In this document: one piece after another, positions 1 through 38,085 of the stretch
How the letters are laid out: the number at the start of each line of letters is the position of its first letter
Position numbering within the stretch: position 1 is the first letter of the stretch
NCBI GenBank assembly: GCA_964195005.1
Contig: CAXMOO010000059.1
Location: 1-38,085 of the forward strand
Direction: 5' to 3'
Origin: an uncultured Gammaproteobacteria bacterium
GTDB taxonomy: Bacteria > Actinomycetota > Acidimicrobiia > Spongiisociales > SHLN01
DNA length: 38,085 nt
Program-made: the position numbers and the translations under genes
The notes under the pieces: model-generated
What the model was told of the DNA's origin: nothing
Database searches by the model: none
What the model saw: only the letters and a program-made list of their open reading frames with translations

Positions 1-784
1 GTCGGTACATGCCGGGAGTGCGCTCACCGTTGCAGTTCCAGTCTCCGGTGACGGCGATGTCACCCGGGTTCCCGTAGTAGAACTGATTGGCAGGCCCGAC
101 CAGTGAGGCCATGTGATGGAACTCTGAGGAATTGGTCACAAGGGCCACTCCGTCGCATGCGCTTCCTCCAAAGCAAGGATCAACCGGCGGCGGCGAGAGA
201 GCTGCATTCAGGTGGGGGTAGGAGTTCACCGGCCCGATGCCGGGAGCGTGCAGTTCGCGGTGAAGGTGAGAGTCTGCCCATTCGGCGTTCCCCGAGTTAC
301 CCACCCAGCCGATCATTTCACCGGCCTGAACGAAAGTCCCGTTCTCGATGCCGTCGGCGATGCCCCATCCGGCGCCGTCGTCCGTGCCCGGGGTGTCGTT
401 GTTGAGGTGGATATACATGCTCGACCAGCCGTCGGTGTGGTTGACCTGCAGTGCGCAGCACGAGCTGGAGATCCATCCGACGTATCCGTCGGCGACTGCC
501 AGCACCGGAACCATCTTGTCGGCCATCATGTCGGTTCCCTCATGGACCCGGCCCCCGGATCGAGGGGCATGCCACGTGTCGGTGTAGTGGTTGTCACCGG
601 CGAGCGGGAAGACCATCGGATAGATACCGTTAACAGCCGGTGCCGGGTAGGTCGAGGGGTCGGGATCCGAGCCGTCGTGGTCGGCGAGCACCGGCGCCAC
701 GCCCAGGGTGGTGGAAACCAGCAGCGTCGAGACCAGCAGCGTCAAGAACGGCACAGCGCGAAACACGGGGCGGACCTTACGCAT
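1..784 (-). CDS. Secreted M23-family metallopeptidase with C-terminal YGNPGD..GDW repeat region (3' end runs off the window)
   Basis: Not in the ORF track; translated by hand from ATG at 784. It gives a signal peptide (MRKVRPVFRAVPFLTLLVSTLLVSTTLGVAPVLA), the M23 motifs HEGTD, YIHL, GWVGNSGNA and HLH, then FYYGNPGDIAVTGDWNCNGERTPGMYR, and is open to base 1. Confidence 0.85.
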   Translation of the reverse strand, partial: MRKVRPVFRAVPFLTLLVSTLLVSTTLGVAPVLADHDGSDPDPSTYPAPAVNGIYPMVFPLAGDNHYTDTWHAPRSGGRVHEGTDMMADKMVPVLAVADGYVGWISSSCCALQVNHTDGWSSMYIHLNNDTPGTDDGAGWGIADGIENGTFVQAGEMIGWVGNSGNAEWADSHLHRELHAPGIGPVNSYPHLNAALSPPPVDPCFGGSACDGVALVTNSSEFHHMASLVGPANQFYYGNPGDIAVTGDWNCNGERTPGMYR

Positions 785-846
785 AGTGGTCAGGTCGGTC
801 AATAGCCCGAATTCTTTAGAGCACAGCGGGCTCCTAGCCTGGCCGC

Positions 847-1626
847 ATGCCGATGGTCACCATCAATGGACGGGAGCTGCACTTCGCACGCGAGGGGAAC
901 GGCCCGATTGCCGTCTTGATCCATGGATACCCGCTGGACCACACCATGTGGCTCGATCAGCTTTCCGGGCTGTCGGGTGTTAGGACGACCGTCGCTCTGG
1001 ACCTTCCTGGCTACGGGATGTCGGAGCGCGTCACGGGCCAGCCGTTGACCATGCATCAGCTGGCCGACGATGTTGCCGGCCTGATCCGTGAGCTGGGGGA
1101 GTCTTCGGCCGACGTTGTCGGGCTGTCCATGGGCGGATATGTCGCGCTGGCCCTATGGGAGCGTCATCAGGAGGTTGTGCGGACCCTCGTGCTGGCAAAC
1201 ACGAGGGCGGCGGCTGAGTCTGAGGAGGGCCGTGCCGGCCGCGAGGCCCAGGCAGTCGCAGTGGTCGGCGAGGGGAGGGCTGAGCTTGCGGCCCGGCTGG
1301 TGGACGCATTGCTCAGTCCCGGCGCCGAACTGGTGGCCAAAGCCCGCCTCCGCACGATGGTTGAGTCCACCCCGGTCGAGACTATCGTCGCTTCGCTGCG
1401 AGGCATGGCCGAAAGATCAGACCGGACTGAGCTTCTCGGGTCCATAACCGTTCCGACGCTGGCTATCGCCGGCGAGGAGGATGGACTGATCCCACCGCTG
1501 GATATGCACGAGCTATCGGCGGCGATTTCTGGCTCAAAGTTCCTGGTCGTCCCGGGCGCCGGTCACCTGCCGCCGATCGAGCGCCCCGCGGCGTTTACGG
1601 AGGCTCTCCTCAACTTCTGGAGTTGA
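847..1626 (+). CDS. Alpha/beta-fold hydrolase (enol-lactonase-like)
   Basis: HGYP oxyanion segment, GLSMGG nucleophile elbow, Asp in GEEDGL and His in GAGHL. TAGCCT -10 hexamer lies 6 nt before the ATG. Confidence 0.9.
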   Translation: MPMVTINGRELHFAREGNGPIAVLIHGYPLDHTMWLDQLSGLSGVRTTVALDLPGYGMSERVTGQPLTMHQLADDVAGLIRELGESSADVVGLSMGGYVALALWERHQEVVRTLVLANTRAAAESEEGRAGREAQAVAVVGEGRAELAARLVDALLSPGAELVAKARLRTMVESTPVETIVASLRGMAERSDRTELLGSITVPTLAIAGEEDGLIPPLDMHELSAAISGSKFLVVPGAGHLPPIERPAAFTEALLNFWS

Positions 1627-3648
1627 CTCCGGCCGGCCATAGTTGGCAAGCCCACCCTCAACATGGCGCGGATAGCTGAGGGCAGTGATGTCCTGATGCC
1701 GAGCTGCTGCCATGCCGGCTGCCACGTTCACACGGCTCAGCAACAAGCCACCGCCGACGAACAGCACGGCCAGGCTGGCCACGGCCGGGCGGCTACTGTC
1801 GAAAAGGGCTACCGCGCCGCCAAATAACAAGGGACCGATGACGGCGCCGAAGCGGGCGACAGCGGTGAAGAAGCCGAAGAACTCACCGCTCTGCGAGGCC
1901 GGTGCCAGGTTGGAGTACAAGCTGCGGCTGAGGGCTTGGCTCCCACCTTGCACGATTGCCACCGCCCAGGCCAGGAACCAGAACTCGATGACGGTATCCA
2001 GGAAATAGCCCCAGATGACTATCCCGGTGTAAACGACCAGCATCATCAGGATGCTGCGCTTGGTATCCATCGCGGCAGCGACCGAGTTGAGTTTTCGACC
2101 AAAGGCCAGGGCGATGAAGCCGGAGACGCCGAGGACCCCACCAAGCAGAGCCAGAATCAACCCGAGGTCCGAGGTGCGCAGCGGCTCGAGAACTTCGAAC
2201 TCGCCGAGCGATATGACGTTCCCTAGAGAGTCCGGGTGGGCCCGGGTCGTCGCTACCAGCGACAAGGTGTGGAGCCCTTCGGTGTCTGCTTTGAACGTCT
2301 CCGGCACCCCGAAGCGAACCGTAGGCCGATAGGCGTCGATCGTGGCGGCCTCGCCGTCTTTGAGGAATGGCCTGCCGTCCATGAGCACGTCCCAGATGCC
2401 ATGGGCGGCACCCTCCGAGTGGATGATCTTGATGCGCTGTCCGTTGAACGGGATGTCGAGCCTGGCACCGGCAGCACCGGCCAGGACATAGTCCGATCCG
2501 GCTCCAGACGGCAGCTCGTCGGGGGTCAGAGTTTGCCACTGGCCGGTGAAAACTATTCCTTCTGCGGTTGACTCATACTCACCTTCGCCCAGAAACTCGT
2601 CGACCGCCGGGTAGGCCGGATCGAGCCTACCCACGGTGTCTCGATCGAGGGTATAGGCAGCGGCGATACCCACGGCCGGCACCGCGATCACATTCACTAC
2701 CAGGAGGGTCACGATGGTGCCCCGCCACACAGAAGCCCTGTTGGTGCTCGAACCGAACATGAGAGTGAAGGGCACCCCCACGAATTGCACCAGGATCAGC
2801 GCGCCCACCAGTTCCACGGTTCCGAATCCGAGCTCGGCGCCGTAGACCACGGCGAGAGCGATAACCGTGCCGATGCCATTGCCGTAAAGGAGAAAAGCGA
2901 ACAGGAACTTCACCAACTCCTTGTAGCTCCGCACATTGCGGCTGGTGGTGCCGAGCCGCTTGAAGCTGGTTCTCAGCACCGATGAGCCCTTAGCGAGCTT
3001 GGCCGTGGCGGCAGGCGGCTCAGGGAGCCGACGCAGTATCGGAAGCGAGAACAATGCCCACCAGACGGCAACAAGAACAAAGGATGCTCGGACTCCCTGG
3101 TTGTCGTCGTTTGGCAGCAGGACGATCAATGCCACCGCCCCAACGAGGACAATCCCTCCGCCCAGATAGCCGAGGGCGTAGCCCCGTGCAGACACTCTGT
3201 CCCGATCATCTTCGATCGCCGCATGAGGGAGCAAGCTGTCGTAGAAGACGTTGGCGAGGCCGAAACCAACCCGGCCGACAACGAATAGCGCCGCAGCCAG
3301 AAGCCAGTCACCGGTGCTTACCAGAAAGAGCATTCCTGTTGCCGTCGCCCCGACGATCGTGAATACGGCAAGGAGGTACTTCTTGCCGCGCATGATGTCG
3401 CTCATGGTTCCCAGGACCGGAGCCAGCACGGCCACGATTAGCAGGCTGATGGCGACAATGATGGCCCAATAGGTGGCAGCTGTGGATGGGCTGTCCAGGC
3501 TGGTCCCGGCGACTTCAACAAAATAGGTGGGGAGAATCGCCGCCAGAACAACGACGGCGAAAGCCGAATTAGCCCAGTCGTATAACGACCACGCCCTTAC
3601 TCGCCTACGGTATTCGGCTCGACTGAGCCCTGCCGTCTTCCGCCCCAA
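1534..3648 (-). CDS. MFS transporter, UMF1/Atg22 family, with inserted extracytoplasmic domain (paralog 1)
   Basis: Family motifs WSLYDWANSAF, FYDSLLP, QGGSQALSRS and GEFFGFF. TTG start follows GGAGG. At 704 aa it is much longer than a 12-TM MFS. Confidence 0.85.
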   Translation of the reverse strand: MGRKTAGLSRAEYRRRVRAWSLYDWANSAFAVVVLAAILPTYFVEVAGTSLDSPSTAATYWAIIVAISLLIVAVLAPVLGTMSDIMRGKKYLLAVFTIVGATATGMLFLVSTGDWLLAAALFVVGRVGFGLANVFYDSLLPHAAIEDDRDRVSARGYALGYLGGGIVLVGAVALIVLLPNDDNQGVRASFVLVAVWWALFSLPILRRLPEPPAATAKLAKGSSVLRTSFKRLGTTSRNVRSYKELVKFLFAFLLYGNGIGTVIALAVVYGAELGFGTVELVGALILVQFVGVPFTLMFGSSTNRASVWRGTIVTLLVVNVIAVPAVGIAAAYTLDRDTVGRLDPAYPAVDEFLGEGEYESTAEGIVFTGQWQTLTPDELPSGAGSDYVLAGAAGARLDIPFNGQRIKIIHSEGAAHGIWDVLMDGRPFLKDGEAATIDAYRPTVRFGVPETFKADTEGLHTLSLVATTRAHPDSLGNVISLGEFEVLEPLRTSDLGLILALLGGVLGVSGFIALAFGRKLNSVAAAMDTKRSILMMLVVYTGIVIWGYFLDTVIEFWFLAWAVAIVQGGSQALSRSLYSNLAPASQSGEFFGFFTAVARFGAVIGPLLFGGAVALFDSSRPAVASLAVLFVGGGLLLSRVNVAAGMAAARHQDITALSYPRHVEGGLANYGRPESTPEVEESLRKRRGALDRRQVTGARDDQEL

Positions 3649-3765
3649 CTTGCCTCCGGCGGCCAGGTTAGTTGGTCACGTTCCGTGGCCCCCATCAGTC
3701 GGCAAGTTATTTTCGCGATGCCTTCTGCTCTTCGGCACACGGCTCCTGCGGAGGTGAGTGCTCGC

Positions 3766-5799
3766 CTAGTCGTCGAGTGTGCCGGCGTCCATCGCGGCGG
3801 CGATCCGCTTCCCCTCTTCGACGTCGACGCTTCTGAGGAGCAACCCTCCTGCTATGAAGAACACGACGATAAATAGGACCGCCGGTCGGCTTGATCCGAA
3901 GATTTGCACGGCGGCAAAGAAAATCAGCGGGCCCACCAGGGCGGAGAACTTGGACATGATCGAGAAGACGCCGAAGAACTCGCCGCTTTGTGATGTGGGA
4001 GACATCGCGGCGTACATGCTCCGGCTAAGCGCCTGGCTCCCACCCTGAACTATGGCGACCATGAAGGCCAGGAACCAGAATTCGACCACGATGTTGAGGA
4101 AGAAGCCCCAAACCGCAATGACCACGTAGGCGAGGAGAGATAGGAGGATCGTGCGCTTGGTGTCGAAGCGTTTGACGGCGCCGGCGAGGAGCCTTCGTCC
4201 CGGCCCGAACGCAAAGGCCAGTCCGATGACCTGGACGAGCCCCAGCAAGCCGAGGATCGTAGCCAGGTTCGAGGTGCGGGTGGGGTCGAGGACTTCGAAT
4301 CCTCCTATTCGCATCGTCTCGCCATCCCGGTCGGTGTCGAAGTTTCTGAGCCCGAAGATCTGGACGAAATGTTCTCCCGGTTCGCCCACATCGATGAGGG
4401 CTCGCTCTTCGTGCCTCTCCGCCCGGTTGTAGCCGTCGATGGTGAGGCCGTCTTCTCCGGTATCAGCCTCCGGGTCCGGGCTAAAGCCGTCGATGGTGAA
4501 GCCTTCGATCCCCAGCGGGCTCTCGCCGTCAATGCGTATCAAATGGGTTCCCCCGTCGGGGCCCGTTCCGTAGATGATCTCGACCTCACGGCCGTTGAAC
4601 GCAAAGGTGAGCCACCCACCCGTACCCTCATAGACGACGTAGTCCCGGCGGGCACCAGCCCCGATGTCATCCTCGGACCCCTGGACCGAGGGCCGGAGAT
4701 TTAGCAGCTCAATCTGTTCGATCCCGTATTCCCCTTCCCCAACGAAGCCGCCCTGGGTTGTGAATTCCGGACCGGGACGACCCACGGTTTCGTCATTGAG
4801 AACCCTGGCGCCGACAACACCCACTAGTGGCAGTGCCACCAGGTTGAACAGGACGAAGGCCAAAAAGGCCGACCGTCGGGGCTCCGTCGGGTCGGGGATT
4901 CGGCCGAAAATCAAAGCGAAGGGGATTCCGGCAAACTGGACGAGCAGGAGCGCCAGGATCAGCTCTTTAGCGCCGAAGCCAAGCTCGGCCCCGTAGATAG
5001 CGGCCACCCCGATGATCGTGCCGATGCCGTCGCTATATATGAGGAAGGCCACCAGGAACCGGAGGAGTTGCCGGTAGCGGCGAAGATGGGCGAACGTGTC
5101 CTTGAGTCGGTCGATGGACACGGAAATGAGGGTCTGACCCTCGGTCAACTCGACCGAATCCGCCGGCGGCTCCGGCACCCGGCGCAGCAGCGGGATAGAG
5201 AAGACTGCCCACCACAGGGCAACGCTCAGGAAAGACAGCCTGGCTCCACCCTCAGGACCAATTATGAAGATCATCGCCGCATTGATGGCGAGGAGGATCC
5301 CCCCACCGAGGTAACCGAAGGCATAGCCGCGGGTCGACACGACATCCTGATCCTCCTGGCGAGCGACGTGAGGAAGAAGGGCGTCGTAGAAGACGTTGGC
5401 CGCTCCGAATCCAACCCTTCCGATGATGAACAGGATCGATGCGAGCAACCAATCTCCCGAACCGACCAGCACCAGCAGCCCGGTGGCGACCACCCCGACG
5501 CCGATTGACACGGAGAGCAGCTTTTTCTTGCCGCGGCGAATATCGGAGATCGTGCCCAGGATGGGGGAGATGATGGCCACTATGAACAGAGCGATGCTGA
5601 GCCCGGCAGTCCAGTAAGCAGTGGCAACCGAAGCGCTTGGCAGCGTGTCTCCGGCCACCTGGCTGTAGTAGATGGGTAAGACGGCGGCGAGGATGGTGGT
5701 GGTGAACGCCGAATTGGCCCAGTCGTAGAGAGTCCAGGCCCTGATTCGGCGCTGATATTCGGCCTCATCTAGGCCTTCATGGGCGGGCTTGAACGGCAC
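3766..5799 (-). CDS. MFS transporter, UMF1/Atg22 family, with inserted extracytoplasmic domain (paralog 2)
   Basis: Motifs WTLYDWANSAF, FYDALLP, QGGSQALSRS and GEFFG. Colinear with the adjacent paralog. Confidence 0.88.
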   Translation of the reverse strand: MPFKPAHEGLDEAEYQRRIRAWTLYDWANSAFTTTILAAVLPIYYSQVAGDTLPSASVATAYWTAGLSIALFIVAIISPILGTISDIRRGKKKLLSVSIGVGVVATGLLVLVGSGDWLLASILFIIGRVGFGAANVFYDALLPHVARQEDQDVVSTRGYAFGYLGGGILLAINAAMIFIIGPEGGARLSFLSVALWWAVFSIPLLRRVPEPPADSVELTEGQTLISVSIDRLKDTFAHLRRYRQLLRFLVAFLIYSDGIGTIIGVAAIYGAELGFGAKELILALLLVQFAGIPFALIFGRIPDPTEPRRSAFLAFVLFNLVALPLVGVVGARVLNDETVGRPGPEFTTQGGFVGEGEYGIEQIELLNLRPSVQGSEDDIGAGARRDYVVYEGTGGWLTFAFNGREVEIIYGTGPDGGTHLIRIDGESPLGIEGFTIDGFSPDPEADTGEDGLTIDGYNRAERHEERALIDVGEPGEHFVQIFGLRNFDTDRDGETMRIGGFEVLDPTRTSNLATILGLLGLVQVIGLAFAFGPGRRLLAGAVKRFDTKRTILLSLLAYVVIAVWGFFLNIVVEFWFLAFMVAIVQGGSQALSRSMYAAMSPTSQSGEFFGVFSIMSKFSALVGPLIFFAAVQIFGSSRPAVLFIVVFFIAGGLLLRSVDVEEGKRIAAAMDAGTLDD

Positions 5800-5855
5800 G
5801 GTGACACCGGAGGCTAGGTGGTCGCATCACCCCCCTCAACCGATAACCTCCCTCT

Positions 5856-7073
5856 ATGCGACGGCTGGTGTGGCTGGCAGTTCTGGCGGCTGCTTGCAGT
5901 AGACCTGAGGCGACCCCTACATCGAAACCTGTGGTGCTTCCATCTACGACGACTACGACCATGCCGGCGCCCGACCCTCCGGCGACGGCGCCACCTTCAA
6001 CCGTTCTTGCGCCGGTGTCTGCCCTCGAGCTGGAGACCGTGGCGTTCGGTTTCGATCAGCTGGTGGCAGTCCGTCTGGACCCTGCGAGTGATGTGTTATT
6101 GGCAGTGGAGCGGCGAGGTGTCATCCATGCCGTGGGTGTGGGAGTGGCCCTCGACCTGTCCGATCGGGTCGGCGCCCGAAACCGGGAGCAGGGCTTGCTC
6201 GGTTTGGCTTTTCATCCTGATGATCCGAATCTGCTCTATGTCAACTACACGGATCGCGGCGGCGACACGGTGGTGTCTGAATTTCGCCGCACGGACGGTA
6301 GTTTCGACGCCGATAGTGAACGGATAGTGCTCCGGGTCGACCAGCCGGCCAGCAACCACAACGGCGGTCATCTCGAGTTTGGGCCAGACGGGATGCTCTA
6401 CATCGGTCTAGGTGATGGCGGAGGGGCCAACGATAACTTCGGCAACGGGCAGGACCCTTCCCGGTTGCTCGGCTCAATGGTGCGAATCGACCCGCGACCG
6501 ACCGACGGCGAGCCATTCCAGGTCCCGGGTGACAACCCATTCTTTGGAGCTGAATTCGCCAGCCCGCTCGTGTGGGCATACGGGCTACGTAACCCGTGGC
6601 GTTACACGTTCGACGGTGGGCTGTTGTACGTCGCCGATGTCGGACAGCGACGCTGGGAGGAGGTGACCGTTGTTTCCCTGAGTGAAGTGAGCCCCGGTAA
6701 TCCTCTCAACTTCGGGTGGTCCGTGCTCGAAGGCACCAGCTGTTTTTCCGGCGGCAGTGATTGTCTCCGAATTGGGCTCCTCGAGCCTGTTGTTGAGTAC
6801 TCCCATGAGGTCGGCTGTTCCATCAGCGGTGGCGTGGTCATGCACGACCCGGCGATCCCCGAGCTCGACGGCTCCTATTTATACGGGGACTTCTGCGGCG
6901 GTTGGGTTCGAGCCCTCCGACTGGACGCTAATCGCGCAGTGGAATCAGACGGGGAGCTGTTCGCGGGAGTCGGCTCGGTTGTCAGCTTCGGTGTCGACGC
7001 CGAAGGGGCGGCACTGGTCGTCACTCTCGAAGGTTCAATCGAGCGCATCATTGCCCTGCGGACCGGGGGGTAA
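5856..7073 (+). CDS. PQQ-dependent sugar (glucose/sorbosone) dehydrogenase-family lipoprotein
   Basis: Lipobox LAAAC, Pro/Thr linker, and motifs EQGLLGLAFHP, NHNGG, FGPDGMLY, GDGG and YGLRNPWR. Confidence 0.9.
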   Translation: MRRLVWLAVLAAACSRPEATPTSKPVVLPSTTTTTMPAPDPPATAPPSTVLAPVSALELETVAFGFDQLVAVRLDPASDVLLAVERRGVIHAVGVGVALDLSDRVGARNREQGLLGLAFHPDDPNLLYVNYTDRGGDTVVSEFRRTDGSFDADSERIVLRVDQPASNHNGGHLEFGPDGMLYIGLGDGGGANDNFGNGQDPSRLLGSMVRIDPRPTDGEPFQVPGDNPFFGAEFASPLVWAYGLRNPWRYTFDGGLLYVADVGQRRWEEVTVVSLSEVSPGNPLNFGWSVLEGTSCFSGGSDCLRIGLLEPVVEYSHEVGCSISGGVVMHDPAIPELDGSYLYGDFCGGWVRALRLDANRAVESDGELFAGVGSVVSFGVDAEGAALVVTLEGSIERIIALRTGG

Positions 7074-7162
7074 GGGTGGGCTTCGGAGTGAGGATCCCAT
7101 AGAGCCTGCCAATCCGACCCGCACGGCCGGCAAGCTCGTTGCGATCGTTCACCCGAACTATT

Positions 7163-8047
7163 TCAAACTCTGTGCACCAACTCGCCGGCGATGGTCAGGA
7201 TCTCGCCCATCTGCCGACCGGTGGGATAGAGGATGTTTCTGCCCGCGATCAGGCCTCGCACCTGGGGCAGACGCAAACCCTCCTCCCATCGTCTTAAAGT
7301 GAGATCGGGGTTGCGATTCGGATCACCACCCTGCATCAGCGTAGGTAGCGAGCTGGCGCCTAGAGAGCGCTCCAGGTCGCCGATGGGGGGAAGCTGCAGC
7401 CAGGTGTACGCGGAGGTTGCCCCCAGGCCGGAGGCCACAGATACCGCCCGGGCCATCGCCTCCGGATCGGCGGTAGGTTGCGACCTCCCTCCGAGTCGAA
7501 CTGATGGCAGCGGCTCGACTAGTGATATGAGCTGGGATCGTGCCAGCCTGGTGACGTTCTCACCGCAGGCGACGATGGTGGCGTTACTGGCCGGGTCCTT
7601 CATGTCGATTCGCAGAAGCATCTTGCCTCCGTCCAATCTGGAGTCGAGGAGACCCGGGGGGTCGTAACAGTTGAACCGGTCGTCCATCTCCCATGCGGAC
7701 CCGGCCAGGCCACTGCGATTCATCGAGCCGATGACGATCTTGTCGTCGAGGGCACGTAGGAGGAGAAGCTCTTCGATGACATCTGCGGTCGCAATTATTC
7801 CGTCGACGGCCTGGTGGTCCATGGCGACGACAAGACGTCCCAGCAGGTCGCGGCGTGAGGCGAGTGCGGTCGGATTCTCTTCGGTGCCCACCACACCCCG
7901 GGCGGCATGGTCGGCAGCGATCAGGAGCAGCCCGCGGCCTGTATCCATCTGATCTCGAGGTTTACGGGAGCGGGCAGCCTCGGCGACCGCTTCAGGCCGA
8001 CGGGCTCTTGTTTCAATGAGGTCGTCGTACTGTTGATCGCTGAGCAC
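7163..8047 (-). CDS. Cgl0159-like TIM-barrel aldolase-family protein
   Basis: Motifs IAADHAARG, GSMNRSGLAG..WEMDDRF, GGKMLLRID, TSAYTWL and GRNILYP. Confidence 0.75.
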   Translation of the reverse strand: MLSDQQYDDLIETRARRPEAVAEAARSRKPRDQMDTGRGLLLIAADHAARGVVGTEENPTALASRRDLLGRLVVAMDHQAVDGIIATADVIEELLLLRALDDKIVIGSMNRSGLAGSAWEMDDRFNCYDPPGLLDSRLDGGKMLLRIDMKDPASNATIVACGENVTRLARSQLISLVEPLPSVRLGGRSQPTADPEAMARAVSVASGLGATSAYTWLQLPPIGDLERSLGASSLPTLMQGGDPNRNPDLTLRRWEEGLRLPQVRGLIAGRNILYPTGRQMGEILTIAGELVHRV

Positions 8048-8113
8048 GCATCTACTCCCGTGTCCCTGGTATCACGATAACCGACCCAGACCGCGAAATC
8101 CCAGACTAAGACG

Positions 8114-8914
8114 CTAATCCTCGATTAGCTCGACTTCCACTGCGACTTCATTGGGGACCGGGGTCTCACCCCGGCGCAGGTCGTCGGCCAGGTCGTCGAT
8201 AACAAGCTGCGAATTCTTCCAGCCTTTGACTCGAAAAGCCCACTCCGGCTCCTCATACTCGTAGCGGGTAACGCCAATGACCCACGGCCTGCCGGTGAGC
8301 GTGTTGTAGAGGATCCAGCCTCCAACCAGTAGCCAGAACAGCGCATACTCGGCCAGAAAGATGAGCCCGGGGACTAGCACGAAAACAGTGAGAGCCGCAA
8401 CCGCCGCGATCGCCACCGCGATGAGAATGTAGAGGAGGGCTTTTGCCAGGACGGCCAGGAGGCCGGCTGCACCCGACGCGGCGCCTGCGCCCCCACCACC
8501 ACCGCCGCCTTTGCGAGAGCCCCCGCCGCCGCTCGACGACCGGCGACCCCCACCCCCGCTCGATGAGCGGCTGCCCCCGCCACCGCCAAGACCACCTCCG
8601 GACCGACCGCCGCCCGAGCTTCCCCACGACCCACCACCTCCCCATCTTCCTCCCCAGAAGATCCAGCCGCTTCCCCGATCCCGTCGGGCTAACTCGCGGT
8701 TGTCCCGGTAGGGATTGGGAAGCGGGGGTTGGATGGGGTTGGCTCGCGGCCGGTGGATTTCTGGCTTCAGTGGTGGTTCGAACTCCTGAATTGGCTTGGG
8801 GCGTCGAAATCTGTACCCCAGATACCCCGGGCGCCGAGCCAACCAGTGGCGCGCAACCACCCACCGGATCCCATCCGGGCCCTCGACATATCGCTTCCTG
8901 AATCTGTTCGCCAA
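8114..8914 (-). CDS. Hypothetical membrane protein with a Gly/Ser-rich low-complexity linker
   Basis: 266-aa ORF filling the gap between genes: basic Pro-rich N-terminus, ~60-aa GGGS tract, two hydrophobic helices and an acidic tail. Start codon uncertain. Confidence 0.65.
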   Translation of the reverse strand: MANRFRKRYVEGPDGIRWVVARHWLARRPGYLGYRFRRPKPIQEFEPPLKPEIHRPRANPIQPPLPNPYRDNRELARRDRGSGWIFWGGRWGGGGSWGSSGGGRSGGGLGGGGGSRSSSGGGGRRSSSGGGGSRKGGGGGGGAGAASGAAGLLAVLAKALLYILIAVAIAAVAALTVFVLVPGLIFLAEYALFWLLVGGWILYNTLTGRPWVIGVTRYEYEEPEWAFRVKGWKNSQLVIDDLADDLRRGETPVPNEVAVEVELIED

Positions 8915-8951
8915 CCCGGACCTATCCTACGGAGACCGTTGAGGGAGACGA

Positions 8952-9755
8952 GTGAGAAGAGCTGTTGCGGGCTGCCTAGCGGTGCTGATCATGCTGGTGT
9001 TGAGCAGTCCGGCCTGGGCGCAACAGGAGATCGCCGATGCGCTGCGGAACGACCCGGTATATGTCGCATCCGGTGCCGAGGACGTAGATCGTGCCTCTTT
9101 GCAACGGTCAATCGACGAGGCCGCCGCCTCGGGCATAGATTTAAGGGTCGTAATTCTGGCCGGAGGGAATGCCGAGCAAACTGCCGAGTCGCTCAAGGAT
9201 GAACTCGGAGCAACGGTGCTTGTCTTCACGCCCGACGCCTTTTTTGTCTCCAGCGACGAAGTCGGGCAAGGACGGCTCGGAGACGCTCTCGAATCTGCGG
9301 CCGATGAACTGGGCAGCCTCGATACCGCCGCCGGTGTGGACGCTCTGGTCAAGGATTTGGTGGCCGAGAGCAGCGGAGGGATCTCTGTCGGCTGGGTCGT
9401 GTTCATTGGCGGCGTGGTCATGTTGCTGGTTGGTATCGGCGGCCGAATGTGGGAGGTCCGCACACGGGCGAGTCGGCAGGCCAGGCGAAGGGAACGCCGC
9501 CGGGCGGAGCTCTCGCTGAGAGCTCAAGCCACGGGAGGCCAGGTGGTGGAGTTGAGTGACGCCGTGCAGCTGGCCGAGTCCAAAGAGGTGTCTGGCAGGT
9601 ACGCCCGGGCCGCGGCGATTTTCAATGACCTTGACAGAGAGCTGGCCGGGGCCGCCTCTATGAAAGATCTGGATGGCGTGGCCGAGCGGCTGAGCGAGGC
9701 CGATTCGCTGCTCGCTGAAGTGCGACGGGCGGTCCGGCCTGGACGGGAGAATTGA
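8952..9755 (+). CDS. Exported/membrane protein (signal peptide, TPM/Rv1476-like domain, TM helix, helical tail)
   Basis: GAGGGAG SD before GTG, signal peptide ending AWA, TM segment GWVVFIGGVVMLLVGIGG followed by an Arg-rich stretch. The family call is tentative. Confidence 0.7.
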   Translation: MRRAVAGCLAVLIMLVLSSPAWAQQEIADALRNDPVYVASGAEDVDRASLQRSIDEAAASGIDLRVVILAGGNAEQTAESLKDELGATVLVFTPDAFFVSSDEVGQGRLGDALESAADELGSLDTAAGVDALVKDLVAESSGGISVGWVVFIGGVVMLLVGIGGRMWEVRTRASRQARRRERRRAELSLRAQATGGQVVELSDAVQLAESKEVSGRYARAAAIFNDLDRELAGAASMKDLDGVAERLSEADSLLAEVRRAVRPGREN

Positions 9756-9756
9756 G

Positions 9757-10014
9757 CTAAGACTCCAGAATGAACCTGGCGTAATACTCCGGCCAGGCCT
9801 CGCTGCTGCCCTCGGCCTCATGAGCCTTTACTGCCGCCAATAGCAGGTAGACGATTTCGCTCCGGGTCGGTTGCCGTCCGAGGTAGTCCGGCAGCTTGTC
9901 CTCGAGGTACTCGGCGTACCACAGCGGCCATTCCGGGTCGTCGCCGTCGGTTTTGATGAAAGCCTGGTGGTGATCATGACCGGCCTGGCGGGGGATATCT
10001 GGCAGCGCTTTCAT
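9757..10014 (-). CDS. Small hypothetical protein (85 aa)
   Basis: MKALPDIPRQAGHDHHQAFIKTDGDDPEWPLWYAEYL... ATG at 10014 with TAGTCT 7 nt upstream. The longer start in the ORF track (10206) would overlap the methyltransferase. Confidence 0.7.
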   Translation of the reverse strand: MKALPDIPRQAGHDHHQAFIKTDGDDPEWPLWYAEYLEDKLPDYLGRQPTRSEIVYLLLAAVKAHEAEGSSEAWPEYYARFILES

Positions 10015-10049
10015 TCCTGGCAGACTACGCCCCGGCGGGGAGGTAACGA

Positions 10050-10769
10050 CTGTTCGGTTCCTATCAGCGGTCGGCCGAGGTTTACGACGTCTTCTACAAC
10101 ACCCTGGTCGACTACGAGGCCAACGCCGGCAAACTACGTGATCTGATTCGCGATCGGACCGAGGATCCTGCGAAGGTGTTGGAGGTGGCATCTGGGACGG
10201 GGGCATACGCCACCTGGCTCGATGAGTGGTTCGACATCACCGGTCTCGACATTTCCCCGGAGATGCTGGCAGTCGCCCGCGTTCGGCTGCCCGACAGCGT
10301 CTTCGTCGAAGCCGACATGACCGATTTTGACCTCGGGCAGGAGTTCGATTTTGTGTTTTGTCTGTTCTCCTCTATTGGGCATCTCACATCCTCCGAGCAA
10401 CTGGTGTCGAGCCTGGCGGCAATGGCGCGACATACTGCCCTCGGAGCGGTGGTCGTGGTCGAGCCATGGCTGACACCGGATGCCTGGCAGGAGGATCGCA
10501 ACCTCACGGTTAACACCGCCGAGGGGGACGACGTAACTGTTGCCCGGGTGGTGAGCTGGGTACGGTCGGGGGACATCGTCACCATGAATTGGGGCTTTGT
10601 TGTGGGTAGGCCCGACGGAGACGTGGAGGCCTACACCGAAGAGCACGTCACCAGGCTGTTCACGCACGAGGAGTATCTCGACGCTTTCACGAGCGCCGGC
10701 CTCGAAGTCGAACGCGACGGGGAGGGCCCGACGGGAAGAGGCCTGTACATCGGGACTAAACCCTCATAG
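10050..10769 (+). CDS. Class I SAM-dependent methyltransferase (TylM1/DesVI-like)
   Basis: Motif I VLEVASGTG, plus GLDISPEML, ADMTDF, CLFSSIGHL and VVEPW. The frame extends upstream of the track start (10176) through SYQRSAEVYDVFYNTLVDY to a CTG at 10050 that follows GGAGG. Confidence 0.85.
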   Translation: MFGSYQRSAEVYDVFYNTLVDYEANAGKLRDLIRDRTEDPAKVLEVASGTGAYATWLDEWFDITGLDISPEMLAVARVRLPDSVFVEADMTDFDLGQEFDFVFCLFSSIGHLTSSEQLVSSLAAMARHTALGAVVVVEPWLTPDAWQEDRNLTVNTAEGDDVTVARVVSWVRSGDIVTMNWGFVVGRPDGDVEAYTEEHVTRLFTHEEYLDAFTSAGLEVERDGEGPTGRGLYIGTKPS

Positions 10770-10875
10770 TCGCCCCGTTCGGTCCCGGCGGACGCTGCGC
10801 GAGAGAGGTGTAGACCCACTCCAGGTTCTCGCTAGCTTGGTGGTAACCGGGGCCTACCGAGACGGAACGGGATCA

Positions 10876-11232
10876 ATGGACGAAGAAAAGTCGAGCAAGG
10901 ATCGGGAACGCGAGGAACGCCTGGCCCAACGCGCCCGGCACGAAGAAGACCGCAAGGCCGCGCACGCCCGCCCCGAGGACGAGCGGCTGGCCGCCCGCTC
11001 CCGCCTTAAGGGCCAGCGTAAGGCGGAGGGCGAGCGAGAGCCCAACGATCACGCCGAGCGCGATAGGGCTGAGCGACAACGTCGCGAACAGCGCGAGGTG
11101 GCCGATCGGGCGCGACGTGAGGAGCGCGAAGCGGCCGATCGGGCGCGACGTGTGGAGCGCGAGGTGGCCGATCGGGCGCGACGTGAGGAACGTGATGCGG
11201 CTGATAGGAGACGGCGAGAACGAGATCGCTGA
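10876..11232 (+). CDS. Highly charged Arg/Glu-rich helical protein with 11-aa repeats
   Basis: ATG at 10876 (MDEEKSSKDRERE...). In-frame 33-bp repeats encode EREVADRARRE-like units. Confidence 0.55.
   Translation: MDEEKSSKDREREERLAQRARHEEDRKAAHARPEDERLAARSRLKGQRKAEGEREPNDHAERDRAERQRREQREVADRARREEREAADRARRVEREVADRARREERDAADRRRRERDR
11089..11220 (+). repeat. Tandem repeat, 4 x 33 bp (fourth copy degenerate)
   Basis: Units start at 11089, 11122, 11155 and 11188; consensus approximately GAGCGCGAGGTGGCCGATCGGGCGCGACGTGAG. Confidence 0.9.
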
Positions 11233-11546
11233 GGTCCAGGTGCCGGATTGCCCAACTGCCGGGCAGGAACCATCAAGGCACGATAGGGCGTAGGCGGAAA
11301 CGACTCCCCGGGATTTGGAATCTGGTGGGGTCCTCCCATGGGGGATCGAGTCTCTCCGCCCACACCGGGACCAGCCGGGCACTTTGGAGTGGGCTCAACC
11401 GACATGCCGGGCCCACGGCAATCACCTCGATTCTCGGTAGTCCGGGGCTCTTGCGTATATTTCGGTCAGTGGACGGCAGGGGGGTCACTCCCCGGGGGGT
11501 TGTCCGCGCAGCTGGTCCCTTCCCCTGGTTAAAGCATGGAGAACTA

Positions 11547-12746
11547 ATGAGTCGTGAAGCCGGAGTAGTTTCGATCGGGTTTCTCAGCACCTACCCGCCC
11601 ACGTCCTGCGGGATCGCGACCTTCACGGCTGCCCTGCGCCAGGCCATTTCCGACGAGCGCGGCTCTGACGACGGCCTGGGCGTAGTGCGCTTGATGGATG
11701 ATCCAACTGCCGACGCCGGACCGGAAATCGTATACGAACATCCTAACGGCGATCGTTCCTCCCTCCAGAGGGCCATCGAAACGCTCAACCAGTTCGACGT
11801 CGTGATCGTCCAACACGAGTTCGGGATCTACGGCGGGCCCGATGGGGTGGAGGTGTTGGATTTCCTCTCGGGCCTTGACATCCCGGCGATCGTCTCGCTC
11901 CATACGGTGCTCACCCGGCCCAGCTCGAGCCAGCGGTCGATCCTGGAGAGCCTGTCGGCTCTAACTGAGCGAACCGTGGTTATGAGCGATACTGCTCGTC
12001 GGCGTCTCGTAAATGGCTACGACGTCGACCCTGCTTCGGTCCGTGTCATTCCACACGGGGCGGGAACGAGGTTGGGGGGCCCTTCTCTGGCTAACGGAAC
12101 CCGGCCCGTCGTGCTCACGTGGGGCCTCATTGGGCCTGGCAAAGGGTTGGAGATGGCCATCGACGGGTTCGCCAGCCTCAAGGACATCCATCCGCTACCT
12201 CGCTATGTCATTTTGGGCAAGACCCATCCCAAGGTCCAGGCTTCACAAGGCGACGCCTATCTCAACGGGCTGATCAGCCGGGTCAATGACCTCGATTTGG
12301 GCGACATTGTCGAGTTCGACGGGCGGTACCTCGACCTCGAAAGCCTTGCTCGGGCGGTTCGGCGAGCCGATGTGGTCGTGCTGCCGTACGAATCCACCGA
12401 GCAGGTCACGTCCGGGGTGCTGGTGGAGGCAATCGCCGCCGGCAAGCCGGTAATCGCCACCACTTTCCCTCACGCTACCGAGCTACTGAGTACCGGCGCC
12501 GGCATCGTGGTTCCACACGATGATCCCCCAGCCTTGGCGGCAGCCCTCCGTGAGGTGCTGGCTCAGCCGGGGCGGGCGGCCGAGATGGCGACAGAGGCGC
12601 GGAGGATCGCTGCGACTTTGTATTGGCCCGCAATCGCGGAGAGGTATGACAATATGGCAGCGAAGCTGCTGGCGCGTCACCGGGCGACCCGCCTGCACGC
12701 CGAGACCGTGGCGCAACAGAAGGACTACCTTGCTGCCGCAGGCTGA
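11547..12746 (+). CDS. GT4-family glycosyltransferase
   Basis: Motifs STYPPTSCGIATFT, QHEFGIYGG, IPHG, WGLIGPGKG and QVTSGVLVEA..GKPVIAT. ATG at 11547 follows GGAG. Confidence 0.9.
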   Translation: MSREAGVVSIGFLSTYPPTSCGIATFTAALRQAISDERGSDDGLGVVRLMDDPTADAGPEIVYEHPNGDRSSLQRAIETLNQFDVVIVQHEFGIYGGPDGVEVLDFLSGLDIPAIVSLHTVLTRPSSSQRSILESLSALTERTVVMSDTARRRLVNGYDVDPASVRVIPHGAGTRLGGPSLANGTRPVVLTWGLIGPGKGLEMAIDGFASLKDIHPLPRYVILGKTHPKVQASQGDAYLNGLISRVNDLDLGDIVEFDGRYLDLESLARAVRRADVVVLPYESTEQVTSGVLVEAIAAGKPVIATTFPHATELLSTGAGIVVPHDDPPALAAALREVLAQPGRAAEMATEARRIAATLYWPAIAERYDNMAAKLLARHRATRLHAETVAQQKDYLAAAG

Positions 12747-13827
12747 GTCGGAGCCCGCGGTCGGCGATGGCCCGGTTGAGCAGGTCGGGTCGGCGGGCCA
12801 GAACCGCACCGGCAAGTTGCCGAGGCCCCGGTTCGATCATCTCAGACGGCTCACTACCCATCTGGGCGTCTGGGAGCACGCGCATTTCACCACTCCCCGT
12901 CCCGAGCACGGTTACTGCACCGACGACAACGCTCGGGCGCTCATCGTCATCTGTCGTCAGCCGGAGGGCTCCGCCGACCTGGTACAACTGGCTGAGACCT
13001 ACCTGACGTTCCTCGAGCAAGCACAGCTGCCCGGTGGCGGATTTCACAACCGACGCCGCTCGGATGGAGCCTGGGCAGACGAGGTGGGTTCCGATGACTC
13101 GCAAGGGCGGGCTTTGTGGGCACTCGGCTCTGTTGCCAACCGTGGCCCGACGCCATCGATGCGCCGGGCAGGGCTGGACTTGTTCACCCGGAGCAGCGAC
13201 TTCGACTCGCAGTATCCGCGGTCAAATGCCTATGCGGTGCTTGGCGCTGCCGAAATGCTCCGGGCGGCGCCGGAACACGAGCCTGCGTGGAAAATCCTCG
13301 AACGATGCGCGGGCCGCATACCCGTGGTCCCTCATGATGCTCGGTGGCCGTGGCCCGAAGACCGCCTCGCCTATGACAACGCACGTATCCCCGAGGCGCT
13401 TATGGCCGCCGGCGTGTGCACCGGCGACGACTTCCTCCTGGACAGCGGGCTCCGTCTTCTCGAGTGGCTGGTGGGAATCGAAACGCGCCGCGGCTACTTC
13501 AGCTTCGCGCCCGTGGGGGGATGGGCACCAGGTGAGCGTCGACCCGGTTTCGACCAGCAGCCCATCGAGGCAGCGGCAATGGCTGATGCCTGCAGCCGGG
13601 CCTTCTCGCTCACCGGCGACAAGCGGTGGAGGGACCTGGTCGAGCGCGCCGCGCGCTGGTTCGTGGGTGACAACGACGGAGAGGCCTTGCTTTACGACAC
13701 GACGACGGGGGGAGGCCGGGACGGCCTCACTCCCCGGGGAACCAACCTGAACCAGGGAGCGGAGTCGACACTGGCCGCCCTCGCCGCGCTCCAGCAAGCA
13801 CAAGCCCTTTCCGATCACAGCGACTGA
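12730..13827 (+). CDS. Six-hairpin-glycosidase-like protein (the domain often fused to the C-terminus of this GT4 type)
   Basis: Motifs HGYCTDDNARAL, DDSQGRALWALG, WPWPEDRLAYDNAR, FDQQPIEA and NLNQGAESTLA. Start uncertain; TTG at 12730 after AAGGA was chosen. Confidence 0.78.
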   Translation: MLPQAESEPAVGDGPVEQVGSAGQNRTGKLPRPRFDHLRRLTTHLGVWEHAHFTTPRPEHGYCTDDNARALIVICRQPEGSADLVQLAETYLTFLEQAQLPGGGFHNRRRSDGAWADEVGSDDSQGRALWALGSVANRGPTPSMRRAGLDLFTRSSDFDSQYPRSNAYAVLGAAEMLRAAPEHEPAWKILERCAGRIPVVPHDARWPWPEDRLAYDNARIPEALMAAGVCTGDDFLLDSGLRLLEWLVGIETRRGYFSFAPVGGWAPGERRPGFDQQPIEAAAMADACSRAFSLTGDKRWRDLVERAARWFVGDNDGEALLYDTTTGGGRDGLTPRGTNLNQGAESTLAALAALQQAQALSDHSD

Positions 13828-13930
13828 ACCAGCCGGATACGCTGGCCAAGGCCCCCGCGGCGCTCTAGGCTCACATTTCGCGTTCTCAGGCCGATACCCG
13901 GACGGAACCGTCTAACGATTGACGTACCGC

Positions 13931-15403
13931 ATGAAGCCCATCTCCATCACCCGCCGACGAGTTCGCTTCGTACCGGACACGCACCGGGTCATAGCCAAGC
14001 CGTACCTGCCGGGAGAGCAGGTTTTCCCGGATGGACAGTCGCGGGTTGAGCTTGTCATCAAGCGGATCCTGGCCATGCCAGAAAGTGAAGTGGCGTCGAC
14101 GCTGGCCGGTGTGCGGGAGCGTTTCGCAGATAGGCACATGGGCCTCGACAGCATTCTGGAGGGCAACTTCGCGGTGGTGGCCGACCACATAGACAACCCC
14201 GACGACCTCTCTCCGGAACGACGGCTACTCATCGGCGGCTACTTCACTCGCGAGTACTCGATCGAGGCGGCTGCCCTCACCAATCCATCGATTGTCCCGG
14301 CTCCCGATCAGTCTGGCCTGAGTTCAGGGGAACAGCGGTTCATCATGAGTCTCCGGGCGGTTGGCGAGGGGCACATCTCGTCCATCGAGTTTCGTTCTGG
14401 CGTGGTTGACGTGAGCGGAAAGATAACTATGGAGAAACCGAGCCGATATGCGACGACCGGCGACCGCAGGTCCCCTACCTACGACAAACATGTCTTCTTC
14501 GCCAAGCTAGAGGAGCTGGACGCGTTCAACGACATCGCCCGCATGTGCCTTGATCCGCTGCCCTCTCAATTCACTTTCGAGCAGCTCGAGACGGCAATTT
14601 TGGAGCTCGACCGCCGGGGCGTGGATCGTGCTATCGCCTTCCAGACAACCAAGATCATCCACTGGCTGGCGTCGTCTAACTACGAGAGCACCTTTCCGGC
14701 GGGGTCGGAGATTTCGGAAAGAGTGATCTTCCCGGCAGGACCCACCGAGAGCCACGGGATGGAGGACGCCCGCTTCGTGCGTTTCACCGATGACGACGGG
14801 ACCGTGATGTATTACGCCACCTACACCGCGTACGACGGGACCCAGATCCTTCCCCAGCTCATAGAAACCAGGGACTTCGTCTCCTTCCGAATCGCCACCC
14901 TCAATGGGAACTCCGCCCAGAACAAGGGCATTGCCTTCTTTCCGCGCAAGATCGACGGCCGATACGCTGCGCTGTCCCGCCAGGACAACGAGAACAACTA
15001 CCTCATGCTCTCAGACAACGTGCGGTTCTGGAACGACACCGAGAAGATCCAGATCCCCGACCGGCCGTGGGAACTCATGCAGATCGGCAATTGCGGGTCC
15101 CCGCTTGAAACCGAGGCCGGTTGGCTGGTGATCACGCACGGGGTTGGGCCGCTGCGGCGGTACACCCTGGGAGCCATCCTTCTTGACCTGCAGGATCCAT
15201 GTCGGGTCCTTGGTCATCTCAAGGACCCGCTTCTGGCACCCAATGAGGACGAGCGCGAAGGGTACGTACCCAACGTCCTCTATTCATGCGGCAGCATGCT
15301 TCATGGCGATCTTCTCATCCTCCCCTACGGCTTCTCGGACGCCGGAGCGGGCATCGCCACCGCCTCCCTCGACGACCTTCTGACCCGCCTCACGGAGAAG
15401 TGA
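13931..15403 (+). CDS. GH130-family glycosidase/phosphorylase with N-terminal extension
   Basis: Motifs EYSIEAAALTNPSIV, SLRAVGEGHISS, GMEDARF, YATYTAYDG, NKGIAFFPRKI, GNCGSP and EGYVPNVLYSCG. Confidence 0.88.
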   Translation: MKPISITRRRVRFVPDTHRVIAKPYLPGEQVFPDGQSRVELVIKRILAMPESEVASTLAGVRERFADRHMGLDSILEGNFAVVADHIDNPDDLSPERRLLIGGYFTREYSIEAAALTNPSIVPAPDQSGLSSGEQRFIMSLRAVGEGHISSIEFRSGVVDVSGKITMEKPSRYATTGDRRSPTYDKHVFFAKLEELDAFNDIARMCLDPLPSQFTFEQLETAILELDRRGVDRAIAFQTTKIIHWLASSNYESTFPAGSEISERVIFPAGPTESHGMEDARFVRFTDDDGTVMYYATYTAYDGTQILPQLIETRDFVSFRIATLNGNSAQNKGIAFFPRKIDGRYAALSRQDNENNYLMLSDNVRFWNDTEKIQIPDRPWELMQIGNCGSPLETEAGWLVITHGVGPLRRYTLGAILLDLQDPCRVLGHLKDPLLAPNEDEREGYVPNVLYSCGSMLHGDLLILPYGFSDAGAGIATASLDDLLTRLTEK

Positions 15404-16631
15404 TTCCTTCGCTCTCCCGGTAGCGACCGTAGAGGCGTGAAAGATTCCTAGCCGGGTCCTGCCAGTAGTCATCGGGTTCGATGTCAATCCACTCGTAGCT
15501 GCCGGGAACCTCCCCCCGGTCGGCATCGGCGAACGCCGCTACGGACGAAACGGAAGGTTTGGGGCTTCCGTCGGCGCGCCACAGCCCAAAGAAACGTTCG
15601 TGGACCGCTTCGTCGAGCGGCGGATCGCTCCAGATGGCGGGCCGGTAGTCCGAGTAGCACCACAGCATGGCCCCCGCGCACCCGGCGCGTTGCAGTTCAA
15701 CCAATGCCCGATGCGTGTATGCGGCGGCAGCCTCCTCCTCGACAAGTGGGGAGCTGCTCTGTCGCAAGGCGCTCATGGCGCCCGGATCAGAGGGCCGGTA
15801 GGTGGGCAGGCCGAATTCTGAAAATAGGAGCTCACGACCGTCTCCCAACCAGCGGGTGACGTGGGCCAAGAACGGCAGCAGATGCTCATCCGTCGGGCCC
15901 TTGGCCCAGCCGGCGTAGATCGGATAGCCGTGCATGCAGAGGAAGTCGCAGAACTCGGAGGCTTCCGCCGGTCCGAGCTTGCGGTCCTCTTCCAGATCCT
16001 CCATGTGCAGGCCAACCGTGATGAGAACCGCCTGGTCGGCATTATGGATCGCATCTGTGATGCGACTCAGCCATGCCCGGGCGGACGACCGACTGGGCGG
16101 CACCACGCAGTTGGAATTCTCGTTGCCGAGATCCCACGCCCACAAGGCGTCGTGGCCGGAGAGCGCGGTGGCTGCCTCTCTCGCCAACAAAGCGTGAGCC
16201 CCGGTAATTGCAGTGTCTGTGTACCAGTTGCGCAATCCGGGGTTGGCGACGCGCCCGCCGGACATCACCCGGAAACGGCCGCCGCCTTCCGGCCCGCCCA
16301 CCGCCCACGGGGGGATCCAGTTGACGCCGCTCATGTGTCCCGTAAAGAGGGTCGGCATGATTACCAGGCCGGCCTGGTCCGCAAGATCCGCCACGGTGAC
16401 AAGGCGCTGGAGCAACCCGGCATTCACGGTTTCGGGGGCAGGCTGGAAATCCTCCCAGAGCAGCGACAACCTGACTGAGTCGAATCCGCTTGCCGCAATC
16501 CGGGCGAAGTCGGCGCCGACTTCGGCGCCGTCGAAGTCTGTCCACCAGCCCATCGCGGTGCGGGCCGGCCAATAGTTGACACCGAGTCGAAAGCTGTTGG
16601 ATTGATCGGGTGGTTTGGTGTCAGCTGGCAT
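15390..16631 (-). CDS. Clan GH-A glycoside hydrolase (GH5, beta-mannanase-like), cytoplasmic
   Basis: GVNYWP, FTGHMSG, WDLGNE (acid/base), HGYP and FSEFG (nucleophile). No signal peptide. Confidence 0.82.
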   Translation of the reverse strand: MPADTKPPDQSNSFRLGVNYWPARTAMGWWTDFDGAEVGADFARIAASGFDSVRLSLLWEDFQPAPETVNAGLLQRLVTVADLADQAGLVIMPTLFTGHMSGVNWIPPWAVGGPEGGGRFRVMSGGRVANPGLRNWYTDTAITGAHALLAREAATALSGHDALWAWDLGNENSNCVVPPSRSSARAWLSRITDAIHNADQAVLITVGLHMEDLEEDRKLGPAEASEFCDFLCMHGYPIYAGWAKGPTDEHLLPFLAHVTRWLGDGRELLFSEFGLPTYRPSDPGAMSALRQSSSPLVEEEAAAAYTHRALVELQRAGCAGAMLWCYSDYRPAIWSDPPLDEAVHERFFGLWRADGSPKPSVSSVAAFADADRGEVPGSYEWIDIEPDDYWQDPARNLSRLYGRYRESEGITSP

Positions 16632-17700
16632 CGTCTAGTTGGGTCCGCTTCATTGAATGTAGCTCTACAACCCTGTGATAAACCGCGATGTACTCCTCCA
16701 CCATTCGGTTCGAGTCGAATCGACTCTCGACTGACTTACGCACTGCCATCCGGTCGATGGTCTCGGCGGCGTGGACGGCCGCGACCGTTTCGCCGATGGA
16801 GCCCACGAGGTAGCCATTCTCACCCTGGCGGACAATTTCCGACATCGACCCTCGCCGGCGGGCGATGACCGGCGTTCCACAGGCCATCGCCTCGACCACG
16901 CTAAAGCCGAACGGTTCGTCGAAGTTGATGAGATGCAGGAGCGCCCGGGCTCCACCGAGCAAGTCGTCGCGGAGATCCGGGCCGACCGGACCGACGTACT
17001 TGATCCGATCTCCGTCCAGCTTGGGCTCTACGAGCCGCGCGAAATAGTCATCGTCCTGGATGATGCCCGCAATCGTCAACGGCATTCCTGCCTGTTGGGC
17101 TACCTCGATGGCCTCCGCTGTGCCCTTCTCGGGATGGATACGCCCGAAGAACAGCAGGTAGTCTCCCGTCCCCTGTCGCAAAACAAACTCCTGCATGTCG
17201 ATGCCATGGTGGATGGTGGCAATGTATTCGAGGTTCTCATGCCGGTCTGCTTCGCTGATCGCCACGTAGTAGCTGCGCTGGTTGTACTTCTCGAATACGG
17301 GCAAGATTCTCTCCGACGAGAATCCGTGAATTGTGGTGACGACCGGAGTGTCGACCAGGCTGCTGTAAGTGAGCGGTAGGTAATCGAAGCTGTTGTGGAT
17401 CACATCGAACGCTTCGGCTCGCTCGAACACCTCCGAGATATGCAGGCACTCCCAGACCTTCGGGTCCAATCCCGGGTCTTCGGAGTATCCACGGGGAGCC
17501 GTCCCTACTAGATGCGCTCCTGTGACCGAGTCGGCGGTGGCAAACAGAGTGACGTCGACACCCCGGGCCACCAGCCCTTCGGTCAGAAGGGACACGAACT
17601 GCTCCCACGGTCCATAGTGGCGCGGGGGCACTCGCCATGAGATCGGGGCAAGCAGTGCCACCCGGAGTTGCCTGTTTGACGGCGCCGCAGACGAAGTCAC
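16621..17700 (-). CDS. GT4-family glycosyltransferase
   Basis: Motifs VPPRHYGPWE, TTIHG, FFGRIHPEKG and EPFGFSVVEAMACGTPV. GTG at 17700 taken as the approximate start. Confidence 0.88.
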   Translation of the reverse strand: MTSSAAPSNRQLRVALLAPISWRVPPRHYGPWEQFVSLLTEGLVARGVDVTLFATADSVTGAHLVGTAPRGYSEDPGLDPKVWECLHISEVFERAEAFDVIHNSFDYLPLTYSSLVDTPVVTTIHGFSSERILPVFEKYNQRSYYVAISEADRHENLEYIATIHHGIDMQEFVLRQGTGDYLLFFGRIHPEKGTAEAIEVAQQAGMPLTIAGIIQDDDYFARLVEPKLDGDRIKYVGPVGPDLRDDLLGGARALLHLINFDEPFGFSVVEAMACGTPVIARRRGSMSEIVRQGENGYLVGSIGETVAAVHAAETIDRMAVRKSVESRFDSNRMVEEYIAVYHRVVELHSMKRTQLDDAS

Positions 17701-17927
17701 ACGGCGAGGGTAGCCCTGCCCTCGGAGCGCGGATGCGGAAGACGCGAACCTGGAAGCGCGTCCGGGCCGGCGGGTTGCGTTGCAGAGGCCCCAGGCCCTC
17801 TGAATCGCGCTGGCCCCCCAATCGCCACGCGCTGCCACCGGAGGCGATGCCTCGCGCCGATGGGAGTGGGACACCCGATCAGTAGCATCGGTTGTACCAA
17901 CGATTCTCTACCCGGGAGGAAACGTCG

Positions 17928-18191
17928 GTGAGCGCCAGCCCATCCTCGCCTAGTGACAGCCACGTCGTGACCACGATGACGGAAGGCAGATCTGCCACTC
18001 ACGACGACTACGACACGTTTGAGGAGGCGATGGCTCAGGCTCGCGCCGAAATCGTCGAGGCGACCCGCCTCACTTTCCACAACAAGACTCTGGTGGTCGT
18101 GTCCGACGACCAGAACCGTATCCTGGGGGCGGCAGCCAGCGATGGCTGGGAGGTCGATTACCGGCCGGGATCGGCTCCTGAAATGCACTGA
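17928..18191 (+). CDS. Small hypothetical protein
   Basis: GGGAGGA SD before an in-frame GTG at 17928. No recognisable motif. Confidence 0.5.
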   Translation: MSASPSSPSDSHVVTTMTEGRSATHDDYDTFEEAMAQARAEIVEATRLTFHNKTLVVVSDDQNRILGAAASDGWEVDYRPGSAPEMH

Positions 18192-18310
18192 GAGGCAGCG
18201 GGCCAATAACGGGAGACCCCTTGCTCGCCACATATCGTGCGACCGACAGCGACGGGCATGATTGGGGGGCTGCCTAACGGGGAGCACCGGCGCGAAGAGT
18301 CGAACAACCG

Positions 18311-18332
18311 TGTCACACCGCACCGTTACCAT
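18311..18332 (+). promoter_or_regulatory. RecA-NDp/PafBC-like DNA-damage promoter of the nurA operon
   Basis: TGTCAC-N10-TACCAT, ending 8 nt before the nurA ATG. Confidence 0.7.
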
Positions 18333-18340
18333 CTCTTCCA

Positions 18341-19282
18341 ATGGCTCGCCTCTATGTCGAGGAATGGTCGCCGGAGTACGGTGCCTCGGTTGATACTGAT
18401 GAGTCGCTCGCGCCCAGCGAGGGTGAGGTCGATGTCACTGTTGAGCAGGCTTCGCCGTGGCATCCCGTCGACGGCGTCGATGACGGATTCCCGGCGATTG
18501 CATTTGTCGATGGGATCAGGCGGGTGGACGCCCGGCTGACCATCGATGATCCCGCGGTCGGGCCCACGCCCGGGATCTGTGGTTCCTTTGCCGCCGGTGC
18601 CGCGGTGTGGCGCAGGGAGCCGCTGGCGACCGACGTGGAGGCGGTCCGGGTGCAGCGGCTTGCCATCTTCACCGGCGGAGCCACCGCCGAGCTTCCCGAG
18701 CTGGGGTACGGCCTCAGCTACGAGATCGAATCGGTTGCTGAGTCCGATCCGGGCCTGCTCATTTCCCACTTTCACACGCAGATGCGCCGCACGGAGGCTG
18801 AAATCGCCCTCGAACTGGCGCGGTCCGGTTACTTCGTGGTCGCCGACGGCCCGATTTCCGAGCTGGCGGCGGAATCGGTGGTGGGGTATATCAAGAGTCA
18901 TCGGGTTTCCTATCTGCCGCAAGATGTGATGCCGATCATGGCCCGGCTCGAGCCCGGCCAGCGGACGCCGCTTTTTGGCATGCCGAGTTACAAGCGTTAC
19001 TCCTGGTACCAGCGATTGAGTCGTCCGGCCGGCGGCCACAGCTGGTCGGGAGTGGTCCGGTGTGAGGCACCGCAGTCTCTTGGCCTCGAACGAGCGGTGG
19101 TCCTGGCCAACCGCACAGCGGCACTGTTGCCCCGCTTCCGCTCTGAGCCGCACATCGATCCTCGCGCTCCGCAGAACCTGGTTCCGATCGGTGCGCTGGA
19201 ACGCCAGCTCCGGGCCCGGCTTGGCGATCGAGACCTGATCTACCGGGCTCTACGGGCCGCGACCATGGGCGTGCCGGTGTGA
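18341..19282 (+). CDS. nurA: NurA-family nuclease
   Basis: Motifs AFVDGIRRVDAR, VVADGP, GYIKSH and DPRAPQNLVPIGALE. Lies directly upstream of herA. Confidence 0.8.
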   Translation: MARLYVEEWSPEYGASVDTDESLAPSEGEVDVTVEQASPWHPVDGVDDGFPAIAFVDGIRRVDARLTIDDPAVGPTPGICGSFAAGAAVWRREPLATDVEAVRVQRLAIFTGGATAELPELGYGLSYEIESVAESDPGLLISHFHTQMRRTEAEIALELARSGYFVVADGPISELAAESVVGYIKSHRVSYLPQDVMPIMARLEPGQRTPLFGMPSYKRYSWYQRLSRPAGGHSWSGVVRCEAPQSLGLERAVVLANRTAALLPRFRSEPHIDPRAPQNLVPIGALERQLRARLGDRDLIYRALRAATMGVPV

Positions 19283-19316
19283 GGGCCATAATGGGCTCGC
19301 CCTACGCGCTGGAGGG

Positions 19317-21044
19317 ATGTTGGTGAAGAGCAAAAAGGGGGTCGGGCGTGTGCTCGGCACCCAGCACACTTCGACGCGTGAATTCCGCGTTGTCCTCGAG
19401 GACGACGAGTATCTGCAGCTCGACGACCTGGTTGTTGTCACCACCGGAGTGCCCCAGCAGGGCGAAGTGAAGACCTACGGCATCGTCACAGAAGTCGAGG
19501 CAATTTTCGAAGGTGCCACCTTCGAATCCGACACCCACCGAATAGCCGCAGAAGGCATTCTCCCCGCAGCCAAGGTGCGCTCAGCGCAGGTGGCGATCAC
19601 CCGGATCGACCCCGAGCTCTGGGTGTCGCCTGACCCGGGAGAGGTGGTCGAGCGCGCGACGGGAGCAGAACGGGATAAGGCGCTGTACAGGGACGAGATG
19701 GGACGAGCGCTGGCCATTGGCCTGGGTCGCGACGGCGAGCCGGTGTTTGTCGATCTCGACTTCTTTGACGGGCGCAAGGGCGGCCACATGTCGGTTTCCG
19801 GGATCAGTGGCGTGGCCACCAAGACCAGCTTCGCGTTGTTCTTCCTGCGCATGCTCACGGCGAAGCCGGAGGTGGTCGGCGAAGGCGCCGCCAACATGCG
19901 AGTGCTGGTTTTCAACGTCAAGGGAGAGGACCTCCTCTGGCTGGATAAGCACAACAAGGATTTCGACGAGACTGCTGCCAAGGGCTGGGATCGGCTGGGC
20001 GTCAAGCCGACCCCGTTCGAGTCGGTGGGGTTCTGGGCCCCGCCCCGCCCCAAATCGGGTGATGTGGTGGTCCCGGACATCAGCGGTCGTCAAGAAGGAG
20101 TCGCCGCCTTCGCCTGGACGCCTCGCGAGTTCGTCGATGAGGGGTTGCTGCGCTTCCTGTTCACCGACGCCTCTGACACCCGCAACCAGATACCTTTCGT
20201 TGAGGAACGGGTCGAGGCCCAGCTCAAGCGTTATGCAGTCGACGTGGCCGGCGAGCCCGGGGCAGTGGTTCTTCGTGATCCGGTCGAGGGTCACAAGCCG
20301 GGTGACGTTGTCACCCCGGGCCGGGGTGAGATGGTGATCCGGGACCTCAAGAGCCTGGCTGAGGCAATCGAGGAATTCGTCGACCCGGCCGACGACGAGC
20401 CAGACCAACGCTGGACCGGTCGAGTGCAACCGGGGACGGTTTCGGCATTCATGCGGCGGCTGCACGCCGCCACCAACCGTCTCGGACATCTGATCAGGTC
20501 GGGGGAGAGCCGACGCATCGACCGCTTGGCAGCTCAGGTGACTGTGGTGGGAATCCAATCCCTCCACGATCTCGGCCAGAGATTTGTTGTGGGTGCTCTT
20601 CTGGCTGAGACCTTTGCTGAAAAGGAGCGCAGCGGTCGGCGCTTCCCGTTGTCGGTGATCGTCCTCGACGAGCTCAACAAGTATGCGCCCCGCGATGGCA
20701 CCAGCCCCATCAAGGACATGCTGATCGATATTGCTCAAAGGGGCCGCTCTCTTGGCGTGCTCCTGGTGGGGGCTCAACAGACTGCCTCCCGCGTGGCGTC
20801 CGAGGTCATGGAAAACGCCGCTCTCAAGGTGGCGGGACGGCTTGATGCCGCTGAAGCCGAGCGGGCCGAATATGGCTGGATGCTCCCGTCCACCCGGGCT
20901 CGGGCCCGGCTCTTGAAGCCGGGGACGATGATTTTGAGCCAGCCGGCGATTCCGCTTCCCCTGGTGGTTGACTTCCCGTTCCCGCCCTGGGCCACACGCC
21001 GCGAAGAAGTCGTCGAGGAGGGCGACCCCTTCGAAGGGCTGTGA
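19317..21044 (+). CDS. herA: HerA-family ATPase/DNA translocase
   Basis: N-terminal HAS-barrel-like region, variant Walker A SGISGVATKTS, FNVKGEDL, Walker B IVLDELNKYAP and RGRSLGV..GAQQ. Confidence 0.85.
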   Translation: MLVKSKKGVGRVLGTQHTSTREFRVVLEDDEYLQLDDLVVVTTGVPQQGEVKTYGIVTEVEAIFEGATFESDTHRIAAEGILPAAKVRSAQVAITRIDPELWVSPDPGEVVERATGAERDKALYRDEMGRALAIGLGRDGEPVFVDLDFFDGRKGGHMSVSGISGVATKTSFALFFLRMLTAKPEVVGEGAANMRVLVFNVKGEDLLWLDKHNKDFDETAAKGWDRLGVKPTPFESVGFWAPPRPKSGDVVVPDISGRQEGVAAFAWTPREFVDEGLLRFLFTDASDTRNQIPFVEERVEAQLKRYAVDVAGEPGAVVLRDPVEGHKPGDVVTPGRGEMVIRDLKSLAEAIEEFVDPADDEPDQRWTGRVQPGTVSAFMRRLHAATNRLGHLIRSGESRRIDRLAAQVTVVGIQSLHDLGQRFVVGALLAETFAEKERSGRRFPLSVIVLDELNKYAPRDGTSPIKDMLIDIAQRGRSLGVLLVGAQQTASRVASEVMENAALKVAGRLDAAEAERAEYGWMLPSTRARARLLKPGTMILSQPAIPLPLVVDFPFPPWATRREEVVEEGDPFEGL

Positions 21045-22213
21045 TGCGGATCCTCCACACGTCTGACTGGCACGTCGGAAAGAGGCTCGGACGCTATGAC
21101 CGCCTTGAAGAAGTGGTCGCCACCATCTCCGAGGTCGCCGGGATTGCCACCTCCGAAAGCGTCGACCTGGTGGTGCACTCGGGCGACCTGTTCGATCGGC
21201 CGTTCCCGCCCATCGACGCCCTACGGGTGGCGCTCGACGGTCTGGTCAGTCTGACCGGAGAGGGCTCGCGTCCGGTCGTAGTGGTCGCAGGCAACCACGA
21301 CTCCGGTGACCTGTTCGAAGCTTTGGCCCCTTTCCTCGCCGGGTGGGGCATCTATCTGATTGGCTGGATCAAGCCCCCGGCCGACGGCGGGGTCTTCGAG
21401 CTCGACACCGCGTCAGGTCGTGCAGTCGTGGCCGGCTTGCCGTTCCTGCGGGAAGGCCATGTGGTCGACTTCATGGCCGATACCGATCGGTGGTATGGGC
21501 AGTATGCAGAGCGGATCCGCCGCCTCACGGAGGTTTATTCGGATCACCTGGTCGAGACGGCGGGGACCGACGCGGTGTCGCTGCTCGTCGCTCACTTCAT
21601 GGTTACGGGAGCAAGGGTGGGCGGCCATGGCGCACCCCGCGGCGAACGGGAGCTCCACATGGGAGAGGCGTACGCCGCCGGTGAGGGGGCGATCCCCGCC
21701 TCGCTGAGCTATGTCGCCATGGGTCACATCCACGCTCCCCAGCCCGTGCCAGGGGCCAACGTACCCGCCGAATACGCCGGCTCCCTTCTCGAACTCGACT
21801 TCGGCGAGGCCGGTGAGCAGAAGCGGGTGGTAATCGTCGATGCCGAGCCGGGGCGTCCAGCGAGGGTCACAAGCGTGCCACTGAGTACCGGCCGGCGGTT
21901 GGTGCGAGCCGCCGGCACCTGGGACGAGCTGGCGGACCGCACCGACCTGGACGATTTCTATCTGGATCTAGCCGTGGACACGGAAGGACCCGAGCCGGGG
22001 CTCGGCGCCCAGGCGGTGGAGCGCTTTCCATACCTCGTCAAGGTGACGGCCGTCTACGAACGGCCCGAATTGGAAGAGGTGTCGCGTGGCCAGCTTCCCT
22101 GGGACCAGGTGTATGCCGAGTTTCGTGAACGCGAACGGGGTGAGCCTGCTTCCGAGGAGCTGCTGGCGACCTTTCGCGAGGTGTCGGACGAGGTGGAACA
22201 TGCGACCCCTTGA
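21041..22213 (+). CDS. sbcD: SbcD/Mre11-family nuclease
   Basis: Phosphoesterase motifs HTSDWHVG, GDLFD, GNHD, AHF and MGHIH. GTGA overlap with herA. Confidence 0.93.
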   Translation: MMRILHTSDWHVGKRLGRYDRLEEVVATISEVAGIATSESVDLVVHSGDLFDRPFPPIDALRVALDGLVSLTGEGSRPVVVVAGNHDSGDLFEALAPFLAGWGIYLIGWIKPPADGGVFELDTASGRAVVAGLPFLREGHVVDFMADTDRWYGQYAERIRRLTEVYSDHLVETAGTDAVSLLVAHFMVTGARVGGHGAPRGERELHMGEAYAAGEGAIPASLSYVAMGHIHAPQPVPGANVPAEYAGSLLELDFGEAGEQKRVVIVDAEPGRPARVTSVPLSTGRRLVRAAGTWDELADRTDLDDFYLDLAVDTEGPEPGLGAQAVERFPYLVKVTAVYERPELEEVSRGQLPWDQVYAEFRERERGEPASEELLATFREVSDEVEHATP

Positions 22214-24713
22214 GCTGACCCTGAAAGGCTTCCAGTCGTACGCCGACCAACAAACCTTCGATTTCCGGGATCGGCGGTTGGTAGGAATAGTCGGCCCGAT
22301 CGGCGCCGGCAAGTCGTCCTTGCTGGATGGTATCGCCTTCGCCCTATACGGTCGGACTCCCCGAGCCGGCAAGTCGACTAGAGGGCTCATCAATCAGCGC
22401 CAGGGCTCGGCCCACGTCGAGCTGTGGTTCCAGGTAGAAGGTGAGACCTGGCGAGCCGTGCGAGCCCTGCGGCGCAAGGGACAGAGCGCCCACAACCTGT
22501 ACCGGTACGCCGGTGATGAGCCGGGGGCCGAGCGACTTGAGGAATTTACCGGAGAGAAGCTGGTGACCGCCAGGGTATCCGAGTTGCTCGGCCTCGATTT
22601 CGAAGGTTTCAGTCGGTCGGTTTTTCTTGCGCAGAACCGCTTTGCCGACTTCCTGGAGGCAACGGCCAGTCAGCGCGATGTGGTTCTCAAAGGAGTATTT
22701 GCGCTCGACCGGCTCGATCGCATGGAGGAGGTTGCCAAAACTCGTCGCGATGGCCTTCGTGCCGAACTGGCGGATCTCGAGCGGTTGCGCGGTGAGGTCG
22801 AGGCAGATCGGTCTCCTCTGAAAGAGGCTCGGGCGGCTCTCAAAAAGGCCACTACGACGCTTGCTGAGATCGAGTCACATCGCGAAAACGCACGCCGGCT
22901 CGAGGTGGCGGCTGCCGAGGCGCTCGGTGATGGCGAGCGGGCTCAGTCGCGTCTCGCTGAGCTCTCCGGCCTGGCGGCGCAGCTCCCGGCCAGGGACAAG
23001 ACAGGCGTGCTACTCGATCGGGCTGCAGCCGGGAGCAAAGGCCAGGCCGAGGCCGAGGCGGCATTGGCCGACGCCACCAAAGGCCTGGAGGTCGCCCGTC
23101 GGCATCAGGCGCAAACGGTCAAGAAGACGGGTGGGCCGGCGGCTCTGGAGCGAGTTGGTGGCCGGCTGGAACAACTGGCCGCTCTCGAGAAGCGAGCCAA
23201 AGACGCAGCCGCCGGCTCGAAAACAGCTCGAGCCGGCCTGGAGCGAGCGCAGAAGGATGCGGCCAAAGCGGAAAAGGATCTCGCATCCAGCTTGGAGGCG
23301 CAGACGGTCGCGGCCGTCGCAGTGGAGTCGGCAGCTGAAGCCACCGCCACCGCAGAGGAGGCATGGCACAGGGCAACTCATGAAGCCGGCGCGCTGGCTC
23401 TTCGCGAGGGCCTAGTGGTCGGAGAGCCCTGTCCCGTCTGCGAGCAGACGGTTGTGGTGCCGCCGGGAGCCAAGAAAGCACCGAAAGCCGACCAGGTCGA
23501 CCGTGCCCTGGACCGGGCACGGAGGACGCTCGGCAAAGCGCAAGCCGTCAACACCGATGCCGCCACGGCTCACGCCACTGCGCTGGCCAGGGTGGAATCG
23601 ACCCACAAAGCCCACCTGGCGGCTGAACAGCACGATAAGGAAGCGCTTTCGGCCGAGGAGTCGCTGGCCGCCGAACGTCAAGGCATTTCCGATCAGCTCG
23701 AAAAGGCTGTCGGGAAGGAGAAGCCGTCTCAGGTCCTGGGACGATGGCGCTCCCAGTTGGACGAGGCCGATGCCCTCGTAGAGCTAAAAGTCGCCGCCGA
23801 GAACGCGACGAGGGATCACCTGGCAACAGAGCAGGCGGCACGTGCCGGGATGGGCTCAGAGTTAGTCCAGCTTGCCACCACGGTTGCCACTCTGGCCGGG
23901 CAGCTCGGCGGCGAGATCCGACCCGCGGCCGACGCTGCCGAGTTGTCCGACTCGCTCGATCAGCTCCGCAAGCTGTGGGAAGAGCGTTCGGCGGCGGCCC
24001 AGGATGAGCACAGGGCTTTTATCAAGCGAAGAGAAGAGGCTGAAACAGCAGTTGCCGGGATCCTCCAGCAGCTCGGCCTGACGCCTGGAATAACGTTGGC
24101 CGACGCGATCAAGAATGCCGGTGCCAATCAGGCGCGTCTCCAGGAGAGGGTCGAGACCCTGGAGGGTCGAGCGGAGCGGCTCGCCGAGGCGGAGAAGGGC
24201 TCGGCCGAAACGGTACAGGCGCTCAACCTCTACACGACACTTGCAGACGATCTGCTGCCCAGCCGCTTTCTCAAGTCTGTCCTCGATGAGGAGCGACGAT
24301 CGTTGGCCGCATTGGGGAGCGAGCACTTCGCTCGCATGACCAGGGGCCGCTATCGGTTCACGGAAGACGGCGCCTTCAACGTCATGGATCTCAGCGCCGC
24401 CGGGGTTGAGCGGAAGGCCGACACTCTATCGGGTGGAGAATCCTTCATTGCCTCGCTCGGATTGGCCCTGGCGCTTGCCGAGATGGTGACTCGTACCGGA
24501 GGCCGACTTGACGCTTTCTTCCTCGATGAGGGCTTCGGCTCCCTCGATCCCGAGCATCTCGAGTTGGCCATGGAGGGCATCGAGGCACTGGTCGGTGGCG
24601 ACCGGCTGGTAGTAGTCGTGAGTCACGTTCCCCAACTGCGCGAAAGGGTGGAAGACCTAATCGAGCTTGATAAGGACCCAACCACGGGGGATACCAGGGT
24701 CGTCCGGTCGTGA
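22200..24713 (+). CDS. sbcC: SbcC/Rad50 SMC-like ATPase
   Basis: ATG at 22200 ([14 protein letters not shown]), Walker [10 protein letters not shown], coiled coil with CPVC zinc hook, LSGGE signature and [10 protein letters not shown]. Confidence 0.93.
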
Positions 24714-25168
24714 TCCGGCCTCTCCTCAGGGGTGTGATAGTGGATGAGGAGCGAGTGTTGCTGACTCTGAGTCGTTTCGATTACGAGGTGTACTTGCTTC
24801 CGGGAGGAGAGCCACGAGCCGGCGAGTCGTCCTCGACCGCCCTCAGTCGCTATGTTCAAGAACAGACCGGGTACGAGGTAGCCGCTCATGAGCTCCTGTG
24901 GATCCGGGATCACACGACATCCAATCATGGGCTCTTGCTTAACCCACCGGGGTCGTATGTGGTCGAGCTCTTCTACAGATGCACCTTGAGCGGAGCGGCG
25001 GTAACGGTCGCGCCCGGCGGTGGGCCTCAACAGGTGGCCGTCGAGTGGGTCCCGGGCGACCGCCTTCCCAGCGTGGAGTTTCTGCCTAAGAGTTTGGTGG
25101 AACCGTTGGTGGCATATCTGGCAGATCGGAGCGTGATCCCGCCTGTGTATGTCGTCGAAGGCGCTTAG
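24710..25168 (+). CDS. Nudix-fold protein with a degenerate Nudix box
   Basis: LPGGEPRAGESSSTALSRYVQEQTGY. GTGA overlap with the sbcC stop. Confidence 0.75.
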   Translation: MIRPLLRGVIVDEERVLLTLSRFDYEVYLLPGGEPRAGESSSTALSRYVQEQTGYEVAAHELLWIRDHTTSNHGLLLNPPGSYVVELFYRCTLSGAAVTVAPGGGPQQVAVEWVPGDRLPSVEFLPKSLVEPLVAYLADRSVIPPVYVVEGA

Positions 25169-25228
25169 CGGCCCGTCGCACAATTAACGGGGTCGCCGGC
25201 CGACGCCGGGTCTACACTCCGGCGGCTC

Positions 25229-26314
25229 ATGGGAATCAAAGTCGGCATCGTCGGATTGCCCAACGTTGGCAAGTCCACACTCTTCAACGCTCTGACCGGA
25301 GCCGGGATAGCCGCGGAGAACTATCCGTTCACGACCGTCGAGCCCAATATCGGAGTGGCCTTCGTTCCCGACCGCCGGCTCCCCGTTCTGGCCGAGATCG
25401 TGGGTCCCGAGGATGTCGTGCCCACCGCTGTCGAATTTGTCGATATCGCCGGGCTGGTGGCGGGAGCGTCCGAAGGAGAGGGCCTCGGCAACAAGTTCCT
25501 ATCGCACATTCGCGAGACGGATGCTATTGCCCACGTTGTCCGTTGTTTCGCCGACGACGATGTCGCACACGTTGAGGTGGACGTCGATCCGCTACGAGAC
25601 ATCGAGACAATAAATACCGAGCTGGCCCTTGCCGACCTCGGGTCCGTTGAACGAGCAATTGAGCGGGCGGGTCAGAAGGCCAAATCGGGGGACAAGGGCG
25701 CCCAGCAGCGGCTAGACACTCTGACGAAGCTGCACGCCCACATCGATGCAGGTAATCCGGTCCGTACGCTGGACCTGTCCCCGGACGAAGCCCTCGTCGC
25801 CAGAGACCTATTTCTGTTGACCTTGAAGCCCATCATGTACGTGGCCAACGTTGCTGAGGACAGGGATCAGAGATTCGTACCGGCGATGGCGAATCAGGCT
25901 GGAGCCGAGAGAGCTCCGCTGGTGGTGATAAGTGCAGCCGTGGAGGACGAGATCGTGGCGCTCGACGATGCCGACAAACACGAGTTCCTGGCCGAGCTCG
26001 GCGAGACCGAGCCGGGCCTGAATCGCGTTATCCGGGCGGCGTACATCCTCCTGGGATTGAACACCTTCTTTACTTTGGGGCCCAAAGAGGTACGGGCGTG
26101 GCCATTCCGACATGGCGCCACTGCACGCGAGGCAGCCGGCTCGATCCACACCGATTTTGAGCGGGGTTTCATTCGGGCCGAGGTGATCTCCTATGAGGAC
26201 TTTGTTGAGCACGGTGGGGAGAAGGGGGCAAAAGATGCCGGTCTCTGGCGCCTGGAGGGAAAGGACTATCTCGTCGCCGAAGGCGACGTGATCTACTTCC
26301 GCTTCAATCTGTGA
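25229..26314 (+). CDS. ychF: Ribosome-binding ATPase YchF
   Basis: Motifs GIVGLPNVGKSTLFNALT, NYPFTT, DIAGLV, GEGLGNKFL, IHTDFERGFIRAE and GDVIYFRFN. Confidence 0.97.
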   Translation: MGIKVGIVGLPNVGKSTLFNALTGAGIAAENYPFTTVEPNIGVAFVPDRRLPVLAEIVGPEDVVPTAVEFVDIAGLVAGASEGEGLGNKFLSHIRETDAIAHVVRCFADDDVAHVEVDVDPLRDIETINTELALADLGSVERAIERAGQKAKSGDKGAQQRLDTLTKLHAHIDAGNPVRTLDLSPDEALVARDLFLLTLKPIMYVANVAEDRDQRFVPAMANQAGAERAPLVVISAAVEDEIVALDDADKHEFLAELGETEPGLNRVIRAAYILLGLNTFFTLGPKEVRAWPFRHGATAREAAGSIHTDFERGFIRAEVISYEDFVEHGGEKGAKDAGLWRLEGKDYLVAEGDVIYFRFNL

Positions 26315-26320
26315 GCCCGC

Positions 26321-26458
26321 CTTCCCTGGGGGGAGGTGGGAACCGGATTCAAGAGGCTTTAATCCTCCCCCTCCTCACCTTCGCTTTGCTCAGGCGGTCC
26401 TCCCCAGGGTCGGCATAGAGGTTCTCCTTTCCCGGGGGGAGGTGACGCAAGGGGGAAC
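26321..26458. repeat. Degenerate REP-like GC-rich palindromic element / possible ychF terminator
   Basis: Two imperfect copies: CTTCCCTGGGGGGAGGTG (26321) and CTTTCCCGGGGGGAGGTG (26427). CCTCCCCAGGG (26399-26409) is complementary to the first copy. Confidence 0.4.
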
Positions 26459-26566
26459 GGTTCCTGTATATAGCACGATGAGTGGTCGATCAGACAGGGC
26501 TTTTCGCCAAGCAGCGAAATGACATTCTGATGTCTAGTCATTCGTGACTATTGAAGGATGGTCCCT

Positions 26567-26593
26567 CAAACGACCACGGATAGTGGTCGATAG
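26567..26593 (+). promoter_or_regulatory. Putative sigma-28 (FliA/WhiG-type) promoter
   Basis: CAAA-N15-GTCGATAG versus the consensus TAAA-N15-GCCGATAA. It ends 7 nt before the ATG of the FlgM-like ORF. Confidence 0.45.
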
Positions 26594-26600
26594 TTTGGGT

Positions 26601-26762
26601 ATGGACTTCCGGCAAGACCACGAGGCTGTTTCGCTCCCGAGCCGCGCCGAACGGCTCCAGGAGCTGGCCCGCGAGATTACGGAAGGGACATATCGGATTC
26701 CGGCCGAATGGGTAGCCGAGGCCATACTCACGTGGCGAGGCCGGTCCGGACGCCGCAACTGA
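26601..26762 (+). CDS. Small FlgM-like (anti-sigma-28) protein
   Basis: RAERLQELAREITEGTYRIPAEWVAEAIL matches the FlgM C-terminal pattern R.E(K/R)(V/L)..L...I..G.Y......IA.. An alternative GTG start lies at 26544. Confidence 0.6.
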   Translation: MDFRQDHEAVSLPSRAERLQELAREITEGTYRIPAEWVAEAILTWRGRSGRRN

Positions 26763-26791
26763 TCGCCCACCTTCCAGTACGCTGATCCGCC

Positions 26792-27670
26792 ATGATGCCG
26801 CTGCAGTTCCTTCGCGGTTTCCTCATGGGATCCGCCGATGTTGTCCCCGGAGTATCCGGCGGTACGGTTGCCCTCGTCGTCGGGATCTACCCGCGGCTGG
26901 TGGCGAACATTCGCCAGGGATCCAGGGCTCTGGGATCTTTTGCCCGGCTGCAGTTTTCAGCCGGCGGACAGCACGTGAGGCAGATCGAGTGGAATTTCCT
27001 TCTGCCACTTCTCGCCGGGATCGCCGTGGCCCTCGTCTCGCTGGCCCGTCTGGTCGAAACGTTGCTTGAAAATCACCCTGTGGAGATGGCTGCCCTCTTT
27101 TTCGGGCTTGTAGCGGCGTCGGTGTTTGTCGCCAGGGGCATGGTCTCCCGATGGGATTGGGCCCGGATCACCATCTTCATCGGCGTGGCCCTGATCGCTT
27201 TCGCCGTGCTGGGCTATCGCTCAGGAGAAGCCGACTCGCCCGCGACCTGGATCTTCTTTTTCGCAGGCGCGTTCGCCATCTCTGCCATGATCATTCCTGG
27301 CGTTTCGGGCTCATTTCTGTTGCTGGTGCTCGGCATGTACGAAGCGGTGCTGGCAGCCGTTAACGATCGGGAGATCGACGTGTTGATCGTTTTTGTTGTC
27401 GGCGCGGTGATCGGGCTGGCCCTTTTCTCGTCGGCGCTGCACTGGGCACTCGAGACTCACCACGACGTCGTGATGGCCGCCATCACCGGGTTGTTGCTGG
27501 GCTCGTTGCGGGTGTTGTGGCCGTGGCCGAACGGGATCGACGGCCCCGAGCTGTCGGGCCCCATCGCCGATGAGTTCGCGGCGCCATTTCTGCTGGCTGT
27601 TGTCGGGGTGGGGATCGTCTTGCTTCTGACCCGGCTTGGCCAGCGCAGCGGAGCCGCGGTCGACGCGTGA
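26792..27670 (+). CDS. DUF368-family membrane protein (putative undecaprenyl-phosphate translocase)
   Basis: Motifs GSADVVPGVSGGT, AMIIPGVSGS and GSLRVLWPW; multiple TM helices. Confidence 0.9.
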   Translation: MMPLQFLRGFLMGSADVVPGVSGGTVALVVGIYPRLVANIRQGSRALGSFARLQFSAGGQHVRQIEWNFLLPLLAGIAVALVSLARLVETLLENHPVEMAALFFGLVAASVFVARGMVSRWDWARITIFIGVALIAFAVLGYRSGEADSPATWIFFFAGAFAISAMIIPGVSGSFLLLVLGMYEAVLAAVNDREIDVLIVFVVGAVIGLALFSSALHWALETHHDVVMAAITGLLLGSLRVLWPWPNGIDGPELSGPIADEFAAPFLLAVVGVGIVLLLTRLGQRSGAAVDA

Positions 27671-28122
27671 GGGCCGTTGTGCAGAGGGTGTCTCAGGCCT
27701 CGGTCATGGAGGACGGAGTCGTTCGCGGCGAGATCGGCTCCGGGCTTCTGGTGCTGGTCGGCGTCGCCCCGGGCGACGAATCGGCCGACGTCGACGCATT
27801 AGCCGACAAGCTCGTGAACATTCGCCTGATGGCCGACACGGAGGGCAAGATGAATCGCTCAGTTCTGGAGTCGGGTGCGTCCATTCTTGTCGTGAGCCAA
27901 TTCACGCTCCAGGCCGATATTCGCAAGGGTCGGCGACCCTCATTCACTTCGGCCGCCGAGCCGGATTTGGCCGAACCTCTGATTGAGCGCCTGGCAGACC
28001 GCATCTCCGAAGTGGGCGTCCCCGTGTCCACCGGTGTCTTTGGAGCTCACATGGAGGTGGCGCTGGTCAACGACGGGCCGGTAACGCTGGTGATCGACGT
28101 TGCCAACGGCAAGGTGGCGTAG
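27667..28122 (+). CDS. dtd: D-aminoacyl-tRNA deacylase
   Basis: Motifs MRAVVQRV, SQFTL, KGRRPSF, FGAHMEV and NDGPVT. Confidence 0.96.
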   Translation: MRAVVQRVSQASVMEDGVVRGEIGSGLLVLVGVAPGDESADVDALADKLVNIRLMADTEGKMNRSVLESGASILVVSQFTLQADIRKGRRPSFTSAAEPDLAEPLIERLADRISEVGVPVSTGVFGAHMEVALVNDGPVTLVIDVANGKVA

Positions 28123-28142
28123 CAGGCTCCTGGGAACTGCGT

Positions 28143-28724
28143 CTAGGTGGCTCGTCTCAGGTCGGCGACGAACTTGGGGGCCGTTATCAGGAGCACACCC
28201 AACCCGAGTGCTACCAGGGCGACTCCGGTGTCGATGCCCCAGCCAACCGGCAAGTCGAGTGCCACCCAGGCGATGGTGGCGGCGGTGTAGAACGCCAGGC
28301 CCAACAAGGCCCCCTTGGCAGCTGATCCCATCAGCCGGGCCGTGCCTGCCATGAACGGGACCGCGACCACCAGGCCGAGGGGCCAAGCCGCCATCGTCAC
28401 TCCTCCCGCAACCCCGAGTCCCTTGCCGCCTCGAAACCGAAACCAGGGGTTGAGTATCTGCCCGCTGATGGCCGCCAGCCCGCCCGCCACCGCGCCTCCG
28501 CTGCCGACCAGTGCTAGGCCCAGCTGCACGGCGAGGAACCCTTTGAGGATGTCCACCAGCAAGACGGCTCCGGCCAGTTTCTTGCCCCCAACGACAAGGG
28601 CGTTGGCAGTGCCGGGGTTGCCCGTTCCCTCTGTCCGCAGGTTGTGGCCGACCGCCAGCGCCAGCAGATGAGCCGAGGGGATGGCCCCGAGGCCGAACCC
28701 GATGAGGAGTGCGGCGGCGGTCAC
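28143..28724 (-). CDS. plsY: PlsY-like membrane protein (divergent)
   Basis: Motifs GAIPS, GTGNPGTAN, DILKG and FRGGKG. GTGA overlap with the adnB stop. Confidence 0.7.
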   Translation of the reverse strand: MTAAALLIGFGLGAIPSAHLLALAVGHNLRTEGTGNPGTANALVVGGKKLAGAVLLVDILKGFLAVQLGLALVGSGGAVAGGLAAISGQILNPWFRFRGGKGLGVAGGVTMAAWPLGLVVAVPFMAGTARLMGSAAKGALLGLAFYTAATIAWVALDLPVGWGIDTGVALVALGLGVLLITAPKFVADLRRAT

Positions 28725-31700
28725 TCGAGCGCCTGGTTATCGGCGAGCCATTGCCGGCCCGGCTCGCAGAATTTGACGAAGTCACAATGACGACAGGCTT
28801 CCGACGGCTCGGGCTCGAAGCGTTCAGTGTTGATGTCTTCGAGAATCGTCGTGAGCCGTGACCGCGCCGTGTCCAGCCAACCCGTATCCACGGTCGTCGA
28901 CTCCTCTTCCAGTCCGTTCCCGAAGTAGGCGAAGGTAACTGCCAGTGAGTCGGGGCGGGACCCAAGGCTTCCCTCATCGGCAGCCACTCCGTACGCCTGC
29001 AACTGCACCTGACGGGCCGGGTCGGTCCGGTTACGCCCACTCTTGAAGTCCACGATCTCCCAGAAGTGGTCCTTCGTGTAGATGGCGTCGATCCTGCCTC
29101 TTATCCGGTTGTCGCCCATCTGCATCACAAACGGTCGTTCCACCCATGTCGGTTTGGTGGTAGCGAACCGTGACGCCTGAAAGGTCTCATATGAATCGGG
29201 GGAGGGCTCCTGCTCGTCCGGCACAAAATCATATGTGTCCTCATCGGCCACTTCGAGGGGTATGACTCCACGGTTGTGGAGCTCGATGCGGCGGTGCAGG
29301 TCGATGCCCGCCCGGAGCCAGGGTGCCGGCCGCCTGGGCAGGCGATCCACGTCGCTCCAGTAGAAGCGCTTAGGGCAGGTCGCATAGGTAACCAACGAGG
29401 ACACGGAGATCACGGTTGGGCCGTCCGGCTGTGCATCCTCGGGCTCGGGGAGCCCGCTAAGGATCAGTGATAGCTGTTCCACCTGGGCATCGTACGCCGT
29501 CGTGTCTGCGGCAGCTTCCCGGGGCCACTGGGGATCGGCCATCGTATCCAGCAGAGCTGCCTGCCATCCCTGGCCGAAGTGAGGGTCGGGCGCTACCACG
29601 CGAGGCGGGGCAGCTGAGGAGTCCGGCCTGGCGCCGGCATCTTCGCAATCGGCCAGGCGAGAGCTGATATCCAGATCATCGATTATCGAAAACAGGTCGC
29701 TGGGGCGTTTGGCTCTCTTCTGGCCGTACCAATGAGCTCCCGACACAACGAGGCGCTTCTTGGCCCTGGTCACTGCCACGTATGCCGTGCGCCATTCCTG
29801 ATCAGTGTGGAGGTCCCTGAGAGCGTCCTTGCGGGCGTCCGCGTCATCGGGATCGAGGGTGGGAAGGTGTTGGGCATCTAGCCGGGCGGTGAACGGCAGG
29901 CTGGCAGGCCGGGCAAACGGGTCGTCGAATGCCCGAGGACGGCTTGGGAACGTGTCGTTGACGACCGCCGGGAGGTACACAGAGTCCCATTCGAGCCCCT
30001 TGGCGCGGTGGGCTGTGATGAGCGTTACGGCGTCGCTGCTGGCGGCTGGAGCCAGGTCGAGCTCCTCGGCCGCCCGCTCGTCCACTAGCAGCGCCAGGTA
30101 TTCGAGGAAGGCGGTCAGGGAGGGGCGGCCTTCAAGCGGGCTCCACGCTTCGGCCAGATCGAGGAAGCGATAAAGGTTGAGGCGGGCACTGCGGCTGGCG
30201 CTTTCCTCGAGTGAATCGATCTCGATCCACACGCCCAAGCGATCGAGCACGCGGCGGCAAAGCTCGACCAGTGAGACGCCTTGCGCCTCTTCTACAAGGG
30301 TCGAGTGGAGAGAGCGAAACCGTTCCAATGCCGTGGTGGCTTCGGGGCGGGGGAGCTCTGTAACCTCCAGGATCGCCTCGAGAAGCGTAAATCCCGGGAC
30401 GTCGCCTTCATCGGAGGTCGTGCCATCCTGCTCCCGCACCCACTCCGCCGGGGGTACCAGGTCGCCGAACCCGAGCCCGAAGTGAGGCCCGAGCAAAATC
30501 CGCAACAGTGCCGGGCCATCGCTGGGATCTTCGAGAATCCGCAGCCACGACCACAGGTCGGTGACTTCGGGAACGTGAAGCAGGCCACCGAGGCTCACTA
30601 CCTGGATCGGCACACCCGCCTCAGCCAGTACCTGGCGGATCAGCGGGATCTGGGCGTTCTTTCGGAAAATCAATGCGATATCGCGCCACTCCAGACCGGC
30701 CTCATGCGCCGAAATGATCTCGGCTGCCAGCCAGTCGGCCTCCTCACCGGCGGTGCGAAACCAGGCGGTCGCCACTTCTCCCTCGCCTGCGGTGTCGAGC
30801 GCCCGTAAGGGCTCGCGGTTTGCTCGCCGCGAGATCTGCTCCGCGACGGTGTTGGCGACCGTGACGATGTGATGACCCGATCGGCGGTTGAGTGACAGCT
30901 GGAGAGTGGGGCTTGGAGTGCCGCCCGGCCCGGGGAAGTGCTCGGGGAATCTCGCGAAGTTCTCGAGTGAGGCCCCACGCCACTCGTAGATGGTCTGGTC
31001 GGCGTCTCCCACAGCCGTGACCGGAAAGCCGTCGCCGAAGAGGGAGCTTAAAAGCTCGCGCTGGGCCGGGTTGGTGTCCTGGTACTCGTCGAGGAGGACC
31101 ACACCGAATCGCCCCCGTACTGCCGCGGCGACGGCGGGTTGCTCCACAACCAGCCGGTGGGCGAGGGCAATGAGGTCGCTGAAGTCGATCACGCCGAGCT
31201 GGTGCTTGAGCTTGCGGTAACGGGTGAGGGCCGCGAGCATCTCCGCTCGCCTCTCTCCGACGTCTCCTTCCCCGCCCGGCACCGATTCAGGGTCTCGAAG
31301 GTTATCGGCCAACTGCCCGGCCAGGGCAGCGAGCTCCTCTACTCGCTGTCCAGGGGCTGAGAGGTCGAGATGCTCGTAGGACCCGCCGCCCAACGCATCT
31401 CGCAAGAGCTGACGTACGAACCCCGGCGTCACCAGGCGGGCGGTGCGCTCAACGCCGACGTAGGCGCCGAATTCGAGAAGCAGATTGGCGGCGAAACCGT
31501 GATAGGTCGTCACCTCGACGTCGCCGGTATCCGTCAACTGTCCGGCCAGAGCAGCCAGCTCCTCGATCCGCTGGCGAAGCTCTTCCGAGGCCTTGTTGGT
31601 AAAGGTCACACCGAGCGCGCTTGCCACCTGGCCCGTGCCGAGGAGGTTGACGAGTCGCAGCGCCATCGTTGTCGTCTTGCCCGTGCCGGCCCCGGCGTTG

Positions 31701-31768
31701 ACCCGCAGGGGTCCCAACGGATGGTCGATCACCTGCTGCTGCTCGGGAGAAGGGTCGAATGTCATCAC
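28721..31768 (-). CDS. adnB: AdnB-like UvrD helicase fused to a PD-(D/E)XK nuclease
   Basis: AGAGTGKT, TFTNKA, DEYQD, GDADQTIYEWRGA, TAHRAKGLEW and YVAVTRA; nuclease motif GRIDA..DFKSG; CPKR...CRHCDFVKFC. Confidence 0.85.
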   Translation of the reverse strand: MMTFDPSPEQQQVIDHPLGPLRVNAGAGTGKTTTMALRLVNLLGTGQVASALGVTFTNKASEELRQRIEELAALAGQLTDTGDVEVTTYHGFAANLLLEFGAYVGVERTARLVTPGFVRQLLRDALGGGSYEHLDLSAPGQRVEELAALAGQLADNLRDPESVPGGEGDVGERRAEMLAALTRYRKLKHQLGVIDFSDLIALAHRLVVEQPAVAAAVRGRFGVVLLDEYQDTNPAQRELLSSLFGDGFPVTAVGDADQTIYEWRGASLENFARFPEHFPGPGGTPSPTLQLSLNRRSGHHIVTVANTVAEQISRRANREPLRALDTAGEGEVATAWFRTAGEEADWLAAEIISAHEAGLEWRDIALIFRKNAQIPLIRQVLAEAGVPIQVVSLGGLLHVPEVTDLWSWLRILEDPSDGPALLRILLGPHFGLGFGDLVPPAEWVREQDGTTSDEGDVPGFTLLEAILEVTELPRPEATTALERFRSLHSTLVEEAQGVSLVELCRRVLDRLGVWIEIDSLEESASRSARLNLYRFLDLAEAWSPLEGRPSLTAFLEYLALLVDERAAEELDLAPAASSDAVTLITAHRAKGLEWDSVYLPAVVNDTFPSRPRAFDDPFARPASLPFTARLDAQHLPTLDPDDADARKDALRDLHTDQEWRTAYVAVTRAKKRLVVSGAHWYGQKRAKRPSDLFSIIDDLDISSRLADCEDAGARPDSSAAPPRVVAPDPHFGQGWQAALLDTMADPQWPREAAADTTAYDAQVEQLSLILSGLPEPEDAQPDGPTVISVSSLVTYATCPKRFYWSDVDRLPRRPAPWLRAGIDLHRRIELHNRGVIPLEVADEDTYDFVPDEQEPSPDSYETFQASRFATTKPTWVERPFVMQMGDNRIRGRIDAIYTKDHFWEIVDFKSGRNRTDPARQVQLQAYGVAADEGSLGSRPDSLAVTFAYFGNGLEEESTTVDTGWLDTARSRLTTILEDINTERFEPEPSEACRHCDFVKFCEPGRQWLADNQALE

Positions 31769-34719
31769 GACTGGTATGCCATGTTTCCTTCAGGGAAAGC
31801 GGGGCAGACGAGCCTTACCGGGCAGCGGCCGCAGTGTTCGTTGGGGCGAGCAGGCCAATCGTCACTGTTGATGCCTTCTGCGACCGCCCGCAGTCTCTGC
31901 TCCACCCCTTCCAGGTTTTTCGGATCGAAGGGGATCATCCGCAACGACTTGCGGTCCGTCATCGCCACCATCCACAGTTCCCCGGCGTCCGGCAGCCCGT
32001 GACCCGTGAGCCCCGGGTCCTGACGGGCCGCGAGGATATAAAAGCCAAGCTGGAGGGATTCGGCGCCGTCGGCGTCAGTGACATTTCTCCCACCCGTCTT
32101 GTAGTCGACAATTCGCACCACTCCATCACCGGCCTCAATGCGATCCGCTCGCCCGAACCAGGCGACCTCGTCGATATTGAGACTCAGCGGTCGTTCGAGA
32201 TCAATGATCGAAGCCGGGCGGTCCGGCCAGTGTTTGTAAACGAACTCGAGTACCCGCTCGGCGCGTCGGCGCCATGGCTCGGACCAGGGAGACGGCCCGA
32301 ATCGGGTCGGATCCCATCGAGCCTCGAGGTGAGCCTGGGCCCGAGCTTCCGTCCCGTGCGGGAGACCGTTCTCGTGGGCGTCCCGTTCGGTTTGCTCGAG
32401 CACATCGTGGATCAGCGAGCCGAACTCCAGATGGGAGCTGGTTCCTTCCCGCACTCTCAGCCGCCGTTCGATCGCATACCGGCGCGGGCAGGTCTCGTAG
32501 GAATCCGCTTGACTCGGCGAGAGGCGCAGCACGGCGGGTTTCAACCCGCCCTCGGGCCCGGGCGGTTGGATGCCTGCGAACAGGGCTGGTTCGCGGAGGC
32601 CGTACTGTGGTCCGGTGGCCAGCGCGTGCAGGGCCGCCAGTCGATGCGGGGCTGTTACCTCGGGATCGGCGGCGATTCGGCGAAGCCAGGCTTCGGCTTG
32701 AGCCTGAGTAACCGGATGGTCGCCGCGGTCCGGTGGCGGCACGGGCCCCTCGGGGGCTACCCGGTGCAGGAAAGGGCTCGGTGCGCCAAGACCTTCGTCG
32801 ATCCCGCCGGCAGTAGCCGTCCAAATCACCTGCCGGTGAGCTCTCGTCATGGCGGTGTATGCGAGCCGCGTCTCCTCCTGCAGGCGAAACCGGCGGTAAG
32901 CGGCCGGGTCGGAGGGAAGGTGGGGAGACAAATGCCGGGTGCCGATCAGCGACTCCCGGGGGCGCAGGTCGGGGAAGACTCCGTCCACTGCATCAGCAAT
33001 GAAGACAACCTCGAACTCCAGCCCCTTCGACTGGTGCAGAGTCGTGATGGTTAGCCGGTCGGTGCCCTGATCCCGGAAATCGAGGAGTGGTTGAGCTTCG
33101 AAGCTTTCCTCGTCGGACCATCTCACGAAGTCGGCGAGGCTGGCGGCGCGATCTCGCTCGAAAAGCCTCGACAAGACCTGCGAGAGCGAGCTCCAGGCTG
33201 CCCGTTCCTCGGTGCGCCGCTGGTCAACGACGAGGTCGGCAAACTGGGGGAGTGTTTCCCACAACTTCCAGAAACCGTCGGCGGCAGGGGCGCTTGTGGC
33301 CCAGGTGGAGTCGGCGATGAGCTCACCCAGGCCTGCCGCGTCGGGGACATCCGCAACGATGACCTCCGGCCAGGCCCGCGGCGGGGCACCCCGGCTTCGC
33401 TCCAACCCCCGCACCTGTCCGATCGGTAGGCGAAACAGTGGTCCCAACAGGAGCCGGCGCAGTGCCAGATCAGCCTCACGGCCGCCGGACGTGGCGGCGG
33501 TGACGCAGTCAAAGACTGCGCGTACCGCGGGATGATCACTGAGTCGCGAATCCGGCTGCACGTGGGGTATGCCAAGGCGCTCCAGTGCCCGCGAGAGAGT
33601 TGGAAGAAACCGACGCTTGGAGCGGACGAATACGGCCATGTCTCGGAAGGGAAGCCCTGCGAGATGGAGGCCCTGTATCTCGGCCGCAACCCATTCCGCC
33701 TCTTCGCTTGACTGCTGAAACAGCACGGCTTCTACCGAGCCCACTCCGGACGCTGGGGTTACCGGGCCGGCGGCTCCGGGTAATTCGAGGCCGGAGGTGA
33801 GGCGGGCGGCGGCGTCGAGTATCGCTGCGGGGGTCCGGAACGAGGTTGTGAGGACCAGGCGCGATGCCGGCCTGCCATTTTGCGAGAACCTCTCGGGGAA
33901 TTGTTCCACATTGGCCAGGTCGGTCCCGCGAAAGCTGTAAATCGACTGATACGGATCTGCCGCCACTGTGAGGTTGGCTCCGCCGCTTACCAGGAGCTCC
34001 AGCAGGCGGGCTTGAGCGATTGTCGTGTCCTGATACTCGTCGACGAGCACGTAGCGAGCCCCTGCGGTCACTCTGTCCAATGTGGGGGCGTGGCCCAAAG
34101 CCTGTACCGCCGCGGCCTGCACCGTGCCGTAATCGATGCGGTTGCGTTCCTGCAGCCGGCGTCGGTAGCTGCGCAAGAATTCTGGTAGGGCCCGCCAATC
34201 GTCGCGGGCAAAGTCGGCTATCTCCTCGGGCCCAATGAGAAGCTCATTGCAGCGGAGTAGGAAGTCGGAAATTTCCTCGGCCAGCGTGCTGGTTTGTAGC
34301 AAGCCCCGGAACAGGACCGGCCACTGTGCCGGGTTCTCGGCAGCGAGGAGCGAACGGATAAGGAGTACGTATTCGAGCGATGTGAGCAAAGTGGGCATTC
34401 GCTCCCAGCCGAGGCTGTCTCCCCCGTGAGTTTCCAGCAGACGGAAGGCATATGAGTGGAACGTGGAAGTGTCCATCGCAGGTGTCGAACTCTGGGCGCC
34501 CTCCTCGAGTCGCCTTCGCAAGTCGGCGGATCCCCGTCGCGAGAAGCTCAACAACAGGATCTCGTCGGGGAGGGCGATCCCCTCAGCAACTAGATAGAGG
34601 GCTCGCCGAACCAAAAACTCGGTCTTGCCGGTTCCCGGACCTCCCACCACAAGTTGAGGTCCGTCGGTTTCGGCAGTCGCCGCCTCCCAATCGCCGGGGT
34701 TTACCCGGAGCTCAGCCAT
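31765..34719 (-). CDS. adnA: AdnA-like UvrD helicase fused to a PD-(D/E)XK nuclease
   Basis: ATG at 34719 (MAELRVNP), GGPGTGKT, DEYQD, DPYQSIYSFRG, TLHQSKGLEF and YTAMTRA; GRADRI..DYKTG; CPRR...CGRCPVRLVC. Confidence 0.85.
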   Translation of the reverse strand: MAELRVNPGDWEAATAETDGPQLVVGGPGTGKTEFLVRRALYLVAEGIALPDEILLLSFSRRGSADLRRRLEEGAQSSTPAMDTSTFHSYAFRLLETHGGDSLGWERMPTLLTSLEYVLLIRSLLAAENPAQWPVLFRGLLQTSTLAEEISDFLLRCNELLIGPEEIADFARDDWRALPEFLRSYRRRLQERNRIDYGTVQAAAVQALGHAPTLDRVTAGARYVLVDEYQDTTIAQARLLELLVSGGANLTVAADPYQSIYSFRGTDLANVEQFPERFSQNGRPASRLVLTTSFRTPAAILDAAARLTSGLELPGAAGPVTPASGVGSVEAVLFQQSSEEAEWVAAEIQGLHLAGLPFRDMAVFVRSKRRFLPTLSRALERLGIPHVQPDSRLSDHPAVRAVFDCVTAATSGGREADLALRRLLLGPLFRLPIGQVRGLERSRGAPPRAWPEVIVADVPDAAGLGELIADSTWATSAPAADGFWKLWETLPQFADLVVDQRRTEERAAWSSLSQVLSRLFERDRAASLADFVRWSDEESFEAQPLLDFRDQGTDRLTITTLHQSKGLEFEVVFIADAVDGVFPDLRPRESLIGTRHLSPHLPSDPAAYRRFRLQEETRLAYTAMTRAHRQVIWTATAGGIDEGLGAPSPFLHRVAPEGPVPPPDRGDHPVTQAQAEAWLRRIAADPEVTAPHRLAALHALATGPQYGLREPALFAGIQPPGPEGGLKPAVLRLSPSQADSYETCPRRYAIERRLRVREGTSSHLEFGSLIHDVLEQTERDAHENGLPHGTEARAQAHLEARWDPTRFGPSPWSEPWRRRAERVLEFVYKHWPDRPASIIDLERPLSLNIDEVAWFGRADRIEAGDGVVRIVDYKTGGRNVTDADGAESLQLGFYILAARQDPGLTGHGLPDAGELWMVAMTDRKSLRMIPFDPKNLEGVEQRLRAVAEGINSDDWPARPNEHCGRCPVRLVCPAFPEGNMAYQS

Positions 34720-34726
34720 ACCCGAC

Positions 34727-34748
34727 ACGGTACCCGCCGCTGGCGACA
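34727..34748 (-). promoter_or_regulatory. RecA-NDp/PafBC-like promoter of adnAB
   Basis: Minus strand reads TGTCGC-N10-TACCGT, ending 7 nt before the adnA ATG. Confidence 0.72.
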
Positions 34749-34757
34749 GATTTTCGC

Positions 34758-35213
34758 TCAGAGATCCAGTGATGGCTGGTGAGGCAGCAGGCTCCCATCG
34801 GCCCGAATGTGGGTGACGGCGAACCCGGCAGCCTCGAAGCGGGGGGCGAGGACGGACAGCCGGTGGCAACGGGTCGGTTCGGCCTCGGAACATAGCAGCA
34901 CCGTGGTCGCGCCCAGTGCCAGTGCAGATGCTTCGGTTACACCGGCTTCGAGCCGTTCCGGGGAGGAGATGGGGGGCTCTTTTCCCTCACGCATGGGCAG
35001 GCCGCCGAGGTGGTCCCCGAGCCATCGATAGGAGACCCCGGCGGTAGCCAATTCCTCGGCAAGGGTTTGTCTCGAATATTCGGGCACCCGGCTCGAGTAC
35101 GGCTTCGATCTCACGTCGATAACAGTGCGGATGCTGTGGGAGGCGACGATCCTGAGAAACTCATCGAAATCAAGAGCCCCATGACCAATAGTGAAGAGTG
35201 TCGGTTCCGTAAT
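34758..35213 (-). CDS. DUF488-family protein
   Basis: The frame upstream of the track start gives TLFTIGHG...VIDVRSKPYS, then YRWLGDHLGG and LLCSEAEPTRCHR. Proposed start is ATT at 35213, 7 nt after GGAGG. Confidence 0.82.
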   Translation of the reverse strand: MTEPTLFTIGHGALDFDEFLRIVASHSIRTVIDVRSKPYSSRVPEYSRQTLAEELATAGVSYRWLGDHLGGLPMREGKEPPISSPERLEAGVTEASALALGATTVLLCSEAEPTRCHRLSVLAPRFEAAGFAVTHIRADGSLLPHQPSLDL

Positions 35214-35259
35214 CTCACGACCTCCGCAAGCTAGATTGGCTGGACCAGGAGGAGGCTAT

Positions 35260-36543
35260 ATCAGCACAAGCTTCGGTGAAGAGAACCTCTGGGAACTGGA
35301 ATCCCCTCTTTACCGCGACGCTCTCGCTCAGTTGGATCGGGTGGCCGGGGTAATGGGCCTCGATGAGAATATTCACGCCCGGCTGCGGGTCCCGCAAAGA
35401 GCCACCGTCGTCAGCTTTCCGTTTCGCCGCGAGGGTTACTACGAAGTCCACACCGTCTTTGCTTACCGGGTACAGCATGTCTTGACGATGGGCCCGACCA
35501 AGGGCGGGATTCGCTATGCCGCCGATGTCAACCTCGGTGAAGTGGCTGCACTCGCCATGTTGATGACCTGGAAAACCGCTCTGGTGGAACTCCCCTTCGG
35601 CGGCGCCAAGGGGGGCGTGCGAATCGAGCCGATAGGCCTGACCCGGCCCGAGCTCCAGCGACTCACTCGCCGCTATACAGCCGAGTTGATCAACGTCATC
35701 GGCCCCGAGACCGACATACCCGCTCCCGACATGGGCACCAATGAGCAGGTCATGGCCTGGATCATGGATACCTATTCACAACATGTTGGTCATGCCACCC
35801 CGGGTGTCGTCACCGGTAAACCTCCGGCACTGGGTGGTTCTATCGCCAGGCGTGAAGCCACCGGGAGGGGACTTGTGAGCCTGCTTCCGGCAGCGGCCGC
35901 CCATGCCGGCGTAGACCTCGAAACCGCCCGGGCGGTGGTGCACGGGTTCGGGAACGTCGGGCAATACGCCGCCCTGGGCGCCCACGAGATGGGGATCAAA
36001 GTGGTGGCGATTTCGGACGTCACCGGTGGGATTCACAATGAGCAGGGCCTGGACATCCCCAAGGCGCGGGAGTGGGTGGACGAGAACGGCAACCTCGAGG
36101 GTTTTCCCAACGCCGAATATGTCAGCAACGAGGAGCTTTTCCATCTCGACTGTGAGATTCTGATCCCGGCCGCCGTCGGAGGAGTGATAACTCAGGAGAA
36201 TGCCGGAGGGATCAAAGCGAAGATGATTGTCGAAGGTGCCAACGGTCCCACTACGGTGGGGGCCGACGACATCCTGGGCGAAAAGGGCGTCTTCGTCGTC
36301 CCGGACATCCTCGCCAACGCGGGTGGTGTCACGGCTTCCTATTTCGAGTGGGTGCAGGACCTCCAGAACTATTTCTGGTCGGAAGGTGAGATCGTTGCCA
36401 GGCTGCGAGAGATCATGGGTCGGGCCTTCGACGAGGTTCTCCATATCTCCATTCACGAGGGTTATGACATGCGGACTGCGGCCCTGATCAAAGGGATCCG
36501 CCGGGTGGCTGAGGCCAAGCTCGCCCGCGGCGTTTACCCATAG
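35260..36543 (+). CDS. gdhA: Glu/Leu/Phe/Val dehydrogenase (glutamate dehydrogenase-like)
   Basis: Motifs GPTKGGIRY, MTWK, GGAKGG, DIPAPD, VTGKP, GFGNVG, EGANGP and NAGGV..SYFEW. Start uncertain: ATC 35260 after AGGAGGAGG, or TTG 35236. Confidence 0.9.
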   Translation: MSTSFGEENLWELESPLYRDALAQLDRVAGVMGLDENIHARLRVPQRATVVSFPFRREGYYEVHTVFAYRVQHVLTMGPTKGGIRYAADVNLGEVAALAMLMTWKTALVELPFGGAKGGVRIEPIGLTRPELQRLTRRYTAELINVIGPETDIPAPDMGTNEQVMAWIMDTYSQHVGHATPGVVTGKPPALGGSIARREATGRGLVSLLPAAAAHAGVDLETARAVVHGFGNVGQYAALGAHEMGIKVVAISDVTGGIHNEQGLDIPKAREWVDENGNLEGFPNAEYVSNEELFHLDCEILIPAAVGGVITQENAGGIKAKMIVEGANGPTTVGADDILGEKGVFVVPDILANAGGVTASYFEWVQDLQNYFWSEGEIVARLREIMGRAFDEVLHISIHEGYDMRTAALIKGIRRVAEAKLARGVYP

Positions 36544-36571
36544 CCGGGAGGCCTTAGGCCGGACTCGGGGC

Positions 36572-37372
36572 TCAAACCGGAATGGTTTCGGGGCGGCGGG
36601 CCATGTCGGGCGTCGGCTCGCCGGTGCCACCGAATGCCGGACAAATGCCCTGAAATGAGCACCAGTCACACAGCCGCGAAGGCCGGGGCGGGAAGGCTTC
36701 CTTTTCGATTGCCGCCTTGATGGCGGTCCACAACGCCTGAATCTGCCGTTCCATGGCGTCGAGTTGCTGTTCGGTCACCGCCAGGGAATAGAGGGTTGGG
36801 CCGTTCAGGTACAGCAAGCGAAGCTCAACGGGAGCCCGGCCAAAGTGACGCCGGGTGAGCAGGGCGTAGATCTTCAAAGCAAAGAAAGCCGGCAATGCAT
36901 AGCGCTCTGGGGGAGCCTTACCCGTCTTGTAGTCGGTGACCACCAAATCGCCGGCGGCGTCTTCGTCAATCCGATCGAGAATCCCCCGCACCGTCACATC
37001 CTGGACTTCTTCGATGAGGTCGAGCTCGCAATCCACGGGGTCGATCTTGGTGGGGTCCTCGACGGTGAAGTAGTTGGCGAGTAGCTCAAGGCTTTCGATT
37101 CCCCAAACCCGCTCTTCCTCCACCGTCTCGAACAAGTGGGTGTACTCCTCGTTACGTACCTCAGCCCATGCTTGCCGAAAGAGATCGAAGAGGCGCTCGG
37201 GTGTGCGCTCGCTCGCATCACCTCCAAAAAGGCGCTGCAACGCCAGGTGGGCGGTGGTTCCTCGTGCCTGGTAGATGGTGGCCGGTTCCATCAATCGGTC
37301 GATCGAGCGGAACTTGAAGAGCTGAGGGCATTGTTTGAAGTCGCTGAGCCTGCTGGGCGAAACCCGTTTCAT
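36572..37372 (-). CDS. RecB-family / Cas4-like PD-(D/E)XK exonuclease with four-Cys Fe-S motif
   Basis: SPSRLSDFKQCP, GTTAH, RGILDRID, DYKTG and LCDWCSFQGICP. ATG at 37372. Confidence 0.88.
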   Translation of the reverse strand: MKRVSPSRLSDFKQCPQLFKFRSIDRLMEPATIYQARGTTAHLALQRLFGGDASERTPERLFDLFRQAWAEVRNEEYTHLFETVEEERVWGIESLELLANYFTVEDPTKIDPVDCELDLIEEVQDVTVRGILDRIDEDAAGDLVVTDYKTGKAPPERYALPAFFALKIYALLTRRHFGRAPVELRLLYLNGPTLYSLAVTEQQLDAMERQIQALWTAIKAAIEKEAFPPRPSRLCDWCSFQGICPAFGGTGEPTPDMARRPETIPV

Positions 37373-37379
37373 GAGCTGC

Positions 37380-37401
37380 ACTATAAGGGGGGAGAGTGAC
37401 A
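37380..37401 (-). promoter_or_regulatory. RecA-NDp/PafBC-like promoter of the RecB-family exonuclease
   Basis: Minus strand reads TGTCAC-N10-TATAGT, ending 7 nt before ATG 37372. Confidence 0.72.
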
Positions 37402-37469
37402 CGAATGTAATTCCCGACCGGCGCCGCGAAACTTACTTTTATGGCGCGAAAACAAACCATCGTTCTGGT

Positions 37470-37498
37470 TTGACCGGCCTGTAACTCTCGCGTAGCTT
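37470..37498 (+). promoter_or_regulatory. Housekeeping (sigma-A/70-type) promoter
   Basis: TTGACC-N17-TAGCTT, predicting a transcription start near 37505, immediately before the first hairpin. Confidence 0.65.
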
Positions 37499-37504
37499 CA
37501 AGTT

Positions 37505-37960
37505 GTCGCTCGGGGAACCGAGCGCCCCGAAACGGCGAAAGTCGCTTTGGCTCCACAGATCGAAAGGTTTGTAGAGAACCGCTGGAGGGTCAAACCTCCG
37601 GCTCTGCGATACCGGATCGCAGGAGTGGCCGCCTAGATTCGAATGCGGCCGAGGAAGCTCACAAGGCTTTTTTGGACGATAGGCAGCCGCAACGGGCTCG
37701 CCGCTCACAAGGCGGAGGGCGCGGGCCATGAGGGCCGGACCCGCAAGGGCGAGGAACTCCTGGCGCTCGGTGATTGAGAGGTCATCGGGTCAGCGCTGAT
37801 AGTTGGAGCGCCAAAAACGCTTTAACTTCGCTCGGGACGCGGGCTTACGGGCACAAGTCCTAGGGCGGAAGCCGGCACCGGTCCGAAAGGATGCGGCCCG
37901 GTAAGCGGAAGTCCCGAGAGGGTTGAGGTCACGGCCGAGGCTCACTCGGGACTTTCCGCG
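37505..37960 (+). ncRNA. Candidate large structured non-coding RNA (family not recognised)
   Basis: About 15 near-contiguous stem-loops with G-U pairs and GNRA tetraloops on the + strand, an upstream promoter, a long 3' closing hairpin, and no credible ORF. Confidence 0.6.
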
Positions 37961-37973
37961 CGCTATATACCTT

Positions 37974-38028
37974 TTCGATTTCTCGGCCTTGCCTGACAGT
38001 GGCGCGTATTAGGGGCCGAGAAATCGAA
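37974..38028. repeat. 15-bp perfect inverted repeat (REP-like element or terminator)
   Basis: TTCGATTTCTCGGCC (37974-37988) and GGCCGAGAAATCGAA (38014-38028) around a 25-nt loop. Confidence 0.75.
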
Positions 38029-38085
38029 GTGCTGCCGCCGGAGTTCGAGGTGGGGGATGGCCGGCGCCGCCGGCGCCAGGCCCAG

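Follow-up and report, generated by a model that had tools for sequence, protein, structure and literature searches.

Introduction

To our knowledge, work on PafBC has been almost confined to mycobacteria, and what bacterial NurA-HerA does in the cell is poorly defined. NurA, HerA, Mre11/SbcD and Rad50/SbcC presumably act together in DNA-end resection. DUF222-family genes are damage-induced in M. tuberculosis, and the mycobacterial RecA-NDp promoters were reportedly treated by Gamulin in 2004, a study cited in PMC8223512.

The in vivo PafBC consensus is given by Mueller et al. in 2021 (PMC8635444) as tGTCgg(N10)tA(N3)T with no -35 element, where lower-case letters, bases 5-6 among them, denote conservation of at most 50%. 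According to the same paper, the GTC triplet is strictly conserved throughout actinobacteria, and R46 and R50 of M. smegmatis PafB read it. The genes adnA and lhr belong to the classic PafBC set (PMC8682763), PMC11348249 places sbcD in the M. smegmatis PafBC regulon, and mycobacterial recA is under dual control (reviewed in PMC8223512).

Here we analyze a window of 38,085 nucleotides, the whole stretch of DNA presented above, from an Acidimicrobiia metagenome-assembled genome (2.2 Mb; assembly 84% complete). A sequence-only reading of the window had predicted a PafBC-type regulon that includes nurA-herA-sbcDC, and genome-wide motif enrichment together with a PafB/PafC pair now supports that prediction. 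We conclude that three sites in the window are very probably PafBC-dependent hybrid promoters controlling DNA-end-processing units of this bacterium.

Results

Gene content of the three units

The first unit lies on the forward strand and begins with nurA (18341..19282), which encodes a putative NurA-type nuclease of 313 aa. Its best support comes from solved structures (PDB 7f6d_H NurA, E 8e-19; 1zup_A, E 7.5e-7), as it scores 13.1 bits against Pfam NurA (PF09376; E 0.067), below the gathering score of 21; the Pfam model misses this bacterial branch. The gene is next to herA in 77/80 related loci. HerA (19317..21044, +; 575 aa), a HerA-type hexameric ATPase/translocase, had no matches to Pfam or NCBIfam families, and its residues 7-569 align with 13-605 of PDB 7f6d_B (E 4.3e-123), indicating full-length homology. 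HerA chains from other solved assemblies (8xau, 8wiv) give only weak matches (E 0.03-0.3).

The start of sbcD (21041..22213, +), which encodes an Mre11-like nuclease of 390 aa, overlaps the herA stop. This protein carries a Metallophos domain and scores 140.3 bits against TIGR00619 sbcd (cut-off 77.65), and its gene lies within ~500 nt 3' of herA in 76 of the 80 related loci. The Rad50-like ATPase gene sbcC (22200..24713, +) shares 14 nt with the end of sbcD and has a start read from the sequence at the ATG at 22200 (837 aa). The tandem of an SbcD phosphoesterase and an SbcC ABC-type ATPase with coiled coil identifies the pair as SbcCD; AAA_23, SMC_N and SbcC_Walker_B all score above their cut-offs, and the TIGR00618 sbcc score (218.9) falls below the cut-off of 478.5. 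A NUDIX hydrolase gene (24710..25168, +; Pfam NUDIX) overlaps the sbcC stop and is probably the last operon gene in this genus. It follows sbcC in only 7 close relatives among the 80 loci (L023-L025 and L027-L029 being named).

The other two units are on the reverse strand. AdnA (31765..34719, -; 984 aa) and AdnB (28721..31768, -; 1015 aa), whose gene overlaps the adnA stop, each combine a UvrD-like helicase with a PD-(D/E)XK nuclease according to Pfam, the nuclease of AdnA being C-terminal. The best PDB matches of AdnA are chains A of the AdnAB entries 7sjr and 6ppj (residues 19-979), and those of AdnB are chains B of 6ppu, 6ppr and 7sjr (E 3e-90). The tandem thus has an AdnA-like first gene and an AdnB-like second gene (6ppj/6ppu/7sjr). 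The third unit is a stand-alone PD-(D/E)XK (RecB/Cas4-like) nuclease gene (36572..37372, -; 266 aa; PDDEXK_1, E 1.7e-38), whose product is similar to the nuclease domain of AdnAB (6ppu_A, E 5e-7). This gene is present in 59 of 61 genomes of the order, as one complete copy in 58 and split over two contigs in G029, and it is often directly 5' of adnA.

The start codons of the window genes are supported by Pfam domains that start within residues 3-7 in the short forms and by relatives' proteins that align from residue 1-3 of those forms. The only RNA-labelled runs consist of short contigs of relatives (share 0.05), from which transcription starts cannot be read.

Three promoter sites of one geometry

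Each unit is preceded by one site of the form TGTCRC-N10-TANNNT, and these are the only three matches in the window on both strands (0.13 expected; at least three in 0/100 shuffles). The site of the nurA operon (18311..18332, +) reads TGTCAC-accgcaccgt-TACCAT and comprises a -26 element, TGTCAC, at 18311-18316 (GTC at 18312-18314) and a -10 element, TACCAT, at 18327-18332; the ATG at 18341 follows 8 nt on. The adnA-adnB site (34727..34748, -) reads TGTCGC-cagcggcggg-TACCGT from 34748 to 34727, with the ATG at 34719, 7 nt on. That of the stand-alone nuclease gene (37380..37401, -) reads TGTCAC-tctcccccct-TATAGT from 37401 to 37380 and has its ATG at 37372, also 7 nt on. The sequence-only reading, which had described three sites of one geometry ending 7-8 nt 5' of an ATG, is borne out by these exact matches.

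At all three sites, a GTC triplet lies in the -26 element, the hexamer 10 nt 5' of the -10. The -10 hexamers fit the canonical TANNNT, and a -35 consensus is absent. Consistent with this arrangement, a sigma-70 -35/-10 scan of 18000-37600 returned 0 sites (2.5 expected), and none of the three window promoters contains a GAAC-N4-GTTC SOS-like box. The looser pattern TGTC-N12-TANNNT found the same three window sites only (0.92 expected; at least three in 9/100 shuffles), in agreement with the earlier statement that the motif is missing before 847, ychF and a DUF368-type gene.

Motif enrichment across the genome

Since the TGTCRC-N10-TANNNT pattern was drawn up post hoc, from the sites themselves, we scanned the whole genome without bias for each of the 4096 possible hexamers 10 nt ahead of TANNNT. 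TGTCAC ranked second (13 observed, 1.13 expected). The sole hexamer above it, CTAGTG, was discounted as the end of a repeat element, leaving TGTCAC as the most enriched non-repeat hexamer; TGTCGC occurred 8 times where 2.1 were expected. The spacing is equally specific: 21 TGTCRC sites precede TANNNT at a spacing of 10, and 0-6 do so at each other spacing from 4 to 19.

Beyond the window units, the genes behind TGTCRC sites include recA, lhr, a comM-like ATPase gene, DUF222 genes (three identical copies) and an SSB-like gene. The established regulon genes recA, adnAB and lhr therefore bear the same motif in this genome, and the enrichment at repair genes proposed as a check on the initial reading was found. 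Seven of the 21 sites have no evident repair link, a start farther off, or short ORFs only; they belong to an ECF sigma factor (d = 59), a glyoxalase (d = 30), an aminotransferase (d = 12) and positions on C177, C77 (3285), C100 and C213. At recA, an SOS-like box (GAAC-N4-GTTC) lies 60 nt 5' of the PafBC-type site, a combination that recalls the dual control of mycobacterial recA (PMC8223512).

An independent genome, G031, has leaderless-type TGTC sites 5' of recA, uvrB, two DUF222 genes and the same nuclease gene. Its loose TGTC-N12-TANNNT count is no higher than that of the reversed control (18 vs 28), so that only sites with a start 5-7 nt on are informative there.

Conservation of the sites

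Upstream of nurA, YGTC-N12-TANNNT followed by a start 5-9 nt on is found in 69/73 Acidimicrobiia loci (including L060, which was recovered). Over 896,558 bases (80 loci, both strands), this pattern gave 81 matches, 69 at the nurA promoter and 12 elsewhere, where 0.03 would be expected at the nurA promoter place by chance. A -10-anchored profile of the relatives has G in 72/73, T in 70/73 and C in 71/73, with an information content near zero 5' of the motif. The motif is also present in 9/10 distant Actinomycetota loci that have nurA ahead of herA. Given this distribution, the link is old. The claim that the motif has "recruited" the NurA-HerA-SbcCD operon thus stands as to the link and falls as to a local event. 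Nor is there a distinct variant with C as sixth base, as had been suggested: GTC is nearly invariant, bases 5-6 vary freely among the relatives (AC, CC, AT, GG, GC, GT and others), and the first base is C at nurA in about one third of them.

Of 26 assessable published relatives of the order, 14 have nGTC-N12-TANNNT no more than 60 nt from the adnA start. In 6 of the 12 relatives without it (G001, G005, G017, G027, G047, G057), the nuclease gene is 78-429 nt upstream on the same strand. The region ahead of that nuclease gene was inspected in four of the six (G005, G027, G047, G057), and all four have the motif there. Across published relatives of the order, 24/27 have TGTC-N12-TANNNT with a start 6-8 nt on at the nuclease gene. 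The -10 sequence is gene-specific in relatives, being TACCAT at nurA and TATAGT at the nuclease gene.

The PafB/PafC pair

The search for pafB/pafC WYL-domain genes, another check proposed with the initial reading, identified both, with the GTC-reading residues of PafB kept. PafC (309 aa, HTH_PafC and WYL) is encoded on contig C33 in tandem with a PafB fragment (WYL and WCX), and the PafB N-terminus is on contig C29, adjoining a Pup-ligase-family gene. The 84%-complete assembly gave no WYL matches besides these two, and together they fit the layout expected of the pair, tandem wHTH+WYL+WCX genes associated with the Pup-proteasome locus, with pafB split over two contig ends. Because of this split, the intactness of pafB was inferred from a 96% identical same-genus copy. 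Alignment of a full-length PafB from the same genus with that of M. smegmatis (7p5x_AY, E 2.9e-30) places arginines at the positions of chain residues 46 and 50 (AFRRMFERDK vs AFSRMFERDK); the N-terminal fragment on C29 has the same stretch, including the GTC-reading arginines. The search for LexA in this 84%-complete assembly was negative; 60/60 other genomes of the order have it. SOS-like GAAC-N4-GTTC boxes are present at a small number of genes, recA among them.

Discussion

Motif, geometry, genome-wide specificity, deep conservation, a PafB/PafC pair with DNA-reading arginines and gene identities were all observed directly here. In the mechanism that we propose, the -26 element would stand in for a -35 element, and its GTC triplet would be read by the PafB winged helix. 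By analogy with mycobacteria, PafBC may be turned on by single-stranded DNA and may insert between DNA and domain 4 of sigma-A ("sigma adaptation"). RNA polymerase would then start ~7 nt past the -10, at the ATG or 1-2 nt before it, giving leaderless mRNAs; for the nurA operon, the distance of 8 nt from -10 to ATG predicts a leaderless or near-leaderless mRNA. The transcription units would be nurA-herA-sbcD-sbcC(-nudix), adnA-adnB and the stand-alone RecB-like nuclease gene. With all three under PafBC promoters, they would be expected to be induced together with recA, lhr and other regulon members upon DNA damage. We infer PafBC binding at the three sites, the places of transcription start and damage-inducible transcription from the evidence assembled here.

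The sites might instead be constitutive housekeeping promoters with leaderless mRNAs, in which YGTC is a lineage-specific element read by sigma-A or a general factor and has no role for PafBC or damage. Leaderless genes are common in actinobacteria, the -10 hexamers are plain TANNNT, and the gene-specific -10 sequences (TACCAT at nurA, TATAGT at the nuclease gene) could mean that basal strength is tuned gene by gene. We nevertheless consider this improbable, as the element is rare (of the genome's 6780 TANNNT positions, just 46 fit TGTC-N12-TANNNT), clusters at recombination and repair genes, and is lacking at all of the window's non-repair genes. Moreover, sigma domain 4 cannot read a -35 across a 10-nt gap, as is established according to PMC8635444.

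Somewhat less probable still is that the motif defines a regulon which responds to damage or stress but answers to some regulator other than PafBC, for instance a further HTH protein or an alternative sigma factor. With completeness at only 84%, the assembly may lack further regulators, and the ECF sigma gene on C53, 59 nt behind a TGTCAC site, is one candidate. ECF promoters, however, have their own -35/-10 elements at a spacing of ~16-17 nt, not TANNNT at 10 nt. In its sequence, its spacing and the genes it precedes, the motif equals the PafBC site defined by experiment, the GTC-contacting arginines of PafB are kept, and no WYL protein besides PafB and PafC was found in the assembly. Finally, chance co-occurrence of a short degenerate pattern is refuted, with next to no probability left to it: even though the pattern was drawn up after the sites were seen and its loose form (seven fixed bases) reaches three matches in some shuffles, TGTCRC does so in none, the unbiased hexamer and spacing scans concur, and conservation at nurA far exceeds the chance expectation.

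Control by PafBC, which we favor over these alternatives, extends the predicted reach of this activator to a NurA-HerA-SbcCD operon, a link that model species have not shown. The literature searched yielded no paper linking PafBC to NurA or HerA and none joining PafBC to Acidimicrobiia. The assertion that the link to this operon was undescribed accordingly holds for NurA-HerA within that literature; for sbcD it does not, as PMC11348249 lists that gene for M. smegmatis. A deeply conserved damage-response-type promoter ahead of nurA-herA-sbcDC provides regulatory evidence for a break-repair role, and the model predicts induction by clastogens that requires pafBC and the GTC triplet. The core of the PafBC site (GTC, N12, TANNNT), together with the residues by which PafB reads it, is kept in a deep-branching actinobacterial class, making regulon prediction by sequence alone feasible in uncultured lineages.

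We lean, by a narrow margin, toward a broader proposal: that PafBC drives every double-strand-break end-processing machine (AdnAB, the stand-alone RecB-like nuclease and the archaeal-style NurA-HerA-SbcD-SbcC operon) in Acidimicrobiia and cluster-bearing Actinomycetota, the link being ancestral rather than locally recruited. If so, bacterial NurA-HerA of this type would be a damage-induced repair machine and not a phage-defence module, and resection, which makes single-stranded DNA, would form a positive feedback loop with PafBC, which senses it.

Comparison with known systems

The mycobacterial PafBC/RecA-NDp system shares with this one the 22-nt layout (GTC-containing -26 element, N10, TANNNT, no -35), a PafB/PafC pair adjoining a Pup-ligase-family gene, the targets recA, adnAB, lhr and sbcD as well as DUF222-family genes, and a recA that also has an SOS-like box. 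It differs in that the host here is an uncultured member of another class, known from sequence alone; bases 5-6 favor AC or GC rather than the gg of M. smegmatis; nurA-herA and the stand-alone RecB-like nuclease gene are in the predicted regulon; and pafB is divergent from the adjoining Pup-ligase-family gene instead of co-directional with it. The herA-mre11-rad50-nurA operon of thermophilic archaea, as described in PMC2288612 and PMC3326311, likewise encodes the four functions side by side. In contrast to that operon, the order here is nurA-herA-sbcD-sbcC, the host is bacterial, both HerA and NurA belong to the bacterial (Deinococcus) type, and control is predicted to run via a bacterial activator-type promoter. 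NurA-HerA of Deinococcus radiodurans (PDB 7f6d) is homologous over the full length of HerA and over 269 residues of NurA, and its genes are also adjacent, whereas here they form one operon with sbcDC behind a PafBC-type promoter. Like the LexA/SOS regulon, this would be a DNA-damage regulon, but its mechanism would be activation rather than relief of repression.

Predicted promoter sites in the window and the genes behind them

The three DNA-end-processing units in the window (nurA-herA-sbcD-sbcC, adnA-adnB and a stand-alone PD-(D/E)XK nuclease gene) are each preceded by a TGTCRC-N10-TANNNT site. Upstream of nurA, TGTCAC-N10-TACCAT occupies 18311-18332 on the plus strand, with the ATG (18341) 8 nt downstream. 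On the minus strand, TGTCGC-N10-TACCGT (34748-34727) lies 7 nt before the adnA ATG (34719), and TGTCAC-N10-TATAGT (37401-37380) lies 7 nt before the ATG of the nuclease gene (37372). Direct reading of the DNA bears out all three sites in sequence, position and strand as described in the sequence-only reading, which had predicted a PafBC-type regulon from them. On both strands of the 38 kb, TGTCRC-N10-TANNNT matches these three places only (0.13 matches expected; three were reached in 0 of 100 shuffles), and the looser pattern TGTC-N12-TANNNT again gives no match beyond them. Canonical -35/-10 promoter-like sites number 0 between 18000 and 37600, versus 2.5 expected. If transcription begins 7 nt after the -10 element, the hexamers of the three sites fall at -28 to -23. 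The published PafBC element is placed at -23 to -28, without a -35 element, and its in vivo consensus is given as tGTCgg(N10)tA(N3)T, where lower case marks conservation of 50% or less (PMC8635444). A search of RNA data returned three marine-sediment runs (word share 0.05), whose short contigs derive from relatives, are 90-99% alike and are uninformative on starts, strand and level. A 233-nt contig from a run of uncertain type covers 18302-18534 and carries no information on starts, strand or level.

Neither NurA (313 aa) nor HerA (575 aa), encoded after the first site, was recognised by Pfam or NCBIfam. In a PDB sequence search, the 313-aa product proved a clear homologue of the NurA chain of 7f6d (E 8e-19) and the 575-aa product a full-length homologue of its HerA chain (E 4.3e-123). 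Next in line are sbcD, sbcC (true start, the ATG at 22200) and a NUDIX hydrolase gene, with stops overlapping starts. The NUDIX gene (24710-25168, plus strand), which overlaps the sbcC stop codon, is found 3' of sbcC in only 7 of 80 related loci, all close relatives (L023-L025, L027-L029), and thus appears to be a recent addition to the operon. AdnA and AdnB each combine a UvrD-like motor with a PD-(D/E)XK nuclease, and their best PDB matches are the A and B chains, respectively, of mycobacterial AdnAB entries. The third unit encodes a 266-aa stand-alone nuclease similar to the AdnAB nuclease domain; a glutamate dehydrogenase gene (35191-36543, plus strand) separates it from adnA. A 366-aa ORF (27940-29040, minus strand) without family matches, as delimited by its putative start, shares ~320 nt with the 3' end of adnB and may belong to the adnAB transcript.

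Genome-wide distribution of the motif

We counted every hexamer located N10 upstream of TANNNT across the source genome, an unbiased scan. TGTCAC ranked second of all hexamers (13 observed versus 1.13 expected), and TGTCGC was found 8 times versus 2.1 expected. The TGTCRC signal is spacing-specific, with 21 sites at N10 versus 0-6 at any of the other spacings between 4 and 19. Enrichment was strongest for CTAGTG-N10-TANNNT (16 versus 0.5), which was ruled out as a regulon motif because two repeat families end in it (at least 60 nt, ~6-8 near-identical copies each; contigs C6, C10, C19, C34, C40, C55, C67, C78, C87, C142, C149, C184, C216 and C223). The ends probably belong to a mobile element or a repeated gene.

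The three window units account for 3 of the 21 TGTCRC sites. Others precede the genes for Lhr (GTG start 9 nt after the -10), RecA (start at least 23 nt after it), a ComM-like Mg-chelatase-family ATPase (6 nt) and an SSB-like protein, as well as genes on C7, C129, C180/C94 (paralogues) and C213 that start 7 nt after the -10 and whose products have no assigned function; the 408-aa product of the predicted regulon gene on C129 had no PDB match. Three identical promoter copies, ggttgTGTCGC-aggtgggtga-TAGGTT, stand before DUF222 genes at C77:730, C61:143 and C221:64, all on the minus strand. Less convincing are the sites before genes for an ECF sigma factor (59 nt), a glyoxalase/bleomycin-resistance-type protein (30 nt) and an aminotransferase (12 nt), and those on C177, C77:3285 and C100, which have only short ORFs or none downstream. 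A TGTCGG site lies upstream of a weakly ComF-like gene, and the pattern with a first base other than T, [ACG]GTC[AG][CG]-N10-TANNNT, yields 31 sites in this genome, only 4 of them with a leaderless-type start. The DUF222 gene family is multi-copy in this genome, as are the REP13E12/DUF222-HNH genes of mycobacteria.

The regulator genes

The source genome is a 2.2 Mb MAG in 223 contigs (62% G+C, 84% completeness), of which the window is contig C59, and the public loci closest to the window are titled Acidimicrobiia. WYL-domain matches in this genome number exactly two, both on contig C33 and arranged in tandem: PafC (HTH_PafC + WYL) and a PafB truncated at the contig end, of which the C-terminal portion (WYL + WCX) is present. 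The PafB N-terminus is found at the end of contig C29, where it adjoins, and is divergent from, a Pup-ligase-family gene. The two pieces overlap by 25 residues with 100% identity; the split is an assembly break and not a broken gene. A full-length PafB from the same genus, 96% identical to the source genome's own over the shared part, matches M. smegmatis PafB in the RNAP-PafBC structure 7p5x (E 2.9e-30). In this alignment it has arginines opposite chain residues 46 and 50 of the M. smegmatis protein, and the same arginine-bearing stretch is present in the C29 fragment. In M. smegmatis, the arginines at 46 and 50 are reported to read the GTC triplet (PMC8635444). Both genome-level checks named in the sequence-only reading therefore turned out in its favour: the scan by which the regulon might have been refuted found the motif enriched, with recA and lhr among the downstream genes, and the search for WYL-domain pafB and pafC genes found the pair on C33 and C29.

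Conservation at nurA

We compared 80 public loci whose HerA is 73-97% identical. Gene order is nearly invariant: nurA adjoins herA in 77 of 80, and sbcD follows herA within ~500 nt in 76, three of the others ending too early and one having sbcD 3.7 kb off. YGTC-N12-TANNNT with a start codon 5-9 nt further on is present in 69 of the 73 loci that contain nurA and no less than 70 nt of DNA before it (46 TGTC, including L060, and 23 CGTC). The four exceptions have a spacing of 8 (L080) or 9 (L085), CGCC for CGTC (L041) or no site (L096). In a profile that aligns the 73 distinct promoters by their -10 element, Y and G are each present in 72, T in 70 and C in 71; further upstream the information content is at most 0.33 bits nearly everywhere, with one peak of 0.58 bits at -24. 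Bases 5 and 6 of the hexamer vary across these promoters, so the variant with C as sixth base that had been proposed from the window is not a separate motif. As a specificity control, both strands of all 896,558 bases of the 80 loci were searched, giving 81 YGTC-N12-TANNNT matches, of which 69 fall at the nurA promoter and the other 12 outside it; background density predicts 0.03 matches at the nurA promoter position. The loci are non-independent kin, yet their HerA identity falls as low as 73% and their flanks are unalignable.

In a sample of 201 genomes from across the phylum, 47 had a HerA orthologue at E 1e-60 or better, a tally that includes the source genome and six unpublished ones. Within this sample the orthologues are concentrated in a few families and were not detected in several large ones. 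Upstream DNA was compared for 20 of the 35 published HerA matches outside the order; the 15 omitted were six at 73-77% identity, similar to the earlier loci, and nine of low rank. Where nurA precedes herA, the motif with a start at 6-8 nt stands before nurA in 9 of 10 loci (the miss is G087), and NurA in these ten is 35-42% identical. The ten loci without nurA upstream are a weak set, with a TGTC-type site 37-120 nt before herA in four, GGTC in three and none in three.

Conservation at the nuclease gene and adnA

Of 61 genomes of the order (a set that takes in the source genome and the unpublished G004 and G016), 59 have the stand-alone nuclease gene; 58 of them hold a single complete copy, and in G029 the gene is divided between two contigs. 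In 24 of 27 published loci, and in both unpublished ones, its start comes 6-8 nt after a TGTC-N12-TANNNT site. At adnA, 14 of 29 loci have nGTC-N12-TANNNT no more than 60 nt from the start; removing two unpublished loci (both negative) and one without upstream DNA leaves 14 of 26 assessable published loci. The nuclease gene is located 78-429 nt upstream of adnA on the same strand in six of the twelve loci that lack the site (G001, G005, G017, G027, G047, G057), and it carries the motif in all four whose upstream region was compared (G005, G027, G047, G057). This combination of a motif-less adnA with a motif-bearing nuclease gene upstream points to an ancestral order nuclease-adnA-adnB, in what looks like an arrangement under one or two PafBC-type promoters. 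In many relatives the nuclease gene immediately precedes adnA-adnB in the same orientation, at a distance of 12-430 nt, which suggests that the three genes form a conserved end-resection cluster.

Each gene keeps its own -10 hexamer in relatives, far beyond what TANNNT needs: TACCAT at nurA, TATAGT at the nuclease gene and TACCGT or TAGCCT at adnA. This conservation may reflect tuning of promoter strength, or DNA shape. The spacer 3' of GTC at nurA is C-rich in relatives (aCaCCCC).

A replicate genome from another family

G031, a complete one-contig genome from another family of the same order, served as an independent replicate. TGTC-N12-TANNNT occurs at 18 sites versus 28 for the reversed control, so the loose pattern is uninformative alone. 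Ten sites have a start at 5-7 nt, and five of these precede recA, uvrB, two DUF222 genes (one with an HNH domain) and the same PD-(D/E)XK nuclease gene. The remaining five precede an NrdR-domain ORF, genes for a SIR2_2 and a DUF5131 protein, and two unassigned genes. The gene for the SIR2_2-domain protein (at least 498 aa) lies behind a leaderless-type TGTCAC site at G031:C1:274921 (plus strand; locus L198) and could be a defence-type gene with this kind of promoter.

Relation to LexA

LexA was not found in the source assembly, which is 84% complete. A lineage without LexA, in which PafBC is the sole damage regulator, is nevertheless ruled out, since LexA is present in 60 of 60 other genomes of the order. 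An SOS-like box of the GAAC-N4-GTTC type, GAAC-RTRT-GTTCGAT, precedes the PafBC-type recA site by ~60 nt. Such boxes also overlap the starts of the C180/C94 paralogues and occur in a few further places in the source genome, with none at the three window promoters. The paralogues, whose products give weak HTH hints, carry TGTCAC-N10-TACTAT (C180:495-529, minus strand; C94:5096-5130, plus strand) together with a perfect GAAC-N4-GTTC over the ATG, which suggests dual control by PafBC and LexA.

Proposed mechanism and comparison with known regulons

If the mycobacterial mechanism (PMC8635444, PMC11804915) applies here, ssDNA would activate PafBC, which would insert between the -26 element and domain 4 of sigma-A, and transcription would then begin at the ATG or just before it. 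The products of all three units generate or process resected ends, which makes plausible a positive loop in which resection would generate ssDNA, ssDNA would activate PafBC and PafBC would supply more resection enzymes.

The PafBC regulator, its motif and its spread in actinobacteria are already published (PMC8635444), and reported regulon members include adnAB and lhr (PMC8682763) and recA (PMC8223512). Among the papers searched, whose supplementary regulon tables may list further genes, none joins PafBC with NurA or with Acidimicrobiia, and for PafBC with HerA the only matches in the texts checked were to the name "Heran". The sequence-only reading knew of no description of the link between PafBC and nurA-herA-sbcDC. 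This holds for nurA-herA, for which that search found no paper, and not for sbcD, whose membership is already reported (PMC11348249). Given these published elements and the lack of a nurA-herA paper in that search, nurA-herA and the RecB-like nuclease are well-supported predicted new members of the PafBC regulon, which by this prediction extends to a new host class, Acidimicrobiia.

The predicted regulon is of a known kind and is not a new kind of system. The recA gene of the source genome, with its PafBC-type site and SOS-like box, recalls the dual control of mycobacterial recA (reviewed in PMC8223512), and its adnA promoter, which has no SOS-like box, recalls mycobacterial adnA, which is exclusively PafBC-dependent (PMC8682763).

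Follow-up and report, generated by a model that had tools for sequence, protein, structure and literature searches.

A NurA-HerA-SbcCD gene cassette behind a PafBC-type promoter motif and beside AdnAB-like genes in Actinomycetota

End trimming of DNA by a machine of the NurA-HerA-Mre11-Rad50 type is best known from archaea. The presence of all four genes in a 38,085-nt stretch of actinobacterial DNA (the window) raises the question of what such a set does in a bacterium. A sequence-only reading of the window regarded it as an archaeal-style resection operon. On balance, and with only modest confidence, the cassette is best explained as a damage-induced end-processing unit working beside AdnAB, with intact enzymes behind a PafBC-type motif (Table 1).

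Table 1. Features of the cassette and its surroundings (window coordinates)
Feature	Position	Strand	Description
PafBC/RecA-NDp-type promoter motif	18311..18332	+	TGTCAC-N10-TA-N3-T; ends 8 nt before nurA ATG
nurA	18341..19282	+	313 aa, bacterial-type NurA nuclease
herA	19317..21044	+	575 aa, Deinococcus-type HerA ATPase/translocase
sbcD	21041..22213	+	389-390 aa, Mre11-like phosphoesterase; GTG 21041 or ATG 21044 start
sbcC	22200..24713	+	837 aa, Rad50-like ATPase; ATG 22200 start
Nudix-fold gene	24710..25168	+	152 aa; Pfam NUDIX passed
ychF	25229..26314	+	TIGR00092 over cut-off; outside cassette
adnB-like gene	28721..31768	-	Pfam UvrD-helicase, UvrD_C, PDDEXK_1 (C-terminal PD-(D/E)XK nuclease)
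adnA-like gene	31765..34719	-	UvrD helicase-nuclease (Pfam); own promoter motif 34727-34748

The coordinates confirm the arrangement first described: five co-oriented open reading frames on the forward strand (nurA, herA, sbcD, sbcC and a Nudix-fold gene), a 34-nt spacer between nurA and herA (19283-19316), then overlapping junctions. Either candidate sbcD start overlaps the herA stop, sbcD and sbcC share 14 nt, and sbcC meets the Nudix gene in a GTGA overlap. A longer sbcC frame in the ORF list, starting at 22086, was rejected because relatives align from 22200. The gene overlaps and the single upstream motif suggest that the cassette may be read as one transcript. A scan of the locus found no terminator-like sites on the forward strand, a sigma-70 promoter scan found none against 1.3 expected, and three RNA runs covered 5-6% of words, on short contigs only. 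Recent acquisition was rejected, since the four genes resemble their neighbours in GC and GC3 and the slot is common across the family.

Sequence, profile and fold matches support all the proposed gene identities. The HMM check suggested for NurA and HerA/DUF87 gave no Pfam match for either protein at E 0.001 or 0.05, and NCBIfam matched neither; their identity therefore rests on PDB sequence and fold comparisons. NurA matches D. radiodurans NurA (7F6D) in sequence at E 8e-19. Its predicted model (pLDDT 91.6) retrieved 7F6D (E 1.4e-18, TM 0.74), TM1739 (E 2e-14) and S. solfataricus NurA (E 2.7e-5) in Foldseek, so the RNase H-like fold, on which the assignment had been made to depend, is present. 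Residues D57, E152, D169, K185 and R275 are invariant in 54/54 orthologues; DG motifs I and II (D57-G58, D169-G170) accompany K185 and R275, and the catalytic residues align with D53, K201 and R309 of D. radiodurans NurA, whose numbering offset (tagged chain) was counted by hand. The Pfam NurA family (PF09376) was matched by 32 of the 54 aligned orthologues (best E 7.8e-10) and not by the window protein at E 0.05. Motif III (LxxAH...), a C-terminal feature of archaeal NurA (PMC13748450), is absent, the translation containing no AH dipeptide; the same review terms NurA motifs in bacteria degenerate.

HerA aligns with the HerA of 7F6D at E 4e-123. Its K169, T170, D205, D451 and E452 (Walker A K/T, ASCE acidic residue, Walker B DE) are kept in 60/60 HerAs and the pore arginines R459 and R516 in 57/60. 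These correspond to K175, T176, D220, D487, E488, R495 and R552 of D. radiodurans HerA, with roles as given in the available text of that study (PMC9960219). Because of the 7F6D structure, a HerA6-NurA2 ring would be expected here by analogy. The Pfam HerA central domain (DUF87) matched none of the 60 HerAs, the HAS-barrel was weak in 4/60 and gave no match for the window HerA, and a PDB sequence search with that protein returned no archaeal HerA chains at E 1. A search of a phage collection gave two distant HerA matches, 22-27% identical.

SbcD scores 140 bits against TIGR00619 (cut-off 78) and 108-179 bits against bacterial models, versus 38-61 against archaeal Mre11 models; its metal ligands are conserved in 56-57/57. 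SbcC passed Pfam AAA_23, SMC_N and SbcC_Walker_B, and its best NCBIfam match is SbcC, with 219 against TIGR00618, below the cut-off of 478.5. Walker A (32-39), a zinc hook CPVC (411-414), the signature LSGGE (743) and Walker B (776) are all in place; Walker A, signature, Walker B and the central CxxC hook are kept in 49-51/52 orthologues. With catalytic motifs intact throughout, the set is complete, as had been claimed. As a statement of ancestry, 'archaeal-style' fails: sequence, profile and fold scores place every component nearer to its bacterial references, and an archaeal origin of the parts was rejected on match scores.

The Nudix gene, first listed as an operon member, proves to be a lineage-limited passenger. 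It occurs in 6/36 relatives' loci of the order, all within the window's own family, and in this genus the conserved RE..EE residues of the Nudix box are lost in the alignment. A place as fifth cassette component was rejected because only part of that family has the gene. The adjoining ychF marks a slot common, in the order, to 10 nurA-first and 13 nurA-last cassettes. The cassette neighbours are housekeeping genes, with a PADLOC match only to a general nuclease domain.

Regulation is suggested by the motif in front of nurA. PafBC sites were searched as TGTC(GG/AG/AC)-N10-TA-N3-T at promoter position, and the nurA site is a variant given in the available text of PMC8151990. The nurA transcript is predicted to be leaderless. 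The window alone contains three motif matches, which is not beyond chance (9/100 shuffles). Across the genome, the same motif precedes recA, radA, ruvC, dnaG, dnaX, sigH, adnA (ending 7 nt before its ATG) and genes for an Lhr-type helicase, a YifB ATPase and a PD-(D/E)XK nuclease. TGTC sites with a 12-nt spacer occur 12 times at 5-9 nt before a long ORF, versus 1-5 times for eight other spacers. In its strict form the motif precedes 58/122 first genes versus 10/364 internal genes. A relaxed form, chosen post hoc after the conservation data had been seen, precedes the first gene in 47/54 Actinomycetota loci and 11/160 internal genes, with zero occurrences before the first gene at spacers of 10, 11, 13 or 14. 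The motif is conserved in 13/13 same-family relatives.

Candidate regulators are also encoded. Tandem WYL genes on contig C33, one with HTH_PafC, form a pafBC-like pair, and 58/60 carriers have a PafC-like match. The mycobacterial PafBC regulon, so far as the available parts of its descriptions show, has the same motif and pafBC-like genes and includes RecA, RuvC, AdnAB and SigH among its members (PMC8223512, PMC8151990). Because the motif is common to repair genes and to that regulon, the cassette is likely induced by DNA damage. A motif of this type also lends backing to the proposed role on DNA ends. The literature search found no paper joining NurA, HerA and PafBC.

Two UvrD-plus-nuclease genes of AdnAB architecture (Pfam) lie 3.5 kb from the cassette. 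We take 28721..31768 and 31765..34719 to be adnB- and adnA-like from their architecture and gene order. The operon had been contrasted with the AdnAB route of model actinobacteria; that contrast is not borne out, since AdnAB-architecture genes share the window and an AdnB-like gene occurs in 47/63 herA carriers. Coexistence likewise led to rejection of the cassette as an AdnAB replacement. It also counts against the favoured reading, because with AdnAB present resection is already covered. No recJ was found in this genome, which is 84% complete.

The suggested survey of neighbourhoods across Actinomycetota shows strong linkage. The four genes stand together in 53/60 Actinomycetota loci and in 64/80 named loci, so their association is not due to chance. 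Rarity finds no support: nurA is near-core in the order (38/41 relatives), the cassette occurs in 67/301 genomes of the phylum and in entries whose labels name at least four other phyla, and the layout has been reported for Oceanithermus profundus in the accessible part of PMC5448004. It survives a change of gene order, with nurA first or nurA last.

Linkage may still hide two independent machines under one damage promoter, travelling together only through adjacency; SbcCD would cut hairpins and collapsed forks in the usual way, and HerA-NurA would trim or degrade ends alone and might restrain recombination, as in Deinococcus. In Deinococcus and Thermus, NurA-HerA functions with no adjacent sbcCD, according to the portions of PMC5448004 and PMC9960219 available. 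In addition, herA lacks the other three genes in 2/60 Actinomycetota loci (within the DNA fetched), one named locus whose flanks are complete has nurA-herA and no sbcCD, and several nurA-last loci carry insertions of several kb between herA and sbcD. We consider this division improbable. The set is kept through gene-order change and in the records of other phyla, the three near-complete order genomes that lack nurA also lack sbcD (3/3), and no second sbcCD was found in the 84% complete genome, where the cassette copy is the only one seen.

The gene trees speak for coupling, as the sequence-only reading had supposed. Among 45 genomes, the four protein trees conflict with one another in 0-4 of 23-27 supported splits and with RpoB in 16-20, and the cassette appears to be swapped among relatives as a block. 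Since relatives keep the genes together and appear to exchange them as a block, the four probably function as a unit. Joint transfer is no proof of a single machine, because the trees of neighbouring genes agree even when the encoded proteins make no contact. The four proteins may resect DNA as a single machine.

Three cassette versions exist, with HerA about 50% identical. Each genome has one version, never two, the versions share chromosomal slots in three lineages, and monophyly of the order's own HerA is rejected (p-AU 3.5e-8). Such a pattern would fit a cassette that breaks down phage or plasmid DNA entering the cell in linear or broken form. SbcCD would sense and open ends, HerA-NurA would degrade both strands, and the damage promoter would switch the system on upon arrival of such DNA; the existence of three versions would then be explained by evasion of inhibitors made by phages. 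Carriers include Nonomuraea gerenzanensis, a Streptomyces plasmid whose copy adjoins Wadjet II, genome G316 with a copy between Azaca zacAB and pglW, and a conjugative cyanobacterial plasmid. An antiviral role for HerA-NurA has been proposed (PMC12977600, in the part available). Sir2-HerA and HerA-DUF4297 anti-phage systems, as partially described, also pair a HerA ring with an enzyme.

The defence reading is nevertheless unlikely, and it keeps what weight it has because two sporadic copies flank defence systems. The cassette is near-core at a housekeeping slot, and apart from one general kinase match no defence genes surround the window locus or six core loci scanned. Of 11 loci that are patchy or come from the plasmid collection, only 2 have clear defence neighbours (3 if a lone methyltransferase is counted), and only 5/72,556 plasmid-collection records carry the cassette, one being an 11.9-Mb replicon. 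In PADLOC the four proteins gave weak, general-domain matches only. The HerAs of anti-phage systems match the window HerA only at E 0.03-0.3, and the window locus has neither a Sir2/DUF4297 partner nor a defence island. The promoter motif is common to recA and ruvC. The early suggestion of a defence role thus finds no support at the window locus and some in sporadic carriers. Against end processing as a repair function, a single version per genome at a common slot, with sporadic copies by Wadjet II, Azaca and PglW, does resemble defence loci.

Three known systems offer the closest comparison, each taken from the available parts of the cited papers. Oceanithermus profundus carries these four genes in an identical order, nurA-hepA(herA)-sbcD-sbcC, with bacterial SbcCD downstream of herA as here (Blesa et al. 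2017, PMC5448004). That cluster was reported as a single-genus recruitment, whereas the present one is near-core across an actinobacterial order and, unlike in that report, comes with a PafBC-type motif, adjacent AdnAB-like genes and three versions. The nearest solved structures of both NurA and HerA are those of D. radiodurans (PDB 7F6D, 7WRW, 7WRX; PMC9960219), where the two genes form an operon in a host that lacks RecBCD/AddAB and relies on RecJ-RecQ; here, in contrast, sbcCD is linked, AdnAB-like genes are present and recJ was not found. The Sulfolobus herA-mre11-rad50-nurA operon (PMC4351679, PMC2288612) unites the same four activities, and the nurA-last version in relatives matches the order in which that literature lists the genes. 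The window cassette differs in having nurA first and proteins of bacterial kind, and while the four genes are essential in S. islandicus, many of the actinobacterial genomes searched lack them.

A damage-induced end-processing unit could operate as follows. Damage would turn the cassette on through its PafBC-type promoter. Ends that are blocked or folded into hairpins would be opened by SbcCD and, by analogy with archaea, handed to HerA-NurA. There the HerA ring would drive the released duplex through NurA, and trimming by the nuclease would lead toward a substrate for RecA, presumably a 3' tail. Experimental work elsewhere complicates this scheme. In D. radiodurans, deletion of nurA-herA made cells about 10-fold more resistant to UV and mitomycin C, and that study questions whether NurA-HerA resects efficiently in vivo (PMC9960219, in the sections available). 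The HerA-NurA of T. kodakarensis cleaves both strands and has been argued to be non-resecting (PMC12977600, likewise in part).

Whether HerA-NurA resects for recombination or destroys foreign DNA was disputed in 2026 (PMC12977600, as far as available), and its dependence on Mre11-Rad50 is difficult to probe in Sulfolobus, in which none of the four genes is dispensable (PMC4351679, from the accessible part). Here the full set occurs in bacteria with AdnAB-like genes, while relatives without the cassette exist. Deletion and mixing experiments are feasible, since named isolates carry the cassette, AdnAB-like genes coexist with it and cassette-free relatives are at hand. A doubtful but more far-reaching idea is that, in deep-branching Actinomycetota, damage-inducible NurA-HerA-SbcCD exists as three mutually exclusive versions, ~50% identical, that take each other's place at fixed slots like restriction systems. 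It would be a repair-regulon cassette doubling as an anti-phage or anti-plasmid end-degrader, in which SbcCD and HerA-NurA would contact each other in a version-specific way. No paper on the cluster in Actinomycetota was found in the literature search, and an earlier mention of the layout there is possible. The parts and the layout are already known; new here are the PafBC-type motif, the congruent gene trees at odds with RpoB, and the three slot-sharing versions.

The five-ORF layout and junctions that the sequence-only reading claimed at 18341-25168 are borne out by the ORF coordinates, all five genes being intact. SbcD, SbcC and the Nudix protein of the window have Pfam or NCBIfam family names; neither collection yielded a family for its NurA or HerA, so HMM confirmation of NurA and HerA/DUF87 failed. 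In the PDB, NurA matched D. radiodurans NurA (NurA-HerA structure 7F6D, E 8e-19) and T. maritima TM1739, and HerA matched D. radiodurans HerA (E 4e-123); no archaeal HerA appeared for window HerA at E 1.

Features of the window, with coordinates and strand
Feature	Coordinates	Strand	Remarks
Tandem MFS/Atg22-like transporter genes	1534-3648; 3766-5799	-	~700 aa each
Glycosyltransferase, GH130, GH5-like genes	11325-17874		upstream of nurA
Motif ahead of nurA	18311-18332		ends 8 nt ahead of ATG
nurA	18341-19282	+	ORF, intact; 34-nt gap then herA
herA	19317-21044	+	ORF, intact
sbcD	21041/21044-22213	+	ORF, intact; two candidate starts
sbcC	22200-24713	+	ORF, intact
Nudix gene	24710-25168	+	ORF, intact
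UvrD-plus-PD-(D/E)XK gene pair	28721-34719	-	tandem
PD-(D/E)XK nuclease	36572-37402	-	stand-alone; motif 37380-37401, 7 nt before ATG

An AlphaFold model of NurA (54-sequence alignment, pLDDT 91.6) matches 7F6D NurA (E 1.4e-18, TM 0.74), TM1739 and S. solfataricus NurA (E 2.7e-5, TM 0.49), and these matches support the RNase H-like fold at 18341-19282. Weak Pfam NurA matches occur in 32/54 orthologues. Functionally important NurA and HerA residues are established in Deinococcus (available text of PMC9960219); their counterparts are conserved in NurA (D57, K185 and R275, 54/54 orthologues) and HerA (K169, T170, D205, D451 and E452, 60/60; R459 and R516, 57/60). SbcD ligands are kept in 56-57 of 57 orthologues, and 49-51 of 52 SbcC orthologues retain the sequence motifs and the zinc hook. 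Bacterial models outscore archaeal ones for SbcD (179 vs 61 bits) and SbcC (219 vs 77 bits). Judged by these matches and scores, the cassette parts are bacterial in kind, and the label "archaeal-style" has to be given up for them.

nurA is found, as a single copy, in 38 of the 41 genomes of the order (the window's genome, G000, and G028 included); searched for sbcD, the three nurA-less genomes (93-99% complete) gave no orthologue. HerA of the window type occurs in 67/301 genomes sampled from the phylum (G041, G086 and G157 counted in this tally alone), and 60 of these 67 loci were analysed. The four genes are complete in 53/60 loci fetched from phylum genomes (49/52 with sufficient flank), in the order nurA-herA-sbcD-sbcC (33) or herA-sbcD-sbcC-nurA (20). 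They also stand together in 64/80 public-record loci, the best 80 of at least 589 (49/50 with sufficient flank), including records labelled by depositors as Chloroflexota, Gemmatimonadota, Acidobacteriota and Gammaproteobacteria; the two locus sets partly overlap, and kinship makes loci non-independent. These counts contradict a 2026 review that denies bacterial nurA a stable synteny with its three partner genes (PMC13748450), and a 2023 paper whose available text limits bacterial NurA-HerA to a few bacteria (PMC9960219). The same layout is already in print for Oceanithermus profundus (available text of PMC5448004). No paper was found on this cluster in Actinomycetota (older ones may hold mentions), nor one joining NurA, HerA and PafBC. 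The cassette is real and built of known parts; the addition is regulatory and evolutionary, and useful. Two loci (G090, G133) carry window-type herA with no nurA or sbcCD within 17.7 kb; their genus includes G047, with the whole cassette amid flanking genes in common. Some nurA-last loci (such as L055, L058, L077, L259 and L263) have 2.6-7 kb insertions between herA and sbcD.

Among 45 genomes having all five markers, pairwise identities correlate at 0.57-0.84 (Spearman) among the four cassette proteins vs 0.24-0.26 with RpoB; supported-split conflicts number 0-4 among cassette trees vs 16-20 against RpoB. Three versions exist. HerA is 63-80% identical in A, the window's version, about 50% in B, which has nurA first, and 46-50% in C, with nurA at the end. 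Own-order members carry A or C, and forcing their HerA monophyly costs 505 log-likelihood units (p-AU 3.5e-8; 29/60 rows, LG+G4 quick tree, the test being chosen after the tree comparison was seen). ychF adjoins 10/21 A loci, many of which stop at a contig edge, and 13/15 C loci in the order, one with ychF upstream and divergent. In family f19, all three versions lie beside the same aldolase and wax-ester-synthase genes; no genome among the 41 and 301 surveyed holds two versions. The simplest reading is that versions replaced one another in place, no donor being claimed; ancient duplication with differential loss is a conceivable alternative.

The element ahead of nurA, TGTCAC-N10-TA-N3-T, is a PafBC motif variant (available text of PMC8151990). 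The window's three matches alone are not above chance (9/100 shuffles); all end 7-8 nt ahead of the ATG of a gene for DNA processing (nurA, adnA and the stand-alone nuclease, which is the third candidate for the damage regulon in a 19-kb span). Genome-wide, 46 TGTC sites have the 12-nt spacer (other spacers 18-35), 12 of them 5-9 nt ahead of a long ORF vs 1-5 with other spacers. Genes behind the motif include, by NCBIfam, radA, an Lhr-type helicase, dnaG, dnaX, YifB and ruvC, with recA and sigH further downstream of sites; at E 1e-12, 6/15 queried proteins, the PafC control among them, were unmatched. Part of the sites stand ahead of unrelated genes. Contig C33 has tandem WYL genes with HTH_PafC, and a PafC-like gene is present in 58/60 carrier genomes.

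Across relatives, the strict motif stands ahead of the first gene at 58/122 loci and ahead of 10/364 internal genes. Relaxed to T or C first, after the strict counts were seen, it precedes 47/54 first genes vs 11/160 internal genes in phylum-genome loci, and 46/53 vs 4/161 in named actinobacterial loci (within the best 80 of at least 589); loci labelled as another phylum or left unlabelled give 3/14, and neighbouring spacers at most one first gene. Its position holds irrespective of nurA or herA being first. This pattern suggests putative damage induction through a PafBC-type motif. The strict motif also precedes sbcD in 7/25 nurA-last loci.

The most likely reading, held with modest confidence, is a damage-induced unit: SbcCD would open blocked or hairpin ends, and HerA-NurA would process them alongside AdnAB. 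That the cassette joins two independent, co-regulated machines is unlikely. Counting against it, the Deinococcus knockout is more resistant (PMC9960219) and Thermococcus HerA-NurA cuts two strands (PMC12977600), as far as the available texts go.

We take the tandem UvrD-plus-PD-(D/E)XK genes to be adnA and adnB on the grounds of domain architecture and gene order. By hand count, AdnB-like matches at E 1e-77 or below occur in 47/63 herA carriers, the other 16 having only a PcrA-level match or none. The cassette therefore does not replace AdnAB, and the contrast earlier drawn with AdnAB-using actinobacteria falls away.

Defence against foreign DNA seems a rather unlikely role. PADLOC gave weak, general matches for the four cassette proteins, and window neighbours are housekeeping genes. 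The flank scan covered 105/141 candidate ORFs picked by a composition filter, excluding two loci with herA alone and part of the edge ORFs, and 8 ORFs from two plasmid records. Six core loci gave one general kinase match; among patchy and plasmid-collection loci, 2/11 lie in defence clusters and one more beside a lone DNA methyltransferase. The G316 copy sits between zacAB and pglW, and on Streptomyces plasmid NZ_CP134205.1 the cassette adjoins Wadjet II. Nonomuraea gerenzanensis and the conjugative cyanobacterial plasmid AP018315.1 have complete cassettes too; in these two and NZ_CP134205.1 no promoter motif stands ahead of the cassette. On NZ_CP134205.1 (411754-431385), the Wadjet II genes and a peptidase of the ImmA/IrrE type are divergent from the cassette, after which comes a protein whose match is restriction-methyltransferase-like.

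Cassette-region genes have GC 0.61-0.66 and GC3 0.69-0.77, similar to their neighbours. Since the nearest HerA kin among the matches listed are Acidimicrobiia-labelled (up to 83% identity), the host probably comes from a deep branch of the actinobacteria; "actinomycete-like" thus stands as actinobacterial, not in the narrow sense. Among 36 loci from relatives in the order, 6 have the Nudix gene, every one of them within the window's own family. Its Nudix box reads ALSRYVQEQTGY, with near-identity in G001, against RETREETGY for the sister genus; the box is degraded in the window's genus, where the glutamates that bind metal seem to have been lost. The glycosyltransferase, GH130 and GH5-like genes hold the same position otherwise only in same-genus G001, and the transporters exceed usual MFS length. 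Elsewhere in G000, a 408-aa protein (C129:301-1527) behind a well-placed PafBC-type motif goes unmatched in NCBIfam and Pfam at the thresholds applied and is an unnamed damage-regulon candidate. Several related truncated genes with the motif lie at contig ends of C7, C180 and C77 (L178, L172, L175), the C77 gene matching DUF222.

What the first reader, a model, noticed from the sequence alone, without database searches (positions are those of the whole stretch)
37470..37975. Candidate novel ~460-nt ornate non-coding RNA with its own promoter
Seen in sequence: a TTGACC-N17-TAGCTT promoter (37470-37498) is followed at once by a chain of hairpins. They are CGCTCGG-GGAA-CCGAGCG (37507-24), CGGC-GAAA-GTCG (37533-44), ACAGATC-GAAA-GGTTTGT (37555-72), GCTGGAGG/CCTCCGGC (37581-602), CTGCGAT/ATCGCAG (37604-22), GGCCGC/GCGGCC (37627-50), AAGCT-CACAA-GGCTT (37655-69), CCGCT-CACAA-GGCGG (37701-15), CCC-GCAA-GGG (37740-49), CTCGGTGATT-GAGA-GGTCATCGGG (37766-89), AGTTGGAGCG/CGCTTTAACT (37801-27), GGC-GGAA-GCC (37864-73), GTCC-GAAA-GGAT (37881-92) and a closing stem GCGGAAGTCCCGAG/CTCGGGACTTTCCGC (37905-59). 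Seven loops are GNRA tetraloops, and many stems need G-U pairs that work only on the + strand, which points to selection at the RNA level rather than DNA palindromes. I did not find the diagnostic sequences of RNase P, tmRNA, tRNA or group II intron domain V. Inference: a standalone large structured RNA, transcribed divergently from a Cas4-like exonuclease gene.
Basis: partly seen in the sequence, partly recalled or inferred. Interest (0 to 1): 0.9.

Follow-up and report, generated by a model that had tools for sequence, protein, structure and literature searches.

The report
Abundant new structured RNA in Acidimicrobiia
This is a real, very highly expressed, roughly 455-base non-coding RNA made of a chain of stable hairpins; it belongs to a so far undescribed multi-copy RNA family found in nearly every genome of one order of marine and sediment Actinomycetota, and its function is still unknown.

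Summary
Window 37505-37960 (+) encodes a stand-alone structured RNA. The + strand folds far better than shuffles (z -6.1, against -2.7 for the minus strand).

- **Structure:** nine homologues from two genera support a 154-pair consensus. 43 pairs show compensatory changes, against 14.7±2.8 in shuffles and 2-13 in slid controls.
- **Expression:** RNA contigs from four metatranscriptome studies cover only about 37518-37958. They cover none of the neighbouring gene or promoter, and reach very high depth in one run.
- **Known families:** Rfam 15 gives nothing. RNase P RNA lies elsewhere in the genome.

The RNA is an enlarged member of a family. Members share a double CGCGAAA box, a TTGAC-N17-TAnnnT promoter and a sequence-conserved 3' hairpin (CCCGAG-A-GGG…CUC-M-CUCGGG). 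Their bodies are fast-evolving hairpins of 145 to about 650 nt. They often sit in tandem arrays next to a PD-(D/E)XK nuclease gene.

A model of the 3' hairpin hits 35 of 36 sampled genomes of the order. Hits are weak or rare elsewhere.

Function is inferred only. I favour a protein-binding or sequestering RNA. Tests for Ms1 and 6S membership failed.

The parts
36572..37402 (-). PD-(D/E)XK (Cas4/AddB-like) nuclease gene. It is the divergent neighbour and a syntenic anchor of the RNA locus.
   Evidence: Pfam PDDEXK_1, E 2e-38. NCBIfam gives only sub-threshold cas4/AddB hits. A homologue lies in 43 of 78 family-like loci from the genome-contig scan and in most loci of relatives.
37425..37452 (+). 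Double upstream box CGCGAAA-N13-CGCGAAA(A), about 17 nt before the -35. Presumed transcription-factor site shared by the family's promoters.
   Evidence: Read. There are only 5 such double boxes in the 2.2-Mb genome and 15 in five near-complete relatives. They precede family RNA genes. They also precede dnaA and nrdJ in G025 and mreB in this genome.
37470..37498 (+). Promoter TTGACC-N17-TAGCTT.
   Evidence: Read. The arrangement is conserved in homologues and paralogues. It was not listed by the simple consensus scan. RNA contigs begin just downstream.
37505..37960 (+). The RNA itself, about 455 nt. The ends are approximate.
   Evidence: RNA contigs from 4 studies span 37518-37958. The fold has z -6.1. 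The consensus structure has compensatory changes. No conserved ORF was found.
37505..37602 (+). 5' domain of four hairpins: GGAA, GAAA and GAAA loops, plus GCUGGAGG/CCUCCGGC. Homologues in the sister genus carry several extra hairpin modules after it.
   Evidence: Alignments (columns about 107-286 are absent in the window). Helices 2-7.
37603..37790 (+). Central domain. It holds hairpin 37603-23, a three-way junction closed by 37625-28/37687-90 with the conserved CACAA-loop hairpin 37655-69, a second CACAA hairpin 37701-15, a GCAA hairpin 37740-49 and a GAGA hairpin 37766-89.
   Evidence: Helices 10-19 hold 27 of the 43 pairs with compensatory changes.
37791..37904 (+). 3' domain body: an A-rich-loop hairpin 37801-27, a nested hairpin around 37831-60 and a GCCGG…CCGGU stem with an inner GAAA hairpin 37871-37902.
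   Evidence: Helices 20-25. Projection.
37905..37959 (+). Family-defining 3' terminal hairpin CCCGAG-A-GGG…CUC-A-CUCGGG with tail UUUCCGCG. It marks the probable transcript end.
   Evidence: 17 of 20 pairs are invariant. 106 family hairpins were aligned. Model R1 scores it 65.6 bits. RNA contigs stop at about 37958.
37968..38085 (+). Start of a repeated element of about 172 nt (2 copies, continuing on contig C215) with an inverted repeat TTCGATTTCTCGGCC…GGCCGAGAAATCGAA. It is not part of the abundant RNA.
   Evidence: 87% identity between copies, and a partial third copy on C69. RNA depth is about 0 here.

Best explanation
**Shown.** Window 37505-37960 (+) is a stand-alone gene for a highly expressed, heavily structured non-coding RNA of about 455 nt. 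It is transcribed from its own TTGACC-N17-TAGCTT promoter and ends at a conserved terminal hairpin.

It is an enlarged member of an RNA family that I did not find in Rfam or in the paper library. The family is found throughout one order of Acidimicrobiia. Its members share:
- a double CGCGAAA box upstream of the promoter;
- the 3' hairpin CCCGAG-A-GGG…CUC-M-CUCGGG;
- a variable body of hairpins capped by extra-stable UUCG or GNRA loops.

There are 1-5 gene copies per genome, often in tandem beside a PD-(D/E)XK nuclease gene.

**Inferred, about 45% likely.** The RNA acts in trans as a protein-binding RNA, either a scaffold or a sponge.
- The sequence-conserved irregular 3' helix, and the similar internal CC(C/A)GAGAGGG…CUCACU(C/G)GG motif, would be the recognition platform.
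- The fast-evolving hairpin chain would give stability, valency or bulk.
- Expression would be set by an unidentified factor that binds the CGCGAAA boxes. That factor would also control replication and cell-cycle genes (dnaA, nrdJ, mreB).
- RNA polymerase is the most concrete candidate partner, but this is unproven.
For: **Transcript**
- RNA contigs from 4 metatranscriptome studies cover only about 37518-37958.
- They give zero cover on 36800-37487 and about zero after 37961.
- One run laid 889 contigs, with summed depth up to about 9e5.
- 6 RNA runs hold 26-33% of the sampled words.

**Structure**
- Fold z -6.1 on the + strand against -2.7 on the minus strand.
- 154 consensus pairs, with 96.4% of cells paired.
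- 43 pairs carry compensatory changes, against 14.7±2.8 in shuffles (0 of 500 reach it) and 2-13 in slid controls.

**Not coding**
- No ORF keeps its position across homologues.

**Not a known family**
- Rfam gives 0 matches at gathering threshold and only junk at E<=10.
- 9 other family loci also give nothing.

**Family**
- Shared boxes, promoter and hairpin appear in 117 gene candidates, 101 of them unique.
- The hairpin model hits 35 of 36 sampled genomes of the order, with 1-5 copies each.
- A second paralogue lies in the same genome.

**Hints of protein binding**
- The terminal helix is conserved in sequence, not only in pairing (17 of 20 pairs invariant; alignment).
- Module number varies between species.
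- Bodies are enriched in C(UUCG)G (227 observed, 24 expected) and C(GCAA)G (100 observed, 9.5 expected), with no long conserved single-stranded seed.

**Regulation**
- Double boxes are rare in these genomes. They also precede dnaA, nrdJ and mreB.
Against: - No partner protein is identified, and nothing here tests binding.
- The 3' hairpin may be mainly an intrinsic terminator and stabiliser. The simple scan found no canonical terminator.
- The covariation rests on 9 related sequences from two genera, two of them 95-98% identical. The shuffle control does not correct for relatedness.
- Contigs show neither strand nor exact ends, and their depth is a poor measure of expression.
- No repeated single-stranded motif of the CsrA-GGA type was found.
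- BLASTN found no homologue in genus g3 of the same family (0 of 4). That genus was not searched with the model.
- The family alignment A2 was selected with a regular expression, so part of its invariance is by construction.
Confidence: 0.6

Rival explanations
1. The RNA is a functional analogue of 6S or Ms1. It would be an abundant RNA that binds RNA polymerase (holoenzyme or core) and stores or silences it in slow-growing cells.
For: - Abundance is very high in sediment and marine metatranscriptomes.
- It is a stand-alone gene with a strong promoter.
- The family is near-universal in the order (35 of 36).
- No 6S RNA (RF00013) was detected in this genome or in 5 near-complete relatives.
- Ms1 is an abundant RNA of 230-300 nt in other Actinomycetota, varies in length between genera, and is not listed for Acidimicrobiia (sections and passages read in PMC9130861 and PMC4191392).
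Against: - The consensus fold is a chain of local hairpins and a three-way junction. It is not a long hairpin with a central bubble.
- No Rfam family matches at any threshold used. The authors state that Rfam holds Ms1.
- The HAD-hydrolase synteny of Ms1 is absent at both loci of this genome.
- The locus lies 33-38% of the genome length from dnaA in 4 genomes, so it is not near the origin.
- The hairpin model gives only weak and inconsistent hits in 5 large Actinomycetia genomes.
- Sizes of 145 to 650 nt and up to 5 tandem copies are unlike 6S or Ms1.
- The 6S model detects only 5 of 14 control genomes, so its silence is weak evidence.
Confidence: 0.18
2. The family consists of base-pairing sibling sRNAs. 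Each copy would regulate mRNAs in trans through short unpaired stretches such as purine-rich GGAG/GAGG linkers or the CACAA loop.
For: - Multi-copy tandem paralogues with a shared terminator hairpin resemble sibling sRNA families.
- There are conserved unpaired stretches and a conserved CACAA loop.
- The short class carries a purine-rich GGAAGGAGAG linker.
Against: - About 60% of the window's bases are paired in the consensus structure projected on it (128 standard pairs over 459 nt), and loops are mostly closed UUCG or GNRA caps.
- Bodies diverge beyond recognition between families of the order, while only the 3' hairpin is kept. That is the opposite of a conserved seed.
- Extreme abundance and a size of 455 nt are unusual for pairing sRNAs.
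- No target search was done.
Confidence: 0.12
3. It is a self-assembling or catalytic large ornate RNA, like ROOL, GOLLD, OLE or raiA. Its GNRA loops would make tertiary or intermolecular contacts, and its function would lie in a defined 3D architecture.
For: - There are many GNRA loops (7 in the window).
- The secondary structure is complex and covarying, with a three-way junction.
- Abundance is high.
- The raiA motif RNA shows that abundant orphan structured RNAs exist in Actinomycetota, including Acidimicrobiia (passages read in PMC10861870).
Against: - The body is poorly conserved between families of the order, and hairpin modules come and go. That argues against one fixed 3D fold.
- No Rfam match to any of these classes.
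- No conserved junction or pseudoknot nucleotides were identified.
- No 11-nt tetraloop receptor was seen by eye.
Confidence: 0.07
4. It is a cis-linked element of the nuclease locus. The RNA, or its transcription, would serve only to control the neighbouring PD-(D/E)XK gene, by promoter competition or as a leader. Alternatively it is a repeat or mobile hairpin array with no function of its own.
For: - Adjacency to the PD-(D/E)XK gene holds in 43 of 78 loci.
- In another order (G457) a related RNA sits directly upstream of the gene and runs in the same direction.
- The boxes lie only about 25-50 nt from the nuclease start codon.
Against: - A second paralogue in this genome lies between a peptidase M3 gene and unrelated genes.
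- 35 of 78 loci show no nuclease gene within 8 kb.
- The transcript is discrete and far more abundant than the neighbour's mRNA, which has zero cover.
- It is single-copy at the sequence level in the genome.
- Compensatory changes show selection on the RNA.
Confidence: 0.05

Closest known systems
Ms1 RNA (MTS2823 / scr3559) of Actinomycetota
   Same: Same phylum. Both are abundant stand-alone sRNAs with a sigma-A-type promoter. Both have hairpins at the two ends. Length varies between genera.
   Different: The fold is not a long hairpin with a central bubble. There is no Rfam match, no HAD-hydrolase synteny and no origin-proximal position. The family is multi-copy with a far wider size range, and has a conserved 3' hairpin sequence and double CGCGAAA boxes that the Ms1 text I read does not mention.
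6S RNA (RF00013)
   Same: Both are abundant housekeeping-type regulatory RNAs. 6S was not detected in these genomes, so its role may be open.
   Different: There is no closing stem, central bubble and terminal loop architecture. There is no match to the model.
CsrB/RsmZ-type protein-sponge RNAs
   Same: Both have a modular chain of hairpins whose number varies between species. Both occur as multiple paralogues, sometimes in tandem, and are highly expressed.
   Different: No repeated GGA-type single-stranded motif was found. Loops are closed UUCG or GNRA caps. The resemblance is recalled, not tested. The presence of CsrA in these genomes was not examined.
Orphan large structured RNAs (raiA motif, OLE, ROOL, GOLLD, IMES)
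   Same: All are large, ornate, covarying and abundant, partly found through environmental sequence, with unknown biochemical function.
   Different: There is no sequence or structure match to any of them in Rfam 15. The body here is far less conserved, and only the promoter and 3' hairpin are constant.

Membership tests
Any Rfam 15 family (4227 models, incl. RNase P, tmRNA, 6S, raiA, OLE, ROOL, GOLLD, HEARO, IMES, group I/II introns) | Score at or above the family's gathering threshold | tested here: not met
   There were 0 matches in the whole window. At E<=10 only 5 chance-level hits appeared, 7-18 bits against cut-offs of 34-84. There was nothing significant for 9 other family loci or 4 distant loci.
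Ms1 RNA | [quoted passage not shown] | tested here: not met
   The consensus of 9 homologues is 26 mostly local helices plus a three-way junction. It has no closing stem and no central bubble.
Ms1 RNA | Synteny with a HAD-IB hydrolase / 'oxidoreductase' gene pair (PMC9130861) | tested here: not met
   The flanks here are a PD-(D/E)XK nuclease and an MscS-like channel. The second paralogue is flanked by peptidase M3, an HTH regulator and an MFS transporter.
Ms1 RNA | Position close to the replication origin (84% of cases, PMC4191392) | tested here: not met
   The distance from dnaA to the RNA locus is 33-38% of genome length in 4 of 4 genomes examined. Genome sizes are rounded, and two of the genomes are in 2 contigs.
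Ms1 RNA / 6S RNA | Binding to RNA polymerase core (Ms1) or holoenzyme (6S) | not testable with these tools
   This needs RIP-seq, gradient co-sedimentation or gel shift.
6S RNA | Match to RF00013 and the closing stem, central bubble and terminal loop architecture | tested here: not met
   No RF00013 hit in the region, in the genome or in 5 relatives. The fold is as described above.
Bacterial RNase P RNA | Match to RF00010; one copy per genome | tested here: not met
   The genome's RNase P RNA is at C20:18000-18367 (296 bits). The region here gives no hit.
tRNA / tmRNA | ARAGORN detection | tested here: not met
   0 genes were found in 37300-38085.
New Acidimicrobiia hairpin-chain sRNA family (defined here) | Double CGCGAAA box plus TTGAC-N17/18-TAnnnT promoter upstream | tested here: met
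   37425-37452 and 37470-37498. The same arrangement appears in 117 gene candidates.
New Acidimicrobiia hairpin-chain sRNA family (defined here) | 3' terminal hairpin CCCGAG-A-GGG…CUC-M-CUCGGG followed by a U-rich tail and CGCG | tested here: met
   37905-37961 scores 65.6 bits, E 3.7e-15, with model R1. The window sequence was in the training alignment, so this hit is partly by construction. Independent genomes of the order match in 35 of 36 cases.

The most novel reading that the evidence does not exclude
This would be a new class of extremely abundant, modular 'hairpin-chain' RNAs that is universal in one order of Acidimicrobiia. It would form a ribonucleoprotein with a global cellular machine (RNA polymerase, a ribonuclease or another hub) through its conserved irregular 3' helix. 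A dedicated CGCGAAA-box regulator would co-regulate it with replication and cell-cycle genes (dnaA, nrdJ, mreB). It would then be the functional counterpart, built on a different plan, of 6S, Ms1 or CsrB in a lineage where none of these is known. Its body would grow and shrink by duplication of hairpin modules.
Probability: 0.3. Interest if true: 0.85.

Novelty: categorically new. Interest (0 to 1): 0.74.

Why it matters
Acidimicrobiia are abundant in marine sediment, seawater and soil, but are barely studied at the molecular level. This RNA is one of the most strongly represented non-ribosomal transcripts of these organisms in at least one sediment metatranscriptome. Even so, I found it neither in Rfam 15 nor in five full-text searches.

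Abundant structured RNAs that span a whole lineage have repeatedly turned out to run central processes; 6S, Ms1, tmRNA, RNase P and CsrB are examples. A new one offers several things:
- a direct handle on growth-state control in an uncultured-rich clade;
- a marker transcript for activity of these bacteria in metatranscriptomes;
- a natural example of an RNA that evolves by adding and losing hairpin modules while keeping one recognition helix.

The linked CGCGAAA-box regulon (dnaA, nrdJ, mreB) also points to an unknown regulator.

The label 'categorically new' applies at the level of RNA class. The mechanism may yet prove analogous to a known one.

Tried and rejected
**Identities rejected**
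- RNase P: its RNA lies elsewhere in the genome.
- tRNA or tmRNA: none found.
- Any Rfam family: no match.
- Small protein: no positionally conserved ORF of 25 aa or more inside the RNA. G006 has none on the + strand. That script could not judge the 96-aa minus-strand ORF 37439-37729, which runs out of the aligned region. Variable-length insertions in the homologues and the RNA-type substitutions argue against it.
- 5' UTR or read-through: the next gene is on the opposite strand and the RNA contigs stop at about 37958.
- Mobile repeat: the RNA is single-copy by BLASTN in its genome.

**Searches and scans that gave nothing**
- Tandem Repeats Finder found nothing in the downstream repeat. The two copies are known only from BLASTN.
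- The consensus scan lists neither the promoter nor a terminator.
- A k-mer search for a repeated sponge motif found only tetraloop caps.
- RNAalifold on the mixed short class gave a poor consensus, because two subtypes were pooled.
- Literature searches found no description of this RNA. The search found the Ms1 papers. Supplements of the Ms1 papers (homologue lists, structures) were not seen and could bear on whether any Acidimicrobiia candidate was listed.

**Material not used as evidence**
- Parts without RNA cover in runs other than the four laid are not evidence.
- Genome G028 is unpublished. It gave one weak hit (E 0.006) and counts only in the 28-of-61 tally.
Full report
**1. What is in the sequence**

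TTGACC lies at 37470-75, followed by a 17-nt spacer and TAGCTT at 37493-98, and then a run of hairpins up to about 37960.

A script confirmed that all 14 listed hairpins exist at the given coordinates.

The + strand folds to -235.6 kcal/mol, with z -6.11 and 0 of 100 dinucleotide shuffles as good. The reverse strand gives -192.2 kcal/mol, with z -2.69 and 1 of 100 shuffles as good.

The window is a whole contig. Contig C215 overlaps its last 141 bases and continues the locus:
- Downstream lie two copies of an element of about 172 nt.
- After that comes an MscS-like channel gene on the opposite strand.

The RNA is therefore not a leader of a downstream gene. Upstream and divergent is a PD-(D/E)XK nuclease gene (PF12705, E 2e-38). 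Its cas4 and AddB matches are below threshold only.

The simple promoter and terminator scan listed neither the promoter nor a terminator. The -10 element matches only the TAnnnT pattern.

**2. It is transcribed, discrete and abundant**

Twenty public runs from 15 studies hold part of 37300-38085. Six of them are metatranscriptomes. I laid contigs of four RNA runs from four studies on 36800-38085 at 90% likeness or more.

Cover is confined to about 37518-37958:

| Run | Contigs laid on the window |
|---|---|
| X18 | one contig, 37518-37912 |
| X19 | one contig, 37526-37933 |
| X16 | 37558-37782 and 37753-37957 |

- There is zero cover on 36800-37487, which holds the nuclease gene and the promoter.
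- Cover is practically zero from 37961 on.
- In run X15, 889 contigs were laid, many of them variants. Summed word depth reached about 9e5.

Contigs show neither strand nor exact ends, and depth is a poor measure of expression. Even so, the silent flanks argue against DNA carry-over. Assembly of this RNA from libraries of only 39-62 million letters implies high abundance.

The + strand is supported by three things: the promoter orientation, the fold asymmetry, and 16 consensus pairs whose commonest form is G-U.

**3. The structure is conserved with compensatory changes**

BLASTN and nhmmer find full-length homologues only in the same genus (G001, 98%) and in sister genus g2, where 8 of 8 genomes match at 70-78%. 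Genus g3 of the same family gave 0 of 4.

An alignment of nine sequences (A1) gives an RNAalifold consensus of 154 pairs. Counting those pairs gave:

| Measure | Observed | Shuffled controls | Slid controls |
|---|---|---|---|
| Cells paired | 96.4% | 92.1 ± 0.3% | 33-49% |
| Pairs with changes on both sides | 43 | 14.7 ± 2.8 (0 of 500 reach it) | 2-13 |

The sample is small and the sequences are related, so this is good support but not final.

- 37581-602 and the closing stem 37905-59 scored 0 only through a register offset. The projected structure covers both, the first with only its 3 inner pairs.
- GGCCGC/GCGGCC (37627-50) gives way to a three-way junction with six compensatory pairs.
- GGC-GGAA-GCC (37864-73) is not conserved.

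After the 5' domain, the g2 homologues carry varying numbers of extra hairpin modules of the type CCGGAAGGG-CGAAAG-CCCGACCGG. These modules are absent from the window's RNA.

No ORF keeps its position among the homologues.

**4. It belongs to a family**

Across the order, only the last 55 nt or so of the RNA remain recognisable by sequence. Inspection of the syntenic intergenic regions showed one to three RNA genes in tandem. Each has three shared features:
- (a) two CGCGAAA boxes 13 nt apart, about 17-20 nt upstream of
- (b) a TTGAC-N17/18-TAnnnT promoter, and
- (c) a terminal hairpin CCCGAG-A-GGG…(GCUUCGGC)…CUC-A/C/U-CUCGGG, followed by UUUCUCGCG.

A script found 117 such genes, 101 of them unique, in 163 loci. 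Their lengths fall into classes of about 145-155, 208-300, 340-460 and 495-800 nt. Some of the longest are probably two genes.

The window's own genome holds a second paralogue of about 230 nt on contig C136, with the same boxes and promoter.

The distribution of the hairpin was tested in three ways:

| Search | Same order | Other orders of the class | Rest of the phylum |
|---|---|---|---|
| Strict pattern, 401 phylum genomes | 7 of 7, including this genome | 1 of 24, not hairpin-like | 1 of 370, not hairpin-like |
| Covariance model R1, class sample | 35 of 36, E 1e-6 to 1e-19, 1-5 copies, mostly clustered | 10 of 114, weak, E 4e-7 to 1e-3 | not sampled |
| Covariance model R1, phylum sample | 4 of 4 | 0 of 6 | 2 of 140 |

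R1 was built from 106 hairpins. These were chosen with a regular expression, so part of their invariance is by construction.

Most of the titles listed are Acidimicrobiia, Acidimicrobiaceae or Actinomycetota MAGs, with a scatter of likely chance hits. One contig carries five hairpins within 1.6 kb.

A PD-(D/E)XK homologue lies in 43 of 78 family-like loci, usually adjacent and divergent. In one genome of another order it lies directly downstream and runs in the same direction.

**5. Comparison with known RNAs**

*Rfam 15.* No match at gathering threshold in the window. At E<=10 there were only chance-level hits. Nothing significant appeared for nine other family loci or four distant loci.

*RNase P, tRNA and tmRNA.* RNase P RNA is on contig C20. 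ARAGORN finds nothing in the region.

*Ms1.* This is the closest candidate by phylum and lifestyle. It is an abundant RNA of 230-300 nt that binds RNA polymerase core. It was found in 824 Actinomycetota by synteny with a HAD hydrolase gene, and Acidimicrobiia are not in the list of orders I read. This comes from sections and passages of PMC9130861 and PMC4191392. I did not see their supplements.

Every membership feature I could test failed:
- There is no long hairpin with a central bubble.
- There is no HAD synteny at either locus.
- The locus lies 33-38% of the genome length from dnaA in 4 of 4 genomes.
- There is no covariance-model match.
- The hairpin model gives only weak and inconsistent hits in five large Actinomycetia genomes.

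*6S RNA.* It was not detected in this genome or in five near-complete relatives. That model detects only 5 of 14 control genomes, so this is weak evidence.

*Literature.* Five full-text searches found no description of this RNA.

**6. How it may work**

What is shown: a discrete, abundant and structured RNA that is conserved across the order and sits behind a dedicated promoter architecture.

What is inferred:
- Only the promoter and the 3' helix are constant. That helix is conserved in sequence, including a 1x1 A·M mismatch and a G·U pair (17 of 20 pairs invariant). This suggests it is a recognition site, probably for a protein, as well as a transcript end.
- Similar motifs recur inside the bodies.
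- The bodies diverge quickly. They are built from hairpins capped by extra-stable loops: C(UUCG)G occurs 227 times against 24 expected, and C(GCAA)G 100 times against 9.5 expected. No long conserved single-stranded seed is present.
- Module number varies between species.

These features fit a stable protein-binding scaffold or sponge better than a base-pairing sRNA or a single fixed 3D machine. I put this reading at about 45%. RNA polymerase is the most concrete candidate partner, and I treat that as a separate rival at about 18%.

The double box is rare in these genomes: 5 in this genome and 15 in five relatives. Besides the RNA genes, it precedes dnaA and class II ribonucleotide reductase in G025 and mreB in this genome. 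This suggests an unidentified regulator that ties the RNA to replication and cell-cycle genes.

**7. Verdict**

The feature is a new RNA class as far as Rfam 15 and the searchable literature show. Its mechanism is open.

Noticed in passing
window 37968-38085, continuing on L002 (contig C215) 1-370; also G000 contig C69:6268-6339: There is a repeated element of about 172 nt in two tandem copies (87% identity), plus a partial third copy elsewhere. It has an inverted repeat TTCGATTTCTCGGCC…GGCCGAGAAATCGAA and a GC-rich GGCCGGCGCCGCCGGCGCC stretch. Related copies sit in g2 genomes, in one case between the nuclease gene and the RNA promoter. It is almost unexpressed in the four RNA runs.
   Followed up: partly
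G000 contig C136 about 22900-23231 (minus strand); L179 about 2400-2732: A second, roughly 230-nt paralogue of the family lies in the same genome. It has the same double box and a TTGACG-N17-TAGCTT promoter, and a variant terminal hairpin (48.9 bits with R1). It sits between a peptidase M3 gene and a small ORF, an HTH regulator and an MFS transporter.
   Followed up: partly
G000 C193:7172-7194 (L189); G025 loci L174 and L176; G000 C41:7366-7392 and C191:2339-2365: The double CGCGAAA-N13-CGCGAAA box also precedes mreB (this genome), and dnaA and class II ribonucleotide reductase (G025). Two further sites in this genome have no identified target. Together these suggest a small regulon of an unknown regulator.
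   Followed up: partly
L180 (G179:C253:50200-51400) and L181 (G206:C9:29300-30500): Two genomes of another family of the phylum (f27) share a conserved intergenic RNA-like sequence of about 270 nt. It lies behind a TTGACC promoter and ends in a related hairpin GAGAGCCCCGAG(A/G)G…CUCGGGGCUCUUCAG. It has no Rfam match. It may be a distant relative of the family, or a similar terminator.
   Followed up: partly
L182 (G457:C77:46600-47800): In a genome of another order of the class, a hairpin-chain RNA with a related terminal hairpin lies directly upstream of the PD-(D/E)XK homologue and runs in the same direction. No CGCGAAA boxes are seen there. The link between the RNA and the nuclease gene may therefore be older than the order.
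   Followed up: no
L070 4049-5688 and L073 3773-4784 (genome-contig loci): There are tandem arrays of five and three family genes, respectively, next to the nuclease gene. Short members of about 155 nt and long members of about 386-585 nt alternate.
   Followed up: no
3' tails of family genes (alignment A2) compared with the upstream boxes: The tail after the terminal hairpin (UUUUCGCG / UUUCUCGCG) is close to the reverse complement of the upstream CGCGAAAA box. Each gene is therefore flanked by box-like sequences in inverted orientation. The meaning is unknown.
   Followed up: no
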